Part shown: piece by piece, positions 1 to 40,612 of the stretch | How the letters are laid out: the number at the start of each line of letters is the position of its first letter | Position numbering within the stretch: position 1 is the stretch's first letter | DNA from: Escherichia virus TH16 | Length of the DNA stretch: 40,612 nucleotides | Direction: 5' to 3' (one strand) | Sequence record: MT446393.1 | Made by a program: the position numbers and the translations under genes | The notes under the pieces: model-generated | Databases searched by the model: none | What the model was told of the DNA's origin: nothing | What the model saw: only the letters and a program-made list of their open reading frames with translations

Positions 1-668
1 AATCGCCATCGTGGAAGTCGTAGTTTTTAGACTTGACATACTTCGTGCGAATGAGACCTGAAGACGTATTGAAGTCCACTCCTTTTACCATGACCTCGCC
101 ATCAATCATCAGGCCAGTGCCTTCGTATCCAGCCTGCTTCAGGAACCACAGCCAGTCGCTAGACTCGGTCTCCCAGAGGTCCTCTCGAGAAGTGTCCAGC
201 CAGCTCAGGGCCGGAAGTGACTTAGACTCACGGCTCAACCATTGGGTCTCACCAGTAGGGAAGACCGGGAGGTTCAACCGGACACCATCGTACTTCACTT
301 CAGCTTCCAGCGACCCAGCAGCTTCCAGAGCCTTCTTAACGCCAGACTCAGAGTAATCTACAGCGCGGTGCGGGTTAGTTTTAATAGTTGTCATTGTGTT
401 ATCTCCATGTGTCGAGTTGGTTAGCGAGACAGTTAAGGAAGCCTGTGGCAGTGTTGTACAGTACGTCTTCATCGCGGTGTGCGAAGATCTTAAGCGCGAA
501 GATGTTACCAGCTCGGTCCTCGACTTGAAGTCTCATGAACTCTTTCCGAAGATGCGCCTCGTACCAGTCCTGCTGTATCACGCAGAAGTCTAACTGATAT
601 AGTCGGTTACACGCTGCTTTGAAAGCGTTTAGGTTGCCACTGTAAAGTCTGCCCATAGCGTTATGCTC
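1..668. repeat. Window-terminal direct duplication; 1..668 is identical to 39945..40612 (circular or overlapping assembly)
   Basis: Identical ORFs in the track at offset 39944 (33..356 and 39977..40300; 399..656 and 40343..40600). Confidence 0.9.
399..656 (-). CDS. gp1.2: gp1.2-like inhibitor of host dGTP triphosphohydrolase (85 aa); second copy at 40343..40600
   Basis: Translation MGRLYSGNLNAFKAA... matches the remembered T7 gp1.2 N-terminus and length; ATG start checked. Confidence 0.75.
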   Translation of the reverse strand: MGRLYSGNLNAFKAACNRLYQLDFCVIQQDWYEAHLRKEFMRLQVEDRAGNIFALKIFAHRDEDVLYNTATGFLNCLANQLDTWR

Positions 669-840
669 CTACGAAGTATTTCTCTTGGTTTACCAGCGAG
701 TCTTTTCCTTCAGCGTTACGGAAAGCACCCTTGACACCACCGCCACGCTTGGTCTTGTTCAGCTTGCGACCCTTCGGAATGTAATCTTCAGTCTGCTGAC
801 GTTCACGGATGCGCTCGAAGTTGATAGTGTTCTGATACAT
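661..840 (-). CDS. gp1.1: gp1.1-like small basic protein (59 aa from the internal ATG)
   Basis: KGRKLNKTKR motif as in remembered T7 gp1.1; track ORF 661..906 begins with TTG, so the ATG at 840 (GGAG upstream) was chosen. Confidence 0.5.
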   Translation of the reverse strand: MYQNTINFERIRERQQTEDYIPKGRKLNKTKRGGGVKGAFRNAEGKDSLVNQEKYFVGA

Positions 841-892
841 GTGGTTAAATCTCCAGTAGTTTACGTTAGGTAGTAGCTTTGCTACAGGGTTA

Positions 893-932
893 ATCATGAA
901 GGCCAAGACTTTGAGTCATGACCTTGAGTCTA
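893..932 (-). promoter_or_regulatory. Conserved hairpin-forming element, candidate RNase III processing site (R1.1-like position)
   Basis: Shares the AAGGTCA...TGGCCTT stem with elements at 9879..9926 and 33349..33398; can pair as an 11/12-bp stem. Confidence 0.35.
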
Positions 933-953
933 ATCCTATAGTGATAGTTTAGG
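931..953 (-). promoter_or_regulatory. Phage RNAP promoter (phi1.1-like); minus-strand CCTAAACTATCACTATAGGATTA
   Basis: Matches the window-wide promoter consensus; predicted TSS near 936. Confidence 0.65.
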
Positions 954-1027
954 TTAACCTCTTCTGCGTTGGATTAAAGTGAATACTGCGAGTGCTCCCA
1001 GCCACAGGGCCAGTAACTGTAGGTCTG

Positions 1028-1228
1028 TCATTTGGTTGCCGCCTCTTTAAGAGCCTGTTCGTGTGCCCGCTCCACCTGCTTAACCAACCACTTGAATGGG
1101 ACGTTAAGTTGCTTTGACATCTCGGTAGGGATGACCGTGGTCTTCACCAGACCCTTGCCGTTGTGTTCTGTTACGGTCACGATTTGAGTCCCACCCTTAA
1201 CGCCAGTCTGCTTGTGTGCAAATTTCAT
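1028..1228 (-). CDS. Hypothetical protein (66 aa) immediately downstream of the RNAP gene
   Basis: ATG start with AGGAG RBS; tightly packed after the RNAP stop. Confidence 0.5.
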   Translation of the reverse strand: MKFAHKQTGVKGGTQIVTVTEHNGKGLVKTTVIPTEMSKQLNVPFKWLVKQVERAHEQALKEAATK

Positions 1229-1242
1229 AACTCTCTCTCCTG

Positions 1243-3924
1243 TTAAGCGAATGCAAAGTCTGAAGACAAGATGTCTTCGATATTCAGTTTACCTTTCTTC
1301 GGAAGCTCAGGCAACTTGTCGCGCTGACTCTCGTGAAGCTGGTATTCGAACTGCTCGTAGAAGTCCAGCAGCACATCGTTGTCGCGGTAGGTCTCGACCA
1401 TCGTCTCACGGACTCCACGGAACAGATACTCAGCGTCAGCCGGGATGGTCCCGAAGCTATCGTGAATCACTGCGAATGACACCACGCCATACTTGCGGTG
1501 CGTGTGGACTACAGTCTTGCGGAGGTGGCTACCATCTTGTGAGTGGACGAAGTTCGGGCTAATGCCTGACTCCTGCTTGTGCTTGTCCAGCTCTTTCTTC
1601 GTGCCTTTGTTGACTGTAGGCTGAAGGTTGAATGACCCTAAGAACATCAGGTTCAAACGTGTGGTATCCTTCTTGCGGTATTCCTGCCAGACCGGGAAAC
1701 CATCAGGTGTGACCCAGTGTACCGGAAGGCAAGGCTTCAGGATTTCGCCAGTCTTCTTGTCCTTCACTTCAGCAGCCAGCAGCTTGGCAGCGCCTTGAAG
1801 CCACTTCATCGCGTCTACCGCAGCAACTACGGTCACACTCACAGCCTCCCAGATCATCTTAGCCATGAAGCGAGACGCTTGGCTTGGCTCAGTGAACATA
1901 GCGCCAGACCCTGAGTCAATCGCTGGCATCACGATGTCCTCGTAAACTTGGTCTGCGAAGCCGTACTCTTTCGACCCGTAGGCCAGAGTCATGACTGAAC
2001 GCTTAGTGACCTTGCGTGACATACCGTAGGTCAGCCACTGACGGGCCAGCTCGCGTGTCCCCAGCTTGATACGCTCGGTAATCTCACCAGTTTTCTTGTC
2101 CTCGTGAGTCACCATCTCGTTGTCCGTACCGTTAACCAGCAGGACTTTAAGCTCCTCCTCAATTCGATCAGACACGATGCGGTAGATGTCTTGAACCTTA
2201 CCGGATGGCGTTAGGTTTACTGCATGTCCACCGATGTGGTCACGAAGCATCGCGCTGAAGTGCTGAATCCCAGAGCAGGACCCATCGAACGCTATCGGCA
2301 GCGAGCAGGAGTAAGACAGGCCGTGGTGCATTACGCCAGCATACTCGAAGCAGAACGCGAGGAAGCAGAACGGAGAGTCTACCTTACCCCACCACTCAAT
2401 GCTGTCCATCGGTGCCTTAGCAGCAGCCATGATGTTAGCGTGGTTGTCTTCCACCCACTTGATGCGCTCCTCGAAGGTGACTTTATCGACACCCGCACAG
2501 TTTGCACCGTGGACCTTCAGCCATTTAAAACCATCAGCACCAATAGGCTTGCCGACTGCCAGAGTCAGGAGACCCTTCTGCATGTCGTTACCCTGAGGGT
2601 TGAACATCGGTACAGCGTAGACGCGACCCCGCCAATCCATGTTGTATGGAAACCAGATGGCCTTGAACTGAGAGAACTTGTTCGCTTGGTTGACGATAAA
2701 GCTCAGTGACAATCTGCGTGACTGTCTGGCCTTCTCGCGGCGATAGATACCAGCAGCAGCCTTCTTCCATGCCTTGAGTTCTTCTTCAGTCTCACCCGCA
2801 TAGTCCTCAGGCTTCAGTGGTTCCATCTGAGGGATGTCATCAATAGGCGTGTTGTTCAGCTTCTCGACCATGTTCACCACGTCCAGAACCTTCTTGTTAA
2901 CTTTCCAAGGTGTATTCTGGATGATGTTCACAGCGTCATAGACTTCAGGCATGTACACGTCTTCGTAACGTGCTGCCGCAGACTTGGAACCTAAGCGAAT
3001 CAGCGGCAATGGTCTGCGACCTTTGGCCCAATACCCACCTCCTACGACACCAGTCCACGGCTTAGGTGGAACTACGCAAGGTTGATAGACTGGCGCGATA
3101 CCCGCAAGGCTGAAGCCACGTTGTGCCATCTTCTTGACCCAGAATTCTGACAGGTGGACCATCTCTACATCAGCCGCTGCATTGCCAGCACCATAACGCT
3201 TAAGCTCGACCAATTGTGTTGACTGGATGACAATCTCAAGCATCTTGATGCCAACGTGTACCGCCTCGGTAGGACTCCAAGTCCCCCACGCATCTTCCAG
3301 TTGACCTTGCTCCAGCATGGAGGCCTCAACCGCTTGCATGTAGGCTTTCTTGTAGGATGCCCCGGCTCGCTTGTTCAGGTTCTCAGCTATCGCCTTTTTG
3401 AAGTGCTCCTTCTCCTGATCACGGATTCGACCGAAGCGGATTTCATCCTCAAGTGTGCGACCTATCGCGGAGGCCATCGGTGTAATCGGTATCCCTTCAG
3501 GCTTGACCAGCTTGGAGAGAATGACCTTCAGTATGATAACCGCAGCAGACTCACAGGAGATGCGCATAGAGCGGTCCTTGACGGCCTTCTCTTCAGTGCT
3601 CAACATGGTGAACGCTACGCTAGGACGAGAGGTTGACAGCTTCCCGTCTTGACCTTCATGCCACTCCTTTACGGCTTGCGCAATCTTAGGGACCAGAGTC
3701 TGCATCAAAGGTTTGGCGACCTGATTGTCTGCCAGTTCCCCGCGCTCAGTCTGTCGCTCAAGGTTCTTGATGAAACGTCGCTCGCCTTCAGTGTATGCCT
3801 CATGCTCAAGCTGAAGCTGTTTGACTGCAAGGTCCTGCCCGTAGTGGTCAGCCAGCAGGTTAAACGGCTCAATGGCGTTTGACACATCAGAGAAGTCGTG
3901 TTTGTCAATAGAGATGACGCTCAT
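1243..3924 (-). CDS. gp1: Single-subunit DNA-dependent RNA polymerase (893 aa)
   Basis: Clear similarity to T7/T3 RNAP along the whole length (e.g. FPYNMDWRGRVYAV, ESGISPNFVHSQDGSHLRKTVV, C-terminal FAFA). Confidence 0.97.
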   Translation of the reverse strand: MSVISIDKHDFSDVSNAIEPFNLLADHYGQDLAVKQLQLEHEAYTEGERRFIKNLERQTERGELADNQVAKPLMQTLVPKIAQAVKEWHEGQDGKLSTSRPSVAFTMLSTEEKAVKDRSMRISCESAAVIILKVILSKLVKPEGIPITPMASAIGRTLEDEIRFGRIRDQEKEHFKKAIAENLNKRAGASYKKAYMQAVEASMLEQGQLEDAWGTWSPTEAVHVGIKMLEIVIQSTQLVELKRYGAGNAAADVEMVHLSEFWVKKMAQRGFSLAGIAPVYQPCVVPPKPWTGVVGGGYWAKGRRPLPLIRLGSKSAAARYEDVYMPEVYDAVNIIQNTPWKVNKKVLDVVNMVEKLNNTPIDDIPQMEPLKPEDYAGETEEELKAWKKAAAGIYRREKARQSRRLSLSFIVNQANKFSQFKAIWFPYNMDWRGRVYAVPMFNPQGNDMQKGLLTLAVGKPIGADGFKWLKVHGANCAGVDKVTFEERIKWVEDNHANIMAAAKAPMDSIEWWGKVDSPFCFLAFCFEYAGVMHHGLSYSCSLPIAFDGSCSGIQHFSAMLRDHIGGHAVNLTPSGKVQDIYRIVSDRIEEELKVLLVNGTDNEMVTHEDKKTGEITERIKLGTRELARQWLTYGMSRKVTKRSVMTLAYGSKEYGFADQVYEDIVMPAIDSGSGAMFTEPSQASRFMAKMIWEAVSVTVVAAVDAMKWLQGAAKLLAAEVKDKKTGEILKPCLPVHWVTPDGFPVWQEYRKKDTTRLNLMFLGSFNLQPTVNKGTKKELDKHKQESGISPNFVHSQDGSHLRKTVVHTHRKYGVVSFAVIHDSFGTIPADAEYLFRGVRETMVETYRDNDVLLDFYEQFEYQLHESQRDKLPELPKKGKLNIEDILSSDFAFA

Positions 3925-3993
3925 ACTTAAAGTCCTTGTTATTAGTCTTTCACTTAAAGTCTCTTCGGTCTTTCACTTGGAGTCTTAGACCTT

Positions 3994-4016
3994 GAGTCCT
4001 ATAGTGATAATTAAGT
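3994..4016 (-). promoter_or_regulatory. Degenerate phage-promoter-like site upstream of the RNAP gene
   Basis: Minus-strand ACTTAATTATCACTATAGGACTC; mismatches at -14, -11 and +3 to +6. Confidence 0.35.
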
Positions 4017-4021
4017 CAGGA

Positions 4022-4282
4022 TTACTTGCATATCAGCGGGTTAGCGTGGAGATGACTGAAGCCACCGTTGGTAGTGTGCTTGATTGTTGACCGTTGGTCT
4101 ATCGCCTTCCAGCCTGAGACCAGAAGTTTACCATCATCGGTGATTGGTCGTCCACCATACGCCAGACACACCAGCTCGGACTTATGGCCCTCTGCTCTCA
4201 GGCGGCGCTGGAGGAACATATCGCGCTGTACTTGCTCCATGCGGCTACGGCTTGATGATTTATGAGTGTATACGGTTTTCAT
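4022..4282 (-). CDS. Hypothetical early protein (86 aa)
   Basis: ATG start; stop overlaps the start of the upstream gene by 1 nt (TAATG). Confidence 0.5.
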   Translation of the reverse strand: MKTVYTHKSSSRSRMEQVQRDMFLQRRLRAEGHKSELVCLAYGGRPITDDGKLLVSGWKAIDQRSTIKHTTNGGFSHLHANPLICK

Positions 4283-4479
4283 TACAGTTTGCTCCCAAGA
4301 GTTGCGATGTCCCAGACGTTCGCTAAGTTGCGCATGAATCGTCCGTTAGGTTGACGTACAGTCCAGCGACCCAGACGTACATAGTTGAATTTGTAGACTT
4401 TACACGCCTTGTTGATGTCTCTCACCAGCACGTAGGCGATAAGTACATAGCCTATGGCTATCAATAGTGCAGATATCAT
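4282..4479 (-). CDS. Hypothetical early protein with an N-terminal hydrophobic helix (65 aa)
   Basis: ATG start; MISALLIAIGYVLIAYVLV hydrophobic N-terminus. Confidence 0.5.
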   Translation of the reverse strand: MISALLIAIGYVLIAYVLVRDINKACKVYKFNYVRLGRWTVRQPNGRFMRNLANVWDIATLGSKL

Positions 4480-4565
4480 AGCGATTTCCGTTTAATACAA
4501 TCGTATATCCCATAACCTATCATCCAGATAACTGGCGCTAGGCATACCCAATATCCCACACTCAT
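4476..4565 (-). CDS. Small hydrophobic peptide ORF (29 aa), not in the ORF track
   Basis: AGGAG RBS 6 nt upstream of ATG; stop overlaps the next ATG (ATGA); MSVGYWVCLAPVIWMIGYGIYDCIKRKSL. Confidence 0.3.
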   Translation of the reverse strand: MSVGYWVCLAPVIWMIGYGIYDCIKRKSL

Positions 4566-4632
4566 AGTTAACTCCTATTAATGCAAGTGGTAATCTTCGA
4601 GGCCACCTATCAGTTAGATGACCTCTCGTCTA

Positions 4633-4782
4633 TCACTCAGCGTGTAAGCTGTCGTGAATACGTTTGCGGCTACCGTAGACCACTTTCAATAGACGCATAG
4701 CCGCATCGTGGTTTAACCGCCCGGTCTTGACCAAAATCCGGGCGTTGGTGACGTGGTGCTGGCAGAGACCATAAGTTACCAT
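4633..4782 (-). CDS. Hypothetical early protein (49 aa from the internal ATG)
   Basis: Track ORF 4633..4827 begins with TTG; ATG at 4782 has a GAGG-type RBS. Confidence 0.4.
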   Translation of the reverse strand: MVTYGLCQHHVTNARILVKTGRLNHDAAMRLLKVVYGSRKRIHDSLHAE

Positions 4783-5300
4783 CTTGATGGCCTCACCTCT
4801 TGCAGCTTGGACACAAGGAAGAAGCAATCCACCAGTATCAACTTGCCATTCACGGCCCGTACATTGCGTGGGCTTATCTCAAACTGAATGTCAGACCCAA
4901 AGTTAGCGCAAGCATCCAGCGCCATCAGTACATCCATCAGACCTTCCCGCACAGTCTCAGTCTCAGACCTGTCGTGTGCAGCTTGGAATATCTCGTACCA
5001 CTTGTGATACAGGTCAGCAGGTCGAGAGAATCTCGGAGACCGTGAGAAGCAATCGCGCAGCACCTGATAGAGTTGCCACTGGTCATCATCTAAATGCGCC
5101 TTGAGTCCTCGTGTTGGTGGCATGTGGTCCATCTCATACGTGCCAACCTCAATCATCTTGACTTCAGGGAACAGTGGAGACTCAGGGAACCATCCCCATG
5201 CCATACACTCCTTTATTGGGTCAGAAGAGACCAGAAGTACACGCTTCCCGCAATCCTTCAGGTAGCACTTAGTGAACGCGCCTTTGCCTATCAGTTTCAT
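4776..5300 (-). CDS. gp0.7: gp0.7-like protein kinase, short form (174 aa) without the long C-terminal region of T7 gp0.7
   Basis: GKGAF glycine-rich segment and weak similarity to the remembered T7 gp0.7 kinase region; position before gene 1. Confidence 0.45.
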   Translation of the reverse strand: MKLIGKGAFTKCYLKDCGKRVLLVSSDPIKECMAWGWFPESPLFPEVKMIEVGTYEMDHMPPTRGLKAHLDDDQWQLYQVLRDCFSRSPRFSRPADLYHKWYEIFQAAHDRSETETVREGLMDVLMALDACANFGSDIQFEISPRNVRAVNGKLILVDCFFLVSKLQEVRPSRW

Positions 5301-5316
5301 GTTGTTATTCCTTGCG

Positions 5317-5505
5317 TTAGAATGGATTAGACCATGTGCTGTACTGGTGGTTGGAAATCATGCCAGACTTGCAGAGACTGTCTGTATAGTCATTCCAATA
5401 CTGCTGTTTAGCTATGTCGTCGCCTCTGAAAGTCTCAGGGAACTCGCGGAAAGTCTCACGACATTCAGCTATCACTTCCGCTTTGGTCATCTTACGATAC
5501 GCCAT
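5317..5505 (-). CDS. Hypothetical early protein (62 aa), second gene of the early operon
   Basis: ATG start with AGGA upstream; preceded by the conserved leader element. Confidence 0.5.
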   Translation of the reverse strand: MAYRKMTKAEVIAECRETFREFPETFRGDDIAKQQYWNDYTDSLCKSGMISNHQYSTWSNPF

Positions 5506-5513
5506 CTTGTTTA

Positions 5514-5573
5514 TCCTATAGTTAGTGACTATCAGTCAGGCCGCTATGAGTCTAACGACCTGTAGTTAATCAC
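5514..5573. repeat. Copy 1 of a ~60-bp duplicated early leader element (contains TGACT-ATC-AGTCA inverted repeat)
   Basis: 21 bp identical to 5764..5784 plus flanking similarity to 5755..5822. Confidence 0.6.
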
Positions 5574-5746
5574 TGGCAATTGAACGCGTGGTCCAGGCAC
5601 ATATTGAACTCTTCCTGCGCAAGCTCGCGGCTATCCCACTCAGTCTTAGACAATCCGTAGATTATCACATGCTTAGTGTGATTCTTACAGTCTTTAGCCG
5701 TATACCAGATTAAGCCAAGATCTTCGTTCATCGCTATGATTTTCAT
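5570..5746 (-). CDS. Hypothetical first early protein (58 aa) in the position of T7 gene 0.3; not in the ORF track
   Basis: ATG with AGGAG RBS; translation MKIIAMNEDLGLIWYTAKDCKNHTKHVIIYGLSKTEWDSRELAQEEFNMCLDHAFNCQ. Confidence 0.5.
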   Translation of the reverse strand: MKIIAMNEDLGLIWYTAKDCKNHTKHVIIYGLSKTEWDSRELAQEEFNMCLDHAFNCQ

Positions 5747-5754
5747 AATGTTAC

Positions 5755-5822
5755 TCCTACTTAAGTTAGTGACTATCAGTCAGGGCCTTCAGATGTAGAC
5801 TCAAAGACCCTGTAGTTAGTCG
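5755..5822. repeat. Copy 2 of the duplicated early leader element
   Basis: See 5514..5573. Confidence 0.6.
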
Positions 5823-5929
5823 CTATCGGCGCACATTAAGAGTTTATCCAGATTGTTAAAGAGCATTCCCTTCAGTCATATGACTTCAGGTAGACCATTT
5901 CAGTGTCGGTCATCACCGTTGTTTCGATG

Positions 5930-5966
5930 TGGTACATACTACTTTAAGTCGTTACTGCTTGTCAAC
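5930..5966 (-). promoter_or_regulatory. Host sigma70-type early promoter (T7 A3-like)
   Basis: Minus-strand TTGACA, 18-nt spacer, TAGTAT; flanks resemble the remembered T7 A2/A3 region. Confidence 0.5.
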
Positions 5967-6064
5967 CACTTTCTGTCATCTGCCTGTTGTTCGTATGACT
6001 TATCAGGCTGTCTACTTGACCGGGATGACCCGGCGTCTTCACTATCCGGTTGTTGCCGTGTCGT

Positions 6065-6107
6065 GTTGACGGAAGTTATTTAGCCATAGTCTAGACCTAT
6101 AGTCAAT
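6065..6107 (-). promoter_or_regulatory. Candidate host sigma70 promoter (T7 A1-like)
   Basis: Minus-strand TTGACT, 17-nt spacer, CTAAAT. Confidence 0.3.
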
Positions 6108-6329
6108 AGGTAATTTGAAATAATATTGATTAAGCTATCGTCGGCCCCATAGTGACTAAGAGGATATAGTCTTTGACTAACATGTATTAGACCTTAAGTC
6201 TATATCTTTGTGTCTATTAACTGTAGGTCTGTGACTGTAAGCTGTGAGTGTCTTATGGTTGTGACTGTAGGTTAGTGAGACTGTAGGTGTATGACGTAAT
6301 GTTATACTATAACACTATACAGATAGAGA

Positions 6330-6502
6330 CTCAGAGACAGACCCATAGTCCCAACCTATCGTCCAACCTCCAGCCATAGCCACTACCTATCGTCGACCTA
6401 ACGTCTTGACCATCGGTCCAACCCTATGATAGACTGGGGTAGGGCCTTTGGTCTGACTTAAAGAGGGCCTATGGGGAGACTTTAGGTTCTTGAACTGTGA
6501 GA
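6330..6502. repeat. Collapsed terminal-repeat region; physical genome left end near 6502 on the minus strand
   Basis: Minus strand from 6502 reads TCTCACAGTTCAAGAACCTAAAGTCTCCCCATAGG..., resembling remembered T7/T3 left ends; repeat extent is an estimate. Confidence 0.45.
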
Positions 6503-6739
6503 TGTGGTCTCAAACTTTTGGTCCAAAACTCATCGTCACTACTGTAGGCCTAAGCCACTGTAGGTCAAGGACCGTAGGTCAGGCGACACTAGGATAGACC
6601 AATAAGTAGGATGACCCTAAGTGAGCTTCTATTAAGGTGTTACCTAAAGTCCTTGACTACAGTAGCTAAGGTCAGTAGAGTAGCGTCAGCTATGAACTGA
6701 CCTTAGGTCTTACGCTCATGAATAGTTACCATGATTGCG

Positions 6740-6898
6740 TTAATTACACTGAGAGACCAGAGAACATACGAGAGTCTCGACCCACCCGACCCACTGACTT
6801 CCAGCAGTAACGCCAGCAGCAAGTAGAACAGCAGCAAGAAACCTGTATGTAGCTCGATTGGTCGCCAGAGCTTTAAGTACAGCTTTGGTCTTTGCCAT
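6740..6898 (-). CDS. gp19.5: gp19.5-like small hydrophobic protein (52 aa), not in the ORF track
   Basis: AGGAGG RBS; position after terminase; translation MAKTKAVLKALATNRATYRFLAAVLLAAGVTAGSQWVGWVETLVCSLVSQCN. Confidence 0.45.
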   Translation of the reverse strand: MAKTKAVLKALATNRATYRFLAAVLLAAGVTAGSQWVGWVETLVCSLVSQCN

Positions 6899-7078
6899 AT
6901 GCTACATACCTCCTGTATCTATGGTCGGTGACTATCTGTATTGGAGGGATTATGATTAATATCACCCTCCTTCCATCGGTGCAAGCCTTAGGTAAGAACT
7001 CGGAGTCTGCCTCCTAAGGTCTTGCATAAAGTCTGCATATGTATATTCACTACAGTAATACTATAAGTAACCGGGGGT

Positions 7079-7101
7079 CTTCCCTATAGTGATAGTTAAG
7101 T
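7079..7101 (-). promoter_or_regulatory. Phage RNAP promoter downstream of terminase, reading toward the genome end (phiOR-like)
   Basis: Minus-strand CTTAACTATCACTATAGGGAAGA. Confidence 0.6.
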
Positions 7102-7195
7102 CCAAACTTCTTGTAAAACAGTAGGTTAGACTGGTAGTAACTATAGGTTACTAACTGCGTATTCATGCAGCTTTCACCTATAGTTATTCATTCAG

Positions 7196-8962
7196 CTAGT
7201 GGAGCGTAACGTATGACCCTAGTCCAAGCTCGTCGTCCGTATCGTTAGTTACCCGGACCCCATTGTCCCAGAACTCAGTGTGGATGGACTCGAAGCCTTT
7301 CCGTGGGTTCTCCATCTGTTCCTCCAGCCACTCCTCAGTGACTTCACGTTCGCCTTTGTTGGCATCCTTCGCCATAGACTCAACGAAGAACTGTACACCG
7401 ATAGCCAGCGCATCAAGTCGGTCATCGTGTGCCAAGGCTCCACGCTCACGAGAGATACGGGTCATCTGGTAGAAGAGAGAGTAGATAGGGTTACGAACAC
7501 CGTCCTTATCAGAGGCCGACTGGTAGTCTTGGACGATAGCAGCAGCGTTAACGATAAGTCGGTGAGACCCCATGATAGGCTCCAGAACGTCACAGATGCG
7601 GAGTTCTTTCTGACCCTTACTCTTCACTTCAGTTACAGCAGCAGGATGGATACGGGCCGCTACAGGCTTGAATAACTCAAGGTACATACCATCACCGAAG
7701 TTACCCTCAATGACGTATTCGTTTACCTTCCACTTACGACCAATCTTAGCCAAGGCTTCTAGCGTAGAGTCCTCATAACCACCACGCATACCTCCAACTT
7801 CCATAGCGAAGATGTAGCCGTTGAGCTGATACAGTACCGCATAGCCAGTTTCATCCTTACCACGACCACTAGGGTCAATGACCAGAATCTTCTGGGTGTA
7901 CGAACTGAAGGCAGAACCTACAGTCTGATACGTGTGGTATGAGTCACCCATGAGTCCAACGTTAGGAACGTCCTCACGCTTGTTCTGAGGGTTTGGCAAC
8001 CATTGGTAGACCATTGGGCTGGACGCTGGGTCCAAGTCCGCTACGATAAGGTCACGGAGCTTCAGAGGGTACTTCTCAGCATCACTCAGGTTCGGGTTAA
8101 GCATGAACTGCAGAGCGAAGCCAGCTTTACCATAGGACAGCTCACGTTCCTTCAGGTCCGTATCATCGAATCGTACCTCATCGGTCGGACGCCAGTAGAA
8201 GGGCTCAGGGTCCTCTTCAAGCTCTGCCTGAAGCATCGGTGCCAGACGGTCGCCGTAAGACTGCCAGTCCTTCCTGTCGCGTGGATAACGAGCCGGCCAG
8301 ATAGTAGTGGTATATCCACGGCCTTCAAGCTCACGATACAGGGTCATCTCGTTCTGAGGAGTACCCAGATAGATGATTGTGCCTCCAGGCTTCAGGATAG
8401 CGTCGAACTCTTTAACAAGCTCTGACAGACGGTCTCGTGCAGCCTGAGTCGCTGAGTTGTTAGGAACCTCCACGTCATCTGCAATCAGGATGTCAGCACG
8501 ACTACCAGTCAACTGACCAGTGATACCAACGGACTTAACCGAAGGTGAGTGGTCTGGCTTGGCTGGCCCAACGTCGAAGCTGATAACCGCATCTCGCTGT
8601 CTCTGCTTAGGTTTGAGTTCCTGAAGCTGAGGCATGAGGTCGATGATTCGCTTGATGAAGATGGAGTTAGCATCTGCTCGTTCCTTTGAGGCCGACACAA
8701 TCATGAACTTCAAGTCTGGGTTGTTCCATAGTTTCCAGACCACGAAACCACAGGTCAGAAACGACTTGCCAATACCACGGAACGCCTGAAGGATGAAGCG
8801 GCGATTATCCCCAGCAGCCAGCTTCTTACACATATCTATCTGGCAGCGGGTTGGAACCGGAAGGCTAAGAGCTTTCCAGAGAACGAAGATGAAGAACACG
8901 AAGTCGTCCCTCATCCTTTGGGTCATTTCTGCCTGTCTTTCAGCGGGTGTTTTCTTAGACAT
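7196..8962 (-). CDS. gp19: Terminase large subunit / DNA maturase B (588 aa)
   Basis: Length and sequence similar to T7 gp19; ATG start and TAG stop checked. Confidence 0.95.
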
Positions 8963-9392
8963 ATAGTCCCTCCAACATTAGGTCCCGGACAGCGATAGCC
9001 TCCTCTAAAGTGGGACGTGTTGTGCGCATATAGGCATTCCCGCGTTTAACCTGAATCCTATAACCATTCTGGTGATGGGTAACGCACTTCACTCCCGTCT
9101 TAGAGTCATAATGGCTACCAGTGTTCCAAGTGTTCTCAGCAGCAGTAACGAGCCGTAAGTTACTTAAGGTGTTATTGCTAGGGTTCCTGTCGATGTGGTC
9201 TATTTGCATACCATGTGGTATAGGACCATTGGTTAGTTCCCATATCACACGATGCGCCCGCTTACTGCCTAGACTTCGTGTCTGTACTATCCAATATCCC
9301 ATCAGACTTAATGTCCCCACAGGCTTTCCAGTCCTAACGGAGCCCAGACCGGATGGACTAGCCGGGTCCACTTTGTAGTAATCACTTAACAC
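8955..9392 (-). CDS. HNH homing endonuclease with a C-terminal AP2-like domain (145 aa)
   Basis: HRVIWEL...[20 protein letters not shown]...EN HNH motif; GTG start with AAGGAGG RBS; paralog of 38895..39377. Confidence 0.8.
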
Positions 9393-9819
9393 CTTGGAGC
9401 CTCCTTATTGTGTCCTGAAGCGCCTTCTCCTTAAGGTCTGCCTCCTGAGTTATTCGGATAATACTTTTAGAAGTTTCTGGGTGTAGTTCGACTCTACCAT
9501 TAGGGAAGCATCTACTGACATCTGACTCGATGAGACCTGAGGTGTTGACTCGGACGCGCAGCCGCTTGTTATCGCGGTTAAGGTCAGCAATAATCCTATC
9601 AGTAGAGCCTTCCAGCGCGGACATCTTGTCTTGCCACTCGGCTGACACTTTGTCGAGTTCACCTTGGACAGCAGCCCGTTGATTCTCTCGTGCCTCAAGT
9701 TTCGTGATGTACTCATTGTTTACCTTCGCCTCCCACTTATTGTCTGCCACCCAGTAGCCTGAACAGAACAGGAGTCCTGCCACCAGCCAAGGTACGCATC
9801 TACGTAAAAGTTCGAGCAT
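9382..9819 (-). CDS. gp18.5: Rz-like i-spanin (145 aa)
   Basis: N-terminal transmembrane segment then a charged coiled-coil-like region; position after the small terminase. Confidence 0.7.
   Translation of the reverse strand: MLELLRRCVPWLVAGLLFCSGYWVADNKWEAKVNNEYITKLEARENQRAAVQGELDKVSAEWQDKMSALEGSTDRIIADLNRDNKRLRVRVNTSGLIESDVSRCFPNGRVELHPETSKSIIRITQEADLKEKALQDTIRRLQGVK
9450..9716 (-). CDS. gp18.7: Candidate Rz1-like o-spanin embedded in the +1 frame of Rz
   Basis: Embedded ORF with hydrophobic stretch then ...AITSGC lipobox-like cysteine; start uncertain because the n-region from the first ATG is unusually long. Confidence 0.35.
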   Translation of the reverse strand: MSTSRNLRHERINGLLSKVNSTKCQPSGKTRCPRWKALLIGLLLTLTAITSGCASESTPQVSSSQMSVDASLMVESNYTQKLLKVLSE

Positions 9820-9878
9820 AGTTGCCCTCCTCGTTTCTCAGAACCCACGTAGCGTCTCCGCCCGTAGTGTGTGTTAAC

Positions 9879-9926
9879 CATAAAGGCCACTACATATAGT
9901 AATGACCTTGAGTCTAACACTTAAGA
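9879..9926 (-). promoter_or_regulatory. Conserved hairpin element, candidate RNase III site (R18.5-like position)
   Basis: ATAAAGGCCAC...AATGACCTTGAGTCTA block shared with 33349..33398. Confidence 0.35.
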
Positions 9927-9929
9927 GAT

Positions 9930-10193
9930 TTATTGCACTCCATATCCAGTGTCATTATCTTCCGTAGCGGAGAGCACCTTATCGTACTCTGCGTTCAGTG
10001 CCTCCATATCAGCGAGCGTCTTCTCGTCAACAGACACCTTGCTTAGCACGAAGTTGTGACGAGCCAGTAGCTTCTCAATGGCGTTGTAAAGCTGAGGTGA
10101 ACGCTTAGTGTCATCCCGCAGGTCTTGCAGCATGAGTCGAGCACGTTCAGTATCTAGCATTAAGAGGAACTTCTCTAAGTCCATCTGCGTCAT
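9930..10193 (-). CDS. gp18: Terminase small subunit / DNA packaging protein A (87 aa)
   Basis: Similarity to T7 gp18 (LMLDTERARLMLQDL...SPQLYNAIEKLL). Confidence 0.8.
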   Translation of the reverse strand: MTQMDLEKFLLMLDTERARLMLQDLRDDTKRSPQLYNAIEKLLARHNFVLSKVSVDEKTLADMEALNAEYDKVLSATEDNDTGYGVQ

Positions 10194-10384
10194 GTTTTAC
10201 CACCTCCTTTAATCGTTTTGTAGACTAGCACACCAATCTGGGCAACGGTGTACGCGATAGCTGCAACGTAGAACCATTCGTTCAGTGTAAGTCCGAAGAA
10301 GAACCTACTGGCACCATCAGCCGCAGCGGTCCCGACGATAGGAGAGGCTTTAAGGACCTCATTCTTGAAGTCTAACTCAATCAT
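10190..10384 (-). CDS. gp17.5: Holin (64 aa)
   Basis: Similarity to T7 gp17.5 (FFFGLTLNEWFYVAAIAYTV). Confidence 0.85.
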   Translation of the reverse strand: MIELDFKNEVLKASPIVGTAAADGASRFFFGLTLNEWFYVAAIAYTVAQIGVLVYKTIKGGGKT

Positions 10385-10489
10385 AAAACCTCCAGTTTAA
10401 AGCGGGTCGTCCGTGACCCAAAGTTGTTACCATACGTTGGTCAGCGTGTAGATAGAGTAAAGAGATGGGAACCATCAGAGCCATTGATA

Positions 10490-13051
10490 TTAAATGGTTT
10501 TTACTTCCCATCGACGGTCATAATAGTGGCTGAATCCACAATACGTTAAAGTCATATGGACAACCGCCATTGACATAGAAGCAGTCGCGGTATCAACACG
10601 AATAAACGTTTTACCGCCCGCCACCATTTTACTTACGGTAATCCCATCAAGAGATTTATCCCCGGCATCCTTATTCGACCATAGAACACCAGAGGCTACG
10701 TTTGCTTCTGTTGACCCAGAAATACTAAACAATAACCGACCTCCTGCTTCGGTGCCCCTCAGCCCATTCTTATTTACGGGTATGATAGACATCTCCCCCG
10801 CCAGAAAGCACCCACCTTCAAATCTGCTTTCTTCTCCAACAGCGGTAAGAAGGATATCTACACAACGGTTCCACGGTAGGATGAACGACGCTGTCTCAGT
10901 TCGTACTTGTCTGAAATACGCTTCGCTGTTAACCGCTGCGGATGACATAAGCACCCCGTTATATGAATTTGCACCTTCAAGTGGCGCAGACCCGTAAACC
11001 CTGCCTCCGACGGATGAGCTTTTTACAAGTGTGTTAGAGTAGACAGCAGTGCCATCGGTGAGTTTGATGAATCTGAACATTTCGCCAAAATAGAACGAGT
11101 TACCGTATGCACCAACGTTAAGGCCGTCCACCTTATTTATCAATTGGATAGTATAATCGGATTTTACATACCCGGAATCCAATACAATACTACCTTTAGG
11201 CATGCGTGATTCATTCTTCGGCGGGGTTATAAATCTCAATACCCCAGTATTCATAGACGACTGAATCCAACACGACACGTTGCGAAACACGACTTTATAG
11301 GTATCGTCAGTTCCTTCGTATGCGGAAAAGTCTAACGCATCGACGCCGTTTATACCCTCTATCCCTAAACCATCGATCTCCAAGCTGCGGATATTACCCA
11401 TAAAAGAGTGAGGCTTGATACACCCGTCAGCAGCGATATTCGTCGATTTTATGTACACAATGGGTGCGCCTGATGCGGGCACTTCAGGGGCATATGTAGT
11501 ACGGTTAATCGCTGCGCCCCATAAATAGCCGTAGTCGCAGTGGTGCGCCCATATCGCTCTCATATCCAGCGAGGTGGAACCGGATACCGCAAAGCCATAG
11601 GTGCAATCGTAAGCATAAAGATTGCTGACAGTGCTTACGAAAGCAGCATTAGGGAACGCGAATTTGTAGTGATAGAACTCGACGTTATTTATGTCAAACA
11701 GCTTGCCTCCACCACCGTTTGTCCCGGGATCACTTATCAGTAAAGGGCACCCGGAATACGCGCTATCTGCGTTACGAAACGCGATGTTATTTACGTGCGG
11801 ATTGTGCGCCCATAGGGTTGAAATAAACCCGCCTTTCCCTGACGTGTAAATAATGCTCTGTCGTGGTTTGACTCCTCGTAAGTCTAAACTCTTGCCAGCC
11901 CATCTGTTTAAGCTAATATCAATCTGGGTGGTACCTATGTAGATTGGCTGTTCGATTAATAAAGGAATATTGTGCGCAATACTTGCGGTATACGCAGCCA
12001 GCATCGCGGCCCCGTCGTTATGGGTTCCGGAAAGGTCGGCAGCCCCCATGCTTGGCGCTTTAGGATATGGAGTTCCCTGAATGGTGCTGCCGTCGATATA
12101 TGGAGCATCCATCCATGCGCCAAACATTTTAGGGGTAATTCCCCGAACGTTTGATAAGTCCCTTTTCCAGCGCTTACCTCCACTAGTAATTATAACAACG
12201 CCATTATCATCATTAGTTGTGGAATCTGCTAAGTCCGCATAGAACCACCCACCACCAGAATCACCAGACTCATTGGGTGTAATTGATGTTGTATGTTTTT
12301 CTACAAAAATGCGCTGGCCATCAACATCAGGTTCAATAGTTCTTAATGTTGATATATCATCGCATTTGCCGATTAACTTAAATCCATCGCTTTTATTTAA
12401 TTGACTCCTTAATGAAGCATCACCAACACTAACCCACGCACCTAGTCCAATCCCACCGGAAGTTTCAGGAGTTGAACCAGCAGGAACGTTCTTTGGAAGC
12501 GTACCATCCCAGCGGTAATAATCACCATCCTCTTCCCATAGCAGGACCTCGTTCCATGTTGTAACGTTGAAGCCTTTCTCGAAGGAGCGACGGGTAATAT
12601 AGCCAATTCGACCAGCTTCCTTGATACTCGCAGCGATTCCTCGTGCTTCGTCCTCGCTATCCTTAGCGTTGCCAGCAGAGGTACCAGCAGCATCGGCATA
12701 TTCCTTCGCTAAGTCAACCGTTTGGTCTCGACCTTCTTCTGCAATATGGATAGCCTGAAGCTCTGCATTGGTCAGGTCACTAGCTGTCAACACTGAGCCA
12801 TTCCTGAAGTCTACCACTAAGTCAGTTCCAGTCTGACGGTGAATACGAACGATGTCGAAACCTGATTGGTCAACCAACATCTCAATCATCGTTGGATTAA
12901 GGAATCGGTAATCTCGACCAACTTCCAGTACACGGTTCATGGTAGGGTTAGAGCTATTCACCAGCGTAACAACAACAAACGTTCTGGCTAGGTAGTCGAA
13001 CTCAATCCTGTACTGAGTGTTTCCTGAAGGGAATTGTGTAATAGTGGACAT
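10490..13051 (-). CDS. gp17: Tail fibre / tailspike (853 aa): T7 gp17-like N-terminal adaptor with a large unrelated C-terminal region
   Basis: N-terminal ~150 aa align with T7 gp17 ([28 protein letters not shown]); the rest is Gly/Ser/Thr-rich and not T7-like. Confidence 0.9.
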
Positions 13052-13097
13052 TATGCCTCCTTTGTGATTTAAAGGGAGACCTATGGTAGCGCCTCCC

Positions 13098-13120
13098 GTT
13101 TCCTATAGTGATAGTTTAGT
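13098..13120 (-). promoter_or_regulatory. Phage RNAP promoter (phi17-like) overlapping the 3' end of gp16
   Basis: Minus-strand ACTAAACTATCACTATAGGAAAC. Confidence 0.7.
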
Positions 13121-16100
13121 CCTTGATGTGAATACCTTGCTCCTCAAACGTTCCAAGCAGCAACTTCTGGGTAATCGGGTCGTTCGGAACCAGTTCACGG
13201 AACGTGTTATACATCCCGGTCATGTAGTCCCGCTCATTGACACGAGTATCCGCCTTTAGGTATCCAGCCAAGTTATAAGCCGAAGCACCAACGTTAGCAG
13301 CATATCCAAAAGCTGGAACCTGCTCCAAGAAGTTACCAACGACATTCATCACAGGGTCACTTGTAGCCGCGCCATATGGGATAGCACGTTCAGGCTTCTC
13401 TGTAGGTGAACGAGGTAGGATAGACGAGCGGAGCAGCTTAGTGTCCTCATACCCAGCGATGCCACCTAGAATGTTAGCTACCCCAAGTGGGCCACCCAGA
13501 TGTGAACTACGGGACAGAGCCGCATATCCAATCATCATCGGGTCCAGAGCTTGCTTGAGGTATTCACGGTCTCTTCCATCCTGCATAGCGTAAGCCTTGA
13601 CGTGAGCCTGAGCCATGTAGTAGATACCAGCCAGACCCATAGACATCACGGTAGATAGAGCAGCATCCATCGCTCGGTTGTTCTTCGTGGAGTTATAGAA
13701 GGTACGCATGGTTCGCCCATTGATGGACTTGATGACGAAGTTCTTAAACTGAAGGACAGTCTTAGCGAGAGGACCATACGCCTTGGCGTCCATGTTTGAC
13801 AGCTTGTGGGGCCGGAGTAACGTTTCGTCAGCGATGGTGTCACCCATACGCCACAGGTCCATAGCCCTTGGGTCCTGACTGAACGCCTTCTTGTCCTTGA
13901 TGGTATACTTCCCGTCTGGACCACGAGTCACTGACTCACGGATTAATGACTTAATGCCCTTCCACTGCTCATCAGATATACCAGCGGTCTTCAGCCAGCG
14001 GTCATCGAACTTACGCTTACTACCAGTAAGGCTATGCTCAACGATGTCAGACAGGAAGCCTTGACGTCCAGCATCTAACAGGTAGTTGGTCGTACCATTG
14101 AGGACTTTAGTGAACGGAGAGCGTACTGCAAGTTCACCAGTGTAATACTTGGCAGTCCCCAGAGCTGTAGCTGCCCCGCGACCTAAGTCGCTATAGGAGC
14201 GCAGACGGTCAATGACGTCCTGTTTAGACGGGCGGATTGAGTCATCAAGTTCCTTACCGAAGAGAACATTGTGAAGGTCCTTAATCTCTGAGGCTCCTAC
14301 CTTCTTGTTACGGAAGGCTAGGTCACGGAACATCGGGACTCCATGAAGCAGTGCACGAACGTTACCACGAGCCAGCATACCGCCAATCTCCGTTAAGTTC
14401 TGAACACCCATGTAGGCATTCTTAGCGAAGAACGATAGGTCTGTCATTGTGCGCATCACGGTAGCGAAGGCCGCATCATCAGCACCATCACGTCGAGCAC
14501 GACCAGTTAGAATCTTCAAAGTGTCACGTAAGGTAGATACTTCACCTTTCAACTTACCGTCGTCCCCAGCCTTGTTCATCATGGTCTCAACCAAGTCCTT
14601 CATGTCCTTCGTGGTTTTGCCTGTACCAGCCATGATAGCAATGTCACCATTAACTCGACGGTTGTATGCCGGGACAATCTTGTCCATGTCCCACTCACGC
14701 AGGTTGTTGACACTGAAGGTCTGCCCATTAGGTAGGACGATTGACATATCGCTATCGAACAGGTTACGAGCCTCAAGGAAGCTGTTGTTCTCCAGACCAA
14801 CCAGACCGTTGATGTTCTCTTCCATTACGGATGAACGTTCGAACTGCTCGGTGTGGGAGATACCGTAAGCCTTATCGTTGGCGTACTTATCGACCGCAGC
14901 CGCAAGCCCCTCTGGAGTCAGCGTAGGGTCAGCCTCTAAGAGTGCCTCGTCCACGCGTTTCTTTACTTCAGGTCGAGACGCATAGCTGGTCAACCATGAC
15001 TTTTTGATGGCCTCCTGCAACGCCTCTGGACTCCCAAGCTCCTTGATGTACAGCTCCTTCATCTGTTTGCTATACACATGAGGGACGTAGGTTCCCTTGA
15101 AGCGGCTACCCGGAAAGATAGACTGAGCGTCTGGGCGACCAAACATAGACGGGTTCTCCATCATCTCACGCTTGGCGTCAAACTGGTTCTTCAGCAGGTC
15201 ATAGACTTTCAGTTCTCCCGGAGTCAGTTCAGCCTTCAGGTTTCCGCTACCATCTTCGATAGCCATAGACACACGCTGGTAGATGTCCTGACGGAATGCG
15301 CCGGAGTCTCGCCAGAATGCTGTCTGGAAGTACGGGTCCTTGAGCGCCTCAGTAACCGCATCGTCGATGTCGTTGTAGAACCGATGGTCCACAGCACGAA
15401 GTCTCTCGAATACGTCTGACGCAGTGGTCCCGATTTTACCTGAGGCACCGGACTGCATACCAGTCGGTGAACGCACTAAGTCAGCAGCGACTCCACGAAT
15501 CTCAGGGTTCTCGGACCGAAGCAGCTTCAGGCCAATCTCAGTCAGCCCACCAAGGTTCACACCAGCAGCCGCACGTTCAGGCTCAATCACTTCGTCAAAG
15601 ACTTGACGTGTCTTAGGGTTCAGAGGGTTCTCACCAATCAGGATTGAACCATCTTCCAGTCGTACACTACCCGGCTCGTTCGGAACGTCTGCGAACTTAA
15701 CACCTTGATGACTGAAGGTCTGCTCACCTTCCTGAATAGGGAGACGAGACAGGTCCTGACCATCAACGTTACGAGCGGTCTCGCGAGCTTCCAGACGTGT
15801 AGCTGGACCAGCAAACTCATTAGTGTTGCGACCTAAGGCTCTGCCTAATCCATCAGAGATAGCAGTCATACCACCACCGAAGAGAGCACCACCAAGGATA
15901 GCTTCAGCCACATGAGCATCACCACCAGCCACTGAGGTACGGGCCATCTCGGACACACCAGCCAGTGCTCCAGATTGAGAAGCCACGGTGAACATCTTGT
16001 TGACCAGCTTACCACCTTTACCCACCTGTCCAGCGATAGGAACGTAGGTTAGAGGATCCACACCAGCACCAATCACACCAGCGGCTAACTGAGCACCAGT

Positions 16101-17003
16101 CCCAGCCTTGGCCTTCTCTTGGTCCAACTTCTGGTTCTCAAGCGCCAAGTTAATAAGCTCGGTCAGGTTCTGAGGAGAGCCACCAGTAATGACTCCGTAA
16201 TACTGAGGCAGAACCCCAGCGTTACGAATCTGGTCCAGCTCCTCACGCGACCACTTATGGTTGTTCCAGCGGGTCGGGTTGAACACATCGCCAATGACAT
16301 CAAGTGAGTCCTCGGTCTGACCAGCGCGGATAGCCACGCCGACCATAGAGTTCTTCACTTCAGCTTCTGTAGCCGCACCGAAACCGAACCACGTAGAGCG
16401 GTCCTCTCGTTCCTGCATGGTCTCCCCAGTAGCTTTATAGAACATCTCACCGAACGATTCGTTGGGAGCTTCAGGTGCTTGACCCTCAATGTTTAGACCA
16501 GCAGCGGTCGGAAGGTTATCGCCAAGAGCTACTTTAGGTTTAGCCTTGAGTCCTTCCGTGAGTGCGTCAAATACGTTAGCGCTTACTGGTGGAGTCTTTG
16601 GGCTGATACCGTTTAGTGCTCTTGCGACTCCCTGTTGGTAGACTTCAGGGTCGTACCGGGATCCTGTCTCATGGAAGCTGATAGCTTGAGCCAGAGAAGA
16701 CAGGGTGTCAGGGTCCGATAGGTCTAGACTCTGGGTAGCTGGAATACCAGTTGCAGCCACCACTGAGTCAATATAAGCCTTAGTGTCGTTCTCGTTAGGA
16801 GGCGCCCATCGGTTGATAATCTTCTCGATGGAGTCATAACCTTGGCGACCGTAGGACAGCAGGTTTTTACCTAAAGCTCGGACGCCAGACTCTGGACTAT
16901 CGAAGGTGACGAATGCGCCATCATCTCCAGTCATTCCTTCCCATTGGTCCTTACTTACCCGGATGTTACCCGGATTGTTATTGCGAATACCACGAGTCGC
17001 CAT
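13116..17003 (-). CDS. gp16: Internal virion (core/ejection) protein D (about 1295 aa from the ATG)
   Basis: Long central and C-terminal similarity to T7 gp16 (LVRSPTGMQSGASGK, NYLLDA, AYGISH); track ORF begins with TTG at 17021, ATG at 17003 has AAGGAG RBS. Confidence 0.9.
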   Translation of the reverse strand: MATRGIRNNNPGNIRVSKDQWEGMTGDDGAFVTFDSPESGVRALGKNLLSYGRQGYDSIEKIINRWAPPNENDTKAYIDSVVAATGIPATQSLDLSDPDTLSSLAQAISFHETGSRYDPEVYQQGVARALNGISPKTPPVSANVFDALTEGLKAKPKVALGDNLPTAAGLNIEGQAPEAPNESFGEMFYKATGETMQEREDRSTWFGFGAATEAEVKNSMVGVAIRAGQTEDSLDVIGDVFNPTRWNNHKWSREELDQIRNAGVLPQYYGVITGGSPQNLTELINLALENQKLDQEKAKAGTGAQLAAGVIGAGVDPLTYVPIAGQVGKGGKLVNKMFTVASQSGALAGVSEMARTSVAGGDAHVAEAILGGALFGGGMTAISDGLGRALGRNTNEFAGPATRLEARETARNVDGQDLSRLPIQEGEQTFSHQGVKFADVPNEPGSVRLEDGSILIGENPLNPKTRQVFDEVIEPERAAAGVNLGGLTEIGLKLLRSENPEIRGVAADLVRSPTGMQSGASGKIGTTASDVFERLRAVDHRFYNDIDDAVTEALKDPYFQTAFWRDSGAFRQDIYQRVSMAIEDGSGNLKAELTPGELKVYDLLKNQFDAKREMMENPSMFGRPDAQSIFPGSRFKGTYVPHVYSKQMKELYIKELGSPEALQEAIKKSWLTSYASRPEVKKRVDEALLEADPTLTPEGLAAAVDKYANDKAYGISHTEQFERSSVMEENINGLVGLENNSFLEARNLFDSDMSIVLPNGQTFSVNNLREWDMDKIVPAYNRRVNGDIAIMAGTGKTTKDMKDLVETMMNKAGDDGKLKGEVSTLRDTLKILTGRARRDGADDAAFATVMRTMTDLSFFAKNAYMGVQNLTEIGGMLARGNVRALLHGVPMFRDLAFRNKKVGASEIKDLHNVLFGKELDDSIRPSKQDVIDRLRSYSDLGRGAATALGTAKYYTGELAVRSPFTKVLNGTTNYLLDAGRQGFLSDIVEHSLTGSKRKFDDRWLKTAGISDEQWKGIKSLIRESVTRGPDGKYTIKDKKAFSQDPRAMDLWRMGDTIADETLLRPHKLSNMDAKAYGPLAKTVLQFKNFVIKSINGRTMRTFYNSTKNNRAMDAALSTVMSMGLAGIYYMAQAHVKAYAMQDGRDREYLKQALDPMMIGYAALSRSSHLGGPLGVANILGGIAGYEDTKLLRSSILPRSPTEKPERAIPYGAATSDPVMNVVGNFLEQVPAFGYAANVGASAYNLAGYLKADTRVNERDYMTGMYNTFRELVPNDPITQKLLLGTFEEQGIHIKD

Positions 17004-17007
17004 TATG

Positions 17008-19290
17008 TTACTCCTTACCAATTAGTACGTTTGCGATACCCTCCAGTGAGACGTCATTATACATCCCACCGCGCTTCTCGATGTTGGCCTCTCGGTCAGC
17101 TCGACGTTTGTCACCAGCAGCTTTAGTCCCGACGATACGCGCTCGCTTGTTAGCGTCACGTTCTGCCTGAGCATATGCGGCATCTTGTGCCTTCTGCTGT
17201 TGTTCGCGGTAGAGTTTACCTACAAGTTCTTTATCGTAGCGAATACGAATAGTCCCTGTAGCGTCTTGGAGGAAGATAGAGCCATTCTGTTCAACAACGG
17301 ACAACTGAGAGTTTACTACCCAAGGGTTGGCCTTAATGAGCTGCTTACGAGCGGTGTCGATAATGTCTCGACCAACCTGCCACGACTCTGGGTTATCCCC
17401 AACCATAAGCTGGTGTTTGGACACCATGCCGATGGACTTACCGTCAGAACCTTCAGACTGGAACGTTACTGTGTTCTCATTCAGCCAGCGTTGAGTCTGC
17501 TGAGTTGCAGCGTCAGCGTTACCTGTACGATAGTACCATGAGTCCCAGACCTTACGAGCACTTGAGTCCAGAGACGTAGGAAGACGCGAAAGGTCCTTAT
17601 TCCGAGAGTCGTTCTTCAACTCCTGCCACGCCTTGTCTGACTCCATGCGCATCTCGCGGCTTTGACTTGCAGCTTGCTTATCAGCTTCAATCATCGTCTG
17701 AGGGTCCAGACCCATCTTGTCCATCTGGTCGAACGTAGAGAACAACTGAGCTTGGTCAGGATACAGAGCAGCAAAACTTGAAGGGTCCTGAGTGTAGGCA
17801 CGACGCAGGGACTCAAAGCGTTGCATCTTGTCTGGGTCGTACTGCCCACGGATGACCGCAGCTTGCCACTCACCAGCAGCGTCCTGAGTCAGCGTCTGGA
17901 AGGCATTACGGAACGGACCATTGTTAGTGTCAGCCCTTAACAATGCCACCTTCTGCGCGTCCTTAGCAGCCTCAGGGATGTCCATCTTGTCAATCTGCTG
18001 TAGCTTGGCAGACGCATAGTTGTTCATGTCAGAACGCTTGAACTCGCCTGTAGCATCTGAGACCGGAAGGTCCTCATAGTTGGTGGACACGTTGTCACCA
18101 GCCAGCCGTCGCTGATACACTTGGTCTATGACCAGTTGCTTGTTCTGGGTCTGGATTAACTTAGTGTTCTCCTTCGCCTGTTCAGCGGACTTACGCTTAA
18201 CCGCTTCCAGTAAGCTGGCTTCGGCATTAATAAGCATCTGACGCTGAGGCGTTAGTTCTTCACCCGGCTGAAGCAGGTTGTTCTGCTCCTTGAGTTTCTG
18301 AATCTGGGCCAGACCAATGGTTGGGTCATCCTGAAGAATCGCAGACTGAACGCCTAGCGCCAAGTCTTCCTGATACTTAGCCACCAGTTTATACTCAGTA
18401 CCTTGGGCCTCAACCATAGCAGCATTGAAGACGTCAGGTCCTACAATCTCTTCGATGGTAGCGTCAACACCGTTAAGGGTGATACGCTCGCCACGGACTT
18501 GCTGTAGGAAGTTTGAGCCTCCTGACTTCTGGATTGCGTCACGGACCGTCTGGGTGATAACCTCTCGTGCTCTCTGGTCCGAAGGTATAGCAGCAGTCGT
18601 CAGTCCATCCCGAAGGTAGGCCATGAAGGTCTTTCCAGACTCAGGCGAACGCATCAGGTCCCCATCGTTAAGGAACGAGTTCAGCTCAATACGAGTGTTC
18701 AACATTGCTGTCTCTTCAGACTGCTTGCTGAAATACTTATTGAAGGACCCGTAGATAGCGATGTTTCGGTCAGTGATGTTATCGTTGAATCCACGCTGGA
18801 AGAACTCGTCGGTAGGGTTAATACCCGCCTCTTCAGCATAGGACTTAGCGGCATCCTGAAGTCGCTGGTGGCGATATTCTTCCATCTCCTGACGTGTGCG
18901 GAACTCACCGTTCTGAATCTTAACGTTAATCTCGTCGTCTACAGCAAAGGCAGCATTACGACCAGTCTTGACTCGAAGTGCTTCCATAGCGTAAGGGTCA
19001 TCCTGATACAGCAATGTGCCGTTCTGGATAGCCTCACGTCTCTGCTGAGGTGTCAACTTACGGATAATCTCGTTAGACCGCTCGTCGGCCCGTGTCTTCT
19101 CCTCGTCTTTGAACTGCTTGTATAGTCCAGTCCCAGACTCAACGAAGTTGGTTAATGCACGAGCCAGACCGGAGTCACCAGTCGGAGCCTGAACGCTGGC
19201 TGCTTGATAGTTGACGGCGATAGTTTTACCCGGCGCTCTGCCGCGACCCATAGTCCGATTAGCCAGAGCCGATTCAATATTACTAGCCAT
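17008..19290 (-). CDS. gp15: Internal virion (core/ejection) protein C (760 aa)
   Basis: Size and position between gp14 and gp16. Confidence 0.8.
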   Translation of the reverse strand: MASNIESALANRTMGRGRAPGKTIAVNYQAASVQAPTGDSGLARALTNFVESGTGLYKQFKDEEKTRADERSNEIIRKLTPQQRREAIQNGTLLYQDDPYAMEALRVKTGRNAAFAVDDEINVKIQNGEFRTRQEMEEYRHQRLQDAAKSYAEEAGINPTDEFFQRGFNDNITDRNIAIYGSFNKYFSKQSEETAMLNTRIELNSFLNDGDLMRSPESGKTFMAYLRDGLTTAAIPSDQRAREVITQTVRDAIQKSGGSNFLQQVRGERITLNGVDATIEEIVGPDVFNAAMVEAQGTEYKLVAKYQEDLALGVQSAILQDDPTIGLAQIQKLKEQNNLLQPGEELTPQRQMLINAEASLLEAVKRKSAEQAKENTKLIQTQNKQLVIDQVYQRRLAGDNVSTNYEDLPVSDATGEFKRSDMNNYASAKLQQIDKMDIPEAAKDAQKVALLRADTNNGPFRNAFQTLTQDAAGEWQAAVIRGQYDPDKMQRFESLRRAYTQDPSSFAALYPDQAQLFSTFDQMDKMGLDPQTMIEADKQAASQSREMRMESDKAWQELKNDSRNKDLSRLPTSLDSSARKVWDSWYYRTGNADAATQQTQRWLNENTVTFQSEGSDGKSIGMVSKHQLMVGDNPESWQVGRDIIDTARKQLIKANPWVVNSQLSVVEQNGSIFLQDATGTIRIRYDKELVGKLYREQQQKAQDAAYAQAERDANKRARIVGTKAAGDKRRADREANIEKRGGMYNDVSLEGIANVLIGKE

Positions 19291-19301
19291 TAGTCCTCCT
19301 C

Positions 19302-19889
19302 TTAGCTATGACCTGTAGGTGTGCCTTTAGCAGCACTAATAGGTGCAGCACCACCAGAGCTTGTTGCCCCAGATATTGACTTACCAGCAGCATATCCCTG
19401 CATCCCGGCGCTAGCAACATTAAGTGCATGAGCCAGTGGGCTGGTCTTGATGATTTTACCTTGACCACGGATAGCAGACTTTGTGTTCTCAATGTTGGCG
19501 ATACGGTTCCCGAAGATAGCCGCATAGTCGCGGTTGTAACTTTCGGTAATCCCTGCTCGCTCCTTGACTGTATCTCCTGCGACCTGACGTTCAATCCTGT
19601 CCATAGAGTTACCTTCCAGACCGGACTCAGCCACCGCAGCTCGGACCATACCCTGATTGCGGATACCGTTGAGCGTGGTCTCTGTCAGTTCAGCCATCTG
19701 CTGCTCCTTCAGGTCTCTCTCCTGCATCCTCAGGTTGGCGTCAGAGTAGTTCATCTGCTTAACCATTCCCTGAGCCTGTCGGTTCTGAGCGTCAATTGCT
19801 GCACCTTCGGCCTTGGCCTGTTGTGATGCGGACATAGTGGCCCCTGCTACAGCCATGATACCCATGCCGATACTTACGGGTTCACACAT
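19302..19889 (-). CDS. gp14: Internal virion protein B (195 aa)
   Basis: Similarity to T7 gp14 (EGNSMDRIERQ, C-terminal KGTPTG). Confidence 0.85.
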   Translation of the reverse strand: MCEPVSIGMGIMAVAGATMSASQQAKAEGAAIDAQNRQAQGMVKQMNYSDANLRMQERDLKEQQMAELTETTLNGIRNQGMVRAAVAESGLEGNSMDRIERQVAGDTVKERAGITESYNRDYAAIFGNRIANIENTKSAIRGQGKIIKTSPLAHALNVASAGMQGYAAGKSISGATSSGGAAPISAAKGTPTGHS

Positions 19890-20344
19890 ACGTCCTCCTT
19901 AGAGATAGTGAATAATTGAAAACGCTCACCAGTTACCGGGCTGATAGTCCAATCCTCATGGAACTTAGCCCCAAGCAACTTCAAGAATTTAATGTGAGAC
20001 TTATTGCCTGACCACACGTAGTTCCAGATGGTCCCGTATTGGTCTAACATTAAGTCCCTGTACTCAGAGATACGCTTTATGAACTCTCGCTTCTCTTTAT
20101 GTCTCAGCTTATAGACAAGACCTGAAGTCAAGAACCATACGTTATCCCCTTGGTTTCCGCCATAGGCAAACACTTCGCCTACACCGTTCGTTAAAACCAC
20201 AGATGACGGAGATAGGTGCTTAAGCAGTCTTTCAGAGAGACCAACGGTTGACCCATAGTTTGCTTTGCACTCATTAACATCATCTGCTGAAAGATGCCAC
20301 AGAAAGTAGTGGACATCTGGCTCCGTAGCCTTGCGAATATACAT
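19874..20344 (-). CDS. gp13: Internal virion protein A (156 aa)
   Basis: Position after a phage promoter and before gp14; weak gp13-like motifs. Confidence 0.65.
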   Translation of the reverse strand: MYIRKATEPDVHYFLWHLSADDVNECKANYGSTVGLSERLLKHLSPSSVVLTNGVGEVFAYGGNQGDNVWFLTSGLVYKLRHKEKREFIKRISEYRDLMLDQYGTIWNYVWSGNKSHIKFLKLLGAKFHEDWTISPVTGERFQLFTISKEDVCVNP

Positions 20345-20373
20345 GAAGTCTCCTTATAACCTTAAGGGCCTAT

Positions 20374-20396
20374 AGTCCCTATAGTGATAGTTAAGG
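20374..20396 (-). promoter_or_regulatory. Phage RNAP promoter (phi13-like)
   Basis: Minus-strand CCTTAACTATCACTATAGGGACT. Confidence 0.7.
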
Positions 20397-20420
20397 TAAA
20401 TCTATAGACCCTTCAATAAG

Positions 20421-22778
20421 TTAGACGGAACGAGCTTTCTTAGCGTATGACGCCTCCCAGCCACACCCAACGATTGACACTGGGGTAGGATAGTCGGACT
20501 CTAAGGTTAGACTCGTGGTTAATGCGTTACCATTCATAGCGAAGCGATACTGCCCGTCACCAATGTTTGTAGTCCCGATGGTTTGCTGCCCAAGGGTGTA
20601 CCCGTTGAAGGTATTCACGAACTCCCGCTCACCGTTTCTGACAATGAGTCTCAGAGCGCCAGTGTCTTTGTAGTTGACCCAAGCCCGACGAAGTTGTAGA
20701 CGACCAGTGTCTTCAGACTGAGTGCCACTATCATCTTCAATCTTAATCAGGAACCGTGAGAACTTGTAGGACATCAGATAGGACCGTCCGATGAACACTG
20801 TGCGTCCTGACCAATCGCCGTTGAGGATAACCACAGTAGAGCTACTGGTCAAGTCCCCAAGGTCCACATAAGCACCCTGACTGTCAATCAGATAGTACCG
20901 ACCGGGAGACGGAGAGTTGCCACCATAAGCAGCACCAATGTCAACCGTAGTCTTATAGGTGTCAGAGTTGTATGAGCCATTTGGTATTACCATAGACACC
21001 TTGGAGTCAACGTGGAGTCTATACGGCTCTAATGGAAAGTCAGTTGCCTCCTTGATGAACTTAAGGTGCTCAAGGTCCACACCGCCTTGGTGCTGACGAA
21101 CAATGAACATGGTAGAGCCAATCGACGCAGACGCCAGAATCTTATCAGCTTTAGGGAACTCCCAGTGCGACCAAGAGGCTTGAAGTTGTACGCCGTCCTT
21201 AAACAAGAACTTGTAGATGTAGATTCTGTTGTATGCACCTGTAGAGTTGACGCAGATGTAGTTCTCAGTCCCTGTACCTTGAATGTCAAACACCCCGTTA
21301 GGGATATAGGACAGTACGTGGCCAGTAGTATCATCGGCATCCTTCACGTCAGACACATCTGCTACAGCGAAGTATCGCTTAATGCTGGTGAATGACCCAC
21401 GAGGCGCTGAGAAGAAGACTGAGCGTCCTACAGCGAACGGTCTGGCATTATCACCTAAGGCAAACTCTGAGCCTACATCAAGCTGGATAGACTTCGAGGT
21501 AAGGACCCCAGAGCTTGTCATCACGAACTGAACCTCATCCGACCAAAGTAGTAGCTGCTCGCTAAACGGAACGGCGTACTTAAGGATTGAGATACGAGGG
21601 TGACTTACAGCTACATCAATAGGGTCATCATCACTCAGTGTCGCCACACTCTTAGGGAAGAACGCAAAGTAGCTGGCTGAACGGCTCATAATTACGTTCT
21701 CACCCGACAAGAACCCAAGTCTGTTCCTGTAGAAGAACACATCATTAATCGCAGCATCCACGAAGCTAGGCATAGGGTTTGTGTCATCGTTACCAGAACC
21801 ACGCTTGGACCAATCCAGAGTTTTGAACTCAAAGGAGCCATCAGACTGTCTTACCAGAGCATGTGGCATTGTGGTGACATCGAACCCAGTGACAACTCCA
21901 GGCTCCACTGTCTCCTTCCACGTCTTAGTGTTGGAGTCATACATCACGTAGTATTCATCGGCGCTACTGTTTGTCTCACCTTGAATCTTAATGATATACC
22001 CATTAGGAGCTGCAAGAGGTAGTTTAGAGATTGTCTGCACAGTGTCTAGGACTGGGCTTATTAGCTGGTTAGCGTAGCCATCCTCCGTCTCCACTGAGTT
22101 AATGTCGGTCCCTGAAGGAGCTGTGATTAGCAGGAAGCCAGACCCAAGGTCAAACGTGAAGGTAGGATAGGCAGTAACAAGAAGGTCTCTCAGAGCTGCA
22201 CCAATGGCTTGAGCGTCCACCTTAGGTGGGTCATTCTCGGCATCATTACCTGCTGGTAGCTTATGCGAGACCTTAACTCCACCATTGATTCCAACCTTAA
22301 GGGTTCGACCATACTGTCCACCACGCAGGTTAATTAAAGCCCGTGCTTTGCGGTTATAACCAGAGTGTGACTTCTCGCTTCCACCTTTGACGACAACCTT
22401 ACGGTTAACGACGAACGTATAGTCTGCCACGGTAACGACACGGATGTCATCTCGCGGGTTGGAGGACTTAACGTAGTCTACCTCACCGGACACTGAGTAT
22501 TGATTGCCACTCAAGTCAACTACCTGAATGTTGGACCCATTGAACACTATGTAATACTGCTCATGCGCGTCACGGTTAATCAGGTGGAACTTAGGGTTGC
22601 TCCCAACGTCGATGCTAAGACGTCGTTTGAAGACTGTAGGTGGGCGCTTCTGGAGTCCATCACTCTCGGATGACCAGCAGTTAACCTGTGCCTCGCCTTG
22701 GTCTGAGAACCTCAGTATATCAGGCTGTTGGCTAATGCCACCTTTAAGGTTCTTGATTGATTGAGTAATTAGTGGCAT
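20421..22778 (-). CDS. gp12: Tail tubular protein B (785 aa)
   Basis: Size and position match T7 gp12. Confidence 0.9.
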   Translation of the reverse strand: MPLITQSIKNLKGGISQQPDILRFSDQGEAQVNCWSSESDGLQKRPPTVFKRRLSIDVGSNPKFHLINRDAHEQYYIVFNGSNIQVVDLSGNQYSVSGEVDYVKSSNPRDDIRVVTVADYTFVVNRKVVVKGGSEKSHSGYNRKARALINLRGGQYGRTLKVGINGGVKVSHKLPAGNDAENDPPKVDAQAIGAALRDLLVTAYPTFTFDLGSGFLLITAPSGTDINSVETEDGYANQLISPVLDTVQTISKLPLAAPNGYIIKIQGETNSSADEYYVMYDSNTKTWKETVEPGVVTGFDVTTMPHALVRQSDGSFEFKTLDWSKRGSGNDDTNPMPSFVDAAINDVFFYRNRLGFLSGENVIMSRSASYFAFFPKSVATLSDDDPIDVAVSHPRISILKYAVPFSEQLLLWSDEVQFVMTSSGVLTSKSIQLDVGSEFALGDNARPFAVGRSVFFSAPRGSFTSIKRYFAVADVSDVKDADDTTGHVLSYIPNGVFDIQGTGTENYICVNSTGAYNRIYIYKFLFKDGVQLQASWSHWEFPKADKILASASIGSTMFIVRQHQGGVDLEHLKFIKEATDFPLEPYRLHVDSKVSMVIPNGSYNSDTYKTTVDIGAAYGGNSPSPGRYYLIDSQGAYVDLGDLTSSSTVVILNGDWSGRTVFIGRSYLMSYKFSRFLIKIEDDSGTQSEDTGRLQLRRAWVNYKDTGALRLIVRNGEREFVNTFNGYTLGQQTIGTTNIGDGQYRFAMNGNALTTSLTLESDYPTPVSIVGCGWEASYAKKARSV

Positions 22779-22787
22779 AGGCCCTCC

Positions 22788-23015
22788 TTAAATCATACTC
22801 ATTAGGACATATCCTTCAGCGATGTCACCAACGTCAGCAATGTGGACAACCTTACGCGCTACCTGTTGTCCAGTATACCCGTTGTCCCACTCATTCAGGA
22901 TAAGCCAGTCGCCAACCTTAAAGTCCCGGTAGTTAAGTCTCAGCTCTGCTGTCTTTAGACCTAGCTGTACCGGACCAAAGTGCTGGCGGTGAATCTTCAG
23001 GTTGTGACTAGCCAT
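22788..23015 (-). CDS. DUF3850 / ASCH-like small protein (75 aa) inserted between gp11 and gp12
   Basis: KIHRQHF...LKTAELRLNYRDFKVGDWLILNEW pattern typical of DUF3850/ASCH-fold proteins; ATG overlaps the gp11 stop. Confidence 0.65.
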   Translation of the reverse strand: MASHNLKIHRQHFGPVQLGLKTAELRLNYRDFKVGDWLILNEWDNGYTGQQVARKVVHIADVGDIAEGYVLMSMI

Positions 23016-23581
23016 TAGTCCCTCCCGATGTCAGACATCATGTTGTAGCGACCAGTGTCCATCTCGTACTCCATAACCTGCTGATAGAGTTCTTCTTCCT
23101 GCTCACGAAGGTATAGCTCTGACTCTGGGCTACCGAAGAACTTAGCGTTGAACTCACGGCTAGCTTTAGTGACGATGTAGTCCCTGAAGACCACAGGCAT
23201 CTCAGAGAATGGTTTCATCTCCACAAGCTCTACCGTGATAGGGTCAGTGAAAGTGGTTGACTGAGTGGATAGGTCGTACAGGTATCCACCCATGTTGCTG
23301 TAGTAGCTGGTGGCCCCAGTGGTCATTACACGAAGGTATGATGGCAGGAATCTAATCCTATTGTCTTGGACATCAGGTGTCAGGACAGCAGCTTCGTTGA
23401 TGTTAAAGTTCCATCCTTTAGCTTGGACCTGACGATTGACACGATGCAGGATACGTTGAGCGTTCGAGACGTCAGCGTTTCCCTCGTCAAGCTGTAGGAC
23501 TGCTGGTTCACCGATAGCAGCTAGCATATCGTTGATGGCGTCTAAGTCATCGTTAGTATTCAGTGGAATGTATTGAGCCAT
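23015..23581 (-). CDS. gp11: Tail tubular protein A (188 aa)
   Basis: Similarity to T7 gp11 (AIGEPAV, KGWNFNI, YIVTKASREFN, MEYEMD); AAGGAGG RBS. Confidence 0.9.
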   Translation of the reverse strand: MAQYIPLNTNDDLDAINDMLAAIGEPAVLQLDEGNADVSNAQRILHRVNRQVQAKGWNFNINEAAVLTPDVQDNRIRFLPSYLRVMTTGATSYYSNMGGYLYDLSTQSTTFTDPITVELVEMKPFSEMPVVFRDYIVTKASREFNAKFFGSPESELYLREQEEELYQQVMEYEMDTGRYNMMSDIGRD

Positions 23582-23594
23582 AGGCCCTCCTTAA

Positions 23595-23632
23595 GCAAAA
23601 ACCCCTCAAGCACCCGAAGGCACCCAAGGGGT
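23595..23632 (-). terminator. T-phi-like intrinsic terminator between the capsid gene and gp11
   Basis: Minus-strand hairpin CCCCUUGGGUGCC-UUCG-GGUGCUUGAGGGG (with G-U pairs) followed by UUUUUG. Confidence 0.7.
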
Positions 23633-23637
23633 TTCAA

Positions 23638-23928
23638 TTAGTTTGTGAAAGATATGTTGAAGGAACGCACAGGCGAACCGTCATACCCAACAATCACCAG
23701 ACCTTCCACGCCAGAGGTGGCCTTGAAGTAGAGACTGTTGGTTCTACGGGAGTAGCTAACACCATCAGGCGTAGTCACCTCAAGCAGCGACCAATCGGTC
23801 ACATCTGAAAGCTCAGGGAAGTCAACCTTCAGGCTGGTCCCAACCGTAGAACTGTACGTCTCTAAGGTAGGACCCTCTGTAGAGAGGGCCTTAAAGGTCG
23901 TTAACCCCCCAGCGCCGCTGTGAAAACC
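23638..23928 (-). other. gp10B: Candidate programmed -1 frameshift region: slippery GGTTTTC (23922..23928) plus a 94-codon open -1 frame (10B-like capsid extension)
   Basis: Slippery heptamer 6 codons before the 10A stop; -1 frame has no stop for 94 codons and ends at TAA just upstream of the terminator. Confidence 0.6.
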
Positions 23929-24950
23929 AGTGCGCCTGCCGCTTCTGGACGCAGACCTCCGTGACCCATAGCGTACTTACCAACAATCAGGTCGCCCTGG
24001 GCATCGACGTCACGGTCACGTTCCAGCGCCAAGTCACGCAGCTTCACAGTACCCACAGCAGAACGGTGAGAGAACAGACCCACAACGTTGTCCATAGCAA
24101 CTTTAACGTCGCCAGCAGCAGTCGCCGGGAATGCGTGTTTCTGGCCGGAAGCGATAGTGATACCATCGTCACCACGGGTCTCACCAGCACCACCCTGTAC
24201 CAGATGCGGAACCTCAACAACAACGAAGCCCATCACGTTACGGATGTTACCAGTCTCTGGATCAATCAGCGCAGCATAGTTAGCAGCGTTCGGCATCAGA
24301 GCCGCGAGGATTGCAGAGTAGTTGTCCGGCGTGGTGTAGAAGTAACGGTCTCCAGCAGGAACGTAGTTGGAGGTCAGCTTCGCACGGGCAATGGTCAGTT
24401 GACCGATGATTGCTTCGCCCAGCTTAGCCGGAGTGTTCAGATCGGCTTTAGTACCAACTTCAAGTACTGACGCAGTGCCAAGACCGGCAATATTCTCGTT
24501 GGATGAAGCCGGGAGGTTACACAGGAGAGCCATTTCAGCCAGAACCGCACCATCAGCAGCGATAGCCAGAGCTTCACCCAACTGGTTGGAGTACTCGCCA
24601 GCCACGTCATAGTGGTTCATCGCGTCTTCAATGTCGAAAATCATCACATCGGCAGTCAGCAGACCATCAATGGTAATCACTTTCTCGGTATGTTTGATAC
24701 CTTTACGCTTATCGGACAGTCGCTCACCCGGAGCTAGATACACACCGGAGGTGCGACCCATGACCGGGAACTGAGCAGACTTACCGTTCTGAATGGTACG
24801 GACAATATGCTTGTCAGCAGTTACAGAGCGGCGAGTGAATGCGGTCAGGACTTCACCAGCAAATACCTTCAGGAACAACGCAAGAGCGTCGGAACTGGAT
24901 TTGCCTTTACCTTGGTCTGTACCAATTTTCTGACCCGGAACGTTTGCCAT
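23901..24950 (-). CDS. gp10A: Major capsid protein (349 aa)
   Basis: Strong similarity to T7 gp10A (KHTEKVITIDGLLTADV, ALMPNAANYAALIDPE, HRSAVGTVKLRDLALER). Confidence 0.97.
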   Translation of the reverse strand: MANVPGQKIGTDQGKGKSSSDALALFLKVFAGEVLTAFTRRSVTADKHIVRTIQNGKSAQFPVMGRTSGVYLAPGERLSDKRKGIKHTEKVITIDGLLTADVMIFDIEDAMNHYDVAGEYSNQLGEALAIAADGAVLAEMALLCNLPASSNENIAGLGTASVLEVGTKADLNTPAKLGEAIIGQLTIARAKLTSNYVPAGDRYFYTTPDNYSAILAALMPNAANYAALIDPETGNIRNVMGFVVVEVPHLVQGGAGETRGDDGITIASGQKHAFPATAAGDVKVAMDNVVGLFSHRSAVGTVKLRDLALERDRDVDAQGDLIVGKYAMGHGGLRPEAAGALVFTAALGG

Positions 24951-25064
24951 ATGATAATTCTCCTATTCAATTGAAAGATAAAGTTTATTACTTACTGTAT
25001 GCCCAATCCGTATGGACTGAAGTAATAGGGAAACATTGGGTCTCTTCCTTTCAGAGTCTCTTGG

Positions 25065-25087
25065 TCTCCCTATAGTGATAGTTTAGT
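25065..25087 (-). promoter_or_regulatory. Phage RNAP promoter (phi10-like)
   Basis: Minus-strand ACTAAACTATCACTATAGGGAGA; predicted TSS near 25070. Confidence 0.8.
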
Positions 25088-25088
25088 C

Positions 25089-25976
25089 CTACAGGCTTGA
25101 GGCGGCTACCTTAGCGCGAACTTCCATCGTGTACTTAGCGTCACGCAGGTATCGCGGGTCACTCATAGCCTTAATCATGTCAGCCTTGGAGCTGAATGCT
25201 TCGGTCTGAGGAGCCTTAGGTGCGACCACAGGTTTAGCCTGAGTGGTGATGGTACGCTGAGGTTTAACGCCTACAGCCTTACCCAGAGTCTTGCCAGCCA
25301 GATTCAGCAGAGCCTTGGTAGTCGCAATGTCCTTACGAACGATAGCAGCTTCCAGTGCTTCACGAGTTGACGGGTCGTTGGACTCAAGGTGTGACAGGAT
25401 GCGATTAAACTGTTCCGCACCACCAGCGTAGCGAACCACACCAGCAGCATACTGTTCAGCCAGAGCTTCCTGACCACGGACAAATGAATCTACGAAACGC
25501 TTGGTATAACCTGCTTCCTGCAACTTAGCGTAGGATGCGTCAGACAGCTTACCGTCCTTGGCGTATTCAGCCTTGATAGCGGTAATTTCATCAGCAGTTA
25601 CCTTGCCAGCTTCTACAGCAGAAGACACCATGTCGTCGAATGCAGCTTCGTTTTCATCCAGAGCGGTGACACTTTCGGTCAGCTCTTTCGGTGCATCGCC
25701 AAGTTCGACGAACTCAGGTTGCTCACCATCGGTCTCAGACTCTTCGTCATCTGACTCTGGGTCTTCTTCACCTTCAGTCTCTTCGACGTTTTCGTCTTCT
25801 TCTTCGGTCGCCTCTTCGTTTTCGGCTTCCAGTTGCTTGAAGGTAATAGCGTCATCGCCATCACGAACAGCTACGTCCTGTTCAAGCATAGACTTCTGGT
25901 GTTCGTTAAGGTCCTCAACGGAACCAGTGATTGCATTAGAGCTAACGCCGAACTCGGCATAAACTGATTGTGACAT
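25089..25976 (-). CDS. gp9: Capsid assembly (scaffolding) protein (295 aa from the ATG)
   Basis: Acidic; similarity to T7 gp9 (IKAMSDPRY); track ORF begins with GTG at 26012, ATG at 25976 has AAGGAG RBS. Confidence 0.85.
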   Translation of the reverse strand: MSQSVYAEFGVSSNAITGSVEDLNEHQKSMLEQDVAVRDGDDAITFKQLEAENEEATEEEDENVEETEGEEDPESDDEESETDGEQPEFVELGDAPKELTESVTALDENEAAFDDMVSSAVEAGKVTADEITAIKAEYAKDGKLSDASYAKLQEAGYTKRFVDSFVRGQEALAEQYAAGVVRYAGGAEQFNRILSHLESNDPSTREALEAAIVRKDIATTKALLNLAGKTLGKAVGVKPQRTITTQAKPVVAPKAPQTEAFSSKADMIKAMSDPRYLRDAKYTMEVRAKVAASSL

Positions 25977-26066
25977 TGAGTCATTCTCCTTTAAGTCGTT
26001 AATAGGTAACACAGCAACCTTCCCGCCAGTTACGGCTGGTTGTGCTTTCTCTCACCCAAGCTGTGT

Positions 26067-26089
26067 TGTTCCTATAGTGATAGTTTAGG
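26067..26089 (-). promoter_or_regulatory. Phage RNAP promoter (phi9-like) overlapping the gp8 stop
   Basis: Minus-strand consensus match ...CTAAACTATCACTATAGGAAC. Confidence 0.7.
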
Positions 26090-27653
26090 CTTGAGCCATG
26101 TCCTCACCAGCCCCCTGTCCTACAGCAGCACCCATGTTAGCACCAGCAGCAGACGCACCGTTGACCACAGCTCCTTGAGCGGATTGTTCAGCAATACGTT
26201 GCATCTTCTCGTCCTGAGTCAGCAGAAGACCAGCAGTATCAATGCCTAAGGCATTCAGCAGTCGCAGCTTCAGGGTCGGCAAGTTAATGTCTGGGTCCTG
26301 TTGCAGAGGCTGTAGACCTGTCATCATGTTGACTGCCTGAGTTAGCTTCTCCAAGTCCTGACCACGACCTAACGCTTCCAGACCAGTGGAGACAGTAGGC
26401 TCTACCGCTTCTTTCGGAAGGTCAGGAATCATGCCAGCAGACTGAAGTTGGTTCATCAGCACACGGACGATAGGTAACTGAAGCTCTTGGGATTGTACTG
26501 AGTACACACCACCTAAGGTCGCCTCCAGTTCGCCAGCAACATAACGAATCTCTTCAGCAGTGACCCGCTCGGCATTACGCTGAACGGCACTATTAAGAAG
26601 GAAGGCCCAGCCTAAACGTTGCTCGATAGCGTCAGCCACCGACTTTGCAATCGTAAAGTCCTGACCTTTCGTCAGTTGCAGGAAGTTGATGTCCTCGACG
26701 CGACCAGCCACGAACTCACCTGTAGCCGCCTTGTTCAGACGACGAGGTTGCGTGATACCGTTCGGGTTAACGAGGCCCACCACCTTGGAGGCTACCTTAG
26801 CCATTTTGGTGATAGCTTCTGTAATCGTCTCCAGCGAGTTCAGGTCTCCCAGATATTCCTCGCAATAAGAACGACCATAGTCTTCACCATCCAGTCGAAC
26901 CATTCGTACCGGGATGTATGGGCATGCAGTCAGTGGGTAGGAACCATCTGTCCCTGCTACCTCAATTCCTTCCACTTCCTCATATCGTAGATACTCGTCA
27001 TCCTGACGATAGATGTGCGTATACACTTCCAGCTCGGTGTCAGGCTCATAGTCTGCTGCGTTGAGTTGAGACTTCACGTCTTCCGGTAGAGCACTAAACG
27101 CTACCTTGTCGAGAGTCACAATCTGCAAGATATTACCGAAAGCATCACGTTGAACAACGTAGGACACTAAGCGGTACATTCGCATAGGACTGTAGGTTCC
27201 CTGTTCAGGCTCTGGAATGTAGAGCAGACAGTTACCGGAGACTATAAGCTGCTTCAGAGCTTCGAACAATGGCACACGGAAACTGTTGGTCTCCATGTAG
27301 GCCATCAACACACGCTCGACCATAGCAAGACCCTCGTCAACACGAGCAGCAGCCTCTGAGTCCTGACTCAAGGTCTTGGCCTCATATTCTGAGACTGTCA
27401 GTCGCATCCACGGTGACTGAGGGAATAACGCCAACATCAGCTTTGCAGCCAAGTTGTTCAAACAGCGAGCACCTACAGCTTGCCACGGCGTCACGTATTC
27501 CGTAGACGAGTTGTCGGACTCCTTAGGAAACAGTGACGGGATAGTGACAGCAGCACAGTTCTGAGCGCGTGTCTCATATGGCTGTCTACCGTTCTTCAGT
27601 CTATCATAGACTGCCTTCGCCCCTTCAGCAGCGAACCCTTCACGTTCAGCCAT
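26085..27653 (-). CDS. gp8: Head-to-tail connector (portal) protein (522 aa)
   Basis: Size and position match T7 gp8. Confidence 0.93.
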   Translation of the reverse strand: MAEREGFAAEGAKAVYDRLKNGRQPYETRAQNCAAVTIPSLFPKESDNSSTEYVTPWQAVGARCLNNLAAKLMLALFPQSPWMRLTVSEYEAKTLSQDSEAAARVDEGLAMVERVLMAYMETNSFRVPLFEALKQLIVSGNCLLYIPEPEQGTYSPMRMYRLVSYVVQRDAFGNILQIVTLDKVAFSALPEDVKSQLNAADYEPDTELEVYTHIYRQDDEYLRYEEVEGIEVAGTDGSYPLTACPYIPVRMVRLDGEDYGRSYCEEYLGDLNSLETITEAITKMAKVASKVVGLVNPNGITQPRRLNKAATGEFVAGRVEDINFLQLTKGQDFTIAKSVADAIEQRLGWAFLLNSAVQRNAERVTAEEIRYVAGELEATLGGVYSVQSQELQLPIVRVLMNQLQSAGMIPDLPKEAVEPTVSTGLEALGRGQDLEKLTQAVNMMTGLQPLQQDPDINLPTLKLRLLNALGIDTAGLLLTQDEKMQRIAEQSAQGAVVNGASAAGANMGAAVGQGAGEDMAQA

Positions 27654-27663
27654 TCGTCACCTC

Positions 27664-27912
27664 CTATATAGAAATACCGCCACCAGAGGTGCGAGAGACC
27701 TGAAGGCTACGCTTACCGGAACGCTTCACTTTCTTCTCGTCAGATGCGGTTGTTTCAGTATCCACATCCTCCACTTTGTCGTTCGGTACTTCCACTGGTG
27801 CTGCTGGGGTCTGAGCCTCAACAACCTTAGGCGCGTCATCAGAGCCAAGACCAACGGTCCCTAGCGTACTTTTCACCACTTTCTTGAATGCCTTACTGAT
27901 TGATTTACCCAC
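27664..27912 (-). CDS. gp7.3: gp7.3-like virion protein (82 aa)
   Basis: MGKSISKAFKK... and C-terminal SGGGISI resemble T7 gp7.3; GTG start with AAGGAG RBS. Confidence 0.75.
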   Translation of the reverse strand: MGKSISKAFKKVVKSTLGTVGLGSDDAPKVVEAQTPAAPVEVPNDKVEDVDTETTASDEKKVKRSGKRSLQVSRTSGGGISI

Positions 27913-28309
27913 GATTAATCTCCTTAGTTGTTACGATATCTACCGACCCGGAAACATGCTTGACACGAGAATACCAGCCAAGACCCCAACGCTTGCACTC
28001 TTCGTCTATGATGTGTCTGACAGTCTCAAGAACCTTGCGGGAGGACTGCGAGTCACGACGAATAGCGACGATTGAAAGGTCAAGACCGGGAGTCGGTCGG
28101 TGCCAAGATGCGGTAGCCAGCATGTAGAGATACGCTACTGGTTGACCTGAGACATCGTAGATTGTGTACTCTTCACCCGCGAACTCGTCAGCCATACGGT
28201 AAGTATGAGCCTTGAAGTCCTCGAATGACTTGAAGTTAGACTGCCCGTCTTCCCAGAGGCGACAAGCGCACATGTGGCGACCTTCGCGTGAGTTGAGATA
28301 TGGTAGCAT
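27905..28309 (-). CDS. gp7-position protein (134 aa)
   Basis: Position and size equivalent to T7 gp7; no sequence motif recognised. Confidence 0.45.
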   Translation of the reverse strand: MLPYLNSREGRHMCACRLWEDGQSNFKSFEDFKAHTYRMADEFAGEEYTIYDVSGQPVAYLYMLATASWHRPTPGLDLSIVAIRRDSQSSRKVLETVRHIIDEECKRWGLGWYSRVKHVSGSVDIVTTKEINRG

Positions 28310-28313
28310 TATC

Positions 28314-28538
28314 TTACCCCATGTTGACGCCAGAGGCTCGCATAGCGCGACTCACTGACGATTTATCTTTAGGTGCAGACTCCTTCTTAACCTTAAGGTC
28401 TTTGATACCTTTGGTCTCGTTTGTGTCCACATCCGATTCAGCCCCGATGTCAACTGACGCAACTTCCTCACTCAGAGGTGCTGGTTCAGGTGCTTGGACC
28501 GAAGGCTTCGGAGTGCTAATCTTTGGACTGAAACACAT
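28314..28538 (-). CDS. gp6.7: gp6.7-like protein (74 aa)
   Basis: MCFSPKI N-terminus as in T7 gp6.7. Confidence 0.7.
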   Translation of the reverse strand: MCFSPKISTPKPSVQAPEPAPLSEEVASVDIGAESDVDTNETKGIKDLKVKKESAPKDKSSVSRAMRASGVNMG

Positions 28539-28552
28539 AGTCCCTCCTACAG

Positions 28553-28825
28553 TTAATCAAACTGAACGGTATCTTTCAGCTCACGACGCATAGCAATCGC
28601 AGAGTCGAGAGTGTCAGAGCAATACTGGAGACCCTTGATGAACCCGGCAATGAACGCATCGCTGTAGCCTTGCTGCTTGAGGAGACTGATAGCTCCCATC
28701 TTCTCAGCGTAGCTTGCGTTGAACAATACGTGCAGGAACTGGATGGCAGACTGGGAGATGTTCGGGACATCGAGTCTTTCTTCCTGTAACTGCTTAACAA
28801 CGTTTTCAATAGCATTAATAGCCAT
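28553..28825 (-). CDS. Hypothetical protein (90 aa) in the gp6.5 position
   Basis: First gene downstream of the phi6.5-like promoter; ATG checked. Confidence 0.5.
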   Translation of the reverse strand: MAINAIENVVKQLQEERLDVPNISQSAIQFLHVLFNASYAEKMGAISLLKQQGYSDAFIAGFIKGLQYCSDTLDSAIAMRRELKDTVQFD

Positions 28826-28886
28826 CTTGAATCTCCTCTTTAAGTTAAGACTAAAGTCTATCTTATAGTCATATCTTAGGTCCTAA

Positions 28887-28909
28887 AGTCCCTATAGTGA
28901 TAGTTTAGT
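28887..28909 (-). promoter_or_regulatory. Phage RNAP promoter (phi6.5-like)
   Basis: Minus-strand ACTAAACTATCACTATAGGGACT. Confidence 0.75.
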
Positions 28910-29035
28910 GTTTCACCTATGGATGACTGTTGGATTGATAGGATATGACTATCGGTTAGACTCAGTGTTTAGGACGGTTGTTCGACCCGAACCACTTGTA
29001 CATGCAGTAAAGGGCCAGAAGTCCAGCCCAGTATA

Positions 29036-29905
29036 TTACATGGATGGTGTCCACAGGATGACCTCCTTGGACTTAGGGTCGTAGTCGGAGGCTCGACAAA
29101 TACGAGCTACCTGAGCTTGGACCAGAAGTTCCTCCTCGGTCATCCCAGCTTTAGCAGCCAGAGTCACCATGCAGTCCCACAGCGTCATGTCTTCACGCTT
29201 CGGATACTTCTTCCACTCCGTCTTAATCTGGCCTTTATTCTTGCCAGTCTTAAGCTCACGGCTCTCCTGCACGAAGTAGTACGGCTCGTCAAGGAACGCA
29301 CGAGTGGTGTCCTCACCCATCCCCGGAATGCCACCGTAGCCATCTGTAGTATCACCCTTGATGGTCTGCTCCATGTGCCAGTAGTCTGCCTCAGCAGTCG
29401 TATGACTTAGGATTTCACCAGTGGTTAACCAGAAGAACTCACAGTTCGGGATGGTCTTGAAGTCCTTATCACAGGACACTAGAACCGCATGGTCGCATCC
29501 GACAATCTGAGGTCTGGTCCCGATGATACCCATACAGTCATCACCCTCAAGCGTAGGACGCAGGAAGCTGTTGAACCGTGGGTCAGCCATCACTTCGGCT
29601 ACGAACTTCTTGTAACCTACAGGCTTGCGAGAACCTTTACGGTTGGCCTTATAGGTAGGCAGAACGTCCTTACGCCAGTTAGCGTCATCAGTGAAGCACA
29701 TCACAATCTTAGCGTATTTCCACGCCTTGCGCTTCTTAACGATTTCAGCGATGGTGTTCTCAAGGATACGACGAGCCTTGGCATGGTCGCAGATAAGGGT
29801 ATAAATATCATCACCCCAATCTGTCTCGTCCTCAGCAGCAGCCATAGATGAAAACACTAAGTAGTCACCATCCAGAACCAGAGCTATCTTCTTATTCGAA
29901 GTCAT
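29036..29905 (-). CDS. gp6: 5'-3' exonuclease (289 aa)
   Basis: Similarity to T7 gp6 (CDHAKARRILE, NWRK, YKANRK, CDKDFKTIPNC, LWDCM). Confidence 0.9.
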   Translation of the reverse strand: MTSNKKIALVLDGDYLVFSSMAAAEDETDWGDDIYTLICDHAKARRILENTIAEIVKKRKAWKYAKIVMCFTDDANWRKDVLPTYKANRKGSRKPVGYKKFVAEVMADPRFNSFLRPTLEGDDCMGIIGTRPQIVGCDHAVLVSCDKDFKTIPNCEFFWLTTGEILSHTTAEADYWHMEQTIKGDTTDGYGGIPGMGEDTTRAFLDEPYYFVQESRELKTGKNKGQIKTEWKKYPKREDMTLWDCMVTLAAKAGMTEEELLVQAQVARICRASDYDPKSKEVILWTPSM

Positions 29906-30344
29906 CGTCCAGACCTCCTGTAGCCATAGCGACCGTAGCTGGCATCAAGGAAACTTTCGGCTCCTCAATACGTTCGAGAGTCACCTCAGGCTTCAGCCAT
30001 TTGTGGGCGAACTCATGGGCCATGTCGTTGTCCTCTGAGTTTAGGTGTGACATCAGGCTCCAGAAGTTTGAAGAAATCTCACTCTCCTTCTCAACCTGGC
30101 GATATACTCCCCAGTCATTTACCTCTGAACCATGACTTTCACTCCACATACCACTGGCTACGATGGTAAGCCCGATGAATGGACGCCACTCATAGGCCTC
30201 AACTGGAGACTCGGCGTAGGACTCAACGTCCTTCTCAGTCAGGGTGAATGACCAAGAGGCGTAGAACTCATCGTACTTGCGGTGCTCCATATCACACTCG
30301 CCCATTTCAAGGATCAGCTCTTTCAGACTTTCAGGTATCTTCAT
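29892..30344 (-). CDS. Strongly acidic hypothetical protein (150 aa) in the position of T7 gp5.9
   Basis: Track ORF begins with GTG at 30398; ATG at 30344 has GGAGG RBS; about 32 Asp/Glu versus about 12 Lys/Arg. Confidence 0.55.
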   Translation of the reverse strand: MKIPESLKELILEMGECDMEHRKYDEFYASWSFTLTEKDVESYAESPVEAYEWRPFIGLTIVASGMWSESHGSEVNDWGVYRQVEKESEISSNFWSLMSHLNSEDNDMAHEFAHKWLKPEVTLERIEEPKVSLMPATVAMATGGLDDDFE

Positions 30345-30550
30345 AGACAGCCTCCATGTTGGTTCAGGAACTTGGTGCCAGCAGCGGTAATTTCCCACGC
30401 ACCGTTGTTACGCCCATCCATAGACAGGCAGCTTAGATGTCCACGACTCGCAGCCTCAGCCACAAGTGCAGCGTTGTTGCGCACATAGTTGGACTGGAAG
30501 GTCTTCGGGCAGGACTTAAGGGCCGCTAGGACCCGTAAGTATTCACTCAT
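30341..30550 (-). CDS. gp5.7: gp5.7-like protein (69 aa)
   Basis: Near-identical pattern to remembered T7 gp5.7 (MSEYL...AIKSCPKTFQSNYVRNNA.LVAEAASRGH). Confidence 0.85.
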   Translation of the reverse strand: MSEYLRVLAALKSCPKTFQSNYVRNNAALVAEAASRGHLSCLSMDGRNNGAWEITAAGTKFLNQHGGCL

Positions 30551-30831
30551 TGCTTGAACCCCACGCTGATATTAGAGATGGTGGCACCGTCTTCCGGCAG
30601 CTCATCTTTCAGCTTGGACGCCAGCACAGACTTCAGGTGCAGCTCAATGGCTGCTTCTACCCCGTGCTCTACGGCAGTCTCTACCAGCTTACGTGTCAGC
30701 CCATCCTGCTTCTCTCCAGCGATGTAACCCTTTGTCATCTCAACCAACTCCTGAGAGTAATACTCTACCTCATCTACCGTAAAGACAATCTTCAGGTCGA
30801 ACTTACAGGTCAGGCGTTTTGTCATAGCCAT
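30547..30831 (-). CDS. gp5.5: gp5.5-like protein (94 aa from the ATG)
   Basis: MAMTK start as in T7 gp5.5; AAGGAG RBS; track ORF begins upstream at 30888. Confidence 0.7.
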   Translation of the reverse strand: MAMTKRLTCKFDLKIVFTVDEVEYYSQELVEMTKGYIAGEKQDGLTRKLVETAVEHGVEAAIELHLKSVLASKLKDELPEDGATISNISVGFKQ

Positions 30832-31144
30832 TAGCTTTCTCCTTCTTAATAAGTTTGCGCTCACGGTTCGTCTTGATGACGTGATCACGCTTTGGAATAC
30901 ACTGTAGGTGTTCTACGTTACAGCACCCACGATTCAAACACAAATGGTCTATCTCATAGCCATCTGGTATAGGCCCACGCTTCTGTTCCCACACCCATCT
31001 GTGAAACATAAACGCCTTGCGTCCAGGCTTACGGGCAGAGCCTACCGTGTACCGAAAGTATCCATCATGGTTTCTACGATGTGATACACAGACGATACAT
31101 CCAGTAGGCATCTTATGGAAGCGTAAGGTTGCTACACCTCCCAT
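30803..31144 (-). CDS. HNH endonuclease (113 aa) directly after the DNA polymerase gene
   Basis: Cys-rich HNH core (CIVC ... IDHLCLNRGCCNVEHL ... RDH); AAGGAG RBS. Confidence 0.8.
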   Translation of the reverse strand: MGGVATLRFHKMPTGCIVCVSHRRNHDGYFRYTVGSARKPGRKAFMFHRWVWEQKRGPIPDGYEIDHLCLNRGCCNVEHLQCIPKRDHVIKTNRERKLIKKEKANGYDKTPDL

Positions 31145-31153
31145 CTTATCTCC

Positions 31154-33325
31154 TTAGTGACATTCGCGCCACGTAGGTCCTATCTTCCCCTCGGTGTCAA
31201 GCACACACTTGAACTGGTAGAACTCTCCAACCTCTCGCATTGTGGACTGCGCCACTCTAACGATGTCCTCGGCTATTTCCATAGTCCTTGCTGCAACCTG
31301 AACTTCGTCATGGACAAAAGCCATAATCGCAAAGTCACCATCCCAGCCATGCACGTAGCCTTTAGCTTCTAGGTTCCTCTCAAGCCAAGTGAACCACGTT
31401 TTACAGACTACCGCACCATCACCTTGAAGTAATGCGTTTAGTGCTGAGTGTGGAGACCGTATGTGGATACGGCGACCGTCAAGTCCACGCAACCAACGGC
31501 GTTTCCACTTAACGATGTTCTCTCCGTCCACCCACTTAGAGTCTGATATTAACGTATTACTAACAGCTTCCCTGAGGTCTTTGATGGCTGGTGTACCCTC
31601 AATGAATTTCTTCATGAGAGCTGAACCTTCCTTCTTACCGCCACCGACTATCAGTCCAATCTTAGCGGCCCCTGCACCATACAGGAACGCATAGATGAAC
31701 GTCTTAGCGTTGTTACGGAAAGCATCATGGTCGTGGTTCGACTTATCGCGTGGGACGTTAGGTGCTAACCCAGCGTTTACTGCGTTGGCCCAGTGGATGT
31801 CACCTTCGACCACAGTCTTCGCATAGGCACCACCGTCAAACGGAGCCGCTCGGTTCCCCAGACAACGAAGCTCAAGACCTGAGGCATCCACACCTACTTG
31901 AATCCAAGGGTCTGGCTTACCGTCATTCTTGTTCCAAGCTGCACCGAAAGCACCACGGCAAGTCTCACCATATGGAGCACCGTTAGCCGGGACTTGAGCC
32001 ATGTTTGGTGAATTATGAGTCGCACGTCCGGTTACTGCCCCACATGGGTTGATTGAACCGTGCATACGTCCGTCTGGACCTACAAGTTTCAACCATGCGT
32101 TCTTACCTTCAGCCGCCTGACCGATGCGCTTCTGGACTACCAGGTACTCACGGACCAGCTCTACGCAAGCCTGAGCCTCTGCGTCTGGCAACTTAACGTG
32201 TTCTAACGTCTCGTCATCGACTACAGGTTTACCGGTGTCAGTGAAGTCCACAGGCTCCCAACCACGCTCCATCAGGACTTTCGCTAAGTGGTCTCCGCTT
32301 CCCGGATTAAACTCAACGTAAGTGATAGGTGTGAACGGTGCTCCATCCATCGTGTCTCGTGAGTCGAACTCGCAAGGTTCAAGACCTAAGCGTTGAGCTT
32401 TGTTCTTCGGCTTCTTGAATACTGACCCGACCTTAGGATACACGACTCGTGGATACTTCGGAAGGTCCTTGCCTGTCCGTGGATGTCTGAAGAACTCCTT
32501 GCCTCCCTTTGGTGCGTACCAGCTACCGAAAGTCGAACGCAGCTTGTCCAGCAACTCTGCACGTTTGACGGTGAGTTCACGATATAAGCCTTCGACCATC
32601 TCGGTGTTCATCGGATAGCCGTTACGTTCCATCTTCGCACAGGTCCACGCAGCATCATGTTCCAGACGCAACGCATAAATCTGGTCGAAAGCGAACTGTT
32701 CAGACTGGAAGTAATACTTGTCAGTCAGGAACTTCTTGAACAACGCCAGTGTGACCACAACGTCTTGAACGTTATAGTCCAGCATCTCCTGAGACGGGAA
32801 CAACCATTCGTCACCCGACTTATATTCGATACCTTCCGCCTTGCACTTGGCAACGTAATCGTGTTTGTACTCACCTTTCATCTCACCGAGACGATAACCC
32901 CAAGCCTCAAGAGACTGACGTCCCATCATCTGAGGTGGCAGACGACCAGCTTTCACTGCGCCCATGTCTGAGAACTTAATGTTTGGATACATCAAGCGGC
33001 CCAGCACCAAGGTATCAATCATCTTGTGTTTCGGGAAGTTAAAACGTTTCCCAAAGTACATACGCTTCAGCTTGTCTATAGCCGGGACGTCATAGTTGAT
33101 ACCATTATGGAAGACAAGCATACCATCCGGTGATGCGGCAATCTCTTCCACCTTCTGCACATACTCTTTGAAGCCACCGACGATACCGACCATCGGAGCT
33201 ACCCCATACTTAAGGGTCTCATTCGACTCGGCGTTAATCAGGACCCCACAGTGAAACTGGGAGACTGTATCAAGGAGACCGTTGGTCTCGATGTCAGAAC
33301 CCCAGATACTATTAAGGTCAAACAT
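31154..33325 (-). CDS. gp5: DNA polymerase, family A (about 723 aa from the ATG)
   Basis: Similarity to T7 gp5 throughout (DIETNGLL, VFHNG.KYDVPA, KTFIYAFLYGAG, C-terminal GPTWRECH); GGAGGA RBS before the ATG at 33325. Confidence 0.95.
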   Translation of the reverse strand: MFDLNSIWGSDIETNGLLDTVSQFHCGVLINAESNETLKYGVAPMVGIVGGFKEYVQKVEEIAASPDGMLVFHNGINYDVPAIDKLKRMYFGKRFNFPKHKMIDTLVLGRLMYPNIKFSDMGAVKAGRLPPQMMGRQSLEAWGYRLGEMKGEYKHDYVAKCKAEGIEYKSGDEWLFPSQEMLDYNVQDVVVTLALFKKFLTDKYYFQSEQFAFDQIYALRLEHDAAWTCAKMERNGYPMNTEMVEGLYRELTVKRAELLDKLRSTFGSWYAPKGGKEFFRHPRTGKDLPKYPRVVYPKVGSVFKKPKNKAQRLGLEPCEFDSRDTMDGAPFTPITYVEFNPGSGDHLAKVLMERGWEPVDFTDTGKPVVDDETLEHVKLPDAEAQACVELVREYLVVQKRIGQAAEGKNAWLKLVGPDGRMHGSINPCGAVTGRATHNSPNMAQVPANGAPYGETCRGAFGAAWNKNDGKPDPWIQVGVDASGLELRCLGNRAAPFDGGAYAKTVVEGDIHWANAVNAGLAPNVPRDKSNHDHDAFRNNAKTFIYAFLYGAGAAKIGLIVGGGKKEGSALMKKFIEGTPAIKDLREAVSNTLISDSKWVDGENIVKWKRRWLRGLDGRRIHIRSPHSALNALLQGDGAVVCKTWFTWLERNLEAKGYVHGWDGDFAIMAFVHDEVQVAARTMEIAEDIVRVAQSTMREVGEFYQFKCVLDTEGKIGPTWRECH

Positions 33326-33348
33326 GGTTAATCCTCCGTTTAGTCTAA

Positions 33349-33398
33349 TCATAAAGGCCACTCGCTGTGAATGACCTTGAGTCTAGACCTAGAAGTCT
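33349..33398 (-). promoter_or_regulatory. Conserved hairpin element, candidate RNase III site (R4.7-like position upstream of the polymerase gene)
   Basis: Same conserved block as 9879..9926. Confidence 0.35.
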
Positions 33399-33552
33399 GT
33401 ACGCAAGAAGTGATACATAAACTTCCGGTTAGCTTTCTTCCATGCCTTAGAGTCGAACCTCTGGTCTCCCAGAATGTTGGACAGGCAGGTTGCTTCATCG
33501 CTCCACCATTTGTACATGAACCGATGGTAGCGAGCTTTAAGTTTCTTAAACA

Positions 33553-35311
<1,759 letters not shown>

Positions 35312-35318
35312 TCACTCC

Positions 35319-35414
35319 TTATCCAAGTTTACCGCAAAGGTATCCAATAAAACCTAACGTGAAAATGGCTAGCCCCGACAGAAATACCAGACCGTACCAA
35401 ACGTCTAACTCCAT
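35319..35414 (-). CDS. Small hydrophobic peptide ORF (31 aa) upstream of gp4, not in the ORF track
   Basis: AAGGAG RBS; the TAAGGAGTGACCAATG start context is duplicated at the gp4 start. Confidence 0.3.
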   Translation of the reverse strand: MELDVWYGLVFLSGLAIFTLGFIGYLCGKLG

Positions 35415-35464
35415 TGGTCACTCCTTAATCAATAATGCGAACAAAGGGACAAGACTCATGGTCT

Positions 35465-35487
35465 CATCCCTAAGGTGATAGTTTAGC
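35465..35487 (-). promoter_or_regulatory. Variant phage promoter (TAAGG in place of TATAG) upstream of gene 4
   Basis: Minus-strand CTAAACTATCACCTTAGGGATGA; two mismatches in the -4/-3 region. Confidence 0.4.
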
Positions 35488-35695
35488 TGAAGAAGACTTT
35501 CAGTTGCTCGGATTTCTTGTCAAGACCTTTGGCACGGAAACCAGCATCCAGAGACTTGATGCGTAGACTATCCGCTTCCGCAGCAGCCGCTTCCGCACCT
35601 TTAGCCGCAGCATCGGCGACTTTTCGTTCCACACTCGCAGCACGAGAGTAACCACGCACAACCAGACGACCCAGAAATTCGATAAACTTAATCAT
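35483..35695 (-). CDS. Hypothetical protein (70 aa) between lysozyme and gp4
   Basis: ATG start; Ala/Lys-rich helical sequence. Confidence 0.5.
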   Translation of the reverse strand: MIKFIEFLGRLVVRGYSRAASVERKVADAAAKGAEAAAAEADSLRIKSLDAGFRAKGLDKKSEQLKVFFS

Positions 35696-35709
35696 GTTAA
35701 TTCTCCTTA

Positions 35710-36168
35710 TTAGCCTCGGTCGGAAGTGACCAGTTCGTTAGTGTTCAGCCAGCGCTGCAAGTCAAAACTTGGGCAGGCCTTTGGTGCTACGTCGTGGTGA
35801 GCCTTGATGTCTGCCTGAGGATACAGGGACTTCAGGTCAGCCAGCTTGTTGCGCAGTGAGTTCATCTGGGCTCGAGTGAAGTTAGCTTCAAACTGACCCT
35901 TAGCGTTGATTCCACCTACAAGGCAGACGCCTACGGACTTGGAGTTCCAGTCCTTAACGTGTGACCCTACTACATTGACCGGGCGACCCTCTTGCACAGT
36001 GCCATCTCGCTTGATGATAAAGTGGTAGCCTACGTCCAGCCACCCCTGCTGCTTGTGCCACATGCGGATAGTGTCTACCCCGATGTCCTGAGACGGTTGG
36101 GTAGCACTACAGTGAACGAAGATAGCGTCAGTCCGGGACCGTGGTTTGAATTGAACCTTACTTACCAT
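35710..36168 (-). CDS. gp3.5: Lysozyme (N-acetylmuramoyl-L-alanine amidase) (152 aa)
   Basis: Near-identity to T7 lysozyme blocks (VQFK, TDAIFVHCSAT, WLDVGYHFIIKRDGTV, VAPKACPSFDL, NELVTSDRG). Confidence 0.95.
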   Translation of the reverse strand: MVSKVQFKPRSRTDAIFVHCSATQPSQDIGVDTIRMWHKQQGWLDVGYHFIIKRDGTVQEGRPVNVVGSHVKDWNSKSVGVCLVGGINAKGQFEANFTRAQMNSLRNKLADLKSLYPQADIKAHHDVAPKACPSFDLQRWLNTNELVTSDRG

Positions 36169-36628
36169 TGTACACCACCAGCTCTACTACGACCAGATTC
36201 AGATGTGACTGGAAGCGCTGTGCTTCAGTCGTGTGCATCTGGAGCAACTTATGGTTGAATACGTGAGAGTTGCTAATCTTCACGTACACTTCGTCAGGCT
36301 TACCGTGGACGATGAACGTCTGACCTACACCAATCTTGTTGATGGTCAGGACTTCACGTTTAACGGTGACAGGAGGGACACTTGAGGCTGGCAGGACTTG
36401 CGGTTTATCCTCTACGATTTCCTCAAGATTTTCTTTTAAAACCCACGCCCCCCACATACCGTCAGGCTGAGTGTCATAACCTGCTGCTCCGTGTTTATAG
36501 GAGCCACGCTCAGTGGATTCCACCAGAACAAATCCAGATGATGGTACAGGGTCTTTCTCACATTTCGTAACGATAGTACCTTTAGGCCACCCGTAGCCAC
36601 TAACCTTAAGTCTATATTTCTGAGTCAT
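36158..36628 (-). CDS. Orphan hypothetical protein (156 aa) between endonuclease I and lysozyme; no T7 counterpart
   Basis: ATG at 36628 with AAGGAG RBS (track start 36631 is GTG); no recognisable motif. Confidence 0.55.
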   Translation of the reverse strand: MTQKYRLKVSGYGWPKGTIVTKCEKDPVPSSGFVLVESTERGSYKHGAAGYDTQPDGMWGAWVLKENLEEIVEDKPQVLPASSVPPVTVKREVLTINKIGVGQTFIVHGKPDEVYVKISNSHVFNHKLLQMHTTEAQRFQSHLNLVVVELVVYNGK

Positions 36629-37080
36629 CACTTAACTCCTTTCTTCTTGGGGATGAGGATACCTGAAGGCAGACGTACAGTCGCCTCCCTCAGCCACTCA
36701 ACCGGGATAAACTTGTCGGCAAACTTAAAGCCGTTCTTTTCGCACCATGCACCATACGTGGTCGGAGATCCTTTGTATAGCTTGGAGCGGGAACTTGAGA
36801 ACACGAACCTAATGTCTAGCTCTGGGTGCTGTTCTCGTACCAGAAGGTGCTTCTTACGGTCATCACTATCGAAGATGCCTTTGGTCTCCACGATGATACC
36901 GTTAGGAAGGATAAAATCTGGTGTGTACTTGTGGTCGGAAGCCGGAATCACATAGTTGATATAATGGCTTTCGTACTCCGCTTTTACGCCGTTCTGTTCC
37001 AGCCACTGCTGGTTCTTGGCTTCAAGTCCAGAGCGGTAGGCACCCACAGAGTGCCCCCGTTTTGCAGACCATTGGGCCAT
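36628..37080 (-). CDS. gp3: Endonuclease I (Holliday junction resolvase) (150 aa)
   Basis: Similarity to T7 gp3 (YVIPAS.H.YTPDF.LPNGI.VETKG, DDRKKHLL.REQHPELDIR.VFSSSR.KLYKGSPT). Confidence 0.95.
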   Translation of the reverse strand: MAQWSAKRGHSVGAYRSGLEAKNQQWLEQNGVKAEYESHYINYVIPASDHKYTPDFILPNGIIVETKGIFDSDDRKKHLLVREQHPELDIRFVFSSSRSKLYKGSPTTYGAWCEKNGFKFADKFIPVEWLREATVRLPSGILIPKKKGVK

Positions 37081-37778
37081 TAGAAGTCGTAATCGCCACC
37101 AGAGTCGGAGTCGTCACCACCTTCGGAACCATCGTCACTGAAGTCATCAGACCCGAAGTCACCATCGGTTGACGCTTTGTATCCAGTGCCTAGGTCTTCA
37201 TCATCACCCCAGCCACCATCTCCACCAGCACCATCGCCTTTCCATTCCTTCAGTTCTACCAGAAGGCAGGACTCAAGCTGGAGCTTAACGCTTGCACCAG
37301 TCGCAGCGTTCCACTTGAACGGCAGGACTTTAAACTTGACCTTCAGCTTAGACCCTGAGCCAATATTCGGGACGTCACGGATGAGTTTAGCATCGGTGTC
37401 GTAGAACCGTAATACGATAGGCTCTGACTTACCATCCTTCAGGTAAGACGCAAAGCATTTGAACTTCAGGGTAACAGTACCGTCACCATTCTCAATCCAC
37501 GGCATGTCGCCTTCACGCGGCTCGATAGGCTTCTTGCCACGCTGAACCTGAGGCGGGTTCTTCTCGTGGTCTGCGAGTGCTTTCGCATACGCATCGTCGT
37601 GAATCTTCTGTAAGACATCAATCATCTTACGGACCTTCGGGTCTCTCAGGTCGAACGTCAGGTTAACCTTATGCTCACCACGCTCGTTAAACTTGGTGTC
37701 TGCTTTGTTCAGCCATGCGTAAGGCTCAACGATGCCAGCTACCGGAGTGGTGAAAGTCTTCAGTTGCTCTTTAGCCAT
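37080..37778 (-). CDS. gp2.5: Single-stranded DNA-binding protein (232 aa) with acidic C-terminal tail ending in F
   Basis: Length equal to T7 gp2.5; acidic tail ...DDSDSGGDYDF. Confidence 0.95.
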   Translation of the reverse strand: MAKEQLKTFTTPVAGIVEPYAWLNKADTKFNERGEHKVNLTFDLRDPKVRKMIDVLQKIHDDAYAKALADHEKNPPQVQRGKKPIEPREGDMPWIENGDGTVTLKFKCFASYLKDGKSEPIVLRFYDTDAKLIRDVPNIGSGSKLKVKFKVLPFKWNAATGASVKLQLESCLLVELKEWKGDGAGGDGGWGDDEDLGTGYKASTDGDFGSDDFSDDGSEGGDDSDSGGDYDF

Positions 37779-37818
37779 TGGTGTAAATCTCCTAATTTAA
37801 AAGTTACGAACTGGACGT

Positions 37819-37841
37819 CTGTCCTACAGTGATAGTTTAGG
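37819..37841 (-). promoter_or_regulatory. Phage RNAP promoter (phi2.5-like), TACAG variant
   Basis: Minus-strand CTAAACTATCACTGTAGGAC. Confidence 0.55.
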
Positions 37842-37995
37842 TCTCAGGACGAATCCGTCCGACCACAAACCCAGCGTCCTCATACTCTTGGGACTTCATG
37901 GTAGCCTCTTCAAGAGACTTTGCGTACACCGGAACCTCGAAGGACTGAACGCGCCCCTCAAGCTCCACGATGTATTTCTTTTCCTCAAGTCTCAT
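37837..37995 (-). CDS. gp2: gp2-like inhibitor of host RNA polymerase (52 aa from the ATG)
   Basis: [14 protein letters not shown]...GFVVGRIRP resembles remembered T7 Gp2; AAGGAG RBS; track ORF begins with GTG at 38058. Confidence 0.75.
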
Positions 37996-38073
37996 AGTCC
38001 TTTCTCCTTCCACATATGGTACATGGACAGGTAGTCCACATTCCCGGTTGATACCCACTGCCTAAAGCACCAG

Positions 38074-38514
38074 CTACTTGGAGTCATAGCACTTACCTTT
38101 ATGCAGGTCGAACAGCTCCTGATAGAAGGCTGCTTTGTTCAGGTCCTTCTCCATAGTCGCCAGCTCTGACTTCTTACCAGCCCGAAGTCGATACTTCAGG
38201 ACGTTACCCATGCAGAATCCACGGAACTCGCTGACAGTCATGGACCGGGCGATAATCTCAATGGACTCCACACCGTCAAAGACCTGATAGTGGGATGGCT
38301 TGCGCACACCATCATCACGGACTTCTGGTTTGTCCTGAGCATGATTGGTGATAATTAGTGCGAATTGACAATGTTTAACTGGTTCCATAATCCCCGGCCA
38401 TTTCACCTCTACTGAGTCCCCTGACGGACATACGCTAAGAACCTCACCATCACAGCGGCCAATAAATTGACTAAGTGGCCCAACGTATCGCACAACATCC
38501 CCGACCTTAATCAT
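38074..38514 (-). CDS. gp1.7: gp1.7-like protein (146 aa): conserved C-terminal domain with a different N-terminal region
   Basis: C-terminal KPSHYQVFDGVESIEIIARSMTVSEFRGFCMGNVLKYRLRAGKKSELA matches remembered T7 gp1.7. Confidence 0.7.
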   Translation of the reverse strand: MIKVGDVVRYVGPLSQFIGRCDGEVLSVCPSGDSVEVKWPGIMEPVKHCQFALIITNHAQDKPEVRDDGVRKPSHYQVFDGVESIEIIARSMTVSEFRGFCMGNVLKYRLRAGKKSELATMEKDLNKAAFYQELFDLHKGKCYDSK

Positions 38515-38767
38515 TGACCACCTCCTTCACGAACTCAACGAACAGACGAACGCGAGGCCATTTAGTGTAGACCACAGGTACGCTGGTCTCACGCTTCTGG
38601 CGAGCCTCTTCAGCTTTACCAGGAGTAATCAGAGCGTAGACTGTAGGTGATAGCTTAACGGCCTTCCCGAAGTAGCCCAGCTTCTCGTTGCGCTTAATGC
38701 AAGCGAACGGGTTGTGAGACAGGTGGAATGTACTGGTATAACGATTGAACATTAAGTTCTTAAACAT
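38507..38767 (-). CDS. Hypothetical protein (86 aa) in the gp1.5/1.6 position
   Basis: ATG with AAGGAGG RBS, first gene after the promoter at 38795..38817. Confidence 0.5.
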   Translation of the reverse strand: MFKNLMFNRYTSTFHLSHNPFACIKRNEKLGYFGKAVKLSPTVYALITPGKAEEARQKRETSVPVVYTKWPRVRLFVEFVKEVVND

Positions 38768-38794
38768 TGTCGGCCTCCTTAGGTCGAGTTATGG

Positions 38795-38817
38795 TTGTCC
38801 TATAGTGATAGCTTAGG
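38795..38817 (-). promoter_or_regulatory. Phage RNAP promoter (phi1.5/1.6-like)
   Basis: Minus-strand CCTAAGCTATCACTATAGGACAA. Confidence 0.65.
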
Positions 38818-38894
38818 GTCAGGATGGTGTCCAAGACGATAGCTTGCTATAACAAGCAAAGAAACCCAGCAGTCCGAAGACCACTGGGTTGACA

Positions 38895-39377
38895 TTATAA
38901 TGAATCTCTTAAGGCTACTGCCTCGGCTATGGTCTTGGCATAACGGACCACACGTTCTCCATTAGCAACCTTCTTGATGCAGTATAGCTCTCGGCCTTTC
39001 ACTTTGGAGATGTGACGCTCTCCCGTGGCGTTGGTTGACATCTGGCCTTTGTTCTGGTTGTTCTCTGAGTGAGTCACCAGACGCAGGTTTGAAAGCCTGT
39101 TGTTGGAAGGGTTCCTGTCAATGTGGTCAATCTCCATACCATCTGGTATTTGGCCATATGCAAGTTCCCATATTACCCGATGTACCTGTAGGTGTTTGCG
39201 TCCCCACGGTGTCCTTACGTTTATTGTCCAATAGCCAGAAGTCTTCTTACTACCGACCCTTCTCCCAGAGTTAAGTGCCAGCCCTGAGGCCGACCTTTCA
39301 TCAACCTTAAATCTTGACTGTAGGATTGTCCTCAGTCCCTCGCCATTGGTAGAATGACGGGTGTCGCAGACTTCCAT
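38895..39377 (-). CDS. HNH homing endonuclease with AP2-like domain (about 160 aa from the ATG); overlaps the 3' end of the ligase gene
   Basis: [41 protein letters not shown]; ATG at 39377 with GGAGGAG RBS (track start 39512 is TTG). Confidence 0.8.
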   Translation of the reverse strand: MEVCDTRHSTNGEGLRTILQSRFKVDERSASGLALNSGRRVGSKKTSGYWTINVRTPWGRKHLQVHRVIWELAYGQIPDGMEIDHIDRNPSNNRLSNLRLVTHSENNQNKGQMSTNATGERHISKVKGRELYCIKKVANGERVVRYAKTIAEAVALRDSL

Positions 39378-40338
39378 CTGGTGTCTCCTCCATGTAGGTG
39401 ATTTGACAAGCCCACCCATTGTAGTAATCAGGGTCTGACTTAACGTTATCTGTGAACTCGGACATAAGGGCGCGACTAATGTTAGTTGCGGAGACCTCCA
39501 TCCCGTTCTCAAGCATCACGTCAAATCCGATGACCATGCCCTCGTTGGCTAGGCCATCCGTACCCCACACAGGGCGCACAACATGACCGTCTGCCTCTTC
39601 GCTCGGCTTCATCTTCCACATGCCAGACTTCTTGCCACGCTTCCAGCGTCCAAGAGGGTCTTTAACTACCAGACCTTCTTGCCCATCTGCGCGCTTCTCT
39701 TCGTACAAATCCTGAAGAGACTCAAGGTCGTACACTGTATGACTCTCAGATAATACCCAGTCGATTTCCGGGAAGTATTTCTGGAGGAGAGGGACGATAG
39801 CTTCGGCCTTCAGGCGAGTGACGCTATGGATAGGGCCTTCGGCTTTCGGGTCGGTGATGACGTTAAGGTCCACGATACCGTAGACGACCACCTTGATATG
39901 GGCTCGGTCCAGCCTGAACTGAGTAGTCTTGGACTTGAGGTCCCAATCGCCATCGTGGAAGTCGTAGTTTTTAGACTTGACATACTTCGTGCGAATGAGA
40001 CCTGAAGACGTATTGAAGTCCACTCCTTTTACCATGACCTCGCCATCAATCATCAGGCCAGTGCCTTCGTATCCAGCCTGCTTCAGGAACCACAGCCAGT
40101 CGCTAGACTCGGTCTCCCAGAGGTCCTCTCGAGAAGTGTCCAGCCAGCTCAGGGCCGGAAGTGACTTAGACTCACGGCTCAACCATTGGGTCTCACCAGT
40201 AGGGAAGACCGGGAGGTTCAACCGGACACCATCGTACTTCACTTCAGCTTCCAGCGACCCAGCAGCTTCCAGAGCCTTCTTAACGCCAGACTCAGAGTAA
40301 TCTACAGCGCGGTGCGGGTTAGTTTTAATAGTTGTCAT
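39307..40338 (-). CDS. gp1.3: ATP-dependent DNA ligase (343 aa from the ATG); its 5' part is duplicated at 1..394
   Basis: KYDGVR adenylation motif and strong similarity to T7 ligase (MKPSEEADG, DGSLRHPSF..RGTEDNP); GGAG RBS before the ATG at 40338. Confidence 0.95.
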   Translation of the reverse strand: MTTIKTNPHRAVDYSESGVKKALEAAGSLEAEVKYDGVRLNLPVFPTGETQWLSRESKSLPALSWLDTSREDLWETESSDWLWFLKQAGYEGTGLMIDGEVMVKGVDFNTSSGLIRTKYVKSKNYDFHDGDWDLKSKTTQFRLDRAHIKVVVYGIVDLNVITDPKAEGPIHSVTRLKAEAIVPLLQKYFPEIDWVLSESHTVYDLESLQDLYEEKRADGQEGLVVKDPLGRWKRGKKSGMWKMKPSEEADGHVVRPVWGTDGLANEGMVIGFDVMLENGMEVSATNISRALMSEFTDNVKSDPDYYNGWACQITYMEETPDGSLRHPSFYQWRGTEDNPTVKI

Positions 40339-40612
40339 TGTGTTATCTCCATGTGTCGAGTTGGTTAGCGAGACAGTTAAGGAAGCCTGTGGCAGTGTTG
40401 TACAGTACGTCTTCATCGCGGTGTGCGAAGATCTTAAGCGCGAAGATGTTACCAGCTCGGTCCTCGACTTGAAGTCTCATGAACTCTTTCCGAAGATGCG
40501 CCTCGTACCAGTCCTGCTGTATCACGCAGAAGTCTAACTGATATAGTCGGTTACACGCTGCTTTGAAAGCGTTTAGGTTGCCACTGTAAAGTCTGCCCAT
40601 AGCGTTATGCTC

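Follow-up and report, generated by a model that had tools for sequence, protein, structure and literature searches.

The 668 bp shared by the two ends of the window (the whole stretch of DNA analyzed, 40,612 nucleotides of Escherichia virus TH16, record MT446393.1) are, in a reading we hold with high confidence, untrimmed redundancy from the circular assembly graph of a T7-like phage whose terminal repeat has been collapsed. Overlap between contig ends is a well-documented artefact for phages with terminal repeats and concatemers, and as such is already known.

The Window Is One 39,944-bp Unit Continued Past Its Own Start

A sequence-only reading of the window had proposed that bases 1..668 are the same sequence as 39945..40612. 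Comparison of the window with itself bore this out, with 668 of 668 positions identical and 0 mismatches; 668 nt is also the longest prefix that equals a suffix of the window. At a fixed offset, the probability of a 668-nt identity by chance is about 10^-402. Removal of one copy leaves 40612 − 668 = 39,944 bp, precisely the unit length that had been claimed. No other long repeats were found within the 39,944-bp unit, where the next-longest repeat families are the 31-nt phage-promoter copies and one 133-nt stretch, 71% identical, in two HNH endonuclease paralogues. A 51-mer from within the overlap had no match in the JGI metagenomes. The features at the overlap are as follows.

1..668, no strand: contig-end overlap, left copy; 0 mismatches against 39945..40612; in our reading assembly redundancy and no biological repeat
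39945..40612, no strand: contig-end overlap, right copy; a second assembly, the Logan contig, passes from 669 to 40612/39944 without duplication
39307..40338, minus strand: ATP-dependent DNA ligase, complete, T7 gene 1.3 homologue, 343 aa (phrog_114, E=3e-82; PF01068/PF17879)
1..394, minus strand: truncated ligase duplicate, codons 1-131; its translation is the N terminus of the full ligase
399..656 and again 40343..40600, minus strand: gene 1.2 homologue, dGTPase inhibitor (phrog_2949, E=1.7e-33; PF10922)

The two gene 1.2 copies and the ligase fragment at 1..394 are there because of the end overlap. The unit does begin inside the ligase gene, as had been noted: window base 1, which is the same as base 39945, falls in ligase codon 132 of 343. 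Since the window breaks inside this gene, the break point is arbitrary. A 369-aa ligase ORF from the first ATG at 40416 was considered and rejected; it has no exact match because the real start is 40338, which gives the 343-aa protein.

A Second Assembly Closes the Same Circle at a Different Position

Logan contig SRR11772943_752 was retrieved by exact-protein match of the tail spike, terminase, and portal, and was rebuilt from three overlapping pieces. The contig is 39,974 bp long and starts and ends with the same 30 bases. Once these are counted a single time, its opposite strand matches the 39,944-bp unit exactly, rotated to another starting point. Its breakpoint lies at window 9017/8988, outside the ligase gene, and it is continuous across the window's wrap point. 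The earlier proposal that the window wraps around a single unit therefore agrees with the Logan contig, which is the same unit closed elsewhere with a 30-bp overlap. An assembly overlap predicts just this outcome, the same circle from two assemblers with different openings, and a physical end would not. The Logan assembly is an independent method but probably used the same reads as the window, so it is perhaps not independent data. Counting against the overlap explanation, 668 bp is no usual k-mer size (55/77/99/127/141). Assemblers based on k-mers would leave k or k-1 bases, and the expected source of the 668 bp is an overlap-layout or long-read assembler or a step of path extension.

A contig with a real direct terminal repeat (DTR) would also give an exact match of prefix and suffix, and some podoviruses have DTRs several hundred bases long. 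On these grounds the 668 bp could be taken for a genuine long DTR, with the virion ends at the window ends, inside ligase. We consider this barely conceivable. The boundary would interrupt ligase at codon 132, and in no relative compared are the ends in the ligase gene. Moreover, the Logan assembly of the unit breaks elsewhere and crosses the wrap point without duplication, and a conserved K1F/T7-type terminal sequence, together with its flanks, is intact at 6502..6325.

An exact-pattern scan of IMG/VR found one contig only, UViG_3300045988_000036 (40,085 bp), which was considered as 39,944 + 141 and rejected. The contig is merely an 80-95% relative, and the arithmetic is thus a coincidence.

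The Phage Is a Kayfunavirus with a T7 Gene Set

Judged from its sequence relatives, the phage is a Kayfunavirus (K1F-like, T7 family; Autographiviridae, Studiervirinae). Nearest relatives were sought by megablast against 50,697 phage records, by genome half, and Kayfunavirus records showed 92-96% identity over 81-95% of each half. Specifically, the closest Kayfunavirus records to the first half of the genome have 92-94% identity over 81-86%, and the second half reaches up to 95.9% over 95% with "Enterococcus phage EFA-1" (UNVERIFIED_ORG, classified as Kayfunavirus). Because no record in the phage collection attains 95% identity genome-wide, the phage probably represents an undescribed Kayfunavirus species.

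All genes and long ORFs are on the minus strand, and the cumulative GC skew drops steadily from end to end, just two 1-kb windows being slightly positive. PHROG and Pfam scans and the gene table of the identical public contig revealed the T7 gene set with one copy of each gene: RNA polymerase, genes 1.1 and 1.2, ligase, RNAP inhibitor, gp2.5 SSB, endonuclease I, and amidase; primase-helicase, DNA polymerase, exonuclease, portal, scaffold, capsid, tube, and nozzle; and gp13-16, tail spike, holin, small terminase, and a T7-type large terminase. A gene 0.7 kinase homologue was not seen among the called genes, and tRNA and Rfam scans gave no matches. The phage promoter consensus AACTATCACTATAGGGA has 11 matches, all on the minus strand, where 0.05 would be expected by chance. 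Two of these genes are given here with their coordinates.

1243..3924, minus strand: single-subunit phage RNA polymerase, gene 1 (phrog_414, 1058 bits; PF14700, PF00940)
7196..8962, minus strand: terminase large subunit, T7 type, 588 aa (PF22530, Terminase-T7_RNaseH-like)

A phage-type promoter match with 3 mismatches lies at 3996..4012 (minus strand), just 5′ of the RNA polymerase gene. In the early region, the ORFs at 4776..5300, 5570..5746, and 5317..5505 (minus strand; 174, 58, and 62 aa, respectively) match PHROGs of unknown function or nothing, and the Logan gene table contains a 49-aa PF26807 (Phage_T7_GP04) ORF at 4633..4782.

Three HNH_3 (PF13392) homing-endonuclease ORFs, all on the minus strand, lie just upstream of the large terminase (8955..9392), directly after DNA polymerase (30803..31144), and overlapping the ligase 3′ end (38895..39377). 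The first and last are the paralogues with the 133-nt stretch at 71% identity, and their proteins can be aligned. The ORF at 38895..39377 is without a start codon where the homology begins; the in-frame ATG at 39377 would overlap ligase by 71 nt. A frameshift in this endonuclease was considered and rejected, as ATG 39377 gives a 160-aa protein that spans the whole paralogue-homologous region.

The tail spike (10490..13051, minus strand) is a mosaic of a T7-type N-terminal adaptor, a Tail_spike_N domain, and a beta-helix, and is not an endosialidase. Its receptor-binding part is 74% identical to that of Kayfunavirus TH20, followed by the siphoviruses EC3-1 and the Kagunavirus record NRG857CP3 (66%), and then by records of unrelated phages whose genomes are much larger (48-155 kb; 51-57%). 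These matches in siphoviruses and in unrelated larger phages suggest that the host-range module may have been exchanged horizontally.

Permuted genomes produced by headful packaging likewise close as circles, as seen in the two assemblies, and a circularly permuted, terminally redundant genome without fixed ends would be another route to circular assembly. The data make this extremely unlikely. The large terminase is of the T7 type (PF22530), and K1F-type terminases cluster with those of short-DTR packagers (Baig et al. 2017, PMC5582158). In addition, the terminal sequence is conserved, to the base, in relatives with ends mapped on virion DNA. Neither a headful-type terminase nor an absence of conserved fixed ends was found.

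A Single Copy of a Predicted K1F-Type Terminal Repeat Lies at 6502..6325

The only sizeable noncoding stretch lies between the terminase stop at 7196 and the first early ORF at 5746. The sequence-only reading had put the true start of the linear genome near 6502, on the minus strand, and homology places it there to the base: in a seven-sequence alignment the first base of the K1F, SH3, SH4, and T7 records, aligned TCTCACAG, falls in the column of window 6502. The minus strand from 6502 starts TCTCACAGTTCAAG, or more fully TCTCACAGTTCAAGAACCTAAAGTCTCCCCATAGG. The features around this position are listed here.

6325..6502, minus strand: predicted DTR, single collapsed copy, 178 bp; alignable from end to end with the DTRs of K1F and EPr2
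6503..6530, minus strand: right-end unique sequence, 28 nt directly upstream of the repeat; identical to the bases before the K1F right-hand DTR
6318..6324, minus strand: ATCTGTA motif directly after the repeat; T7 has ATCTGTT there
7081..7097, minus strand: perfect-consensus phage-RNAP promoter in the T7 phiOR position, between the terminase gene and the repeat
6740..6898, minus strand: 52-aa ORF in the T7 gene 19.5 position, last gene before the right end; Logan contig gene call
5936..5965, minus strand: candidate sigma-70-like early promoter downstream of the left end; 10/12 consensus match only

Over its full length, the sequence from 6502 to 6326 matches the K1F 178-bp repeat at 162 of 178 positions (91% identity). 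The window repeat is 89% identical to the annotated EPr2 DTR and, over its first 35 nt, shares 83% identity with the left end of T7. It ends TCTCT/ATCTGT, and because the T7, EPr2, and SH4 repeats all end ...CT/ATCTGT, we placed its right boundary at 6325, with an uncertainty of about 1-5 nt; the boundary is 1 base earlier in the K1F record and 4-5 nt later in the SH3 annotation. The hexamer ATCTGT directly after the DTR is conserved in T7, K1F, EPr2, SH3, and SH4. We take this type of motif after the repeat to be the class II pause site of T7 RNA polymerase at the concatemer junction.

Annotations in the group give DTRs of different lengths (165, 178/179, 183/184, and 190/191 bp), and the SH3 right boundary is annotated past ...CT/ATCTGT, both of which would fit fixed T7-like ends that lie off the K1F-homologous positions, with a repeat that differs in length by more than a few bases or a shifted boundary. 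Such a displacement is nevertheless quite unlikely here: no compared record departs from the common left boundary, the motif at the right boundary is shared by T7, EPr2, and SH4, and the length differences among the relatives are due to internal indels and not to moved boundaries. We also judge it very unlikely that the virion ends lie away from the K1F-homologous site altogether, be it through a terminal redundancy relocated to the 668 bp or through substantially shifted packaging boundaries.

Returning to the K1F-homologous site, the left virion end is inferred by homology to be 6502 (minus strand), with the repeat running from 6502 to 6325 (178 bp). The window contains one copy of the terminal repeat, which was therefore collapsed in assembly. 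The description of the genome as complete consequently needs division: it stands for the unique sequence and fails for the second copy of the ∼178-bp terminal repeat, which is absent from the assembly. The virion DNA is predicted to be ∼40,122 bp (39,944 + 178) and to run along the minus strand from 6502 to 669, from 40612 to 6503, and then through a second 6502 to 6325. This molecule would open TCTCACAG and close ...GAGTCTCT, with the 178 bp at both ends.

The 52-aa ORF at 6740..6898 had no Pfam match. Sigma-70 and terminator scans near the junction returned nothing above chance expectation, no phiOL-type promoter was found at ≤3 mismatches between the repeat and the first early gene, and folding of the repeat as single-stranded DNA revealed no special structure (z = 0.24). 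CCTACAG heptamers are somewhat concentrated around the repeat, with 5 of the 17 copies in the unit falling within 6150-6720, flanking it; heptamers of this type occur on the minus strand at 6578, 6564, and 6548 upstream of the repeat and at 6287, 6271, and 6227 downstream. Their arrangement resembles that of the CCTAAAG arrays beside the terminal repeat of T7. Two of the unit's three copies of GAYGATAGG are inside the repeat, at 6394 and 6363.

Origin of the Overlap and Consequences for the Record

In T7, replication leads to head-to-tail concatemers in which neighboring genomes share one repeat copy, and gp18/gp19 processes the junction, the repeat being duplicated as the DNA is packaged. Junction processing has been linked to phiOR transcription and to a pause of the phage RNA polymerase at ATCTGTT, past the repeat. 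The T7-like nature of the present phage would account for a circular assembly graph. In the virion, the phage DNA would be a linear molecule carrying a short exact direct repeat at its termini, and during replication it would be a head-to-tail concatemer in which adjacent genomes share a single repeat copy. If T7 biology holds, terminase (gp18/gp19) would cut the concatemers at the junction and the repeat would be duplicated in packaging. On a virion or a concatemer template alike, reads from the right end would join reads from the left end via the repeat and yield a circular graph. The repeat would thereby be reduced to one copy and the contig opened arbitrarily, here at ligase codon 132. The assembler, or a downstream pipeline, would then have gone around the circular graph and left the overlap untrimmed.

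The importance of these findings is one of genome bookkeeping and not of biology. Left untrimmed, the overlap makes gene 1.2 count twice, gives rise to a truncated ligase call at the first bases of the contig, and adds 668 bp to the genome length. A circular record would instead hide both the 178-bp repeat and the linear topology of the molecule; the virion genome would come out about 178 bp too short, with a gene map that has the wrong start and the wrong strand. The correct representation would be obtained by trimming 668 bp, rotating, reverse-complementing, and adding the second repeat copy, for ∼40,122 bp. The term DTR itself names two things, the overlap of contig ends that serves as a completeness flag and the terminal repeat of the phage DNA; in this case they are different sequences about 6 kb apart.

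Comparison with Known Phages and Assembly Signatures

A close parallel for the ends is K1F (NC_007456), whose record carries an exact 178-bp DTR at both ends. Its terminal sequence TCTCACAGTTCAAGAACCT... is 91% identical over 178 bp, the preceding 28 nt are identical, and the gene order is the same. The two phages differ in the tail spike, which here is not of the K1F endosialidase type, and in the early region, where the annotated K1F gene 0.3 protein is without an annotated equivalent.

The junction also has the T7 arrangement of terminase, phiOR-type promoter, ORF in the gene 19.5 position, repeat, ATCTGT, and early promoters; the T7 record has phiOR and gene 19.5 annotated at the equivalent positions and the A1-A3 promoters in the equivalent early region. 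The repeat differs from that of T7 in its length (178 versus 160 bp) and has diverged beyond the first 35 nt, the motif after it is ATCTGTA rather than ATCTGTT, and no phiOL-type promoter was found downstream of it at ≤3 mismatches.

The Kayfunavirus Citrobacter phages SH3, SH4, and SH5 provide a comparison with ends measured on virion DNA, whereas here the ends are predicted. The SH3 and SH4 records begin at the same aligned base as window 6502, and the SH3 sequencing primer GCCCTACCCCAGTCTATCAT is an exact match to window 6445..6426. Hamdi et al. (2016) obtained DTRs of 183, 190, and 190 bp for SH3, SH4, and SH5, respectively, by run-off sequencing of virion DNA, and cite 179 bp for the K1F DTR (PMC4925675), 1 nt above the 178 bp of the K1F record. 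Repeats in these three phages reach 183-191 bp via internal insertions, unlike the repeat in the window.

For Providencia phage EPr2, a 179-bp "DTR (short)" is annotated. The EPr2 record (OM256482.1) has this DTR annotated four times, at 1-179, 501-679, 40583-40761, and 41083-41261, and its positions 180-861 recur unchanged at 40262-40943; this reflects either a 500-bp junction segment duplicated in the record or a tandem duplication around the repeat of the phage itself. Record PP328844.1 shows the same four-place DTR pattern. The record MT350292.1 ("Enterococcus phage EFA-1", UNVERIFIED_ORG), the closest relative for half of the genome, is labeled an Enterococcus phage though it is a Kayfunavirus. 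Its ends are redundant, with 96% identity between the first 497 nt and the last 483 nt, and its start lies 112 nt upstream of TCTCACAG.

Short-read assemblies of T7-like phages have been described in which DTRs are lost or placed mid-contig (PMC10438801). According to the CheckV paper, contig-end repeats often come from the assembly of circular genomes or of linear genomes that replicate through concatemers, and assemblers open such contigs at a random location (PMC8116208). The window differs from a CheckV-type overlap in length, 668 bp versus a k-mer length (55, 77, 99, 127), whereas the Logan assembly has a k-mer-sized overlap of 30 bp. In its arbitrary opening and in the circular or concatemeric template from which it would derive, the window is like the CheckV "DTR contig" signature.

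Follow-up and report, generated by a model that had tools for sequence, protein, structure and literature searches.

Eleven probable K1F-type promoters in the genome of the K1F-like phage Escherichia virus TH16

The genome of Escherichia virus TH16 carries eleven short, related sites that, judged by sequence comparison, are almost certainly K1F-type promoters read by the RNA polymerase (RNAP) that this K1F-like phage itself encodes. The promoter set has already been described and exploited and is standard for K1F-like phages; the observation is correct and ordinary. An earlier, sequence-only reading had listed eleven phage promoters on the minus strand, and all eleven were found there. The novelty implied by its title does not hold, as the sites and their polymerase form a known K1F/Kayfunavirus pair that went unrecognised, the same eleven being annotated in phage EcoDS1.

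The window, i.e., the whole stretch of 40,612 nucleotides analysed here (sequence record MT446393.1), is, by its nucleotide similarity, the genome of a K1F-like phage (Kayfunavirus, Studiervirinae) in circularly permuted form; the genes lie on its minus strand. Nucleotide identity, a T7-like gene order and a single-subunit RNAP together place it in the genus. Specifically, the RNAP gene shares 95-98% nucleotide identity with many Kayfunavirus records, and the window shares approximately 92-94% over 82-86% of 25 kb, relative to a genus minimum of 70% (cited in PMC9866566). Nearly all blocks collinear with K1F are 82-96% identical, with one short block at 70% and a few module swaps.

All eleven sites lie on the coding strand and at gene boundaries, each being either intergenic or overlapping the final codons of the preceding gene (Table 1). 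They have the features of T7-group promoters, including a length of 23 bp (-17 to +6), a position ahead of genes, and the initiation core CACTATAGG, which is unvarying save at -4 and -3 in two sites. Relative to the 23-mer proposed in the sequence-only reading, ACTAAACTATCACTATAGGGAGA, only the site at 25065..25087 is exact; five of the eleven, the exact one included, fall within three mismatches, and the other six carry four to six. These mismatches are mostly at -17 and +3 to +6, with six within -14 to -3. Such a set is not a random occurrence: the 13-mer core CTATCACTATAGG, allowing up to two mismatches, was found 11 times and on the minus strand only, against 0.90 +/- 1.06 expected from 100 shuffles, in which the largest count was five. 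A position weight matrix scan of the window, a check named in the earlier reading, scored the eleven sites at 28.3-37.0 bits and the next matches at 15.1 and 10.8 bits, a gap that is somewhat inflated because the matrix was derived from the same eleven sites. The drop from 28.3 to 15.1 bits therefore indicates that a twelfth site is absent from the window.

Table 1. Predicted promoters, the polymerase gene and the candidate terminator in the TH16 window (all on the minus strand; positions are those of the window)
Feature	Position	Sequence	Bits	Predicted +1	Context	Counterparts
phi1.1-like promoter	931..953	CCTAAACTATCACTATAGGATTA	34.5	G 936	Downstream of gene 1; +1 30 nt ahead of ORF 661..906	K1F 5552..5574; Ro45lw 5483..5505 (identical; promoter in Ro45lw record)
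Promoter directly before gene 1	3994..4016	ACTTAATTATCACTATAGGACTC	30.5	G 3999	+1 75 nt before RNAP ATG (3924)	K1F 2474..2496; EcoDS1 2244..2266 (annotated promoter)
phiOR-type promoter	7079..7101	ACTTAACTATCACTATAGGGAAG	35.4	G 7084	Downstream of large terminase gene, close to right genome end	K1F 38852..38874; EcoDS1 38500..38522 (annotated phiOR)
phi17-type promoter	13098..13120	ACTAAACTATCACTATAGGAAAC	36.5	G 13103	Overlaps gene 16 end; tail fibre/spike gene 52 nt on	K1F 32597..32619; Ro45lw 33567..33589 (identical; phi17 in Ro45lw record)
phi13-type promoter	20374..20396	CCTTAACTATCACTATAGGGACT	34.5	G 20379	Internal virion protein gene 35 nt on	EcoDS1 phi13
phi10-type promoter	25065..25087	ACTAAACTATCACTATAGGGAGA	35.3	G 25070	Major capsid gene 120 nt on	Identical in K1F and Ro45lw
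phi9-type promoter	26067..26089	CCTAAACTATCACTATAGGAACA	37.0	G 26072	Overlaps portal gene end; scaffold gene 60 nt on	K1F 19998..20020; EcoDS1 phi9 19813..19835
phi6.5-type promoter	28887..28909	ACTAAACTATCACTATAGGGACT	35.8	G 28892		K1F 17177..17199 (identical); same 23-mer at Ro45lw 16775..16797 (phi6.5 at 16774..16796 in Ro45lw record)
Promoter before primase/helicase gene	35465..35487	GCTAAACTATCACCTTAGGGATG	28.3 (weakest)	G 35470		EcoDS1 11107..11129 (annotated)
phi2.5-type promoter	37819..37841	CCTAAACTATCACTGTAGGACAG	32.9	G 37824	gp2.5 ssDNA-binding protein gene 46 nt on	Ro45lw annotated phi2.5
phi1.6-type promoter	38795..38817	CCTAAGCTATCACTATAGGACAA	33.2	G 38800	Leader 33 nt	K1F 7183..7205; Ro45lw 7178..7200 (identical; phi1.6 in Ro45lw record)
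Single-subunit T7-like RNA polymerase, gene 1	1243..3924				893 aa; PHROG 414 RNA polymerase, E=0
RNAP specificity loop (T7 residues 739-770)	1585..1680	YRKKDTTRLNLMFLGSFNLQPTVNKGTKKELD				Identical to K1F loop
Tphi-like terminator hairpin	23598..23635				Capsid gene/gene 11 interval; stem of 17 bp, then U run

The placement of the sites fits a promoter set. The distance from +1 to the next gene is 30-162 nt for ten of the eleven, and the phiOR-type site is followed by 1579 nt without any listed ORF. Genes downstream of the sites include those for RNAP, gp2.5, primase/helicase, scaffold, capsid, an internal virion protein and the tail fibre. The same eleven sites occur in the same gene contexts in K1F, EcoDS1, ST31, EFA-1 and Ro45lw (on the coding strand in EcoDS1, EFA-1 and ST31). 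Every one corresponds to a site in K1F and to an annotated promoter of EcoDS1, whose GenBank record lists exactly these eleven as phi promoters (the one before gene 1 among them, along with phi1.6, 2.5, 6.5, 9, 13, 17 and OR); in the Ro45lw record, six are annotated. The candidate terminator, with an RNA fold of -25.2 kcal/mol (z = -5.2; folds as good in none of 200 shuffles), lies where the EcoDS1 and Ro45lw records annotate terminators.

Dispersed repeats could also represent other signals, for example homing-endonuclease targets, recombination hotspots, or sites for replication or packaging. Some T7 promoters (phiOL, phiOR and phi1.1) double as replication or packaging elements, and for that reason the site at 7079..7101, which lies close to the genome end, may have a second role. 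However, all eleven sites are oriented with the genes, each a short way upstream of a gene or operon, and have the T7-group core in common; in relatives, the variable block changes together with loop residues of the RNAP, and in vitro transcription has been obtained from a near-identical sequence (PMC12272871). That the repeats are such signals in place of promoters is thus extremely improbable.

The K1F-type reading rests also on the polymerase, which keeps the catalytic residues D537, K631, Y639 and D812 and shares 98.5% amino acid identity with K1F gp1, 94.0% with the Ro45lw RNAP and 64.2% with T7 RNAP. Comparison of its specificity loop with that of T7 RNAP, also named as a check in the sequence-only reading, revealed a non-T7 loop with all five residues of the K1F type (N748, S754, N756, Q758 and V761 in T7 numbering). 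It agrees with the 754S/756N/761V variant that is listed with ACTAT as a published orthogonal pair (PMC11880802, Table 2). T7 proper combines CGACT at -12 to -8 with N748/R756/Q758, and this combination is not the one found here, the encoded RNAP having N756 where T7 RNAP has R756. On the DNA side, the sites follow the K1F-type consensus CT(A/T)AACTATCACTATAGG, with ACTAT at -12 to -8 in nine of the eleven, ATTAT at 3994..4016 and GCTAT at 38795..38817. The sequence-only reading had given this block as ACTATC at -12 to -8; the block is real, but its six bases extend from -12 to -7. Its further claims, that the block differs from those of T7 and T3 and that the specificity is distinct from T7, T3, K11 and SP6, find support in the non-T7 block and the replacement of R756 by N756.

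In the proposed mechanism, the K1F-type loop (N748, N756, Q758) would recognise the ACTAT block in the major groove, and the N-terminal AT-rich recognition loop, itself unlike that of T7, would bind the -17 to -13 segment, (A/C)CT(A/T)A. As in T7, the conserved -7 to +2 core would be where the DNA melts and transcription initiates, at the +1 G. The actual start of transcription at such sites and the pair's orthogonality to T7 come from published work on near-identical enzymes. For example, purified Ro45lw RNAP transcribes in vitro from ACTTAACTATCACTATAGGGA, starting at G (PMC12272871), which is the kind of assay that the sequence-only reading had proposed, and the consensus CTWAACTATCACTATAGG has been reported for promoters of Kayfunavirus Sparklingdew (PMC13298934); the TH16 consensus agrees with both. 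In vivo, a T7 RNAP carrying the K1F loop was active with the K1F promoter block and orthogonal to the T7, T3 and N4 pairs (Temme et al. 2012, PMC3458549).

A consensus unlike those of T7, T3, K11 and SP6 might instead point to an undescribed specificity class, and hence to a new orthogonal RNAP-promoter pair, the more so as neither the T7 consensus TAATACGACTCACTATAGG nor a T3-type site has a match in the window at up to three mismatches. This new-class reading is refuted by the identity of both consensus and specificity loop with those of K1F, and its probability is close to nil. Moreover, annotations of the same sites already exist in EcoDS1 and Ro45lw, the pair is published and in use as PK1F/T7(K1F), the Ro45lw enzyme has been tested biochemically, and the 15-mer AACTATCACTATAGG occurs in at least 120 IMG/VR stretches, many of them from contigs of approximately 39-41 kb.

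Three of the K1F-type sites are variants. The site at 35465..35487 reads CACCTTAGG (C at -4, T at -3) and that at 37819..37841 reads CACTGTAGG (G at -3); both TATA-region variants of the sequence-only reading are real, its TAAGG and TACAG being the plus-strand complements of these regions. It had also noted a degenerate site upstream of the RNAP gene, and this was located at 3994..4016, with T for C at -11. Conceivably, only some of the sites are functional and these three are decayed, inactive copies: they score lowest (28.3-32.9 bits), and they are altered at -11, at -4 and -3, or at -3, positions of importance in T7 promoters. Conservation argues against decay. Each of the five relatives (K1F, Ro45lw, EcoDS1, EFA-1 and ST31) has the -3 G variant, unchanged in every base, at the corresponding gene boundary; the -4C/-3T variant is kept in K1F, EcoDS1, EFA-1 and ST31, with one further base different in Ro45lw (CACCTAAGG); and the site before gene 1 is found at a constant position in each of the 24 related contigs and changes along with RNAP specificity. 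Decay is thus unlikely, and the conserved variant bases favour selection on tuned, weaker promoters, these relative strengths being what we infer.

The promoter ahead of gene 1 merits separate attention. Its existence is already known, as it is annotated in EcoDS1. In 24 of 24 related IMG/VR contigs, the T7-group core CACTATAGG is present at this position, with one base altered in seven, and the position is constant while the -12 to -8 block shifts with the loop. Specifically, ACTAT accompanies N748/N756, the T3-like ACCCT accompanies D748/R756, and GGTAC accompanies a loop of a third type, which has K at 748, Y at 756 and R at 758. The T at -11 is lineage-specific, being confined to the TH16 window and EFA-1 among the genomes compared. 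It is tempting to suggest that this promoter works as a positive-feedback element characteristic of the K1F clade, in place of the phiOL arrangement of T7, T3 and K11; that it has been kept through specificity switches, as its -12 to -8 block follows residues 748 and 756 of the loop in relatives; and that the rare -11 C>T change has tuned it down in TH16 and EFA-1. We give this joint reading about an even chance. No paper on the role of the pre-gene-1 promoter in polymerase autoregulation was found in the literature searched. A conserved promoter at this position would imply self-amplifying polymerase expression in the K1F clade, the only point here with some research value.

Taken together, these assignments would provide a complete transcription map for the genome, in which four sites (1.1, 1.6, 2.5 and 4) would drive replication-class genes and six (6.5, 9, 10, 13, 17 and OR) the late, structural genes, with one more directly before the polymerase gene and a Tphi-like terminator. 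Recognition of the sites also places the phage in Kayfunavirus and has little import beyond correct annotation, the K1F RNAP-promoter pair already being a standard orthogonal part in synthetic biology.

Compared with T7 (17 promoters, TAATACGACTCACTATAGGGAGA), TH16 shows the same -17 to +6 architecture, an identical -8 to +2 segment (TCACTATAGG), the same preferred start, GGGAGA, at the capsid promoter, and positions equivalent to phi1.1, 1.6, 2.5, 6.5, 9, 10, 13, 17 and OR, as well as a Tphi-like terminator after gene 10. The two differ in all four bases at -12 to -9 (ACTA in TH16, CGAC in T7), at -16 to -14 (CT(A/T) versus AAT), and in promoter number (11 versus 17), and their RNAPs are 64% identical overall; unlike T7, TH16 is without phiOL at the left end and has a promoter directly before gene 1 instead. 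T3-type promoters (AATTAACCCTCACTAAAGGGAGA) likewise share the architecture of the TH16 sites, and some TH16-related contigs (RNAP N-terminus 77-80% identical) are T3-like, with D748/R756 and the ACCCT block, whereas TH16 has ACTAT with N748/N756. The engineered T7(K1F) RNAP and PK1F share with TH16 the determining pair, 754S/756N/761V with ACTAT at -12 to -8, and are otherwise T7, both in the N-terminal domain and at -17 to -13 (TAATA); the natural TH16 sites have (A/C)CT(A/T)A there, and the TH16 RNAP diverges in the region of the AT-rich recognition loop. The closest match is with the K1F-like phages (K1F, EcoDS1, ST31, Ro45lw and Sparklingdew), which are alike in the 23-bp consensus, the eleven sites, their contexts and the conserved variants, and whose RNAPs are 94-98.5% identical to that of TH16, the specificity loop being the same or almost the same. 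Ro45lw has, in addition to the eleven sites, a twelfth before its DNA polymerase gene that TH16 lacks; TH16 otherwise differs from these phages in details only, such as the T at -11 before gene 1 that it shares with EFA-1.

All eleven 23-bp repeats that the sequence-only reading had proposed as phage promoters were found at the coordinates it assigned to them, and all lie on the minus strand. The 23-base sequence proposed in that reading is matched exactly by one site (25065..25087), with three or fewer mismatches by five (the exact one included), and with four to six by the remaining six; the mismatches fall mostly at -17 and +3 to +6, with six of them inside -14 to -3. A 13-base core, CTATCACTATAGG, occurs 11 times in the window with up to two mismatches, on the minus strand only (0.90 ± 1.06 in shuffled sequences). 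In a weight-matrix scan of both strands, one of the checks originally suggested, the sites scored 28.3-37.0 bits and the next best matches 15.1 and 10.8 bits, a gap somewhat inflated by the use of these 11 sites to build the matrix. Apart from the 15.1-bit match, the scan found nothing else above 15 bits across the window on either strand, and the eleven are the full set of sites there; a search of the window for T7 and T3 consensus sites found none. The three variant sites singled out earlier are also real: two differ in the TATA region (35465..35487, CACCTTAGG; 37819..37841, CACTGTAGG), and in the one ahead of the RNA polymerase (RNAP) gene the C at -11 is replaced by T.

The two next best matches, at 28858..28880 and 6464..6486 respectively, were rejected as promoters. 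The former (minus strand; CCTAAGATATGACTATAAGATAG), a degenerate promoter-like copy, lies 29 nt downstream of phi6.5 and is retained in K1F (17206..17228). It could be what is left of a tandem promoter, or else belong to a leader element.

Each site falls between genes or extends over the final codons of the gene upstream of it. At 10 of the 11 sites the next gene begins 30-162 nt past the predicted +1 G, while the phiOR-type site is followed by 1579 nt with no listed ORF. Downstream genes were named by PHROGs and by collinearity with K1F, and the sites are listed accordingly below.

Predicted phage promoters in the window, by position or type
Promoter	Coordinates	Strand
Immediately ahead of gene 1 (RNAP)	3994..4016	minus
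phi1.1-like, after gene 1	931..953	minus
phi1.6	38795..38817	minus
phi2.5	37819..37841	minus
Ahead of primase/helicase gene	35465..35487	minus
phi6.5	28887..28909	minus
phi9	26067..26089	minus
phi10, sole perfect GGGAGA site	25065..25087	minus
phi13	20374..20396	minus
phi17	13098..13120	minus
phiOR	7079..7101	minus

The same eleven sites recur in related phages. In K1F they are collinear, and nearly all of them, both TATA-region variants among them, match to the base; EcoDS1, EFA-1 and ST31 have all eleven, on the coding strand, and Ro45lw carries them together with a twelfth. The EcoDS1 GenBank record marks exactly these eleven as phage promoters, one of them ahead of gene 1, with names that include phi1.6, 2.5, 6.5, 9, 13, 17 and OR, and that of Ro45lw has six of them, along with a terminator. 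More broadly, at least 120 IMG/VR stretches contain the 15-mer AACTATCACTATAGG, many of them in contigs of 39-41 kb. The variant promoters of genes 2.5 and 4 are kept in all six genomes (the Ro45lw gene 4 site being one base off), and this conservation suggests that they may be selected weak promoters, like those of T7 class II.

Genes in the window follow the T7 order on the minus strand, and circular permutation of the record places the RNAP gene at its low-coordinate end. Specifically, the K1F ends map to approximately 6502 (left) and 6326 (right), and the direct terminal repeat of about 177 bp (~6326..6502) therefore appears as a single copy, so that the record is an assembly in circularly permuted form and not the linear molecule itself. 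Its RNAP gene shares 95-98% nucleotide identity with many Kayfunavirus records, and 25 kb of the window aligns to Kayfunavirus phages at about 92-94% identity over 82-86% of its length. For the RNAP gene the nearest match (97.6% nucleotide identity) is MT350292, "Enterococcus phage EFA-1", which carries the flag UNVERIFIED_ORG. Both its taxonomy line and its gene order fit a Kayfunavirus, so the host label is probably wrong.

The DNA polymerase gene (31154..33361, minus) is uninterrupted and encodes 735 aa, whereas in the K1F annotation an HNH endonuclease insertion divides it; K1F segment 14845..15964 is without counterpart in the window. At the DNA level the tail fibre/spike gene (10490..13051, minus) aligns with its K1F counterpart over the 5' ~650 nt only. 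Its N-terminal ~220 aa match tail fibre families, and the remainder matches another family, phrog_33504. This pattern indicates a probable swap of the receptor-binding module and a host that is presumably not K1 E. coli.

A strong hairpin (17-bp stem, then a U run; 23598..23635, minus; -25.2 kcal/mol, z = -5.2) stands between the capsid gene and gene 11, placed as Tphi is in T7. This Tphi-like terminator was found by reading and folding, as a generic terminator scan does not detect that type. The ~270 nt from the capsid stop (23901) to the hairpin match in position the gp10B-like region annotated in EcoDS1, and may be a frameshift extension. A generic scan of 1..8000 for sigma-70 sites and terminators returned no more sites than in shuffled sequences. 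On the coding strand of the early region, 5936..5965 (minus) resembles a sigma-70 site (TTGACA, 18-nt spacer, TAGTAT), within a scan not enriched overall relative to shuffles; it is a candidate early host-RNAP promoter, like A1-A3 of T7.

The encoded RNAP is 98.5% identical in protein sequence to K1F gp1, 94.0% to Ro45lw, 64.2% to T7 and 59.9% to K11, with conserved catalytic residues. Its specificity loop (1585..1680, minus), YRKKDTTRLNLMFLGSFNLQPTVNKGTKKELD, is the same as that of K1F and, when compared with T7 RNAP as the earlier reading had advised, differs at S754, N756 and V761, among other positions. In T7, loop residues R746, N748, R756 and Q758 read the major groove upstream of -7 (PMC11880802). 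The window's sites have ACTA at -12 to -9 where T7 has CGAC, and the loop has N756 in place of R756. The -17 to -13 part of the sites and the N-terminal AT-rich recognition loop region of the polymerase also both differ from T7; by analogy with T7, this loop would read -17 to -13.

The promoter ahead of gene 1 was compared with the RNAP loop in 24 related IMG/VR contigs. Its position is constant in all 24, and its -12 to -8 block varies with loop residues 748 and 756: N748/N756 occurs with ACTAT (ATTAT in the window's own site), D748/R756 with ACCCT, the T3 solution, and a third loop, with K at 748, Y at 756 and R at 758, with GGTAC. This tracking supports the link between loop and promoter and, together with the conserved position, argues that the gene-1 promoter is under selection. 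It lies about 70-75 nt ahead of the RNAP start codon in the window (75 nt) and its relatives, where it would make polymerase synthesis self-reinforcing. The T at -11 is found in none of the 24 contigs and elsewhere only in EFA-1; the Ro45lw group instead has A at -2. A literature search on a promoter ahead of gene 1 in K1F-like phages returned nothing relevant, although one is annotated in EcoDS1. Folding of the 78-nt leader from this promoter to the RNAP start, in search of a hairpin of the RNase III type, gave no significant structure (z = -0.7). The leader (3925..3998, minus) contains short direct repeats, GACTTTAAGT and AAGTGAAAGAC, each present twice and conserved in relatives. The T7, T3 and K11 records show the reverse arrangement, with phiOL annotated close to the left end and no phage promoter immediately ahead of gene 1; the window (5700..6502) and its relatives have no phiOL-like site there.

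Taken as a whole, the sites and the RNAP are a K1F-type promoter-polymerase pair, the standard and already known promoter set of Kayfunavirus. The initial inference of a specificity other than that of T7, T3, K11 or SP6 was correct. Temme et al. gave T7 RNAP the K1F loop and exchanged -12 to -7 of the T7 promoter for the K1F subfamily consensus, obtaining a pair that was active and orthogonal to the T7, T3 and N4 pairs (PMC3458549). The T7(K1F) variant is tabulated with 632S, 754S, 756N, 761V and the promoter block ACTAT, which served as the K1F block for comparison here (PMC11880802, Table 2). Takatsuki et al. demonstrated that purified Ro45lw RNAP transcribes from ACTTAACTATCACTATAGGGA(CT), with initiation at G, and they also delimited the minimal promoter (PMC12272871); the in vitro transcription proposed as a check therefore already exists for an enzyme that is 94% identical and has nearly the same loop. 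Finally, a 2026 Kayfunavirus genome paper gives the repeats CTWAACTATCACTATAGG as promoters (PMC13298934), and the specificity of the window's pair is not new.

Follow-up and report, generated by a model that had tools for sequence, protein, structure and literature searches.

A predicted minimal kinase-fold protein at the ocr position and a putative gp0.4 relative in the early operon of Escherichia virus TH16

The class I early operon of T7 (0.3 ocr, 0.4, 0.5, 0.6A/B, 0.7, and 1) begins with the gene of the DNA mimic Ocr, and the genome of Escherichia virus TH16 raises the question of what stands in this place when ocr is missing. The window analyzed here, the whole 40,612-nt stretch of record MT446393.1, is a Kayfunavirus genome, circularly permuted and lying on the minus strand. 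Its segment from 5746 to 4022 (minus strand) is the host-transcribed, T7-like class I early operon, with the phage RNA polymerase gene (3924..1243) directly downstream and genes 1.1 and 1.2 next, and the left physical ends of two relatives align at around position 6503, approximately 750 nt upstream of the first gene. A preliminary description of the region had read it as an early operon led by two small proteins unlike Ocr and SAMase, followed by a short kinase-like gene and four more small ORFs. The operon itself was confirmed, and its ORFs proved to be seven real genes encoding proteins of 58, 62, 174, 49, 29, 65, and 86 aa, designated A58, B62, C174, D49, E29, F65, and G86 in the order of transcription. 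Shine-Dalgarno-like sequences were found 5' of A58, B62, C174, D49, E29, and G86, while D49, F65, and G86 overlap the preceding gene at its end (at the C174 stop codon, by ATGA, and by TAATG, respectively). Six of the seven ORFs gave full-length matches to PHROG families, the exception being the 29-aa ORF. All seven genes are conserved and under purifying selection, with dN/dS values against relatives below 1 (B62, 0.04; C174, 0.11; E29, 0.13; G86, 0.20; F65, 0.33; D49, 0.35; and A58, 0.70 with n = 3).

Curated models and databases gave little guidance to the functions of these proteins. Scans of all seven against Pfam, NCBIfam, and PADLOC returned zero matches, and the lack of resemblance to SAMase noted in the preliminary description holds as far as these models reach. 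None of the seven showed sequence similarity to Ocr (BLAST E-values against T7 and K1F-type Ocr above 0.1), as had been said of the first two, and BLAST across the whole window detected no sequence resembling Ocr or T7 gp0.7; the absence of Ocr was thus borne out. A58, C174, D49, F65, and G86 matched no PDB entry as sequence queries, the supplements of an accessory-gene screen (bioRxiv 2023.04.06.535777) contained none of the seven sequences, and literature searches for characterized Kayfunavirus early genes found none.

We next compared the operon with that of T7. Both lie at the left end, have host promoters, small genes, and intergenic hairpins, and finish with the polymerase gene; in both, the 0.3 slot is followed immediately by a gp0.4-type gene and, further on, by a tiny hydrophobic peptide and overlapping small genes. 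However, TH16 has neither ocr nor gp0.7, its 0.3 slot is filled by B62 and C174, an additional gene (A58) leads the operon, neither F65 nor G86 is related to T7 0.5, 0.6A, or the 0.7 shutoff domain, and a phage-promoter-like site precedes gene 1. This site (3998..4015, minus strand; CTTAATTATCACTATAGG), located immediately ahead of the RNA polymerase gene, agrees at 16/18 positions with a consensus read from the other ACTATAGG sites of the same phage. Upstream of A58, a T7 A1-like sigma-70 promoter candidate (TTGACT, 17 nt, CTAAAT; 6078..6106, minus strand) was picked out by eye; its -35 hexamer is presumably identical to that of T7 A1, and the consensus scan missed it because its -10 hexamer is weak. 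The scan itself gave a promoter-like site with 10/12 matches (TTGACA, 18 nt, TAGTAT; 5936..5965, minus strand), which is plausible because it lies approximately 190 nt ahead of A58, in a region where five sigma-70-like sites against 5.6 expected represent no excess over chance. Three hairpins on the minus strand share one architecture resembling T7 RNase III sites, and their shape suggests that they may be cleaved by RNase III. They lie upstream of A58 (5767..5825; an upper stem of 10-11 bp separated from a lower stem by an internal loop, with a z of only -1.65), between slot 1 and slot 2 (5526..5572; -18.4 kcal/mol, z -3.1), and upstream of E29 (4585..4638; -21.2 kcal/mol, z -2.6). A ACTATAGG site at 5522, on the 3' side of the second hairpin, was rejected as a phage promoter; it agrees with the consensus at 12/18 positions, with the mismatches in the upstream half.

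The second hairpin marks the place where the operon is exchanged. The 54 nt of segment 5574..5521 match, with 100% identity, the hairpin that precedes ocr in vB_EcoP_F, and this hairpin is the conserved upstream linker of a cassette swap with breakpoints at 5521 and 4783. The downstream boundary is the start codon of D49, at which ocr-type and C174-type genes alike end exactly. The early operon is therefore modular: slot 1 holds A58 here and a different small gene or nothing in other phages, while slot 2 holds B62 and C174 here, and about half of the sister phages sampled have ocr there. In 20 loci representing 19 distinct Kayfunavirus phages, ocr was present in nine, C174 in eight, neither in two (L096 and L099), and both in none. 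On those margins, and with relatedness ignored, zero overlap has a probability of 45/75,582 (about 6e-4). The sample reflects a viral contig collection with only about 18 Kayfunavirus early regions; the Ocr matches from the phage collection, drawn from many genera, do not lend themselves to intersection. Thus, the Ocr slot, which the conserved hairpin bounds on one side and the gp0.4-type gene on the other, is occupied by the 174-aa kinase-like gene and not by the first two small proteins, to which the preliminary description had assigned it. The region is a variable accessory hot spot whose cassettes are swapped at precise breakpoints. The two occupants differ in nature, Ocr being an acidic helical DNA mimic and C174 a basic-to-neutral protein with a predicted kinase fold. 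The mutual exclusion comes from 19 related genomes and could also reflect simple allelic replacement with no shared function, which weakens it as an argument.

We then considered whether A58, B62, or both might nevertheless replace Ocr as anti-restriction or anti-defense factors, as first proposed. A58 (5570..5746, minus strand; phrog_20418), predicted to form three beta strands and a helix, is rare, with 13 phage records, 12 clusters, and 26 representatives at 50% identity. Where a record begins with the physical end, A58 is found at the left end (IME278, 698-871; GA2A, 898-1071; PP99, 1179-1352), so that it enters first in several Autographiviridae genera, and it evolves the fastest of the seven. 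B62 (5317..5505, minus strand; phrog_336) is an optional insert ahead of C174, found in this position here and in two relatives; five other phages carry C174 without it, and among the enteric phages sampled it occurs only in loci that also hold C174. The small size of both proteins and the lack of a match to any known family would also suit such a role. However, A58 precedes ocr in one phage (L092), which indicates that it occupies a separate upstream slot and is an addition to Ocr rather than its substitute, and C174 is present without A58 or B62 in four loci (L001, L086, L091, and L097). The B62 family comprises 272 phage records, of which 239 show less than 60% identity and come mostly from T4-like cyanophages, and has an invariant C-terminal T-W-x-N-P-F motif; its relatives, widespread in cyanophages and Vibrio phages, sit in clusters of uncharacterized small genes. 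This spread, together with its very low dN/dS, suggests a conserved target and not a host-specific defense system. Moreover, the fold search with A58 gave only non-specific matches, and no B62 homologues were found on plasmids. On balance, we regard replacement of Ocr by A58 or B62 as quite improbable. A match of the B62 profile to designed PPR repeat proteins in the PDB (E 4e-13) was rejected as compositional because its score is built up from one 15-residue helix-turn counted in repeat after repeat, and no single stretch passed alone. The only result of a Pfam scan of the wider A58 and B62 alignment members was an HTH, contributed by one fused homologue.

What, then, is C174 (4776..5300, minus strand; phrog_11084)? 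The search found 162 homologues, and the AF2 model (pLDDT 95.8, pTM 0.90) has a two-lobed kinase fold with an N-lobe beta sheet and αC helix, a catalytic loop, and a DFG strand pair. In structural searches it was matched best by protein kinases, and Foldseek against viral models retrieved T7-type kinases with E-values of 7e-5 to 8e-6. While the sequence matched no kinase HMM in Pfam or NCBIfam at E-values up to 1 and no solved structure in the PDB, the label of a short kinase-like gene was in this way borne out by structure (the model and Foldseek) and by no sequence model. In 133 sequences, ten positions are 100% invariant (G7, K30, Y78, E141, P144, R145, N146, L154, D158, and F160), and the residues resembling an active site are a GxGxF loop, K30/E31, E141-I-S-P-R-N146, and D158-x-F. 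The Gly-rich loop G5-K-G7-A-F9-T10 lies between β1 and β2 (G7, 100%; F9, 98%; G5, 96%). The canonical β3 lysine is absent: position 24 is Val, with Lys in 38% of the 133 sequences, and position 22, which aligns with the lysine of the T7 gp0.7 kinase (T7K), is variable. The invariant K30, located beside E31 in a short αC-like helix, may substitute for this lysine. N146 of the catalytic loop and D158 of the DFG-like motif (D-C-F) are strictly conserved, but at the position of the catalytic base Asp is replaced by Glu (E141), itself invariant. The model has neither an activation segment nor the helices of the C-lobe, and the protein stops 14 residues past F160.

C174 and T7K, with homologues such as JSS1_004, are both early phage proteins with a kinase fold and share the motif order GxGxF[ST], F-[DE]-x-x-[SP]-x-N, and D-x-[FV]. 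An hhalign comparison of C174 with the T7 kinase domain was colinear over the G-loop, catalytic loop, and DFG-like motif, and although its probability was only 5.8%, the score of 24.5 exceeded those of 60 shuffles (13.9 ± 2.3, maximum 19.0). In contrast, T7K has a kinase domain of about 240 aa, whereas C174 is 174 aa long in all, has no DNA-binding or shutoff domain, and differs by D-C-F for D-P-V, Glu for the catalytic Asp, and the missing β3 lysine. T7K and the kinase of CHRF_10037 match phrog_2828, phrog_15752, and phrog_18305, with no HMM cross-match to C174. Membership of C174 in the T7 gp0.7 family (PHROG 2828/15752) was rejected on its sole PHROG match, phrog_11084, and its D-C-F motif; the two are only very distantly related. 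Both C174 and a true T7-type kinase occur together in CHRF_10037 and Dickeya phage Mysterion, an observation that speaks against C174 as the equivalent of the T7 kinase.

A protein of this kind might not be a protein kinase at all. It could transfer phosphate to small molecules, as enzymes of the APH/choline-kinase type do, or be a pseudokinase that binds ATP without catalysis and works by binding a host target. Small-molecule kinases carry D-L-S-P-x-N type loops, which the E-I-S-P-R-N loop of C174 resembles, and the unconserved β3 lysine, the Glu at the catalytic Asp position, and the lack of a substrate-binding C-lobe point in the same direction. A truncated C-lobe is nevertheless known among kinases: in NleH1, OspG, and Rio/Bud32-type kinases the core ends soon after the DFG-like motif, without an activation segment or GHI helices, and NleH1 and OspG are similar in size to C174 (160-170 aa) and similarly truncated. 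The β3 lysine and the catalytic Asp are both kept in these kinases, which serve as secreted bacterial effectors or in ribosome biogenesis, whereas C174 is a phage early protein; no sequence similarity to C174 was detectable. In addition, the ten invariant positions, which include the metal- and phosphate-binding Asn and Asp, argue for catalysis over a decayed site, and the top structural matches were protein kinases, with T7-type kinases at the head among viral models. We therefore consider it unlikely that C174 acts other than as a protein kinase.

As a protein kinase, C174 would bind ATP and phosphorylate host proteins within minutes of the start of infection. Many bacterial defenses are disarmed through pervasive phosphorylation by T7 kinase and its Autographiviridae homologues, and T7-type kinases are reported to act mainly as anti-defense factors (PMC13645617). 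By this parallel, where C174 replaces ocr it may neutralize restriction or other defense proteins, or act on other host functions. The alternation with ocr and the anti-defense role of the T7 kinase make C174 a natural next candidate for an anti-defense enzyme, and its family is a second, much smaller one with a predicted kinase fold that alternates with ocr at one exact slot and extends across many phage groups. The boldest version of this idea is that C174 stands for a class of minimal phage kinases not described before (174 aa, Glu base, no β3 lysine) that replaces Ocr in function and shields incoming phage DNA by phosphorylating, and thereby inactivating, restriction or other nucleic-acid-targeting defense proteins in many unrelated phages, including Kayfunavirus, KP34-like Klebsiella phages, Dickeya Aarhusvirus, and the approximately 99-kb Pseudomonas syringae phages of the phiPsa374 group; in this full form we hold it to be speculative and improbable. 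In records whose first position is the physical left end, the family lies near that end, in Dickeya phages at 871-1389 and in Klebsiella phage S16c at 124-639. Ser, Thr, and Tyr were not depleted in the early proteins (0.149 vs 0.156 genome-wide); such depletion would be a signature of a promiscuous kinase, and its absence speaks against promiscuous phosphorylation. Two C174 fusions (L135 and L139) had no recognizable extra domain. No C174 homologues were found on plasmids, where leading-region anti-defense genes would be expected.

C174 might instead be a general host-takeover enzyme with no specific link to restriction or defense, acting for example on host transcription or RNA processing, as classically proposed for gp0.7, with its alternation with ocr reflecting a shared insertion hot spot. 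The conserved linkers that bound the slot would favor any cassette exchange, and slot 1 also varies, independently. In 30 diverse loci C174 had no conserved partner genes and its neighbors were unrelated small ORFs, which, in phages so different, fits a general function, as do the two phages that have neither ocr nor C174. The genome also already avoids EcoKI, GATC, and CCWGG sites. However, sites for EcoBI (11), EcoAI (7), and EcoR124I (11) are not avoided, so that a genome without Ocr would still be exposed, and the exclusion between ocr and C174 is strict at one exact position. With the reported anti-defense role of T7-type kinases also on the other side, we see a general takeover enzyme as possible but doubtful. 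Sister phages that differ mainly in the ocr/C174 cassette exist and allow a direct comparison. We give about even credence to a joint model in which a modular class I operon delivers a kinase-fold C174 acting on the host or its defenses and a D49 acting on FtsZ.

The evidence for host takeover comes from D49 (4633..4782, minus strand), 49 aa, which starts from an ATG overlapping the C174 stop codon, making the listed TTG start for a 64-aa form unnecessary. BLAST with T7 gp0.4, an FtsZ inhibitor, did not find D49 in the genome, and hhalign of the D49 family against the gp0.4 family gave a probability of 96.5% (E 8.7e-10, score 44.7, 41 columns), compared with a maximum score of 18.9 over 100 column shuffles and a probability of 0.1% for the reversed control. 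PHROG matches crossed in both directions, with T7 gp0.4 matching phrog_5058 (E 9e-5) and both D49 and gp0.4 matching phrog_25044. The two proteins are similar in length (51 aa for gp0.4), 37% identical, and encoded directly after the 0.3 slot: D49 starts at the C174 stop here and at the ocr stop in K1F-type phages, and T7 0.4 starts at the 0.3 stop. On this sequence evidence we are confident in assigning D49 as a remote homologue of T7 gp0.4. V15, V22, W28, M32, L35, and Y39 of gp0.4 are required for FtsZ inhibition (PMC13423816), and in the hhalign register five of the six are identical in D49 (V11, V18, M29, L32, and Y36); W28 corresponds to H25, a His also present in an intermediate T7-like homologue (L082). 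In contrast, among the gp0.4 residues used for sensing by CapRel-Ebc, A12, T14, L16, and S19 are replaced with Q, H, T, and R, R23 is replaced with K, and K36 is the only one kept. D49 would accordingly bind FtsZ and halt cell division, and, if so, it would be a phage effector that keeps its FtsZ target while changing the surface recognized by CapRel-Ebc immunity.

D49 also bears on phage K1F, whose infection causes FtsZ mislocalization and filamentation through an unidentified protein (PMC9372555). Two papers, including this one, describe K1F and related phages as lacking gp0.4. An orthologue of D49 with 81.6% identity is encoded by K1F, and this orthologue is probably, judging from its sequence, the "unknown" FtsZ inhibitor; a diverged gp0.4 next to ocr is thus a candidate answer for an FtsZ block in a phage without gene 0.4. 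Profile searches of the kind suggested in the preliminary description led here to a protein whose putative FtsZ inhibition would support host takeover and not anti-defense. For the region as a whole, the proposed takeover function gains from the D49 homology, while an anti-defense role among the seven early proteins may be suggested by position and by analogy to the T7 kinase. The early operon gives good leads, and any new anti-defense function in it is at the level of a candidate.

The four ORFs after C174 are real genes, as anticipated, and their distribution does not fit novel accessory genes, since D49 and F65 were each found in 17/19 sampled Kayfunavirus phages, E29 in 14/19 (15/20 loci), and G86 in all 19 (20/20 loci). 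Small, conserved, and uncharacterized early genes, such as those here other than C174 and D49, are ordinary and occur in every T7-like phage. E29 (4476..4565, minus strand), a 29-aa hydrophobic peptide read directly from the sequence because it falls below the cut-off of the ORF list, corresponds in position to the T7 gp0.5 membrane peptide without detectable similarity; it had no PHROG match and no BLAST similarity to T7 early proteins, and its exact sequence was absent from the protein collection searched. F65 (4282..4479, minus strand; phrog_2385) combines a hydrophobic N-terminal helix, recognized by eye, with a basic tail. E29 and F65 are likely small membrane proteins, and G86 (4022..4282, minus strand; phrog_7066) appears to be a conserved early protein. 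F65 is represented by 636 phage records and is labeled gp0.6 or gp0.6A in EcoDS1 and BA14. Its homology to T7 gp0.6A or gp0.5 was rejected (hhalign probabilities of 0.3% and 0.2% against the respective families, and different PHROGs), and these labels thus appear to be positional. G86 was negative in hhalign as a relative of the T7 gp0.7 shutoff domain; it is represented by 218 phage records and is labeled gp0.38 in EcoDS1.

The record is circularly permuted and has every gene on the minus strand. The gene for the terminase large subunit (8962..7196) and a gp19.5-family gene (6898..6740; NCBIfam) are found on one side of the early region, and the single-subunit RNA polymerase gene (gene 1; 3924..1243), after which come genes 1.1 and 1.2 (Pfam), on the other. 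A 145-aa HNH endonuclease gene (8955..9392, minus strand; Pfam HNH_3, E 8.5e-21), directly upstream of and overlapping the terminase gene, is probably a homing endonuclease insertion. Phages of the T7 group hold their host-transcribed early genes between the left end and gene 1. Because the records of two relatives (L093 and L094) start at the physical left end and these ends align to positions 6503 and 6502, respectively, the early-gene interval of TH16 can be placed between the left end and the polymerase gene. By megablast, the region 3900-7200 matched 379 phage records with a best identity of about 92%, and Kayfunavirus is among the named matches, as are phages of Escherichia, Salmonella, Enterobacter, and Cronobacter.

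The interval contains seven minus-strand genes, named here by protein length in aa: A58 (5746..5570), B62 (5505..5317), C174 (5300..4776), D49 (4782..4633), E29 (4565..4476), F65 (4479..4282), and G86 (4282..4022). All except F65 are preceded by a Shine-Dalgarno-like sequence; the start of D49 overlaps the C174 stop, and those of F65 (ATGA) and G86 (TAATG) share bases with the stop codon of the gene before them. Full-length PHROG matches, every one labeled 'unknown function', were obtained for six of the seven. In comparison with relatives, each gene has a dN/dS below 1, the values ranging from 0.04 (B62) to 0.70 (A58, n = 3 only). No match to the seven proteins was found in Pfam, NCBIfam, or PADLOC, and the whole 40.6-kb window encodes no protein resembling T7 gp0.7 or an Ocr of the T7 or K1F type. 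The seven-gene early operon without Ocr in the preliminary description was thus borne out, the genes being real as judged from the PHROG matches, the Shine-Dalgarno-like sequences, and dN/dS < 1. All seven families already occur in many sequenced phages, and none is characterized. The region is a variation on known themes, the T7-type early operon and the early kinases of phages, and it gives two leads open to testing: C174 as a possible replacement for Ocr, and D49 as the candidate FtsZ inhibitor of K1F.

To locate the Ocr alternative, early regions were tabulated for 19 distinct Kayfunavirus phages, taken from the window, three GenBank records, and 15 viral contigs, a sixteenth contig being a duplicate of a GenBank record. 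The ocr gene was present in nine of these phages and C174 in eight, while two had neither and none had both; on those margins, the chance of zero overlap is 45/75,582 (about 6e-4) by our own arithmetic, which ignores relatedness and is indicative only. Both genes end exactly at the D49 start. When the window was aligned to the ocr-type phage vB_EcoP_F, the two were homologous from the terminase gene as far as the start codon of A58, and the hairpin at 5574..5521 matched its counterpart ahead of ocr in that phage with 100% identity over 54 nt. Homology was then lost across B62 and C174 and returned at 4783, one base ahead of the D49 start. A58 occupies a separate upstream slot; it precedes C174 in the window and in GA2A but ocr in a related locus (L092), and in vB_EcoP_F the slot holds a different 81-aa gene. 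B62 is optional, with C174 directly after the hairpin in BUCT788 and GA2A. Because ocr and C174 exclude each other and share the D49 junction, A58 lies in a separate slot, and B62 is optional, sequence comparison identifies C174, and not the two leading small proteins, as the predicted Ocr alternative. The general idea of an accessory hot spot in this region stands, but the specific assignment shifts: C174, with or without B62, fills the Ocr slot, and A58 is additive.

C174 has 162 homologues, chiefly on phage-sized contigs, and occurs in 83 phage records, about 37 of which are Kayfunavirus-type. The other carriers include 45-46 kb Klebsiella phages, E. coli phage Seurat, Aeromonas and Cellulophaga phages, and Pseudomonas syringae phages of about 99 kb; in Dickeya phages, the homologue is located at genome positions 871-1389 and is labeled 'serine/threonine kinase' in two records. 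An AlphaFold2 model of C174 (pLDDT 95.8, pTM 0.90) returned T7-type kinases in a Foldseek search of predicted viral structures, among them the IME278 'protein kinase' (E 7e-5) and A0A7L7SMK1 (E 8e-6), a listed homologue of T7K, the T7 gp0.7 kinase (PMC13645617). Across 133 family members, G7, K30, Y78, E141, P144, R145, N146, L154, D158, and F160 are 100% invariant, and these residues fall in a GxGxF loop, the K-E pair of a short alphaC-like helix, an F-E-I-S-P-R-N loop, and a D-x-F motif. In the profile alignment with the T7 kinase domain, the motifs appear in the same order (IGKGAFT/LGNGHFS, FEISPRNV/FDMHSGNI, and LLDCF/ITDPV); the probability was only 5.8%, but the score of 24.5 exceeded those of all 60 column shuffles (mean 13.9 +/- 2.3).

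Compared with a canonical kinase, C174 lacks the conserved beta3 lysine, the activation segment, and the C-lobe helices, and has Glu in place of the catalytic Asp; it matched no kinase HMM. Membership in the T7K family was ruled out because C174 belongs to a different PHROG and has neither the DPV motif nor the shutoff domain, and genuine T7K co-occurs with C174 in CHRF_10037 and Dickeya phage Mysterion. We read C174 as an active phosphotransferase of an atypical and minimal kind, whose substrate and role we can only infer; that the positions binding metal and phosphate are perfectly conserved speaks against a decayed pseudokinase. Depletion of Ser, Thr, or Tyr was not seen in the early proteins, and a search of 30 diverse C174 loci found no conserved neighbor. 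C174-like domains also form the C-terminal part of a 1078-aa ORF (L139:1394-4630) and the N-terminal part of a 332-aa ORF (L135:3938-4936), each on a metagenomic phage contig, and the remaining parts of these ORFs matched no Pfam or PHROG family.

The gene at the downstream border of the slot, D49, gave a weak BLAST match to gp0.4, the T7 FtsZ inhibitor (37% identity over 41 residues), and each of the two proteins matches the other's PHROGs. Comparison of the two families by hhalign gave a probability of 96.5% (E 8.7e-10, score 44.7), while 100 column shuffles reached at most 18.9, and the reversed and unrelated small-family controls gave probabilities of 0.1% and <=0.4%, respectively. Residues V15, V22, W28, M32, L35, and Y39 of gp0.4 are required for FtsZ inhibition (PMC13423816); five of the six are identical in D49, W28 being replaced by His. 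Among the CapRel-Ebc sensing residues of gp0.4 (A12, T14, L16, S19, R23, and K36), K36 alone is kept. On these alignments, D49 is a hidden, remote homologue of gp0.4. T3, Bas67, and Bas68 are listed without gp0.4 homologues (PMC13423816), and K1F is reported to lack gp0.4 yet to block FtsZ via an unknown peptide (PMC9372555). K1F encodes a D49 orthologue (81.6% identity) directly after gene 0.3, which makes this protein the obvious candidate for the K1F FtsZ blocker.

By-eye inspection indicated a hydrophobic N-terminal stretch in each of E29 and F65. Of the 19 related phages, 14 conserve the 29-aa hydrophobic E29 ORF (dN/dS 0.13), whose exact sequence was absent from a collection of 15 billion proteins; E29 is probably a small gene for a membrane protein that has been overlooked. 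F65 has no relationship to T7 0.5 or 0.6A, despite such labels in some records. All 19 phages have G86, which adjoins gene 1 and is not related to the shutoff domain of T7K. The 'four more small ORFs' of the preliminary description are present, but as early genes that are conserved, D49 among them being related to a protein of known function, rather than as accessory novelties.

A58 is rare, with 13 phage records and 26 representatives at 50% identity. Records that begin at the left end have the gene close to it (IME278 698-871, GA2A 898-1071, and PP99 1179-1352). Its confidently predicted fold (pLDDT 90.7) consists of three strands and a helix, with a conserved Y-G-L turn and a C-x-x-H within the helix. 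One remote homologue (P0155, 110 aa) has an N-terminal helix-turn-helix domain, and another relative (P0143, 769 aa) carries 13 tandem repeats matching the A58 C-terminal helix. The B62 family is large. T4-like cyanophages account for most of its members, and others occur in Vibrio phages and a Prochlorococcus phage (MED4-184, 38 kb); in these phages the gene is surrounded by small ORFs with no assigned function, and so wide a range points to a conserved target more than to a host-specific defense. The C-terminal T-W-x-N-P-F of the family (x = S/D; B62 and loci L140-L159) is invariant and is at the very end in 19 of 20 aligned sequences, and the Pro-Phe-COOH tip is reminiscent of bacterial SSB protein tails. 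By analogy, this tail may be a docking motif, an idea weakened by the SH4 variant (L140), whose tail is five residues longer.

Upstream of the operon, a sigma-70-like site (TTGACA, 18 nt, TAGTAT; 5965..5936, minus strand) and, by eye, a second one with the -35 hexamer TTGACT (6106..6078, minus strand) were recognized, and both are no more than candidates, because such sites are as frequent in shuffled sequence as in the early region. In vB_EcoP_F, a RefSeq CDS for 'alpha,alpha-trehalase' (L002:1618-1833, corresponding to about 6150..5950) lies inside the non-coding early promoter region and is almost certainly a spurious annotation. Three intergenic hairpins, before A58, B62, and E29 (z-scores -1.65, -3.1, and -2.6), share a lower stem, an asymmetric internal loop, and an upper stem of 10-11 bp, and resemble T7 RNase III processing sites in shape. 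Copies of the phage's own promoter consensus, CTAAACTATCACTATAGG, are found throughout the genome, and a similar site, CTTAATTATCACTATAGG (4015..3998, minus strand; 16 of 18 consensus positions), lies between the G86 stop and the polymerase start, so that the polymerase may transcribe its own gene again from there. A tandem pair of ACTATAGG promoter cores, 9 nt apart (ACTATAGGgACTATAGG), is located at 20369..20385 (minus strand). Across the whole window, EcoKI (0, 4.9 expected) and StySPI (1, 9.6 expected) sites, GATC (16, 162 expected), and CCWGG (8, 82 expected) are scarce, EcoBI (11), EcoAI (7), and EcoR124I (11) sites are not depleted, and AGACC (170 vs 98) and CAGCAG (87 vs 31) are enriched.

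Follow-up and report, generated by a model that had tools for sequence, protein, structure and literature searches.

The RNase III sites of bacteriophage T7 are textbook material. In T7, host RNA polymerase yields an early precursor of about 7 kb which RNase III cuts at five sites, and at one of them, R1.1, a single bond is cut (PMC4858673). Internal loops confine cleavage by RNase III to one strand, leaving a protective 3' hairpin (PMC1540722). In phage T3, an R0.3 site is located between promoter A3 and gene 0.3 (PMC3276506). A search of the literature for RNase III together with Kayfunavirus or K1F returned nothing relevant (the K1F genome paper lay outside this search), and no RNase III site was annotated in the deposited records examined. 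The elements described in this work are of a well-understood kind which had gone unannotated in this K1F-like phage.

The window (the whole stretch of DNA that was analysed, 40,612 nucleotides) represents a K1F-like (Kayfunavirus) relative of T7 with coding on the minus strand. When positions 5200-6400 were used as BLAST query against deposited phages, K1F-like phages (genus Kayfunavirus, subfamily Studiervirinae) were matched with 83-91% identity among the 20 best-covered records, and matches in these K1F-like records began about 105 bases in from the left genome end. The 668 bases at the start of the window (1-668) equal the 668 at its end (39945-40612); the window is thus a 39,944-bp genome closed on itself and wrapped past its own start, and features within these two stretches would count twice. 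Counted from the inferred left end, the region studied here is about 700-1000 bases in, and so at the beginning of the early region. Several families of short repeats (ACTGTAGGTC, CCATAGTC and CCTATCGTC) are clustered at 6220-6580 (minus/plus), near the inferred genome end, and this cluster probably lies in or beside the terminal repeat or a concatemer junction.

The gene for the T7-type RNA polymerase is an ORF of 893 aa (3924-1243, minus strand). The first two ORFs past the host-type promoter region are early gene A (58 aa, MKIIAMNE..., 5746-5570, minus; phrog_20418, E 3.7e-30), which is bracketed by the repeat copies A and B and is present in some relatives and missing from others, and early gene B (62 aa, MAYRKMTK..., 5505-5317, minus; phrog_336, E 6e-19), which follows copy B. 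Pfam gave no match for six early proteins, and the PHROGs hits of the early proteins were to families of unknown function only.

A sequence-only reading of 5514-5822 had described a duplicated leader element with a TGACT-N3-AGTCA inverted repeat before the first two early genes, and had proposed that it is either an RNase III processing site like those in T7 early mRNA or a protein operator. Its description of the repeat was confirmed: positions 5520-5540 and 5764-5784 carry the 21-bp block AGTTAGTGACTATCAGTCAGG with 100% identity, and with up to three mismatches allowed just these two matches were found in the window (0.00 expected from 100 shuffles). Similarity does extend into the flanks as it had stated, with 49 identical positions among the 57 nt of copy B in a gapped alignment of 5825-5762 with 5574-5518 (minus), and each copy is indeed placed as a leader, the element ending 13-16 nt ahead of the ATG of gene A and gene B, respectively. 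Its delimitation of the element was only partly borne out. The repeat stands, but the predicted functional unit is a hairpin of 57-64 nt and not the 21-mer or the small palindrome; the end coordinate 5822 falls slightly short, with the 5' arm of copy A (5817-5825) running just beyond it; and the two copies are joined by four further elements of the same kind elsewhere in the window.

Folding of the minus-strand transcript, which had been suggested as a check, gave the same arrangement for both copies, i.e., a lower stem, a 4x5 internal loop and an upper stem. Copy A, the predicted first early processing hairpin, extends over 5825-5762 (minus). Its lower stem pairs 5825-5817 with 5775-5767 (nine positions including one C·A mismatch), its internal loop opposes 5816-5813 (ACUA) and 5780-5776 (ACUGA), and its 10-bp upper stem, formed by 5812-5803 and 5790-5781, is capped by an apical loop at 5802-5791. 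Pair probabilities in copy A were mostly 0.82-1.0, with values of about 0.5 for the two pairs beside the apical loop. Copy B, the predicted second early processing hairpin (5574-5518, minus), consists of an 8-bp lower stem (5574-5567 with 5531-5524) that contains the TGA stop codon (5572-5570) of the upstream gene, an internal loop of 5566-5563 (ACUA) versus 5536-5532 (ACUGA), and a 10-bp upper stem (5562-5553 with 5546-5537) with an apical loop at 5552-5547, at pair probabilities of 0.83-1.0. In the upper stem the copies differ in sequence and yet both pair, and where copy A has its C·A mismatch in the lower stem, copy B has a U-A pair. Both predicted folds contain two stacked stems of about two helical turns with an asymmetric loop. 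The minimum free energy of copy A was -22.9 kcal/mol in the minus sense versus -19.5 in the plus sense, and that of copy B was -22.9 versus -11.3; the fold z-scores of the two copies ranged from -2.0 to -3.1 (copy B, -3.1), which is moderate for single sequences.

In these predicted structures the 21-nt block is the common 3' half of two RNA hairpins of about 60 nt. As RNA it reads CCUGACUGAUAGUCACUAACU in copy A (5764-5784, minus) and takes the same role in copy B (5520-5540, minus); starting with the four final pairs in the upper stem, it runs on through the 3' side of the internal loop, where the cut is predicted, and through the lower stem's 3' strand, and ends 3 nt past it.

Covariance models were used to compare the hairpins with those of T7. 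Model R1, which was built from the five early RNase III sites of T7 alone, gave six matches in the window. Each lies on the coding (minus) strand, and their E values range from 2e-10 to 2e-5; the next match had an E value of 0.85. Copy B scored 42.7 bits (E 1.4e-8) and copy A, matched over 5824-5762, 34.3 bits (E 2.7e-6). Model R2, derived from 60 Kayfunavirus matches (window plus 20 related loci), returned the same six sites with 44-71 bits, among them copy B with 70.7 bits and copy A with 64 bits; its next match reached 11.6 bits. When applied to bases 1-7000 of T7, model R2 detected the five known sites only (R0.5, 55 bits; R0.3, 47.5; R1.1, 45.4; R1, 26.2; R1.3, 15.2) above noise of at most 7.3 bits. 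Similarity to the experimentally defined T7 sites was thus seen in the search with model R1 as well as in the reverse one. In an alignment of T7 intergenic sequences, AGG...CCT at the base of the upper stem was invariant across the T7 sites and both copies, and the proximal four pairs (CAGG/CCUG) of copies A and B are identical to those of T7 R1, which is cleaved. A search of the window against Rfam at gathering thresholds gave no match.

Conservation of the pairing was assessed in an alignment of 55 distinct sites (A3), which was fitted to the model so that its pair counts are inflated: 95.3% of the cells were paired versus 26-52% with the partners slid, 10 of the 18 base pairs showed compensatory double changes, and the observed covariation score was attained by none of 500 shuffles. 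As an unbiased control on fewer sequences, 14 diverse sites were aligned with MAFFT and folded with RNAalifold, which recovered the same structure de novo, again with compensatory changes in 10 of 18 pairs. G-U pairs are abundant in the hairpin sites, and the minus-sense RNA was stabler than the plus sense at five of the six window sites; both findings point to coding-sense RNA rather than a DNA site. Structure, covariation, reciprocal models and position together lend strong support to the first of the two earlier proposals, a predicted RNase III site like those of T7 early mRNA.

We put the probability that copies A and B serve a K1F-like phage as signals for RNase III processing of its early polycistronic mRNA at roughly 85%. 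Host RNA polymerase would start at sigma-70-type promoters near 6100-5930 (minus) and move leftward via the small early genes toward the RNA polymerase gene. In the early RNA, each element would form a hairpin of about 60 nt with 8-10-bp stems stacked around the asymmetric ACUA/ACUGA loop, and host RNase III would bind the quasi-continuous helix of about 20 bp, as it does at T7 R0.3, R0.5, R1, R1.1 and R1.3. The loop would limit the cut to the 3' strand, three nucleotides beyond the upper stem; the predicted cuts (ACU^GA) fall between 5778 and 5777 in copy A and between 5534 and 5533 in copy B (U/G in both). The upstream product would retain the hairpin as a protective 3' end, and the downstream mRNA would begin with GAUAGUCACUAAC..., 13-31 nt before its ribosome-binding site and ATG. 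Cleavage by RNase III and the exact bond are what we infer here. The T7 cleavage coordinates 890, 1468, 3138, 5887 and 6448, reportedly those of Dunn and Studier (1983), agree on one structural position in all five sequences, each cut following the third nucleotide past the upper stem on its 3' side; the cuts predicted for the window apply this rule. The gene 0.7 kinase is not listed in the K1F annotation; K1F-like phages appear to be without it, and T7-style stimulation of RNase III may therefore be absent.

The position of the hairpins also corresponds to that of the T7 sites. A sigma-70-type promoter-like site (TTGACA-18-TAGTAT, 5965-5936, minus; 10/12, by consensus match only) is located on the strand of copy A, some 110 nt ahead of it, and is the probable source of the early transcript. 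A boxA-like motif, GCTCTTTAACAA (5853-5864, minus), is found 27 nt upstream of copy A. The identical motif occurs in T7 (813-824), 28 nt upstream of the R0.3 hairpin, and in every K1F-like locus searched save the truncated L019. Given this shared spacing, copy A corresponds in position to T7 R0.3, and the order known from R0.3 (host promoters, boxA-like motif, hairpin, first gene) was found at copy A too; copy B is similar to T7 R0.5. The sequence GCTCTTTAACAA matches the boxA antitermination motif of rRNA operons, and its arrangement ahead of an RNase III hairpin resembles the rrn leader, where an RNase III stem comes after boxA.

All six sites are on the minus strand in intergenic gaps just ahead of gene starts, along an inferred transcript. 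Apart from copies A and B, these are the following: (i) a third early hairpin (4637-4580, minus; model R1 31 bits, E 2e-5; model R2 60.2 bits) before a small gene with its ATG near 4564; (ii) an equivalent of T7 R1.1 (937-880, minus; model R1 36 bits, model R2 44.1 bits), which lies right after a phage-promoter match (950-933), past the RNA polymerase gene and ahead of a gene 1.1-like ORF, so that it comes after a phi1.1-like promoter as R1.1 comes after the phi1.1A promoter in T7; (iii) a hairpin of the same family (33390-33335, minus; model R1 49.4 bits, E 2.3e-10; model R2 52.6 bits) immediately before an ORF starting MFDLNSIWGSDIETNGL, the putative DNA polymerase gene by analogy with T7 gp5; and (iv) another hairpin of this family, a probable counterpart of T7 R18.5 (9921-9864, minus; model R1 44.8 bits, model R2 58 bits), before an ORF starting MLELL..., which presumably resembles T7 gp18.5 (MLEFL...).

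Upstream of the RNA polymerase gene (4020-3925), neither model matched an equivalent of R1, though ACTCAAGGTC is present. In this region a promoter-like sequence, TAATTATCACTATAGGAC (3996-4013, minus), with three mismatches to the phage consensus is located about 70 nt before the ATG (3924) of the RNA polymerase gene; after it comes ACTCAAGGTC, similar to the beginning of an RNase III site and scored by neither model. A further copy of the repeat, ACAGATAGTCACCGACCATAG at 6919-6939 (minus), lies upstream of ORF 6898-6740 and shares 81% identity with the hairpins' 3' strand plus flank. It was rejected as a site (fold z -0.6, no match to model R1 or model R2). It sits past a phage promoter (7098-7081) and a GGAGGG/CCCTCC stem, is without a convincing complementary 5' arm, and may be a relic half-site.

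Among the alternatives, the one that survives best is that the hairpins are mRNA structures which RNase III does not cleave, acting as barriers to 3' exonucleases, as translational regulators that control the ribosome-binding site, or as sites that are bound and left uncut. We consider this unlikely. Folding of copy A in its 131-nt context predicted pairing of the Shine-Dalgarno sequence GGAG to GUGCGCC, which lies upstream of the hairpin, at probabilities of 0.47-0.87; however, such pairing cannot be conserved because the leader after the hairpin varies by cassette (see below). Some motifs permit binding of RNase III yet block cleavage (PMC1540722), and hosts without RNase III support growth of T7 (PMC6938266). 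Against this, the close match to the cleaved T7 sites in loop size, proximal stem and position argues for the same mechanism, that is, for processing by RNase III at copies A and B.

The second earlier proposal, in which TGACT-N3-AGTCA is a DNA operator through which a dimeric protein, of the host or the phage, controls the first two early genes, is very improbable. The 13-bp palindrome is perfect, and TGACTNNNAGTCA was found at two places only, 5526-5538 and 5770-5782, versus 0.06 expected. It sits, however, within the larger element whose conservation follows RNA pairing, as evident from the compensatory changes and the minus-specific G-U pairs; none of the four other window sites or the five T7 sites contains it; and it is not placed at a promoter, since the nearest promoter-like site is some 110 nt upstream of copy A and copy B lies within the transcription unit with no promoter match nearby. 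Nor does the palindrome form the structural core that the sequence-only reading had made of it, its pairing probability in the predicted RNA ensemble being 0.0003 at most. It owes its existence to a likeness between ACUGA, on the 3' side of the internal loop, and the lower stem's 5' strand GACUA, and in the predicted fold of the processing hairpin it is incidental.

A duplication or recombination scar, a degenerate phage-polymerase promoter or a terminator, each without processing function, is scarcely credible as an explanation of the repeat: recombination breakpoints do fall at the hairpin edges, there is a loose resemblance of the 3' flank TCACTAACTATAGGA to the core TCACTATAGGGA of the phage promoter, and the homologous hairpin is labelled 'terminator' in one public record, but a neutral scar would neither retain 95% pairing and compensatory changes across 55 distinct sites nor match the T7 sites. 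Nine matches to the phage promoter consensus of the genome itself, TAACTATCACTATAGGGA, were found (up to three mismatches, all on the minus strand), and neither copy was included. Intrinsic terminators, i.e., a stem followed by a T run, were not found in 5400-6600, the hairpins being followed by CACUAACU without a U run.

RNase III does not require the 21-nt identity of the two copies, because the other four sites differ in that stretch. The early regions of 20 K1F-like genomes were compared. The first hairpin was always of type 1 (copy A-like) and was followed by zero, one or two hairpins of type 2 (copy B-like). For the 31 type-1 and type-2 sites in these 20 genomes, the median pairwise identity was 0.95 in the 21-nt block and 0.33 in the next 40 nt; these 40 nt fall into seven to eight unrelated classes and start different small genes. 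One cassette may follow a type-1 or a type-2 hairpin, as gene B does in relatives. Phage Penshu1 carries a single hairpin and no gene A; in GA2A, two hairpins and gene A are present and gene B is missing. In pairwise comparisons with relatives, homology breakpoints were found at 5760-5765, 5574 and 5520-5521, and conservation of type 2 starts exactly at AGTGA, regardless of the upstream gene. On these sequence comparisons, the hairpins are conserved islands whose edges coincide with the swap points of small early genes, and what had been taken for a duplication in the window is a hairpin-bounded gene cassette. The small genes that follow the third early hairpin (4580-4637) in relatives vary as well (their products begin MSVGYW, MNIGYW, MKFTII, MWTIAL and MNTAII), and the boundary pattern accordingly extends beyond the first two sites.

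Length variants of the type-1 hairpin were observed in several loci. A long form with about 23 extra apical nucleotides is present at L006:836-921, L009:717-802, L019:822-907 and L023:625-710, and a short form with a loop shorter by 5 nt at L003:692-749 and L018:879-936; stems and internal loop are unaltered in these variants. One site, L013:4842-4904, is a chimaera of type 1 and type 2. This hairpin, the first in its locus, combines the 5' lower-stem strand of type 2 (AGTGATTA) with the upper stem of type 1, a structure which is the expected product of a crossover within the hairpin.

The 21-nt identity is probably explained by recombination within the hairpin, at the junctions where cassettes are exchanged. 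We give even odds to the wider proposal that the hairpins serve a double purpose, as signals for mRNA processing and, through their 21-nt half, as preferred point of homologous crossover between co-infecting K1F-like phages. If this were true, the early region would be a plug-in array of small genes, possibly for host takeover or anti-defence, in which each gene brings its own leader and the junction supplies the processing site together with a defined mRNA 5' end. The order of hairpin, gene A, hairpin and gene B would then be one product of such an insertion.

New in this work are the predicted T7-type sites in the Kayfunavirus lineage and the cassette-junction pattern; knowledge of RNase III and of T7 biology is unchanged. 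The type-2 hairpin alone is present in at least 116 deposited genomes. In record MZ726794.1, a homologous type-2 hairpin (1048-1101) is annotated as 'terminator'; in most other listed records nothing is annotated at this hairpin, and several have a hypothetical protein over it. With respect to annotation, the phage and its relatives gain six defined, putative RNA-processing signals and predicted 5' ends of early mRNAs. For the engineering of K1F-type phages, which find use against E. coli K1, the hairpins indicate natural points at which insertion of small genes is tolerated. With regard to evolution, the coincidence of hairpin edges and gene-swap boundaries offers a clean, testable case of a regulatory RNA that is also a recombination junction.

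T4-type phages reportedly possess promoter-stem-loop cassettes, the PeSLs that Arbiol, Comeau and Krisch are said to have described in 2010. The PeSLs and the window have in common that small, variable early genes are flanked by short and conserved regulatory hairpins, which delimit the modules that are shuffled. The PeSLs, however, are early promoters with stem-loops at the DNA level in unrelated phages, whereas the unit in the window is a predicted RNA-processing hairpin; the resemblance is one of genome dynamics only, and the window elements are not put forward as members of that group. In T3-like phages, candidate relatives of the type-2 hairpin are sequence matches of 88.7% identity, found around 1.6-1.8 kb in Yersinia phage AP10, Citrobacter phage phiCFP-1 and two Klebsiella phages. 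The early sites of T7 share with those of the window the lower stem of about 8 bp, the 4x5-nt loop and the 10-bp upper stem, as well as the strand, the intergenic placement before early genes and the boxA-like motif before the first site. Differences concern the loop sequence (ACUA/ACUGA in the window versus ACUC/UAUGA in T7), the genes served (different small ORFs versus 0.3 and 0.7) and the polymerase gene, which in T7 directly follows R1, whereas the window is without a convincing site there. Finally, unlike T7, the window has two sites with an identical 21-nt 3' half.

Follow-up and report, generated by a model that had tools for sequence, protein, structure and literature searches.

Homology with K1F and EcoDS1 places the terminal repeat of the T7-family phage Escherichia virus TH16 within an assembled junction

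In the sequence records of the phages T7, T3 and K1F the genome ends are exact duplications of 160 bp, 231 bp and 178 bp respectively, all starting with TCTCA(C/T)AG. The duplications of T7 and T3 close with ...GTGTCCCT directly before ATCTGTT and that of K1F with ...GAGTCTC(T) before ATCTGTAT, and the length of the K1F repeat is also given as 179 bp (PMC4925675). In EcoDS1 positions 1-178 are annotated as the terminal repeat and positions 177-184 as a 'concatemeric junction'. In concatemers a single repeat lies between genomes and the second copy is synthesised during maturation; collapse of the repeat and linearisation in mid-genome are documented as assembly behaviour for T7-like phages (PMC10438801). 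The T7 junction contains the class II signal ATCTGTT (bioRxiv 10.1101/2021.01.11.426313; 10.64898/2026.02.12.705533), and the bioRxiv work on this signal reports that any base change in it abolishes termination by the T7 polymerase. A model of pausing followed by recruitment is described in a passage of PMC3276506 that cites Zhang & Studier 2004. The Kayfunavirus records used here as references are those with repeats annotated or exactly duplicated at both ends.

The stretch of DNA analysed, from here on referred to as the window, is the 40,612 nt of record MT446393.1 (Escherichia virus TH16), in which all long ORFs are carried on the minus strand. A local blastn revealed that positions 1-668 are identical to positions 39945-40612 (668/668), and the unit genome is 39,944 bp. 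This overlap falls within gene 1.2 (dGTPase inhibitor) and the start of the ligase gene, both of which are single-copy and internal in relatives, and through the overlap of the contig ends the ORF at 399-656 is duplicated as 40343-40600. Since the exact overlap lies within internal single-copy genes, the window is a reverse-complemented, circularly permuted contig of slightly more than unit length from a Kayfunavirus (K1F-like, T7 family). The identity of the two window ends over 668 bp is formally repeat-like and could also be read as a long direct terminal repeat, with the ends of the contig being the real genome ends, but this is extremely unlikely given the position of the segment within coding genes that are internal elsewhere; furthermore, none of the T7-family records examined has its genome ends at this segment, relatives with defined ends start with TCTCACAG, and an end overlap of this kind is what circularised assemblies usually show.

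A search with the 1.45-kb stretch around the junction matched 379 phage records, the best of them (93-94% identity, 99% query cover) being Kayfunavirus phages of Escherichia, Salmonella, Citrobacter and other hosts, and a 25-kb query gave 92-94% identity over 82-86% with Kayfunavirus-type records, which places the phage within Kayfunavirus. As in the T7 group, a T7-type gp18/gp19 terminase and a single-subunit RNA polymerase are encoded in the same genome (Table 1), and a holin of the T7 family is present in the window. The tail-spike gene (10490-13051, 853 aa) starts with a T7 tail-fibre N-terminal adaptor, after which comes a TSP1/Gp66-type Tail_spike_N domain. No endosialidase Pfam match was found in the 853-aa tail spike and the receptor specificity of this phage is therefore probably different from that of K1F.

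Table 1. Positions of the junction features and of the T7-type transcription and packaging genes in the window.
Feature	Position	Strand	Basis and details
Single-subunit RNA polymerase	1243-3924	-	PF00940 with PF14700
Second host early promoter, equivalent of T7 A2	5927-5965	-	Aligns with EcoDS1 'host RNAP promoter' 609-647; consensus scan TTGACA-18-TAGTAT, 10/12
First host (sigma-70) early promoter, equivalent of T7 A1	6070-6106	-	Aligns with EcoDS1 'host RNAP promoter' 469-505; TTGACT-17-CTAAAT
Downstream heptamer array	6221-6287	-	CCTACAG 6287-6281, 6271-6265 and 6227-6221; CCATAAG 6258-6252; CTTACAG 6241-6235; T7 'SRR' position, right of repeat
ATCTGTA, positional homologue of the T7/T3 class II pause signal ATCTGTT ('CJ')	6318-6324	-	Directly after repeat
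Terminal repeat, single copy, 178 bp	6325-6502	-	TCTCACAGTTCAAG ... CTGAGTCTCT; homology with K1F, EcoDS1, T7 and T3
Conserved block before the mature left end	6503-6535	-	CGATGAGTTTTGGACCAAAAGTTTGAGACCACA; near-invariant in 22 Kayfunavirus junctions
Upstream heptamer array	6542-6578	-	CCTACGG 6578-6572; CCTACAG 6564-6558 and 6548-6542; T7 'SRL' position, left of repeat
Imperfect inverted repeat	6549-6672	.	Arms of ~31 nt (6642-6672, 6549-6579), 62-nt spacer
Gene 19.5, 52 aa, last gene before right end	6740-6898	-	100% identical to EcoDS1 gp19.5; phrog_2193, 6e-25
phiOR phage RNA-polymerase promoter, pointing to the junction	7079-7101	-	23 nt identical to annotated EcoDS1 phiOR
Large terminase, T7-type	7196-8962	-	PF22530, 6e-38, T7-specific nuclease domain
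Small terminase, T7-type	9930-10193	-	PF11123

The region 6200-6620 is very probably the head-to-tail, concatemer-type junction of this K1F-like phage, with its two direct terminal repeats collapsed into one by the assembler and the circle opened elsewhere. The reverse complement of 6468-6502 is exactly TCTCACAGTTCAAGAACCTAAAGTCTCCCCATAGG, a string that agrees with the first nucleotides of T7 in 29 of 35 positions, with those of T3, which start with TCTCATAGTTCAAGAACC, in 31 of 38 aligned columns and with those of both K1F and EcoDS1 in 34 of 35. The first-pass annotation had pointed to a resemblance between the minus strand from 6502 and the left ends of T7 and T3; this resemblance is real, but the closest model is K1F/EcoDS1 instead. 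On the coding strand the repeat opens with TCTCACAG... at 6502 and closes with ...CTGAGTCTCT at 6325. Both strings occur only once in the whole window and the terminal repeat is thus present once, as had been proposed, the single copy being what distinguishes the window from K1F and EcoDS1 and a result of the assembly. The view of the locus as a T7-like genome terminus within an assembled junction was likewise borne out, by the homology of the boundaries, by the order of genes and by the 668-bp contig overlap, since a permuted contig of more than unit length with such an overlap is what gives a junction with a collapsed repeat.

When the window was aligned with the T7 and T3 termini, a check that had been set beforehand, both repeat boundaries coincided. 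At the left boundary the start TCTCA(C/T)AG is conserved as in the T7 group, and at the right boundary the window reads CTGAGTCTCT followed by ATCTGTATA, in agreement with the ending ...TC(T/C)CT and then ATCTGT that is common to T7, T3, K1F, EcoDS1 and all 28 K1F-type junctions examined. In T3 the end is ...GTGTCCCT followed by ATCTGTTAG, and in K1F and EcoDS1 it is ...GAGTCTCT followed by ATCTGTAT. The sequence of the window past the right boundary (...CTGAGTCTCT and then ATCTGTATAG) matches the boundaries in T7, T3 and K1F, and the homologous repeat is on these grounds 6502 to 6325, or 178 bp. Over its whole length this segment aligns with positions 1-178/179 of K1F, EcoDS1, Penshu1 and EPr2, and both the terminal repeat and the 'concatemeric junction' annotated in EcoDS1 map onto the window. 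The identity over the 178-bp repeat is 92.2% with EcoDS1, 91.1% with K1F and 89.4% with EPr2, while it is 61% overall with the 160-bp repeat of T7 and 60% with the 231-bp repeat of T3.

From these alignments the mature ends are predicted at 6502 (left) and at 6325 (right; range 6321-6326), a refinement by homology of the first-pass estimate of a far boundary near 6330, which was right as an approximate place and five bases off. Penshu1 and EPr2 have 179-bp repeats (PhageTerm-type calls) which start as in the window and, for EPr2, also stop at the same place. A scan of IMG/VR for the exact pattern found 31 stretches, and seven of the contigs carry the motif at position 1-3 and a second time at 179-196 nt from the opposite end; among these seven, four end exactly at ...GAGTC(T/C)CT and have the repeat at both ends. 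The right boundary does, however, vary between records, by +4 nt in SH3, +1 nt in CR44b and -1 nt in K1F. For SH3, a related phage, the ends were read from virion DNA by run-off Sanger sequencing (PMC4925675), and the SH3 record aligns with the window from its position 1 but has an annotated repeat of 184 bp, ending with ...GAGTCTCTATCT and extending 4 nt beyond 6325, while the repeat of CR44b ends with ...CTCTA. These two records would fit a right-hand cut a few bases further on, at an SH3-like ...CTCTATCT (6321 in the window), and a repeat of 182 bp rather than 178 bp. We consider this improbable, as T7, T3, EcoDS1, EPr2 and the four two-copy IMG/VR contigs all stop exactly before ATCTGT and the SH3 paper itself gives 183 bp with a non-templated A discounted (PMC4925675), which shows that an uncertainty of a few bases is inherent to run-off Sanger sequencing.

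For EPr2 only the repeat sequence was used as reference and the layout of the record was left out. This record (OM256482.1, Providencia phage EPr2, L001/L002 among our loci) contains the 179-bp repeat at 1-179, 501-679, 40583-40761 and 41083-41261, the first and the last copies apparently being pasted onto rearranged flanks as an artefact of record construction.

Closure of the assembly on itself would also be expected from headful packaging of circularly permuted DNA, with the TCTCACAG block being a relic of homology and no end at all. That the phage packages in this way is most improbable, since the small terminase is of T7-type and the large terminase has a T7-specific nuclease domain, conservation with phages of measured fixed ends is 90-100% for all flanks of the cut sites, for the heptamer arrays and for the signal at the junction (PMC4925675), and an assembly likewise closes into a circle when its short repeats are collapsed (PMC10438801).

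Compared with K1F and EcoDS1 the repeat has ~8-9% substitutions, situated in its middle, which is the most variable part and is found in two alternative versions among relatives. The repeat contains, at 6343-6394, an imperfect tandem duplication of 31 nt, which reads GACGATAGGT...CTATGG on the coding strand, and in one IMG/VR relative (L041) extra copies of this duplication give a repeat of 231 bp.

The repeat is flanked on both sides by short heptamer arrays (Table 1), as in the T7 group. Arrays of CTGTAGG(T) had been noted in the first pass at 6221..6290 and 6541..6580, and five exact copies, starting on the plus strand at 6221, 6265, 6281, 6542 and 6558, together with degenerate copies were found there, which makes three copies on the upstream side of the repeat and four to five on its downstream side, with a local density ~40 times that of the genome. 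At the same-strand rate of the remaining genome 0.13 exact copies would be expected in 421 nt, where five were found (Poisson P ~3e-7). The arrays occupy the same two positions as those of T7, where the exact heptamer CCTAAAG is found twice before the right repeat (39671 and 39700) and eight times after the left repeat (175-332); T3 has flanking CCTAAAG heptamers as well. In the window, as in K1F and EcoDS1, the heptamer is instead CCTACAG on both sides, and K1F has two copies (39465 and 39481) at the position of the upstream array. The number of downstream copies differs among relatives and is lower in the window than in some of them.

A genome-wide excess of CCTACAG (26 against 6.1 from a dinucleotide-shuffle null) was also seen but was rejected as a codon or composition effect outside the junction. 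With the junction masked, an order-5 Markov model gave 8.8 expected against 12 seen on the coding strand and 9.5 against 9 on the other strand, and many unrelated 7-mers are similarly in excess over low-order models. As the order-5 model accounts for the counts outside the junction, the local cluster alone is meaningful among the occurrences of CCTACAG. When one mismatch was allowed, part of the excess of hits consisted of the reverse complement of the promoter core ACTATAGG.

Directly after the repeat the window carries ATCTGTA, at the place where T7 (CCCT followed by ATCTGTTAC) and T3 carry their signal. The placement is that of a class II signal: it is preceded by T, one of the bases (A, C or T) expected there, and it borders the repeat on the right in the direction of transcription from phiOR, which lies upstream on the same coding strand, but the strict heptamer ATCTGTT is not present at the junction of the window, which departs from it by one base, the seventh. 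The same ATCTGTA was found in 28 of 28 K1F-type junctions, including that of the window, while the T7 and T3 types have ATCTGTT (loci L001-L045). In view of this departure from the strict T7 signal, ATCTGTA is a putative pause site for the polymerase of this phage. Together with the heptamer CCTACAG it makes up a mild and lineage-wide departure from T7.

The T7 order of phiOR, gene 19.5, heptamers, repeat, pause signal, heptamers and host promoters, with homologous boundaries of the repeat, is thus retained in the window, and the junction is located, as in the T7 group, between gene 19/19.5 and the host promoters with the first early gene. On the upstream side both phiOR and gene 19.5 have identical counterparts in EcoDS1; the minus strand has nine promoters of the form CT(A/T)AaCTATCACTATAGG, phiOR among them. 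The block CGATGAGTTTTGGACCAAAAGTTTGAGACCACA, which is shared with K1F and EcoDS1 before the left cut, ends with ...GAGACCACA and contains a 13-nt palindrome, TTTTGGACCAAAA (6516-6528), and its counterpart stands before the right-hand copy of the repeat in K1F.

At 47-170 nt before the mature left end there is in addition an imperfect inverted repeat, the right arm of which is made up of the upstream heptamers. When folded as single-stranded DNA it gave -28.4 kcal/mol (z = -2.78), a value that was equalled or bettered by 3 out of 200 shuffles, while the analogues in T7 and T3 are weak (z = -1.8 and -1.3). Among 22 Kayfunavirus junctions the arms are nearly invariant and the spacer is found in several versions; no compensatory pairs were detected in these 22 junctions, as the arms are too invariant to show them.

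On the early side, the first two host promoters are the same as in EcoDS1 (Table 1), and the first early ORF (5746) comes after a segment with 100% identity to EcoDS1. The third host promoter annotated in EcoDS1 is missing: at 5869-5934, 66 unrelated bases replace the 219 bp of EcoDS1 that carry it, and with this segment replaced the number of strong early host promoters seems to be two and not three. T7 has phiOL and three major host promoters, while the window has two mapped host promoters and no convincing phiOL. A phiOL candidate, CACTATGGGG at 6154, was rejected as it fits the promoter core but, by eye, only ~1/8 of the upstream specificity positions, and its counterpart in EcoDS1, a phage with no annotated phiOL, is degraded further.

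For the first early ORFs (4776-5746; 58, 62 and 174 aa) the only matches were with PHROG families of unknown function, and searches of them for Pfam, Ocr and SAM-hydrolase matches found none; relatives have Ocr or SAM-hydrolase annotated as the first gene. Searches around the junction revealed no known RNA families in 5400-7400 at E <= 1 and no intrinsic terminators in 5500-7300.

The observation made in the first pass is thus confirmed and its interpretation supported, the virion ends of this particular phage being proposed from homology with its relatives. On the coding strand the virion DNA would begin at 6502 (TCTCACAG...) and end at 6325 (...CTGAGTCTCT), and the packaged molecule would have the 178 bp at both ends and a total length of ~40,122 bp. 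By analogy with T7 and T3, replication would lead to concatemers with one repeat between genomes, and the phage RNA polymerase, starting from phiOR and the late promoters, would cross gene 19.5 and the repeat and pause at the signal just past it. The gp18/gp19 terminase, with the prohead, would be recruited at this pause, cuts would be made at both boundaries of the repeat, and re-synthesis of the repeat would result in two copies per packaged genome. The flanking heptamer arrays and the upstream inverted repeat would then be putative accessory cis elements.

A hairpin intermediate was reportedly proposed in the processing of T7 concatemers by Chung, Nardone & Hinkle in 1990, and the conserved upstream inverted repeat could, by analogy, play the part of such an intermediate. 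It is conceivable, though on balance we doubt it, that the Kayfunavirus polymerases have co-evolved another class II pause specificity or that pausing is dispensed with, and that the inverted repeat is at the same time the hairpin or priming element by which the terminal repeat is duplicated.

The junction element as such is already known, being an ordinary Kayfunavirus terminal repeat and concatemer junction of the kind annotated in EcoDS1 and K1F, and the use of its identification in the window is mainly one of book-keeping: the predicted biological start lies at 6502 (minus strand), and one unit comes to 39,944 bp, a length that rises to about 40,122 bp once the second repeat is counted. 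For the annotator this means re-orienting the genome, restoring the missing copy of the repeat and trimming the 668-bp overlap artefact. The sole biological addition beyond the annotation of EcoDS1 and K1F is that the heptamer and the pause-signal homologue show their one-base changes uniformly across the K1F lineage.

Follow-up and report, generated by a model that had tools for sequence, protein, structure and literature searches.

The open reading frame between the Rz gene (18.5) and the large terminase gene TerL (19) of this Kayfunavirus is probably a free-standing homing endonuclease gene, whose product would combine an HNH_3 nuclease of the I-HmuI type with a C-terminal AP2 domain. A homing endonuclease had been the preferred reading in the initial annotation, and it is now supported by the I-HmuI-like HNH and AP2 architecture, by the patchy presence of the gene, by remnants and other occupants at the same junction, and by paralogues at classical sites. 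The gene itself is already known, annotated and described in close relatives. The window analysed here (the whole stretch of 40,612 nucleotides from Escherichia virus TH16, record MT446393.1) comes from a K1F-like, T7-like Kayfunavirus (Autographiviridae/Studiervirinae), and the 1.4 kb around the HNH gene is 92–97% identical to the phages AN17P1, vB_EcoP-101118UKE1, Hafnia phage yong1 and Citrobacter phage CR44b.

Position, start and expression of the HNH gene

The gene order is tail fibre, holin (17.5), small terminase (18), Rz/Rz1 (18.5/18.7), HNH and TerL (19), and the features of the region are collected in Table 1. The HNH open reading frame stands far above chance, with matches to Pfam HNH_3 (PF13392, aa 44–87, E 8.5e-21, 73.8 bits against a cut-off of 24.8) and to PHROG 99 'HNH endonuclease' (E 1e-39), and its identification as an HNH endonuclease was therefore correct. 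The coordinates, the GTG start and the AAGGAGG preceding it are also as first annotated, with the addition that the gene lies on the minus strand, which had not been given. The proposed overlap with the end of Rz is real and amounts to 11 nt (Rz stop TGA at 9384–9382). At the other end the gene does lie just upstream of the large terminase gene as described, but its stated reach of 7 nt into that gene should read 8 nt, a trivial difference: the TerL ATG occupies 8962–8960 and the HNH stop TAA 8957–8955, within the shared sequence ATGTCTAA.

Table 1. Features of the Rz–HNH–TerL region and the nearest phage promoter-like sites (window coordinates).
Feature	Position	Strand	Remarks
HNH endonuclease ORF	8955..9392	minus	145 aa + stop, GTG start; Pfam HNH_3, PHROG 99, structure model
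GTG start of HNH ORF	9392-9390	minus	
Shine-Dalgarno AAGGAGG of HNH ORF	9400..9406	minus	7-nt spacer to GTG; within Rz codons I-R-R
N-terminal beta-strand region, aa 1-43	9264..9392	minus	counterpart of the I-HmuI N-terminus that contacts DNA
HNH_3 catalytic core, aa 44-90	9123..9263	minus	H47-R48, D65-H66, N78, N87 = I-HmuI H56-R57, D74-H75, N87, N96
AP2-like DNA-binding domain (predicted), aa 100-141	8970..9095	minus	three strands, then a helix
Rz (i-spanin, gene 18.5)	9382..9819	minus	PHROG 1327 E 4e-54; Pfam O_Spanin_T7 E 4e-18
Rz1 (o-spanin, gene 18.7)	9450..9716		embedded in Rz
Large terminase TerL, T7 gp19 type (gene 19)	7196..8962	minus	PF22530 E 6e-38; PHROG 38 E 1e-131
TerL ribosome-binding site GGAGGG	8968..8973	minus	5 nt before TerL ATG; in the final HNH codons; kept in the Ro45lw deletion remnant
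TerL variant leader, first ~16 codons	8915..8962	minus	similarity to HNH-less phages starts only downstream of the leader
Phage-RNAP promoter-like site CTAAACTATCACTATAGG	13096..13123	minus	nearest upstream of HNH; ahead of the tail-fibre gene
Phage-RNAP promoter-like site	7077-7104	minus	after TerL

The GTG start is credible because the frame stays open for only four codons before it, because the 65%-identical allele of PRF-SP6 and PM139 carries ATG at the homologous codon (MLSDSY versus MLSDYY), because residues 1–30 are modelled with pLDDT values of 93–97, and because the 2022 description of Hafnia phage Ca called the same GTG independently (PMC8861465). The Shine-Dalgarno sequence inside the end of Rz is strong. 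At the equivalent position PRF-SP6 reads ATACGTAGG, so the HNH Shine-Dalgarno arises from a synonymous Arg codon. At the opposite end, the final ~25 nt of the reading frame (GGAGGGACTATATG) hold the TerL start codon and the ribosome-binding site that precedes it, and the gene is thereby slotted into the late operon without breaking translational coupling.

Between the two phage-RNAP promoter-like sites of Table 1 there are no others, from which we infer that the HNH gene belongs to the transcription unit of late genes 17–19. A scan of positions 6500–10600 for sigma-70 promoters and intrinsic terminators gave no excess over shuffled sequence; the relevant promoters here are the phage-RNAP sites. 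The GC content of the gene (0.489) is not distinct from that of the genome (0.501), so its composition shows no sign of recent foreign origin. Two more HNH_3 genes (E 3.6e-23 and 1.9e-18) are present in the window, at 38898..39512 by a probable ligase gene and at 30806..31144 directly after a probable DNA polymerase gene.

An I-HmuI-like nuclease maintained by selection

The protein was aligned with 27 database homologues. Residues H47, R48, D65, H66, L79, R80, N87 and N90 are invariant across this alignment, and N74 and N78 are nearly so. The N-terminal two thirds of the alignment profile match I-HmuI (1U3E; E 1.7e-10), and the C-terminal third matches plant and apicomplexan AP2/ERF domains (WRI1, 4e-8; TEM1, 2e-4; ERF096; AtERF1). 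An AlphaFold model of the protein has a pLDDT of 92.3 and a pTM of 0.71; the N-terminal and nuclease regions share the fold of I-HmuI, and the C-terminal region is of the AP2 type of DNA-binding domain. Searches with the Pfam AP2 model gave no match on the whole protein or on its C-terminal 51 aa, and the AP2 assignment is thus based on the family profile together with the structure model. Homing endonucleases with an N-terminal HNH and a C-terminal AP2 form an established class, for whose genes a hotspot is known upstream of terminase (PMC10448857).

Selection on the gene was estimated after leaving out MII_004, which contains frameshifts. The dN/dS ratio of the HNH gene is 0.09–0.13 among close alleles and 0.23–0.28 between the two allele groups, and that of the catalytic core (nt 120–270) is 0.14; the corresponding range for TerL is 0.03–0.06. 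These low values imply that the protein is being maintained and is not decaying, and we read the gene as intact, under purifying selection and in possession of the I-HmuI catalytic residues. They bear directly on the idea that the gene is a decayed, non-functional relic of a past invasion. Some records would fit such decay, namely the GenBank entry of yong1 with its 1-nt insertion, MII_004 with several frameshifts, and the deletion remnants in Ro45lw and R1. The TerL gene of MII_004 is also fragmented, however, which suggests sequencing errors over real decay, and the reading frame in the window is intact, with all catalytic residues, dN/dS values spanning 0.09–0.28 and a confident fold. A relic is accordingly the least credible account of this gene, and we consider it extremely unlikely.

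Patchy distribution and the edges of the cassette

Whether relatives carry the gene had been put forward as a check on the initial annotation, and the comparison separates 55 occupied from 140 empty junctions. The first count is of records with full-length matches to a 116-nt probe over the HNH-3'/TerL-5' junction, and the second, for the empty K1F-type junction, is of records found with the equivalent probe from HC13, which lacks the HNH gene. A tblastn search finds proteins with 60% identity or more to that in the window in 53 phage records (13 at more than 90% identity and 40 at 60–80%), and all 53 have the gene at the Rz/TerL junction. Several hits at or below 50% identity instead adjoin a DNA ligase gene (NC-A, pO111 and P483, and also phiYeO3-12 gp1.45 and KMI1), and one hit in this identity range, in Aeromonas phage PT2 (49%), lies beside TerL. 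Metagenomic homologues of 49–55% identity, from clearly different T7-like phages, are found directly upstream of a T7-type TerL, which the HNH gene overlaps by 8 nt in two loci and by 17 nt in a third. Judged by these positions, this HNH clade is specific to the site upstream of TerL.

Phages lacking the gene present a range of junctions. Rz and TerL share just 4 nt (TTGA) in K1F, Dev2 and HC13, and the K1F/HC13-type junction sequence is AAGGAGGTGAAGCATTGAGTAAAGACTTAGTGGCGCGTCAGGCGCTAATGACTGC; yet nucleotide identity to the TerL gene of the window is 94.2% for K1F, 84.6% for Dev2 and 95.7% for HC13. Ro45lw has an internal deletion in the HNH reading frame, of which 18 nt at the 5' end and ~50 nt at the 3' end are left, and the length of the match in vB_EcoP-R1 points to a similar remnant. 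BUCT788 carries a different HNH_3 gene (127 aa, with AP2) at the Rz/TerL junction, with another one separating TerS from Rz, P762 has an unrelated ORF of 263 aa at the junction, and in pO2 the Rz end is of the window type and TerL has the HNH-linked leader, with no HNH gene at all. The gene is thus patchily present between conserved genes and has empty counterparts, as a homing gene would be.

The edges of the cassette are abrupt. Within TerL, similarity to five phages without the window-type HNH stops between 8914 and 8935, with breakpoints at 8914 for K1F, IMM-002 and Dev2, at 8925 for BUCT788 (which has the different HNH) and at 8935 for HC13. On the Rz side, K1F, Dev2 and HC13 realign only from ~9540, inside Rz, and IMM-002 from 9395. 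The first ~16 codons of TerL vary with the occupant of the junction: HNH carriers and Ro45lw have one leader in common, empty genomes encode (L)SKDLVARQALMTARM and BUCT788 encodes MQLTPQERNEAVTKRM, and homology resumes at GACTTCGTGTTC after these variant leaders. Between alleles i and ii, dS exceeds 1.3 in the body of the HNH gene and falls to 0.14 in its last 57 nt, against 0.13–0.32 in TerL, so that the HNH body is much more diverged than its flanks. The edge pattern seen here agrees with the reported general finding that nuclease genes delimit the tracts exchanged between phages (PMC10448857).

We rejected the idea that the TerL leader is exclusive to HNH carriers, since pO2 and a few others have it without the gene. 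The leader consequently does not mark the cassette strictly. Given the pO2-type phages, it may have arrived with the cassette or have been present earlier, and either insertion or loss fits the data. It was also considered that the Rz/HNH overlap in the window arose by a ~12-nt deletion from the allele-ii arrangement, which is uncertain because the Rz end of pO2 is similar without an HNH gene.

A GC-rich element, GGCGCGTCAGGCGC, was observed in the K1F-type leader and is absent from the leader of the carrier. It may be speculated that this element is a candidate contact for the AP2 domain.

A natural deletion of the HNH region has been described in Hafnia phage Ca (GenBank yong1), which is 94% identical to the window in this region at the nucleotide level. 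A spontaneous loss of 397 bp removes HNH sequence, and intact genomes make up more than 98% in large plaques and deleted genomes more than 98% in small plaques, for which the authors speculated on an effect on terminase or lysin expression (PMC8861465). The plaque data indicate that the HNH region affects fitness. With the TerL signals inside the reading frame and the end of Rz overlapping it, the phenotype would be at least as likely to stem from a polar effect as from loss of nuclease function. No direct repeat that would explain the 397-bp deletion was found in yong1, where AGGAGGCT repeats at a spacing of 401–402 nt; TGGA is the only match of at least 4 nt at a spacing of exactly 397. As a suggestion only, deletion at TGGA would leave a mini-ORF of 13 codons and keep the TerL ribosome-binding site.

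These observations lend something to the view that a resident selfish gene is kept mainly for structural reasons, with or without retained homing: its 3' end supplies the ribosome-binding site, ATG and coupling of TerL, and most deletions would be costly. Both GGAGGG and the TerL ATG lie inside the HNH reading frame, the Ro45lw deletion spares its last ~50 nt, and the sole microhomology of at least 4 nt at 397-bp spacing in yong1 would likewise spare the TerL signals. Alleles that elsewhere share only 65% identity hardly differ in their last ~57 nt, as the drop in dS given above reflects, and the phage Ca deletion has its plaque-size phenotype. We nevertheless hold this explanation to be improbable, since purifying selection affects the protein in its entirety, the catalytic core included, which a structural role alone would not need, and since TerL with that leader is expressed in pO2-type phages, which lack the HNH gene. 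The practical point stands regardless of how the gene is viewed: in engineering or 'cleaning' therapeutic Kayfunavirus genomes, the last ~20–50 nt of the cassette should be kept because they supply the translation signals of an essential gene.

Homing, packaging and comparison with known systems

Enzymes of the I-HmuI type are nickases. From the known behaviour of these enzymes and of free-standing phage homing endonucleases, together with the layout of the locus, a course of events can be proposed for a homing gene at this site. The sequence supports late transcription with genes 17–19, translation from the GTG by way of the Shine-Dalgarno sequence inside Rz, and a protein in which a two-part DNA-binding surface (the N-terminal strands and AP2) accompanies an HNH active site of the one-metal kind. 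During a mixed infection, this protein would nick or cut the Rz/TerL junction of an HNH-less genome, and recombinational repair from the carrier would copy the gene into the recipient, along with ~48 nt of adjoining TerL sequence and a part of Rz. The carrier itself would be immune, its own site being split by the insertion and its TerL leader diverged. Site-specific cleavage and biased inheritance of this kind would have their only indirect support in the breaks of similarity at the cassette edges. Three observations sit less easily with this course: pO2-type phages have the HNH-linked leader without the gene, the constant position upstream of TerL across genera is equally predicted by a partnership with TerL, and the plaque sizes of phage Ca point to an effect of the region on fitness.

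A wider proposal, which we offer as possible but on balance doubtful, is that the Rz/TerL junction of Kayfunaviruses is a multi-occupant hotspot for homing endonucleases where all stages of the life cycle occur side by side, from naive sites (K1F type) through two 65%-identical HNH alleles and an unrelated HNH (BUCT788) to remnants (Ro45lw, R1) and loss (pO2 type). The cassette would then come with translation signals of its own and replace the first ~16 TerL codons, restoring terminase expression and immunising the carrier, and the plaque polymorphism of phage Ca would reflect recurrent loss and re-acquisition by homing within the plaque. For the HNH gene itself little is at stake, as it is a standard selfish nuclease gene; the locus is of use as a compact natural series on mosaicism driven by homing genes around terminase genes.

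The partnership with TerL deserves separate treatment, as the initial annotation had raised the option of a packaging cofactor, that is, a protein that cuts concatemers together with the terminase as HK97 gp74 does. The HNH gene adjoins TerL and is translationally coupled to it, its 49–55%-identity relatives in other T7-like genera hold the same position, and the deletion variant of phage Ca is linked to small plaques, all of which speak for such a role. Against this, HK97 gp74 (from NC_002167) scores on PF01844 and not on PF13392, the HNH protein scores on PF13392 only, and BLASTP between the two shows no significant similarity (E 0.15). PMC3592412 describes cos- and terminase-associated HNH enzymes as carrying [CxxC]2 zinc sites, and the protein in the window has a single cysteine and no zinc site. 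Its TerL is of the T7 type with its own RNaseH-like nuclease domain (by the PF22530 match in Table 1, with a weak Terminase_6N match) and not of the HK97 type, and the role of gp74 is tied to Terminase_1-family enzymes of long-tailed phages (Kala 2014, as cited in PMC8861465); the phage in the window, moreover, is not a cos phage. Finally, ~140 records are empty at the junction, and K1F and HC13 (TerL 94–96% identical), Ro45lw and pO2 are without the gene. The existence of viable natural isolates that lack the HNH gene and have a near-identical TerL argues against a requirement in packaging; the gene is dispensable in K1F, HC13, Ro45lw and pO2 and appears not to be needed for DNA packaging. 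HNH family, zinc site, terminase type, cos and conservation among relatives thus all speak against the packaging option, and we regard a cofactor role as very unlikely. More generally, no packaging role should be assumed for an HNH gene beside a terminase gene outside HK97-like cos phages.

A homing endonuclease remains the preferred reading, and the known systems can be compared with the gene in the window. HK97 gp74 is likewise a small HNH protein encoded beside terminase genes, but it differs in its Pfam family (PF01844), in its HK97-type terminase partner and in belonging to a cos phage. The IPA-HNH class (Barth et al. 2023, PMC10448857, and the AP2-HNH family cited there) shares the order of HNH and AP2, neighbouring essential genes that include terminase, and patchiness. 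The ICP1 members of that class do not score on the canonical Pfam HNH_3 model, unlike the window protein, and the AP2 domain of the latter is short and seen only through the family profile or structure model. I-HmuI (PDB 1U3E), encoded in an intron of Bacillus phage SPO1, has the same N-terminal strands, HNH_3 beta-beta-alpha-metal core and catalytic residues; here the gene is free-standing, the C-terminal module is replaced by an AP2-like domain, and identity is 22–23%.

The proteins phiYeO3-12 gp1.45 (46% identity) and T7 gp3.8 (47.5% over the core) belong to the same HNH_3 family and are small free-standing ORFs of T7-like genomes, although they lie elsewhere, adjoining the DNA ligase gene or occupying the gene 3.8 position. 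The sites of the other two HNH_3 genes in the window correspond to that of phiYeO3-12 gp1.45 and to the gp5.3 site of T7-like phages. The same gene in the same place is found in CR44b as gene 3.8A (95% aa identity), annotated as 'predicted homing endonuclease', and in Hafnia phage Ca (vB_HpaA_yong1) as ORF48 (97% aa identity over aa 19–145), annotated as an HNH homing endonuclease, for which the same GTG/TGA and ATG/TAA overlaps were described in 2022 (PMC8861465). Apart from the 1-nt insertion in the yong1 GenBank record, these two differ from the gene in the window by a few substitutions only.

Occupants and remnants of the Rz/TerL junction

In the relative Ro45lw, what is left of the HNH ORF, namely its first 18 nt and last ~50 nt, makes up the 53-nt region between Rz and TerL (1964-2016), which appears 'intergenic'. 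The remnant still forms an ORF of 23 codons ending at the same TAA, and the TerL RBS is kept. Phage pO2 has no HNH gene at this junction; its Rz and TerL genes share 11 nt (GTGGCGAATAA; within 1160-1260), and TerL begins at a GTG placed behind the same AAGGAGG and carries the leader of the HNH-linked type, i.e. the first ~16 TerL codons found in HNH carriers. This arrangement represents either a clean loss of the HNH gene or the state preceding its insertion.

Other phages have different genes at the same position (see table). The TerL of BUCT788, which lies alongside a different HNH_3(+AP2) gene, has a leader of its own (MQLTPQERNEAV), and in P762 the TerL RBS of K1F type (the type with an empty junction) and the TTG start are intact downstream of the inserted ORF.

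HNH genes and other insertions in the window and in relatives (own coordinates)
Genome	Coordinates	Strand	Feature
Window	38898-39512	-	HNH_3 gene (Pfam E 3.6e-23); adjoins probable DNA ligase ORF 39307..40416
Window	30806-31144	-	HNH_3 gene (Pfam E 1.9e-18); directly after probable DNA polymerase ORF 31154..33361
CR44b (L002)	1-185		Second HNH gene, just downstream of TerL
Ro45lw (L001)	1-187		Second HNH gene, just downstream of TerL
L015	6201-6725		Second HNH gene, just downstream of TerL
BUCT788 (L010)	2935-3318		Different HNH_3(+AP2) gene, 127 aa, at Rz/TerL junction
BUCT788 (L010)	3745-4146		Second HNH_3 gene, between TerS and Rz
P762 (L020)	413-1204		Unrelated 263-aa ORF, function unknown, between Rz and TerL

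Translation start and reading frame of the junction HNH gene

The Shine-Dalgarno sequence of the HNH gene in the window (AAGGAGG, 9400-9406) is built from the Rz codons ATA-AGG-AGG (9400-9408), whereas phages with the allele that is 65% identical, such as PRF-SP6, have ATA-CGT-AGG with unchanged amino acids and use a different Shine-Dalgarno sequence (AAGGAGAAG) further downstream. Judged from these sequences, the window's version looks like a new site made by a synonymous change in Rz.

In its GenBank entry, Hafnia phage yong1 carries one extra T at about 2340-2350 (CCGTTTAGG versus CCGTTAGG), which shifts the frame of the HNH ORF, such that only a 45-aa fragment is annotated there, as opposed to the 143 aa given in the paper (PMC8861465). 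The extra base probably stems from an error in sequencing or assembly.

Related HNH genes elsewhere in the genomes

A stretch of 33 nt (~76% identical) is common to the junction gene and the two further HNH_3 genes of the window, and the ligase-side copy matches the junction gene over 133 nt at 71%. Window positions 39945-40612 exactly repeat positions 1-668, and the genome unit is therefore 39,944 bp; this 668-base repeat could be an assembly wrap-around or a terminal repeat.

Downstream of TerL, the window has only gp19.5 (6740..6898) at the place where three relatives carry an HNH gene, named '3.8B' in CR44b, so that in some relatives HNH genes bracket TerL.

Follow-up and report, generated by a model that had tools for sequence, protein, structure and literature searches.

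The R1.1 site of bacteriophage T7 is the best-studied substrate of Escherichia coli RNase III and the model substrate of the Nicholson laboratory. Ten RNase III sites are attributed to T7 as a whole (Dunn & Studier 1983, as cited in PMC6938266). Internal loops in such hairpins limit cleavage to one phosphodiester, and 3' hairpins stabilize the upstream RNA (PMC1540722, PMC3867540). For the proximal box of these substrates a consensus of G-C, A-U, A-U has been published (PMC1540722). Here we describe a family of hairpins in Escherichia virus TH16 (MT446393.1), for which the window, that is, the whole stretch of DNA analyzed, is 40,612 nt long. In common with R1.1, R0.5, R4.7 and R18.5 of T7, these hairpins have the motif ACUCAAGGUC-loop-GUGGCCUUUAUGAUU, a stem/loop/stem architecture, an intergenic position and an orientation on the coding strand, whereas their loop and lower-stem sequences differ from those of T7, the latter covarying. 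Taken together, homology to T7 and T3, fold, covariation, strand and gene order make it very probable that the blocks are RNase III processing signals of the T7 group, as predicted.

Nearly all long ORFs of the window lie on the minus strand and their BLAST matches are to Kayfunavirus and other T7-supergroup phages, and the sequence is therefore read as a K1F-like genome that is reverse-complemented and permuted. On these grounds it is a complete, circularly permuted genome of a Kayfunavirus podophage (K1F-like, T7 supergroup) with its genes on the minus strand. The closest record, MT350292, is 99.7% identical over the 361 nt tested, and K1F is about 94% identical over the same stretch. Bases 1-668 are identical to bases 39945-40612 at the other end; this repeat is an assembly overlap of a circularized contig, leaving a unique genome of about 39,944 bp, and the physical genome ends probably lie near 6200-6650. 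Near this right genome end, just past a gene-19.5-like ORF (6898-6740), stands a perfect 10-bp inverted repeat, CUAAGGUCAG...CUGACCUUAG, at 6670-6715 on the minus strand. A family of promoters for the phage polymerase, TAAACTATCACTATAGG, has 9-11 copies in the genome, again on the minus strand.

The original prediction named a conserved block at 9879..9926 and 33349..33398 with a related copy at 893-932, and the sequence is as described at all of these places; the copy at 893-932 reads ATCATGAAGGCCA and carries one mismatch. A search for ATAAAGGCCA-N(5-25)-TGACCTTGAGTCTA gives exactly two matches (9880-9916 and 33351-33385), against an expectation of 0.00 from 100 shuffles, and the 14-mer TGACCTTGAGTCTA occurs exactly three times in the genome, at 919-932, 9903-9916 and 33372-33385. 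The three repeated blocks are real and far beyond chance. The list of three is genuine but incomplete, as three further copies are found in the early region, at 5762-5828, 5518-5578 and 4580-4641. Similarly, the proposed pairing of AAGGUCA with UGGCCUU on the minus-strand RNA is correct but understates the structure, which has an upper helix of 10-11 bp plus a lower stem; since this covarying lower stem of 5-8 bp stands beyond an asymmetric internal loop, each element extends over about 60 nt.

The search for further copies used a covariance model built only from seven T7 sites (R0.3, R0.5, R1, R1.1, R1.3, R4.7 and R18.5). At their coordinates in the T7 genome the motif ACUCAAGGUC...GUGGCCUUUAU/GAUU was found, with the cut, which we take to fall after UAU, marked here by the slash. 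The coordinates are validated by the presence of this motif, by a control against the annotation of T3 and, for R1.1, by publications in which the sequence serves as an RNase III site or substrate (PMC6615863, PMC10359600, PMC1540722). Run over the whole TH16 genome with filters off, the model returns six matches at 30-50 bits (E 1e-10 to 3e-5), the next best having an E value of 0.38, and all six lie on the minus (coding) strand in gaps between genes. The canonical family thus has at least six members here, referred to as sites A to F. The control genome (NC_003298) carries stem_loop features labeled 'RNase III recognition site'; among these, the seven canonical sites and R6.5 are all recovered by the model at the annotated coordinates, with scores of 33-62 bits and no other match below E 0.3. 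Only the short R3.8 and R13 of T3 are missed, and R3.8 of T7 likewise goes undetected. A scan of the whole genome at Rfam gathering thresholds gives no match, so no curated family covers these sites. The reading of the three repeated blocks as RNase III sites is supported, still as a prediction, by model matches at 44-50 and 38 bits, and the comparison with T7 R-site sequences that had been suggested as a check bears it out, the motif ACUCAAGGUC...GUGGCCUUUAU/GAUU being common to both phages.

Site F (9864..9923, minus strand; UUAGACUCAAGGUCAUUACUAUAUGUAGUGGCCUUUAUGGUUAAC) is the R18.5 homolog, with 44.0 bits and an E value of 5.8e-9. It lies in the gap between gene 18 and gene 18.5 (Rz-like), which is the R18.5 position originally proposed for it, and it has the R18.5-specific UAUGG common to T7 and T3. 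Its lower stem, GUGUUA/UAACAC, is followed by the internal loop GACUC/UAUGGU and the upper stem AAGGUCAUUAC/GUAGUGGCCUU, a fold of -22.3 kcal/mol (z -4.3); the predicted cut, aligned like those of the other sites to the T7 cut positions, is at 9880/9879. Its orthologs in K1F, EcoDS1, CR44b and EFA-1 score 54-56 bits. Site E (33335..33394, minus strand; CUAGACUCAAGGUCAUUCACAGCGAGUGGCCUUUAUGAUUAGAC; 50.3 bits, E 1.1e-10) overlaps the stop codon of a gp4.3-like ORF and ends 10 nt before the ATG of gene 5 (DNA polymerase) at 33325. Its lower stem is GUCUA/UAGAC and its predicted cut 33351/33350. T7 R1.1 has exactly the same upper stem and internal loop (ACUCAAGGUCAUUC / GAGUGGCCUUUAUGAUU). The assignment of this site to the R4.7 position holds insofar as it stands directly before gene 5 like R4.7 of T3; as the genome lacks a gene 4.7, R4.7 of T7 is matched in neighborhood only.

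Site D (880..941, minus strand; UUAGACUCAAGGUCAUGACUCAAAGUCUUGGCCUUCAUGAUUAAC; 38.2 bits, E 2.3e-7, with the lower stem GGAUUA/UAACCC and a predicted cut at 896/895) is the R1.1 homolog. The phage RNA polymerase promoter ACCTAAACTATCACTATAGGATTAGA at 929..954 on the minus strand places the transcript start inside the lower stem, the site beginning at the +1 GG, and downstream follow a gp1.1 homolog (840-664, 45% identity) and then gp1.2. This is the phi1.1/R1.1 layout of T3 and agrees with the R1.1 position first proposed. At 903-905 site D reads GUCUUGG, whereas every relative examined reads GUCGUGG (or GUCGCGG), which leaves a U.U mismatch at the eighth upper-stem pair. The mismatch could weaken the site; a genuine mutation to that effect and a sequencing error are both conceivable.

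Sites A to C all belong to the early region, where a promoter scan places host-type promoters upstream of them. The first of them, site A (5762..5828, minus strand; 31.1 bits, E 2.1e-5; predicted cut 5778/5777), stands between a host-type promoter (5965-5936) and the first early ORF (5746-5570), in an R0.3-like position. Site B (5518..5578, minus strand; 40.8 bits, E 4.4e-8; predicted cut 5534/5533), which precedes the second early ORF (5505-5317) in a position like that of R0.5, folds at -23.0 kcal/mol (z -3.8), and the base of its stem, CAGG/CCUG, matches R1 of T7 and T3. Site C (4580..4641, minus strand; 30.3 bits, E 3.4e-5; fold -21.2 kcal/mol; predicted cut 4596/4595) stands before an ORF of 29 aa, at a distance of three small ORFs from gene 1. 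Relative to sites D-F, the base of its upper stem, GAGGUCA/UGGCCUC, has A-U replaced by G-C, a compensatory change; orthologs are present in K1F, EcoDS1, CR44b and EFA-1, and by position site C has no exact counterpart in T7 or T3.

Structure prediction, which had also been named as a check, shows the expected fold at all six sites: both the minimum-energy and the centroid structures have a lower stem, an asymmetric internal loop (5 x 6 nt in sites D-F), an upper stem of about 10-11 bp and a small terminal loop, the whole helix spanning about two turns. Fold energies range from -17 to -23 kcal/mol, with z values of -2.6 to -4.3, and the T7 sites, folded likewise, have the identical two-stem architecture. 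The lower-stem sequences differ among sites D-F with pairing kept. In the proximal box, sites D-F have G-C, A-U, A-U and then C.U or C.C, as in native R1.1, while position 3 in sites A-C is C-G or G-C, which deviates from the consensus, as it does in R1 of T7 and T3. Kept pairing can also be seen by eye among the paralogs within the genome, for example at the base of the upper stem, where AAGGUCA/UGGCCUU, GAGGUCA/UGGCCUC and CAGGUC/GGCCUG replace one another. The conservation of pairing was also followed in 67 loci (1.18 Mb), namely annotated genome records of Kayfunavirus (four) and IMG/VR loci encoding relatives of the DNA polymerase (63). The model matches 69 elements in this set. In their alignment 93% of base-pair cells are paired, compared with 20-47% when the partners are slid, and in 15 of the 18 base pairs both partners have changed, which none of 500 shuffles equaled; the alignment was fitted to the model, which biases these figures in favor of the structure.

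The overall layout is closest to that of T3, in which gene 1, a small ORF, a promoter overlapping R1.1, gene 1.1 and gene 1.2 follow one another. R4.7 of T3 resembles site E in standing directly before gene 5 and overlapping the upstream stop codon, and R18.5 of T3 resembles site F in lying between genes 18 and 18.5. T3 differs in belonging to the genus Teetrevirus rather than Kayfunavirus and in having R1 and R1.3, both absent here. Compared with T7, too, the R1.3 position between genes 1.2 and 1.3 carries no site, the genome having no intergenic gap for one, and gene 1 is not immediately preceded by a canonical site, as it is in T7 by R1. Care must be taken with names, however: orthologous and paralogous sites of T7 and T3 are not distinguishable by pairwise identity, so identity is uninformative on orthology and the sites are named by gene order only. 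Within Kayfunavirus the elements of K1F, EcoDS1, CR44b and EFA-1 are near-identical (30-56 bits), and K1F has matches at the same six positions; the early genes that surround sites A-C vary from genome to genome. The GenBank records inspected, K1F, EcoDS1 and CR44b among them, all leave these sites unmarked as RNase III sites; in MZ726794.1 the RNase III-type hairpin at gene 5 is annotated as a 'terminator'. In a more distant relative (54% polymerase identity; locus L027:13657-13736) a canonical site of the R6.5 style of T7 is seen with a promoter inside its loop.

How such signals would work can be pictured from T7. The genes would be transcribed into long polycistronic RNAs, by the host RNA polymerase in the early region and by the phage RNA polymerase elsewhere. 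At each signal the mRNA would fold into an interrupted helix of about 20 bp, to which the host RNase III would bind. Because the internal loop distorts the helix, the enzyme would cut the 3' strand alone, three nt past the upper stem (between GGCCUUUAU and G). The upstream fragment would then keep a 3'-terminal hairpin that may protect it against 3' exonucleases, and the downstream message would begin 20-40 nt before its own ribosome-binding site. Cleavage itself, the exact cut position and any effect on RNA stability are thus predicted by homology with T7. No transcript-end data were found in the literature for TH16 or Kayfunavirus. T7 grows without RNase III (PMC6938266), which suggests that processing may matter little for fitness.

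Other roles can be imagined for hairpins of this kind. They could be RNA stability or translation elements that are not cleaved, either as protective structures or as sites at which RNase III or another protein only binds and modulates the downstream ribosome-binding site. RNase III is able to bind certain variants without cutting them (PMC1540722), the distance from the end of the lower stem's 3' arm to the start codon downstream is 10-40 nt, and the G-C or C-G pair at a proximal-box position in sites A-C and the mismatch in site D would suit such a role. Yet site E is identical in its upper stem and loop to R1.1 of T7, which is efficiently cleaved, and the CAGG/CCUG base of sites A and B is that of R1 of T7 and T3, an accepted cleavage site. 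We consider this reading improbable for the family, and a binding-only or structural RNA role may concern the weaker copies. Transcription terminators or attenuators, for the host or the phage RNA polymerase, are the least probable of the roles considered and hardly credible. Each site does have a stable, GC-containing hairpin followed by a U-rich CCUUUAU, and one GenBank record labels the gene-5 copy accordingly, but there is no U-run, the tails being UAUGAUU or ACUGAUA, and a terminator scan of 1-11000 reports none of the six sites. Termination would also be hard to reconcile with the essential genes (5, 18.5 and 19) that lie directly downstream, there being no new promoter between site E or F and the next gene, and the homologous elements of T7 and T3 are annotated as processing sites, apart from the terminators TE and Tphi.

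As DNA palindromes, the blocks might form cruciforms or hairpins in replication or recombination, bind proteins or serve as patches of homology for the exchange of modules between phages. The R1.1 region of T7 overlaps the primary replication origin, and the blocks are conserved between otherwise mosaic genomes. Palindromes of the T7 RNase III type trigger DdmABC/Lamassu at the DNA level in either orientation (PMC11707656). What weighs on the other side is strandedness. The sense RNA folds better than its complement at all six sites (-19.4 versus -10.8 kcal/mol in one case, -22.3 versus -11.6 kcal/mol in another), the complementary strand being worse by 2.5 kcal/mol at site A to 10.7 kcal/mol at site F, because two conserved U.G pairs would turn into A.C on the other strand. 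These wobbles, together with one-sided changes from G-C to G-U, preserve only the fold of the mRNA sense, and the matches are on the coding strand in 69 of 69 cases among the relatives as well as in all six here. The lower stems, moreover, covary while their sequences differ between sites, which argues for a structure and not for a DNA-binding motif. A function as DNA in place of processing is therefore very improbable, and RNase III processing of the mRNA remains the preferred reading.

Sensing by DdmABC/Lamassu has been shown for T7 R-site palindromes and for similar palindromes of a T7-like vibriophage (PMC11707656). By analogy, the six to nine dispersed hairpins of TH16 might, in addition to guiding RNA processing, act at the DNA level and be sensed as palindromes by defenses of the Lamassu/DdmABC type, a suggestion that we put forward as speculative and rather unlikely. 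If true, conserved processing signals would be a weakness open to exploitation, with an influence on the host range of Kayfunavirus phages. The value of the sites lies mainly in annotation, as K1F-like records leave them unmarked or, in one case, call a copy a terminator. Six canonical sites placed by the model, with three candidates found by eye, can supply predicted transcript boundaries for the engineering or modeling of phages that are therapeutic candidates. The elements are orthologs of textbook RNase III signals and bring no new biology beyond T7 and T3.

The three candidates are hairpins associated with promoters, and they resemble R3.8, R6.5 and R13, the non-canonical sites of T7 and T3. 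In T3, R3.8 lies at the +1 of a promoter and R6.5 and R13 enclose promoters, as with the respective candidates here. The R3.8-like hairpin (35445..35471, minus strand) starts where a promoter-like sequence preceding gene 4 has its +1, and T7 R3.8 has the same 3' flank, CCCUUUGUUCGCAUU; the hairpin shows an A-U to G-C compensatory change in relatives and is not detected by the canonical model. The R6.5-like element (28857..28960, minus strand) is an 11-bp helix (28942-28952 with 28865-28875) enclosing the promoter before gene 6.5, as R6.5 does in T7 and T3, with two independent compensatory changes in relatives and no sequence match to the canonical model. The R13-like element (20364..20413, minus strand), a 12-bp helix AAGGGUCUAUAG/CUAUAGGCCCUU around the gene 13 promoter, shows one-sided changes only in relatives and is the weakest candidate.

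A variant of the phage-type promoter, TAATTATCACTATAGG, is located directly upstream of the RNA polymerase gene (3925-4017, minus strand). The near-invariant 70-nt leader that follows it begins with GGACUCAAGGUC, which is the 5' half of the RNase III motif without the 3' half. This leader (3940-4012) was considered as a possible equivalent of R1; it carries the shared GACUCAAGGUC but has a core helix of only 5 bp and no model match, and no covariation was seen in it in five genomes. It may represent R1 in degenerate form or serve in autoregulation.

In T7 the gp0.7 kinase is an activator of RNase III. No homolog of it was found anywhere in the TH16 genome by tblastn, so stimulation of RNase III by a kinase of the T7 type is not expected. 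A 174-aa early protein (4779-5300, minus strand) has a glycine-rich GKGAFTKCY motif reminiscent of kinase P-loops; its candidacy as a gp0.7-like kinase was dropped, as neither similarity to T7 gp0.7 nor a Pfam match was found for it. The corresponding slot in the near relative EFA-1 holds instead a gp0.7-like kinase and a SAM hydrolase, and the different genes in this slot indicate that the early region is mosaic. A 133-nt stretch (9122-9254) inside a 145-aa ORF (8955-9392) that lies between genes 18.5 and 19 is 71% identical to about 39050-39182, which sits within a 205-aa ORF (38895-39512). An HNH endonuclease is annotated at the corresponding position between 18.5 and 19 in CR44b, and the two stretches may be paralogous homing-endonuclease insertions.

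Follow-up and report, generated by a model that had tools for sequence, protein, structure and literature searches.

The window, by which we mean the whole stretch of DNA that was analyzed (40,612 nucleotides; Escherichia virus TH16, MT446393.1), is a complete 40.6-kb T7-like genome whose long open reading frames (ORFs) lie on the minus strand, and Kayfunavirus phages are ~93% identical to it over most of its length. At the gp17 position (tail fiber/tailspike) of this genome, the ORF list holds a complete tailspike gene (10490 to 13051, minus strand), a single ORF of 853 amino acids (aa) plus a stop codon. The region singled out in the original prediction, 10490 to 12600, corresponds to aa 151 to 853 of this ORF. 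Upstream lies a 1,301-aa ORF (13116 to 17021, ORF list) that we take to be internal virion protein gp16, judging by its size and position and by how related records are annotated; indeed, internal virion protein and peptidoglycan transglycosylase genes are annotated in the matched 25-kb region of related Kayfunavirus records. Downstream of the tailspike gene, we found a T7-family holin (PF10746) and a small terminase (DNA_Packaging_2, PF11123), which gives the gp17-type gene order of gp16, then tailspike, then holin and small terminase. At the DNA level, no phage record in GenBank (INPHARED set, August 2025) covers more than 44% of the tailspike gene.

The same part of the genome contains a 145-aa ORF with an HNH_3 domain (8955 to 9392, minus strand; PF13392, E = 8.5e-21). 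It sits between an Rz-like spanin gene (9382 to 9819) and a 588-aa ORF (7196 to 8962) presumed to encode the large terminase, and its ends overlap both neighbors by a few bases. This ORF probably represents the insertion of a free-standing homing endonuclease.

N-terminal anchor

The tailspike begins with a T7 gp17-type N-terminal tail-adaptor domain (aa ~6 to 115; 12707 to 13036, minus strand), delimited by Pfam and by PDB chains. PF03906 matched aa 10 to 114 (60.4 bits against a cutoff of 25.2; E = 2.1e-16), and the T7 gp17 chains 7boz, 8dsp, and 8e4g aligned with aa 6 to 116 only (E = 1e-16 to 1e-17). Within the full-length T7 gp17 chain (7boz_a, 553 aa), the tailspike matched residues 12 to 122 and no others. 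Homology to the tail-attachment domain of T7 gp17 is therefore real, as the original prediction had it, but it extends over ~115 aa and not over the ~150 residues that had been proposed.

The adaptor is connected to the following domain by an Ala/Glu/Asp-rich linker (aa ~116 to 154; 12590 to 12706, minus strand), which we assume to form a helical neck. A weak LEA_4-like match (Pfam) falls at aa 104 to 132, and the linker is contained in the stretch that aligned with the solved tailspike 9vvr_A. Next comes a Tail_spike_N domain of the TSP1/Gp66 type (aa 154 to 211; 12419 to 12592, minus strand; PF18668, E = 2.5e-20), and TSP1, TSP3, and TSP4 of phage CBA120, together with other solved spikes, matched the tailspike over aa ~147 to 235.

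Residues 1 to 218 (12399 to 13051) are common to ~130 Kayfunavirus-like records at ~97% nucleotide identity, and homology then stops. The alignment with 9vvr_A covered aa 1 to 226 (E = 4.9e-136), with ~95% identity over aa 1 to 212, mismatches being counted by eye. Judged by this conservation, the genus-conserved anchor is aa 1 to ~218, with Tail_spike_N as its last part. The spike beyond residue ~150 had been described as unlike the T7 fiber. It does lack sequence similarity to that fiber, but its first portion, Tail_spike_N at aa 154 to 211, belongs to the conserved anchor.

Limits and composition of the variable cassette

The variable cassette starts at aa ~219 (window position ~12398) and ends ~35 nucleotides beyond the stop codon, at ~10455, where Kayfunavirus homology resumed in a megablast search with window positions 9900 to 10900. 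This search thus assigns to the cassette a 3' noncoding tail (10455 to 10489, minus strand). A terminator-like hairpin that follows the stop codon (10476 to 10464) is weak and not better than chance. Glycine, serine, and threonine together represent 27.6% of aa 151 to 853, versus 22.7% of aa 1 to 150 and 20.0% when eleven further large ORFs from the window are pooled; a value of 25.2% is found in another ORF (20421 to 22778, 785 aa). The predicted richness of the remainder in these three residues thus held (27.6% versus 20.0%), but the enrichment is only modest.

Fold of the receptor-binding module

We found 55 homologs of aa 221 to 853, aligned 30 sequences, and obtained an AF2 monomer model of this region. 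The model had a mean pLDDT of 83.1 and a pTM of 0.70, and only aa 665 to 709 were poorly modeled. Read against the sequence, it showed short beta strands in a long run over aa ~364 to 663, and the predicted structure has a right-handed parallel beta-helix body with a capping helix before it. When the model was searched with Foldseek against PDB and BFVD, tailspike and EPS depolymerases occupied the top ranks. Among the phage matches of highest rank, the majority had been deposited under, or given, the name of a depolymerase or glycosidase, and the single best match was to a glycosidase. The structure prediction that had been proposed for this region consequently came out in favor of the suspected beta-helix, and the modeled protein is a beta-helix spike, not a simple fiber.

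The module opens with a pre-helix beta domain (aa ~221 to 335; 12047 to 12391, minus strand), defined from PDB matches and the AF2 model. Residues ~209 to 313 matched CBA120 TSP2 (6w4q, residues 250 to 342; 5w6p, residues 12 to 101), the AM24 spike (5w5p), and Depo32 (7vyv), and the block-mean pLDDT of the domain is mostly 80 to 95. Precomputed annotation places PF27114 ("Phage_tail_beta") on nearly all homologs, and we used this label for the pre-helix domain. The capping helix (aa 347 to 359) and the right-handed parallel beta-helix (aa ~336 to 665), designated D3, occupy 11057 to 12046 on the minus strand, and the beta-helix body is the putative polysaccharide-binding and catalytic domain.

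Between the helix and the C-terminal domain, AF2 and block identity delimit a variable region (aa ~666 to 716; 10904 to 11056, minus strand). Its core (aa 665 to 709; model residues 445 to 489) has a pLDDT below 50, and aa 631 to 720 form the least conserved 30-aa blocks in comparison with most of the homologs. This region may be a specificity loop or may be ordered only in the trimer. The spike ends with a beta-sandwich domain, D4, recognized from its AF2 strands (aa ~717 to 853; 10493 to 10903, minus strand; block-mean pLDDT mostly 74 to 91). No part of the cassette is better conserved than this domain, which has 70 to 90% identity to the spike of Kayfunavirus TH20, and we assume that it serves in trimer assembly or stability; in the CBA120 literature, the role of the D4 domain is "not clear" (PMC7506556). 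The solved homologs of the N terminus, 9vvr (18 chains) and 9lna (3 chains), suggest by analogy that the tailspike is homotrimeric.

Candidate catalytic residues

The beta-helix had no Pfam match at an E value of ≤1, either in the window protein or in the other 29 aligned homologs, and PF12708, PF13229, and PF00295 (GH28) were all absent at this threshold from the window protein and the 29 homologs. PF12708 appeared below threshold only (19.1 bits versus 27) in P0060, a remote relative that is a spike with a P22 head-binding domain and has 29% identity over aa 338 to 635. NCBIfam likewise gave no match to the beta-helix, and searches of the PDB with phmmer and with a family profile matched N-terminal domains only. 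Since the beta-helix has no solved, Pfam, or NCBIfam relative detectable by sequence, no catalytic residue could be transferred by alignment. PHROG 33504 matched aa 213 to 689 (E = 8.6e-153), and this family carries the label "unknown function." An exhaustive phmmer search with aa 336 to 853 against 1.84 billion representatives yielded only 17 matches, 8 of them at E ≤ 1e-30 (50%-identity clusters), which characterizes a narrow family. One of the 17 (P0059), a repeat protein, is spurious.

Within the family, D542, E565, and D574 are each invariant (29 of 29 members), D482 is present in 28 of the 30 aligned sequences, and D506 varies. The remote relatives P0060 and P0063 (29 to 32% identity) both retain D482, D506, D542, and E565, and D574 is also retained in P0060. 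In P0060, Y and Q stand in place of H548 and R555, two residues that are invariant in the family. From sequence conservation only, we infer that D542, E565, and D574, which are encoded in the stretch 11330 to 11428 (minus strand), are candidate catalytic residues; from the register of the C483/C505/C544 ladder, the three carboxylates would lie on one outward face. TSP glycosidases act through Asp/Glu pairs (PMC7506556). An enzymatic reading of the module is favored by its fold, by the habit of such spikes as a family, and by the conserved carboxylates. We found no report in the literature of cleavage of O-antigen, capsule, or EPS by any member of the module family.

Exchange of the module between phages

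The nearest Kayfunavirus in GenBank, TH20, shares 97.6% nucleotide identity with the tailspike over aa 1 to 380. The aa identity is ~65% thereafter, ranging from 40 to 87% per 30-aa block, so that the module as a whole (aa 221 to 853) is only 72% identical at the aa level. The comparison with TH20 places a second, internal recombination breakpoint at window position 11912 (~aa 380), within the first turns of the helix. The break at this position implies that the unit of exchange can be the beta-helix and the C-terminal domain alone.

The module was also found among the clustered tail genes of contigs that are sipho- or myovirus-like; its aa identity was 86 to 93% in myovirus-like and Kagunavirus-like ones. 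In the myovirus-like contig L005, blastn gave 90% nucleotide identity, starting at aa 181 and running as far as the stop codon. Positions 6001 to 8520 of this 39-kb contig (Logan SRR30334843) encode the module, at 93% aa and 90% nucleotide identity, behind a different anchor. The gene content of L005 includes a sheath initiator, a baseplate wedge, and RecT/YqaJ, and the phage is probably temperate. The high identity to L005 indicates that the module passed recently between this podovirus and a phage with a contractile tail. In a Kagunavirus-like siphovirus contig (L006), the match began at aa 309 and reached the stop codon, with 88.7% nucleotide identity.

At the upstream border of the cassette, blastn revealed a junction motif (aa 179 to 217; 12402 to 12517, minus strand) that is conserved at the DNA level across phage genera. 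Its nucleotide identity is 77 to 84% in three tailspike genes of the Ackermannviridae phage YX22. The copies in YX22 (L002) are ~100 nucleotides long and lie in three separate tailspike genes, at 2114 to 2220, 4247 to 4332, and 10317 to 10417. The motif is likely the upstream recombination arm. The history of the module is standard receptor-binding-domain (RBD) swapping. That the module sets the host range is supported indirectly, since it is only in the cassette that the gene departs from Kayfunaviruses whose identity is otherwise ~93% and since the module has been exchanged between unrelated phage types; the swapping is the strongest evidence of this kind.

A receptor or serogroup was not found in the literature for the carriers TH20, EC3-1, NRG857CP3, YX22, fGh-Ecl02, and Opt-719. 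Among 5,426 complete E. coli genomes, blastn detected no close prophage copy of the module, and three weak matches concerned the pre-helix domain only. By analogy, an O-antigen would be a likelier receptor than a capsule, given that the module is found in P22-like spikes and also in Kaguna- and Kayfunaviruses, genera known for receptor-binding proteins specific to O-antigen.

Discussion

We consider it probable that the tailspike combines a T7-type anchor with an exchangeable beta-helix module that binds and cleaves a surface polysaccharide and sets the host range. As the single receptor-binding tailspike of this Kayfunavirus, it would be fixed to the tail through its N-terminal ~218 aa (adaptor, linker, and Tail_spike_N) and, if it resembles solved spikes, would act as a homotrimer. 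The C-terminal ~635 aa are the exchangeable module, composed of the small beta domain, the capping helix, the beta-helix, and the beta-sandwich. A repeating surface polysaccharide of E. coli is most likely bound by the beta-helix, along an aromatic- and acid-lined face. The polysaccharide is then most likely cleaved by acid/base catalysis, as by a hydrolase, with D542 and E565, perhaps joined by D574, as the candidate residues, and cleavage would let the virion reach the outer membrane. Recombination at the junction motif (aa ~179 to 217) and in the 3' noncoding region would have brought in the module and, with it, the host range.

Other activities were weighed against cleavage by a glycosidase. 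A polysaccharide lyase or an epimerase-like spike would act by beta-elimination on a uronic-acid-containing capsule or O-antigen, with a His, Tyr, Lys, or Arg as the base. We regard this chemistry as unlikely: H548 and R555 become Y and Q in P0060 while D542 and E565 persist, no AlgE-type motif was seen when the sequence was read by eye, and the best single fold match is a glycosidase, although none of these points is decisive. Less probable still is a beta-helix spike that only binds, leaving its polysaccharide or protein receptor uncleaved, with the conserved acids in structural or ligand-binding roles. Most of the top phage fold matches are depolymerases or glycosidases, and three carboxylates that stay invariant even at 29% identity are what an active site would lead one to expect. 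A tailspike of the SGNH/esterase (deacetylase) kind was rejected, as Pfam detected no domain of this type and the predicted fold is that of a beta-helix.

The T7-like N terminus, and the endosialidases that Kayfunavirus relatives often carry according to their annotations, recall the archetypes among receptor-binding proteins in this group of phages, namely, a simple T7-like fiber or a K1F-type endosialidase (GH58). Nevertheless, we attach next to no probability to either. The match to 7boz_a is confined to the adaptor and aa 221 to 853 form a beta-helix, which led us to reject a T7-like fiber shaft or tip. The endosialidase was rejected as well: DNA homology to the matching Kayfunavirus records, among which some carry an endosialidase annotation, ends at aa 218, neither a beta-propeller nor a sialidase or Peptidase_S74 domain was matched (Pfam), and the predicted fold is a beta-helix, neither a beta-propeller nor a fiber.

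Within the preferred reading, that of a polysaccharide-cleaving beta-helix module on a T7-type anchor, a more specific proposal seems to us possible rather than probable. Residues ~336 to 853 may constitute their own family of glycan-degrading enzyme, with their own constellation of D542/E565/D574 and Cys ladder, directed at an O- or K-antigen of E. coli and transferred very recently among podo-, sipho-, and myoviruses.

The tailspike belongs to the ordinary, modular type found in phages and represents a new allele within a well-known kind. As one further case of RBDs being swapped between phage families, it leaves a well-documented picture unchanged. Its practical value lies in the cassette limits, the junction motif, and the candidate catalytic residues that it provides for a spike family without a characterized member. 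The module would be the main determinant of the E. coli serotypes adsorbed by the phage, and the cassette limits (aa ~219 to 853; window ~10455 to 12398), together with the junction motif, could be used in host-range prediction, in phage therapy cocktails, and in chimeric spikes. If the glycan substrate were assigned, dozens of spikes in phages and prophages would be annotated in one step.

Comparison with known spikes

TSP2 of the Kuttervirus CBA120 (5w6p/6w4q), an O157 O-antigen glycosidase, is 16% identical to the window spike in structural alignment. The catalytic residues of TSP2 (D506, E568, and D571) could not be mapped onto the window protein, and the beta-helix is undetectable by sequence. 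The anchors also differ, since the window spike has a T7 adaptor whereas TSP2 has the N terminus of a branched TSP complex. By sequence (Pfam, E ≤ 1), the window spike is not a member of the pectin-lyase-fold enzymes compared, namely, GH28 polygalacturonases, GH87 glucanases, AlgE epimerases, and Pantoea WceF, and no motif characteristic of GH28 was seen in it when the sequence was read by eye.

The tailspikes of other Kayfunaviruses (9vvr_A, K1F-type endosialidases, ZG49, and TH20) share the gene position and a near-identical anchor with the window spike, but their receptor-binding modules depart from it at aa ~219, or at ~380 for TH20, which bears a paralogous version of the window module. 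An endosialidase propeller and a C-terminal chaperone domain are absent from the window spike (Pfam).

The module itself is carried by other phages, including the Kagunaviruses NRG857CP3 and EC3-1, the Agtrevirus-like phages fGh-Ecl02 and YX22, and the T1-like phages Opt-719 and PhleaSolo, as well as by P22-like proteins (named "phage tailspike protein" of E. coli by NCBI). In these Kagunavirus, Agtrevirus-like, T1-like, and P22-like carriers, homology extends over the full length of aa 221 to 853 at 50 to 69% identity, and the cysteines of the ladder, like the conserved carboxylates, are shared with the window spike. Their anchors are different, consisting of a P22 head-binding domain (PF09008), of Tail_spike_N only, or of long Ackermannviridae N termini, and their annotations read "hypothetical" or "tail spike." Four T1-like records of ~48.3 kb (OL539447, OL539451, OL539453, and OL539467) gave identical tailspike matches at 53.7% identity and were deposited with different hosts (E. 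coli, Klebsiella, and Serratia), which looks like a metadata inconsistency or the repeated isolation of one phage.

RBD swapping at conserved junction motifs, proposed to be recombination hotspots, was described by Pas et al. in 2023 (PMC10408124). The mosaicism of the module is consistent with that model, and the junction motif of the window spike has the position of motifs 1 and 2 of that study.

Follow-up and report, generated by a model that had tools for sequence, protein, structure and literature searches.

What is a gene of the DUF3850/ASCH type doing inside the tail operon of a T7-like phage, at a junction where T7 itself has no gene? The question is raised by a small open reading frame of Escherichia virus TH16 (sequence record MT446393.1), whose 40,612 nucleotides were analyzed at full length and are referred to here as the window. 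The window corresponds to a T7-like genome in reverse orientation, with about 96% identity in a 7-kb test region to Kayfunavirus (K1F-like) phages, among them Pkp-1, PE3-1, and JSS1. An initial annotation of the window, made from the letters of the sequence, had reported a 75-residue protein with a DUF3850/ASCH pattern, whose gene is flanked by those of tail tubular proteins A and B. The reported coordinates and description of this open reading frame were found to be correct.

The window ends with an exact copy of its own bases 1–668 (39945–40612; 0 mismatches), so that the unique genome is 39,944 bp long. It has the appearance of an assembly that was circularised or that came from a concatemer. 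Compared with the usual T7-like map, the window is permuted: the RNA polymerase is encoded at 1243–3924 and the large terminase at 7196–8962, both on the minus strand.

A gene translationally coupled to gene 11

The gene and the elements that surround it are as follows.

22788..23015, minus strand: DUF3850/ASCH-fold gene of 75 codons plus stop, with an ATG start and a TAA stop; equivalent of gene 11.05 of phage CR44b
23015..23581, minus strand: gene 11, tail tubular protein A (gatekeeper/adaptor), 188 residues; Pfam Tube, PF17212, E 2.6e-46
20421..22778, minus strand: gene 12, tail tubular protein B (nozzle), 785 residues; Pfam Phage_nozzle, PF25675, E 0
23020..23026, minus strand: Shine-Dalgarno sequence GGGAGGG of the DUF3850 gene, within the final gp11 codons
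23013–23017, minus strand: TAATG, the gp11 stop codon overlapping the ATG of the DUF3850 gene
22776..22790, minus strand: TAAGGAGGGCCTATG, comprising the DUF3850 stop codon, a Shine-Dalgarno sequence, and the gp12 start codon

The matches to the Tube and nozzle families show that the neighbors of the gene encode tail tubular proteins A and B, as had been claimed, and the corresponding gene 11/12 junction of T7 is indeed devoid of any gene, consisting of a 23-nt gap. The context of the start codon reads GGGAGGGAC-TAATG-GCT, the A of the ATG being common to the stop codon of gene 11 and to the start codon of the DUF3850 gene. Because of this overlap, the final codons of gene 11 serve as the Shine-Dalgarno sequence of the DUF3850 gene, which is translationally coupled to gene 11. 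At the other end, the TAA stop codon is followed by GGAGGG and, ten bases on, by the ATG of gene 12. The 15-mer TAAGGAGGGCCTATG has exactly two copies on the coding strand, located at the start of gene 12 (22776–22790) and at the start of gene 11 (23579–23593). The ribosome-binding site of gene 11 is different in K1F, SH3, EcoDS1, and yong1 (agtgagaggagactt-ATG), indicating that the duplication of TAAGGAGGGCCTATG is specific to the lineage of the TH16 window.

A fusion of gp11 to the DUF3850 protein by a -1 frameshift, similar to that producing 10A/10B, was considered and rejected since a TGA codon closes the DUF3850 frame 18 nt before the ATG, with no slippery heptamer between them.

Late transcription by read-through

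The initial annotation had proposed that the gene is expressed late and at a high level. The following transcription signals bear on this proposal.

23598..23635, minus strand: Tphi-like intrinsic terminator just upstream of gene 11, with a 17-bp stem and a U run after it (folding energy -25.2 kcal/mol, z -4.3)
25069..25085, minus strand: phi10-like phage promoter core, the nearest upstream of the 11/11.05/12 unit; exact match to TAAACTATCACTATAGG
20378..20394, minus strand: phi13-like phage promoter located after gene 12, with one mismatch to the core; the promoter annotated at this place in EcoDS1 is phi13
26071–26087, minus (coding) strand: match to a phi9-like promoter core, from the promoter-core scan

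The promoter core TAAACTATCACTATAGG, which was derived from the promoters annotated in PE3-1, had 11 matches on the coding strand for about 0.1 expected by chance. The hairpin at 23598–23635 occupies the position of Tphi in T7, between gene 10 and gene 11, and a terminator at the same place is annotated as phiTE in PE3-1, EcoDS1, and Ro45lw. No phage promoter was found between this terminator and the phi13-like promoter at 20378–20394, and the scan of the window for sigma-70 promoters revealed no excess. With a terminator upstream and no promoter before the phi13-like one, genes 11, 11.05, and 12 are co-transcribed late by the phage RNA polymerase, through read-through. The expression of the DUF3850 gene predicted from this arrangement should be comparable to that of gp11 and gp12, as for genes 11 and 12 of T7, rather than to that of the capsid gene. 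Late expression is therefore supported by the map, whereas expression at a high level is not, the gene being located beyond the terminator.

Upstream of the Tphi-like terminator, an open reading frame of 54 codons (23638–23802, minus strand) is present between the terminator and the major capsid gene (23901–24950), and it was called as a gene in an SRA-derived contig. A tblastn comparison detected this open reading frame in Ro45lw, at 93% identity, and gave no match in K1F, SH3, or EcoDS1. A hypothetical gene is annotated in this region in PE3-1, and T7-like phages encode the 10B frameshift extension there.

Assignment to the DUF3850 branch of the ASCH fold

The protein (8.5 kDa, pI 6.4–6.9) matched DUF3850 (PF12961) with a score of 64.4 bits for a threshold of 22.9 (E 1.1e-17), the alignment of residues 4–73 with model positions 2–76 of 77 covering the whole model. 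It also scored above the threshold of the ASCH family (PF04266; 25.1 versus 21.2 bits), in agreement with membership of the ASCH/PUA-like superfamily. Further matches were obtained with PHROG 986 ('RNA-binding protein'; E 8e-33) and with the solved structure PDB 3IUW (E 2e-9 with the single sequence and 2e-25 with a profile). The AlphaFold model had a pLDDT of 97.8 when it was computed from 55 diverse homologs, the alignment on which the model used here rests, and a pLDDT of 43 with 19 close homologs alone. Foldseek comparisons to viral models retrieved DUF3850 and ASCH proteins from many unrelated phages. The ASCH octapeptide GxKxx[E/T/S]xR is present in the window protein as G19-L-K21-T-A-E24-L-R26 and maps as follows.

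22938..22961, minus strand: codons 19–26, GLKTAELR, the ASCH octapeptide GxKxxExR (Lys21, Glu24, Arg26)

Together, profile matches, homology to a solved structure, and the predicted structure confirm that the window protein has an ASCH/PUA-like fold and belongs to its DUF3850 branch. The pattern initially recognized from the sequence letters thus corresponds to a fold retrieved both by profile and by structure prediction. A search of 1.8 billion representative sequences for DUF3850 returned about 3,200 clusters (50% identity), and this branch of the ASCH superfamily is enriched in phages. Rfam gave no match anywhere in the window.

A known gene of Kayfunavirus genomes

Searching with the protein by tblastn retrieved 464 phage records, about 168 of them at least 60% identical and 131 at 95–99% identity. 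Among the matches listed in these identity bands, the genomes were of the Kayfunavirus type and the gene was beside the tail tubular gene. About 165 GenBank phage records carry the gene at the gene 11/12 junction, and contiguous coverage of a gp11-ORF-gp12 query was obtained in 163 records. The position, the length, and the TAATG coupling of the gene are the same in EcoDS1, PE3-1, LM33_P1, and about 160 other Kayfunavirus records, most of which are 95–99% identical. Public records label the gene as hypothetical, 'RNA-binding protein' (RefSeq), 'DUF3850 domain-containing', or 'activating signal cointegrator', and as gene 11.05 in CR44b. The gene is already known at the annotation level and is not new. 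The initial annotation was silent on these existing labels (gene 11.05, RefSeq 'RNA-binding protein'), on the close relatives that are free of the gene, and on the presence of a Tyr residue in place of Asp29.

A divergent form is gene 11.05 of CR44b, whose product is 45% identical to the copies of other Kayfunavirus phages and has lost several family-invariant residues, with SIP in place of the N-D-R motif and the substitutions E24D and Y47I. In CR44b (HG818823.1; L002 3001–3225), the first 15 nucleotides of gene 11.05 and the flanking genes 11 and 12 are still similar. No other phage record in the collection harbors this variant.

One record, MT350292.1 ('Enterococcus phage EFA-1'), indicates Enterococcus faecalis as the host. 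It contains a 40.7-kb genome of the Kayfunavirus type, which is 95% identical over the gene 11/12 junction and has this DUF3850 gene. The Gram-positive host stated for EFA-1 looks doubtful.

The gene is absent from close relatives

The gp11-ORF-gp12 query was split in two by K1F, SH3, and Ro45lw, in which the corresponding span is about 230–240 nt shorter. In K1F, the junction runs from GGGAGGGACTA straight to the ATGCC of gene 12, which is exactly the sequence left after removal of 237 nt, from the ATG of the DUF3850 gene to the ATG of gene 12. SH3 and Ro45lw have other final gp11 codons (GGT CGA GAC) and a separate Shine-Dalgarno sequence. Of the 60 best matches to the K1F junction, at least 26 records display the gene-less arrangement; in K1F and at least 25 close relatives, exactly these 237 nt are missing. 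The gp11 and gp12 proteins of K1F are 97–98% identical to those of the window, and the window gp11 displays the same 97–98% identity to the gp11 proteins of K1F, SH3, and EcoDS1. Since nearly identical tail proteins are found in K1F without the gene, the tail does not need the DUF3850 protein. These results indicate that the gene is dispensable and accessory.

The gene had been described as inserted in the tail operon, which is only one way to read the junction. More distant phages, including Pectobacterium LET1, Enterobacter phages, and CR44b, carry the gene, and for this reason the K1F state looks like a secondary deletion within the K1F clade, the gene appearing to be ancestral in the genus. 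The GGGAGGG-TAATG junction still present in K1F also suggests a deletion.

The location of the gene between genes 11 and 12 and its translational coupling to gene 11 raise the possibility that it encodes a tail assembly factor or a minor protein of the virion, whose synthesis would keep pace with that of gp11 because it acts on the gp11-gp12 tail. We consider this explanation highly improbable. K1F-type phages with gp11 and gp12 about 97% identical to those of the window do without the gene, which is thus not present wherever the cognate tail is. The CR44b record reports mass-spectrometry matches for gp8, gp9, gp10A, gp11, gp12, and gp14, and none is noted for gp11.05; this absence is weak negative evidence because the protein is so small. 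In addition, siphophages, myophages, and prophages commonly harbor members of the family, in early-gene contexts.

Comparison of the window and EcoDS1 with K1F, SH3, and Ro45lw did not identify any real partner gene co-varying with the DUF3850 gene, in a comparison that involves few genomes and is confounded by phylogeny. The genomic context therefore does not point to a pathway. An open reading frame of 57 codons (39810–39983) had the same pattern of presence and absence, but it is located inside a larger open reading frame and was taken as spurious.

In the Kayfunavirus vB_HpaA_yong1, a Hafnia phage (MK610268.1; L025 1001–1680), the DUF3850 gene is followed by a 146-codon open reading frame, labeled 'endonuclease', which overlaps the start of gene 12. 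This additional gene makes the gene 11/12 junction a recurrent landing site for accessory genes. Endonuclease genes are found elsewhere in Ro45lw (genes 13/14 and 15/16) and in EcoDS1 (genes 13/14). The possibility that the DUF3850 gene is itself a mobile homing cassette was ruled out by the lack of a nuclease domain.

Purifying selection and the D29Y allele

Pooled pairwise comparisons of 14 Kayfunavirus copies of the gene gave a dN/dS ratio of about 0.16 (about 0.03 for gp11); the ratio obtained for gp12 was set aside as unreliable owing to a misalignment of L021. Copies differing at up to 24 of the 75 residues retain every family-invariant residue. Judged from these substitution patterns, the gene is under purifying selection and functional in the Kayfunavirus lineage. 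Its conserved position, its dN/dS ratio, and its own Shine-Dalgarno sequence establish that the open reading frame is a real gene rather than a chance one.

The residues invariant in DUF3850 are H4, K21, E24, R26, N28, D29, R30, G35, D36, E42, and G49, and G19 of the octapeptide is also family-invariant. Ten of these eleven residues are present in the window protein, the exception being position 29.

22929..22931, minus strand: codon 29, TAC (Tyr) instead of the GAC (Asp) of the family, as part of the N-D-R motif, from the alignment of homologs

Of the 176 homologs, 174 have Asp at this position, including all 26 close ones and 148 of the 150 distant representatives, in contrast to the Tyr of the window (gta on the plus strand). 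D29Y is the sole difference between the common Kayfunavirus allele and the window allele, and the nearest loci (L010–L013) differ from the window at residue 29 alone. The phage collection contains no record at least 99% identical to the window protein. The exact Tyr29 allele was also found in the assembly of SRR11772943, which possibly originates from the same isolate and hence does not provide independent confirmation. Since Asp29 is nearly invariant, the window copy may be impaired; the substitution has probably weakened or inactivated it, to judge from conservation at this position. Membership of the family is beyond doubt by homology, and the doubt concerns whether the D29Y allele works.

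Other departures from the consensus are sporadic: K21Q (P0009), a frameshifted C-terminus (P0017), and R30L (L018). In a rival explanation, the window gene would be an inactivated passenger, the family being functional and the D29Y allele inactive and heading for loss as in K1F. Besides the near-invariance of Asp29, this explanation would account for K21Q, R30L, the frameshift, and the replacement of NDR by SIP in CR44b, as well as for the clean deletion of the whole gene in the K1F clade. It is less easily reconciled with an open reading frame that is intact, retains its coupling signals, and is one substitution away from the consensus, and the Tyr29 allele may stem from a single isolate. We regard it as unlikely. 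The combination of D29Y, K21Q, R30L, the frameshift, the CR44b variant, and the K1F deletion indicates that the gene, although useful, is readily lost.

Neighbors and fusions of DUF3850 proteins

Elsewhere, DUF3850 genes are located in early or replication gene clusters, in contrast to the window copy, which is found within the tail operon of a podovirus. In a P2-like phage, the gene adjoins a DNA methyltransferase gene and the P2-type A gene; in a Listeria phage, it is close to genes for SSB and a Holliday-junction resolvase; in a Jedunavirus, it is part of a run of small open reading frames. When the additional regions of longer DUF3850 proteins were scanned with Pfam, most had no match. Two metagenomic proteins, P0219 (140 residues) and P0257 (148 residues), combine an N-terminal Lar restriction-alleviation domain (PF14354; 38.7 and 34.2 bits, respectively, for a threshold of 28.6) with a C-terminal DUF3850 domain, and we found no mention of this link of DUF3850 to anti-restriction in the literature examined. 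The other fusions involved DUF551 (9 of 87), DUF7415, and, in one case, a dATP/dGTP pyrophosphohydrolase. In prophages, DUF3850 has been reported to be fused to a CTP-binding ParB-CTPase fold, for which an anti-defence role was suggested (PNAS 2025; bioRxiv 10.1101/2025.10.10.680097). This fusion and a mention in an ICE are the sole functional remarks on DUF3850 that were found in the literature; searches for DUF3850, for the Kayfunavirus 'RNA-binding protein', and for phage 'activating signal cointegrator' did not retrieve any functional study. The early and replication neighbors, together with the Lar, ParB, and pyrophosphohydrolase fusions, point to nucleotide, nucleic-acid, or anti-restriction biology rather than to virion structure.

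These associations are the basis of a serious rival to an enzymatic function, namely that the protein is a non-catalytic ASCH reader or binder, recognizing a modified DNA or RNA base or a host protein, and acting in counter-defence or in the alleviation of restriction. The Lar fusions, which score above the Pfam threshold, and the ParB-CTPase fusion of prophages would fit such a role on DNA as well as they fit a role on RNA, and the patchy presence of the gene is typical of counter-defence genes. On the other hand, the strict invariance of the Lys/Glu/Arg/Asp/His set is more typical of an active site, and the window protein had no match at E <= 1 with the PADLOC and NCBIfam models. Late expression would also be poorly timed for shielding the entering DNA, and no modification is known in T7-like DNA. 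A reader function is in our view on the unlikely side.

A candidate role in cytosine chemistry

Among the explanations considered, we give about an even chance to a stand-alone, non-structural accessory gene whose product would act on N4-modified cytosine through an ASCH-type Lys/Glu dyad, the D29Y copy of the window being probably weakened. According to this proposal, the 75-residue protein would form a small pocket lined by H4, K21, E24, R26, N28, D29, R30, D36, and E42. The Lys/Glu dyad of GxKxxExR would bind, and probably hydrolyze, N4-modified cytosine as GKER-type ASCH proteins do. The modified cytosine could be that of a free nucleoside or nucleotide, or one flipped out of an RNA. The pI of the protein fits better with a pocket for a small ligand than with a broad nucleic-acid-binding surface. 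The role of the protein would then be in nucleotide or RNA handling, or in counter-defence, late in infection, rather than in tail assembly.

The catalytic positions are conserved in the window protein. G19, K21, E24, and R26 are intact, and HMMER and hhalign align the octapeptide with K21/T24/R26 of YqfB, so that the catalytic Lys and the Thr/Glu residue both have a counterpart. The hhalign alignment to YqfB had a probability of 87% and comprised 36 columns, covering residues 13–47 alone; with HMMER taken into account, the aligned part is limited to residues 12–48 (YqfB 12–49). The Lys and the Glu (or Thr) of the ASCH octapeptide have been reported to be essential, the Lys/Glu dyad being essential in TthASCH, EOLA1, and TRIP4, and ac4C was removed from tRNA by each of the 19 ASCH proteins assayed, a set that includes no DUF3850 member (bioRxiv 10.64898/2026.02.27.708502). 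The structure tree of the ASCH survey required at least 80 residues aligned to YqfB, a length for which a 75-residue protein cannot qualify. The C-terminal helical segment that provides a third catalytic residue in other ASCH proteins (Glu74 in YqfB and Tyr81 in TthASCH) has no counterpart in the window protein, which ends at residue 75, and ZmASCH and TRIP4 do not hydrolyze free ac4C despite the presence of the GKER motif. Because of these two observations, the assignment of N4-modified cytosine as the ligand is based on homology.

A more specific version of this proposal can be formulated by analogy, in which DUF3850 proteins would be phage-specific minimal ASCH erasers of the N4-acetyl, or another N4-acyl, group of cytidine, would target host ac4C34 of tRNA-Met or acylated cytidine nucleotides late in infection, and would recognize their substrate through the N-D-R motif. 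To our knowledge, ac4C is known in enterobacterial hosts solely at the wobble base of elongator tRNA-Met. This extended version is speculative and we consider it quite unlikely as a whole.

Comparison with known systems

As a genome feature, the gene is an ordinary accessory open reading frame of K1F-like phages, which belongs to a named Pfam family, has a solved homolog, and matters little in itself. Its remaining interest is that of a convenient test case for DUF3850, ASCH proteins having recently been shown to be N4-acetylcytidine amidohydrolases and tRNA ac4C erasers. ASCH-type N4-acyl-cytidine chemistry is, by analogy with these enzymes, the most concrete idea for the function of the gene. 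Natural variants are provided by K1F (deletion), EcoDS1 and PE3-1 (consensus), the TH16 window (D29Y), and CR44b (degenerate motif). The existence of phages with, without, and with a point-mutated gene in a genetically tractable T7-like background makes it convenient to search for the function of DUF3850 there.

Like the homing-endonuclease and other small open reading frames of T7-like phages, the gene is small, dispensable, and located at a gene junction of the late operon. Unlike the homing-endonuclease open reading frames, it encodes no nuclease domain, and its conservation throughout the genus reflects descent, in contrast to a scattered occurrence. The ASCH ac4C amidohydrolases and erasers (YqfB from E. 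coli, PDB 9KYF; TthASCH from T. thermophilus; EOLA1) are about 30–45 residues longer than the window protein, and DUF3850 differs from YqfB, TthASCH, and EOLA1 by its additional invariant residues, N-D-R, G-D, and E42. The solved homolog 3IUW, an 83-residue 'activating signal cointegrator' of Enterococcus faecalis from structural genomics, has the same single-domain size as the window protein, and its family shares with the window protein all of the invariant residues except D29, replaced by Tyr in the window.
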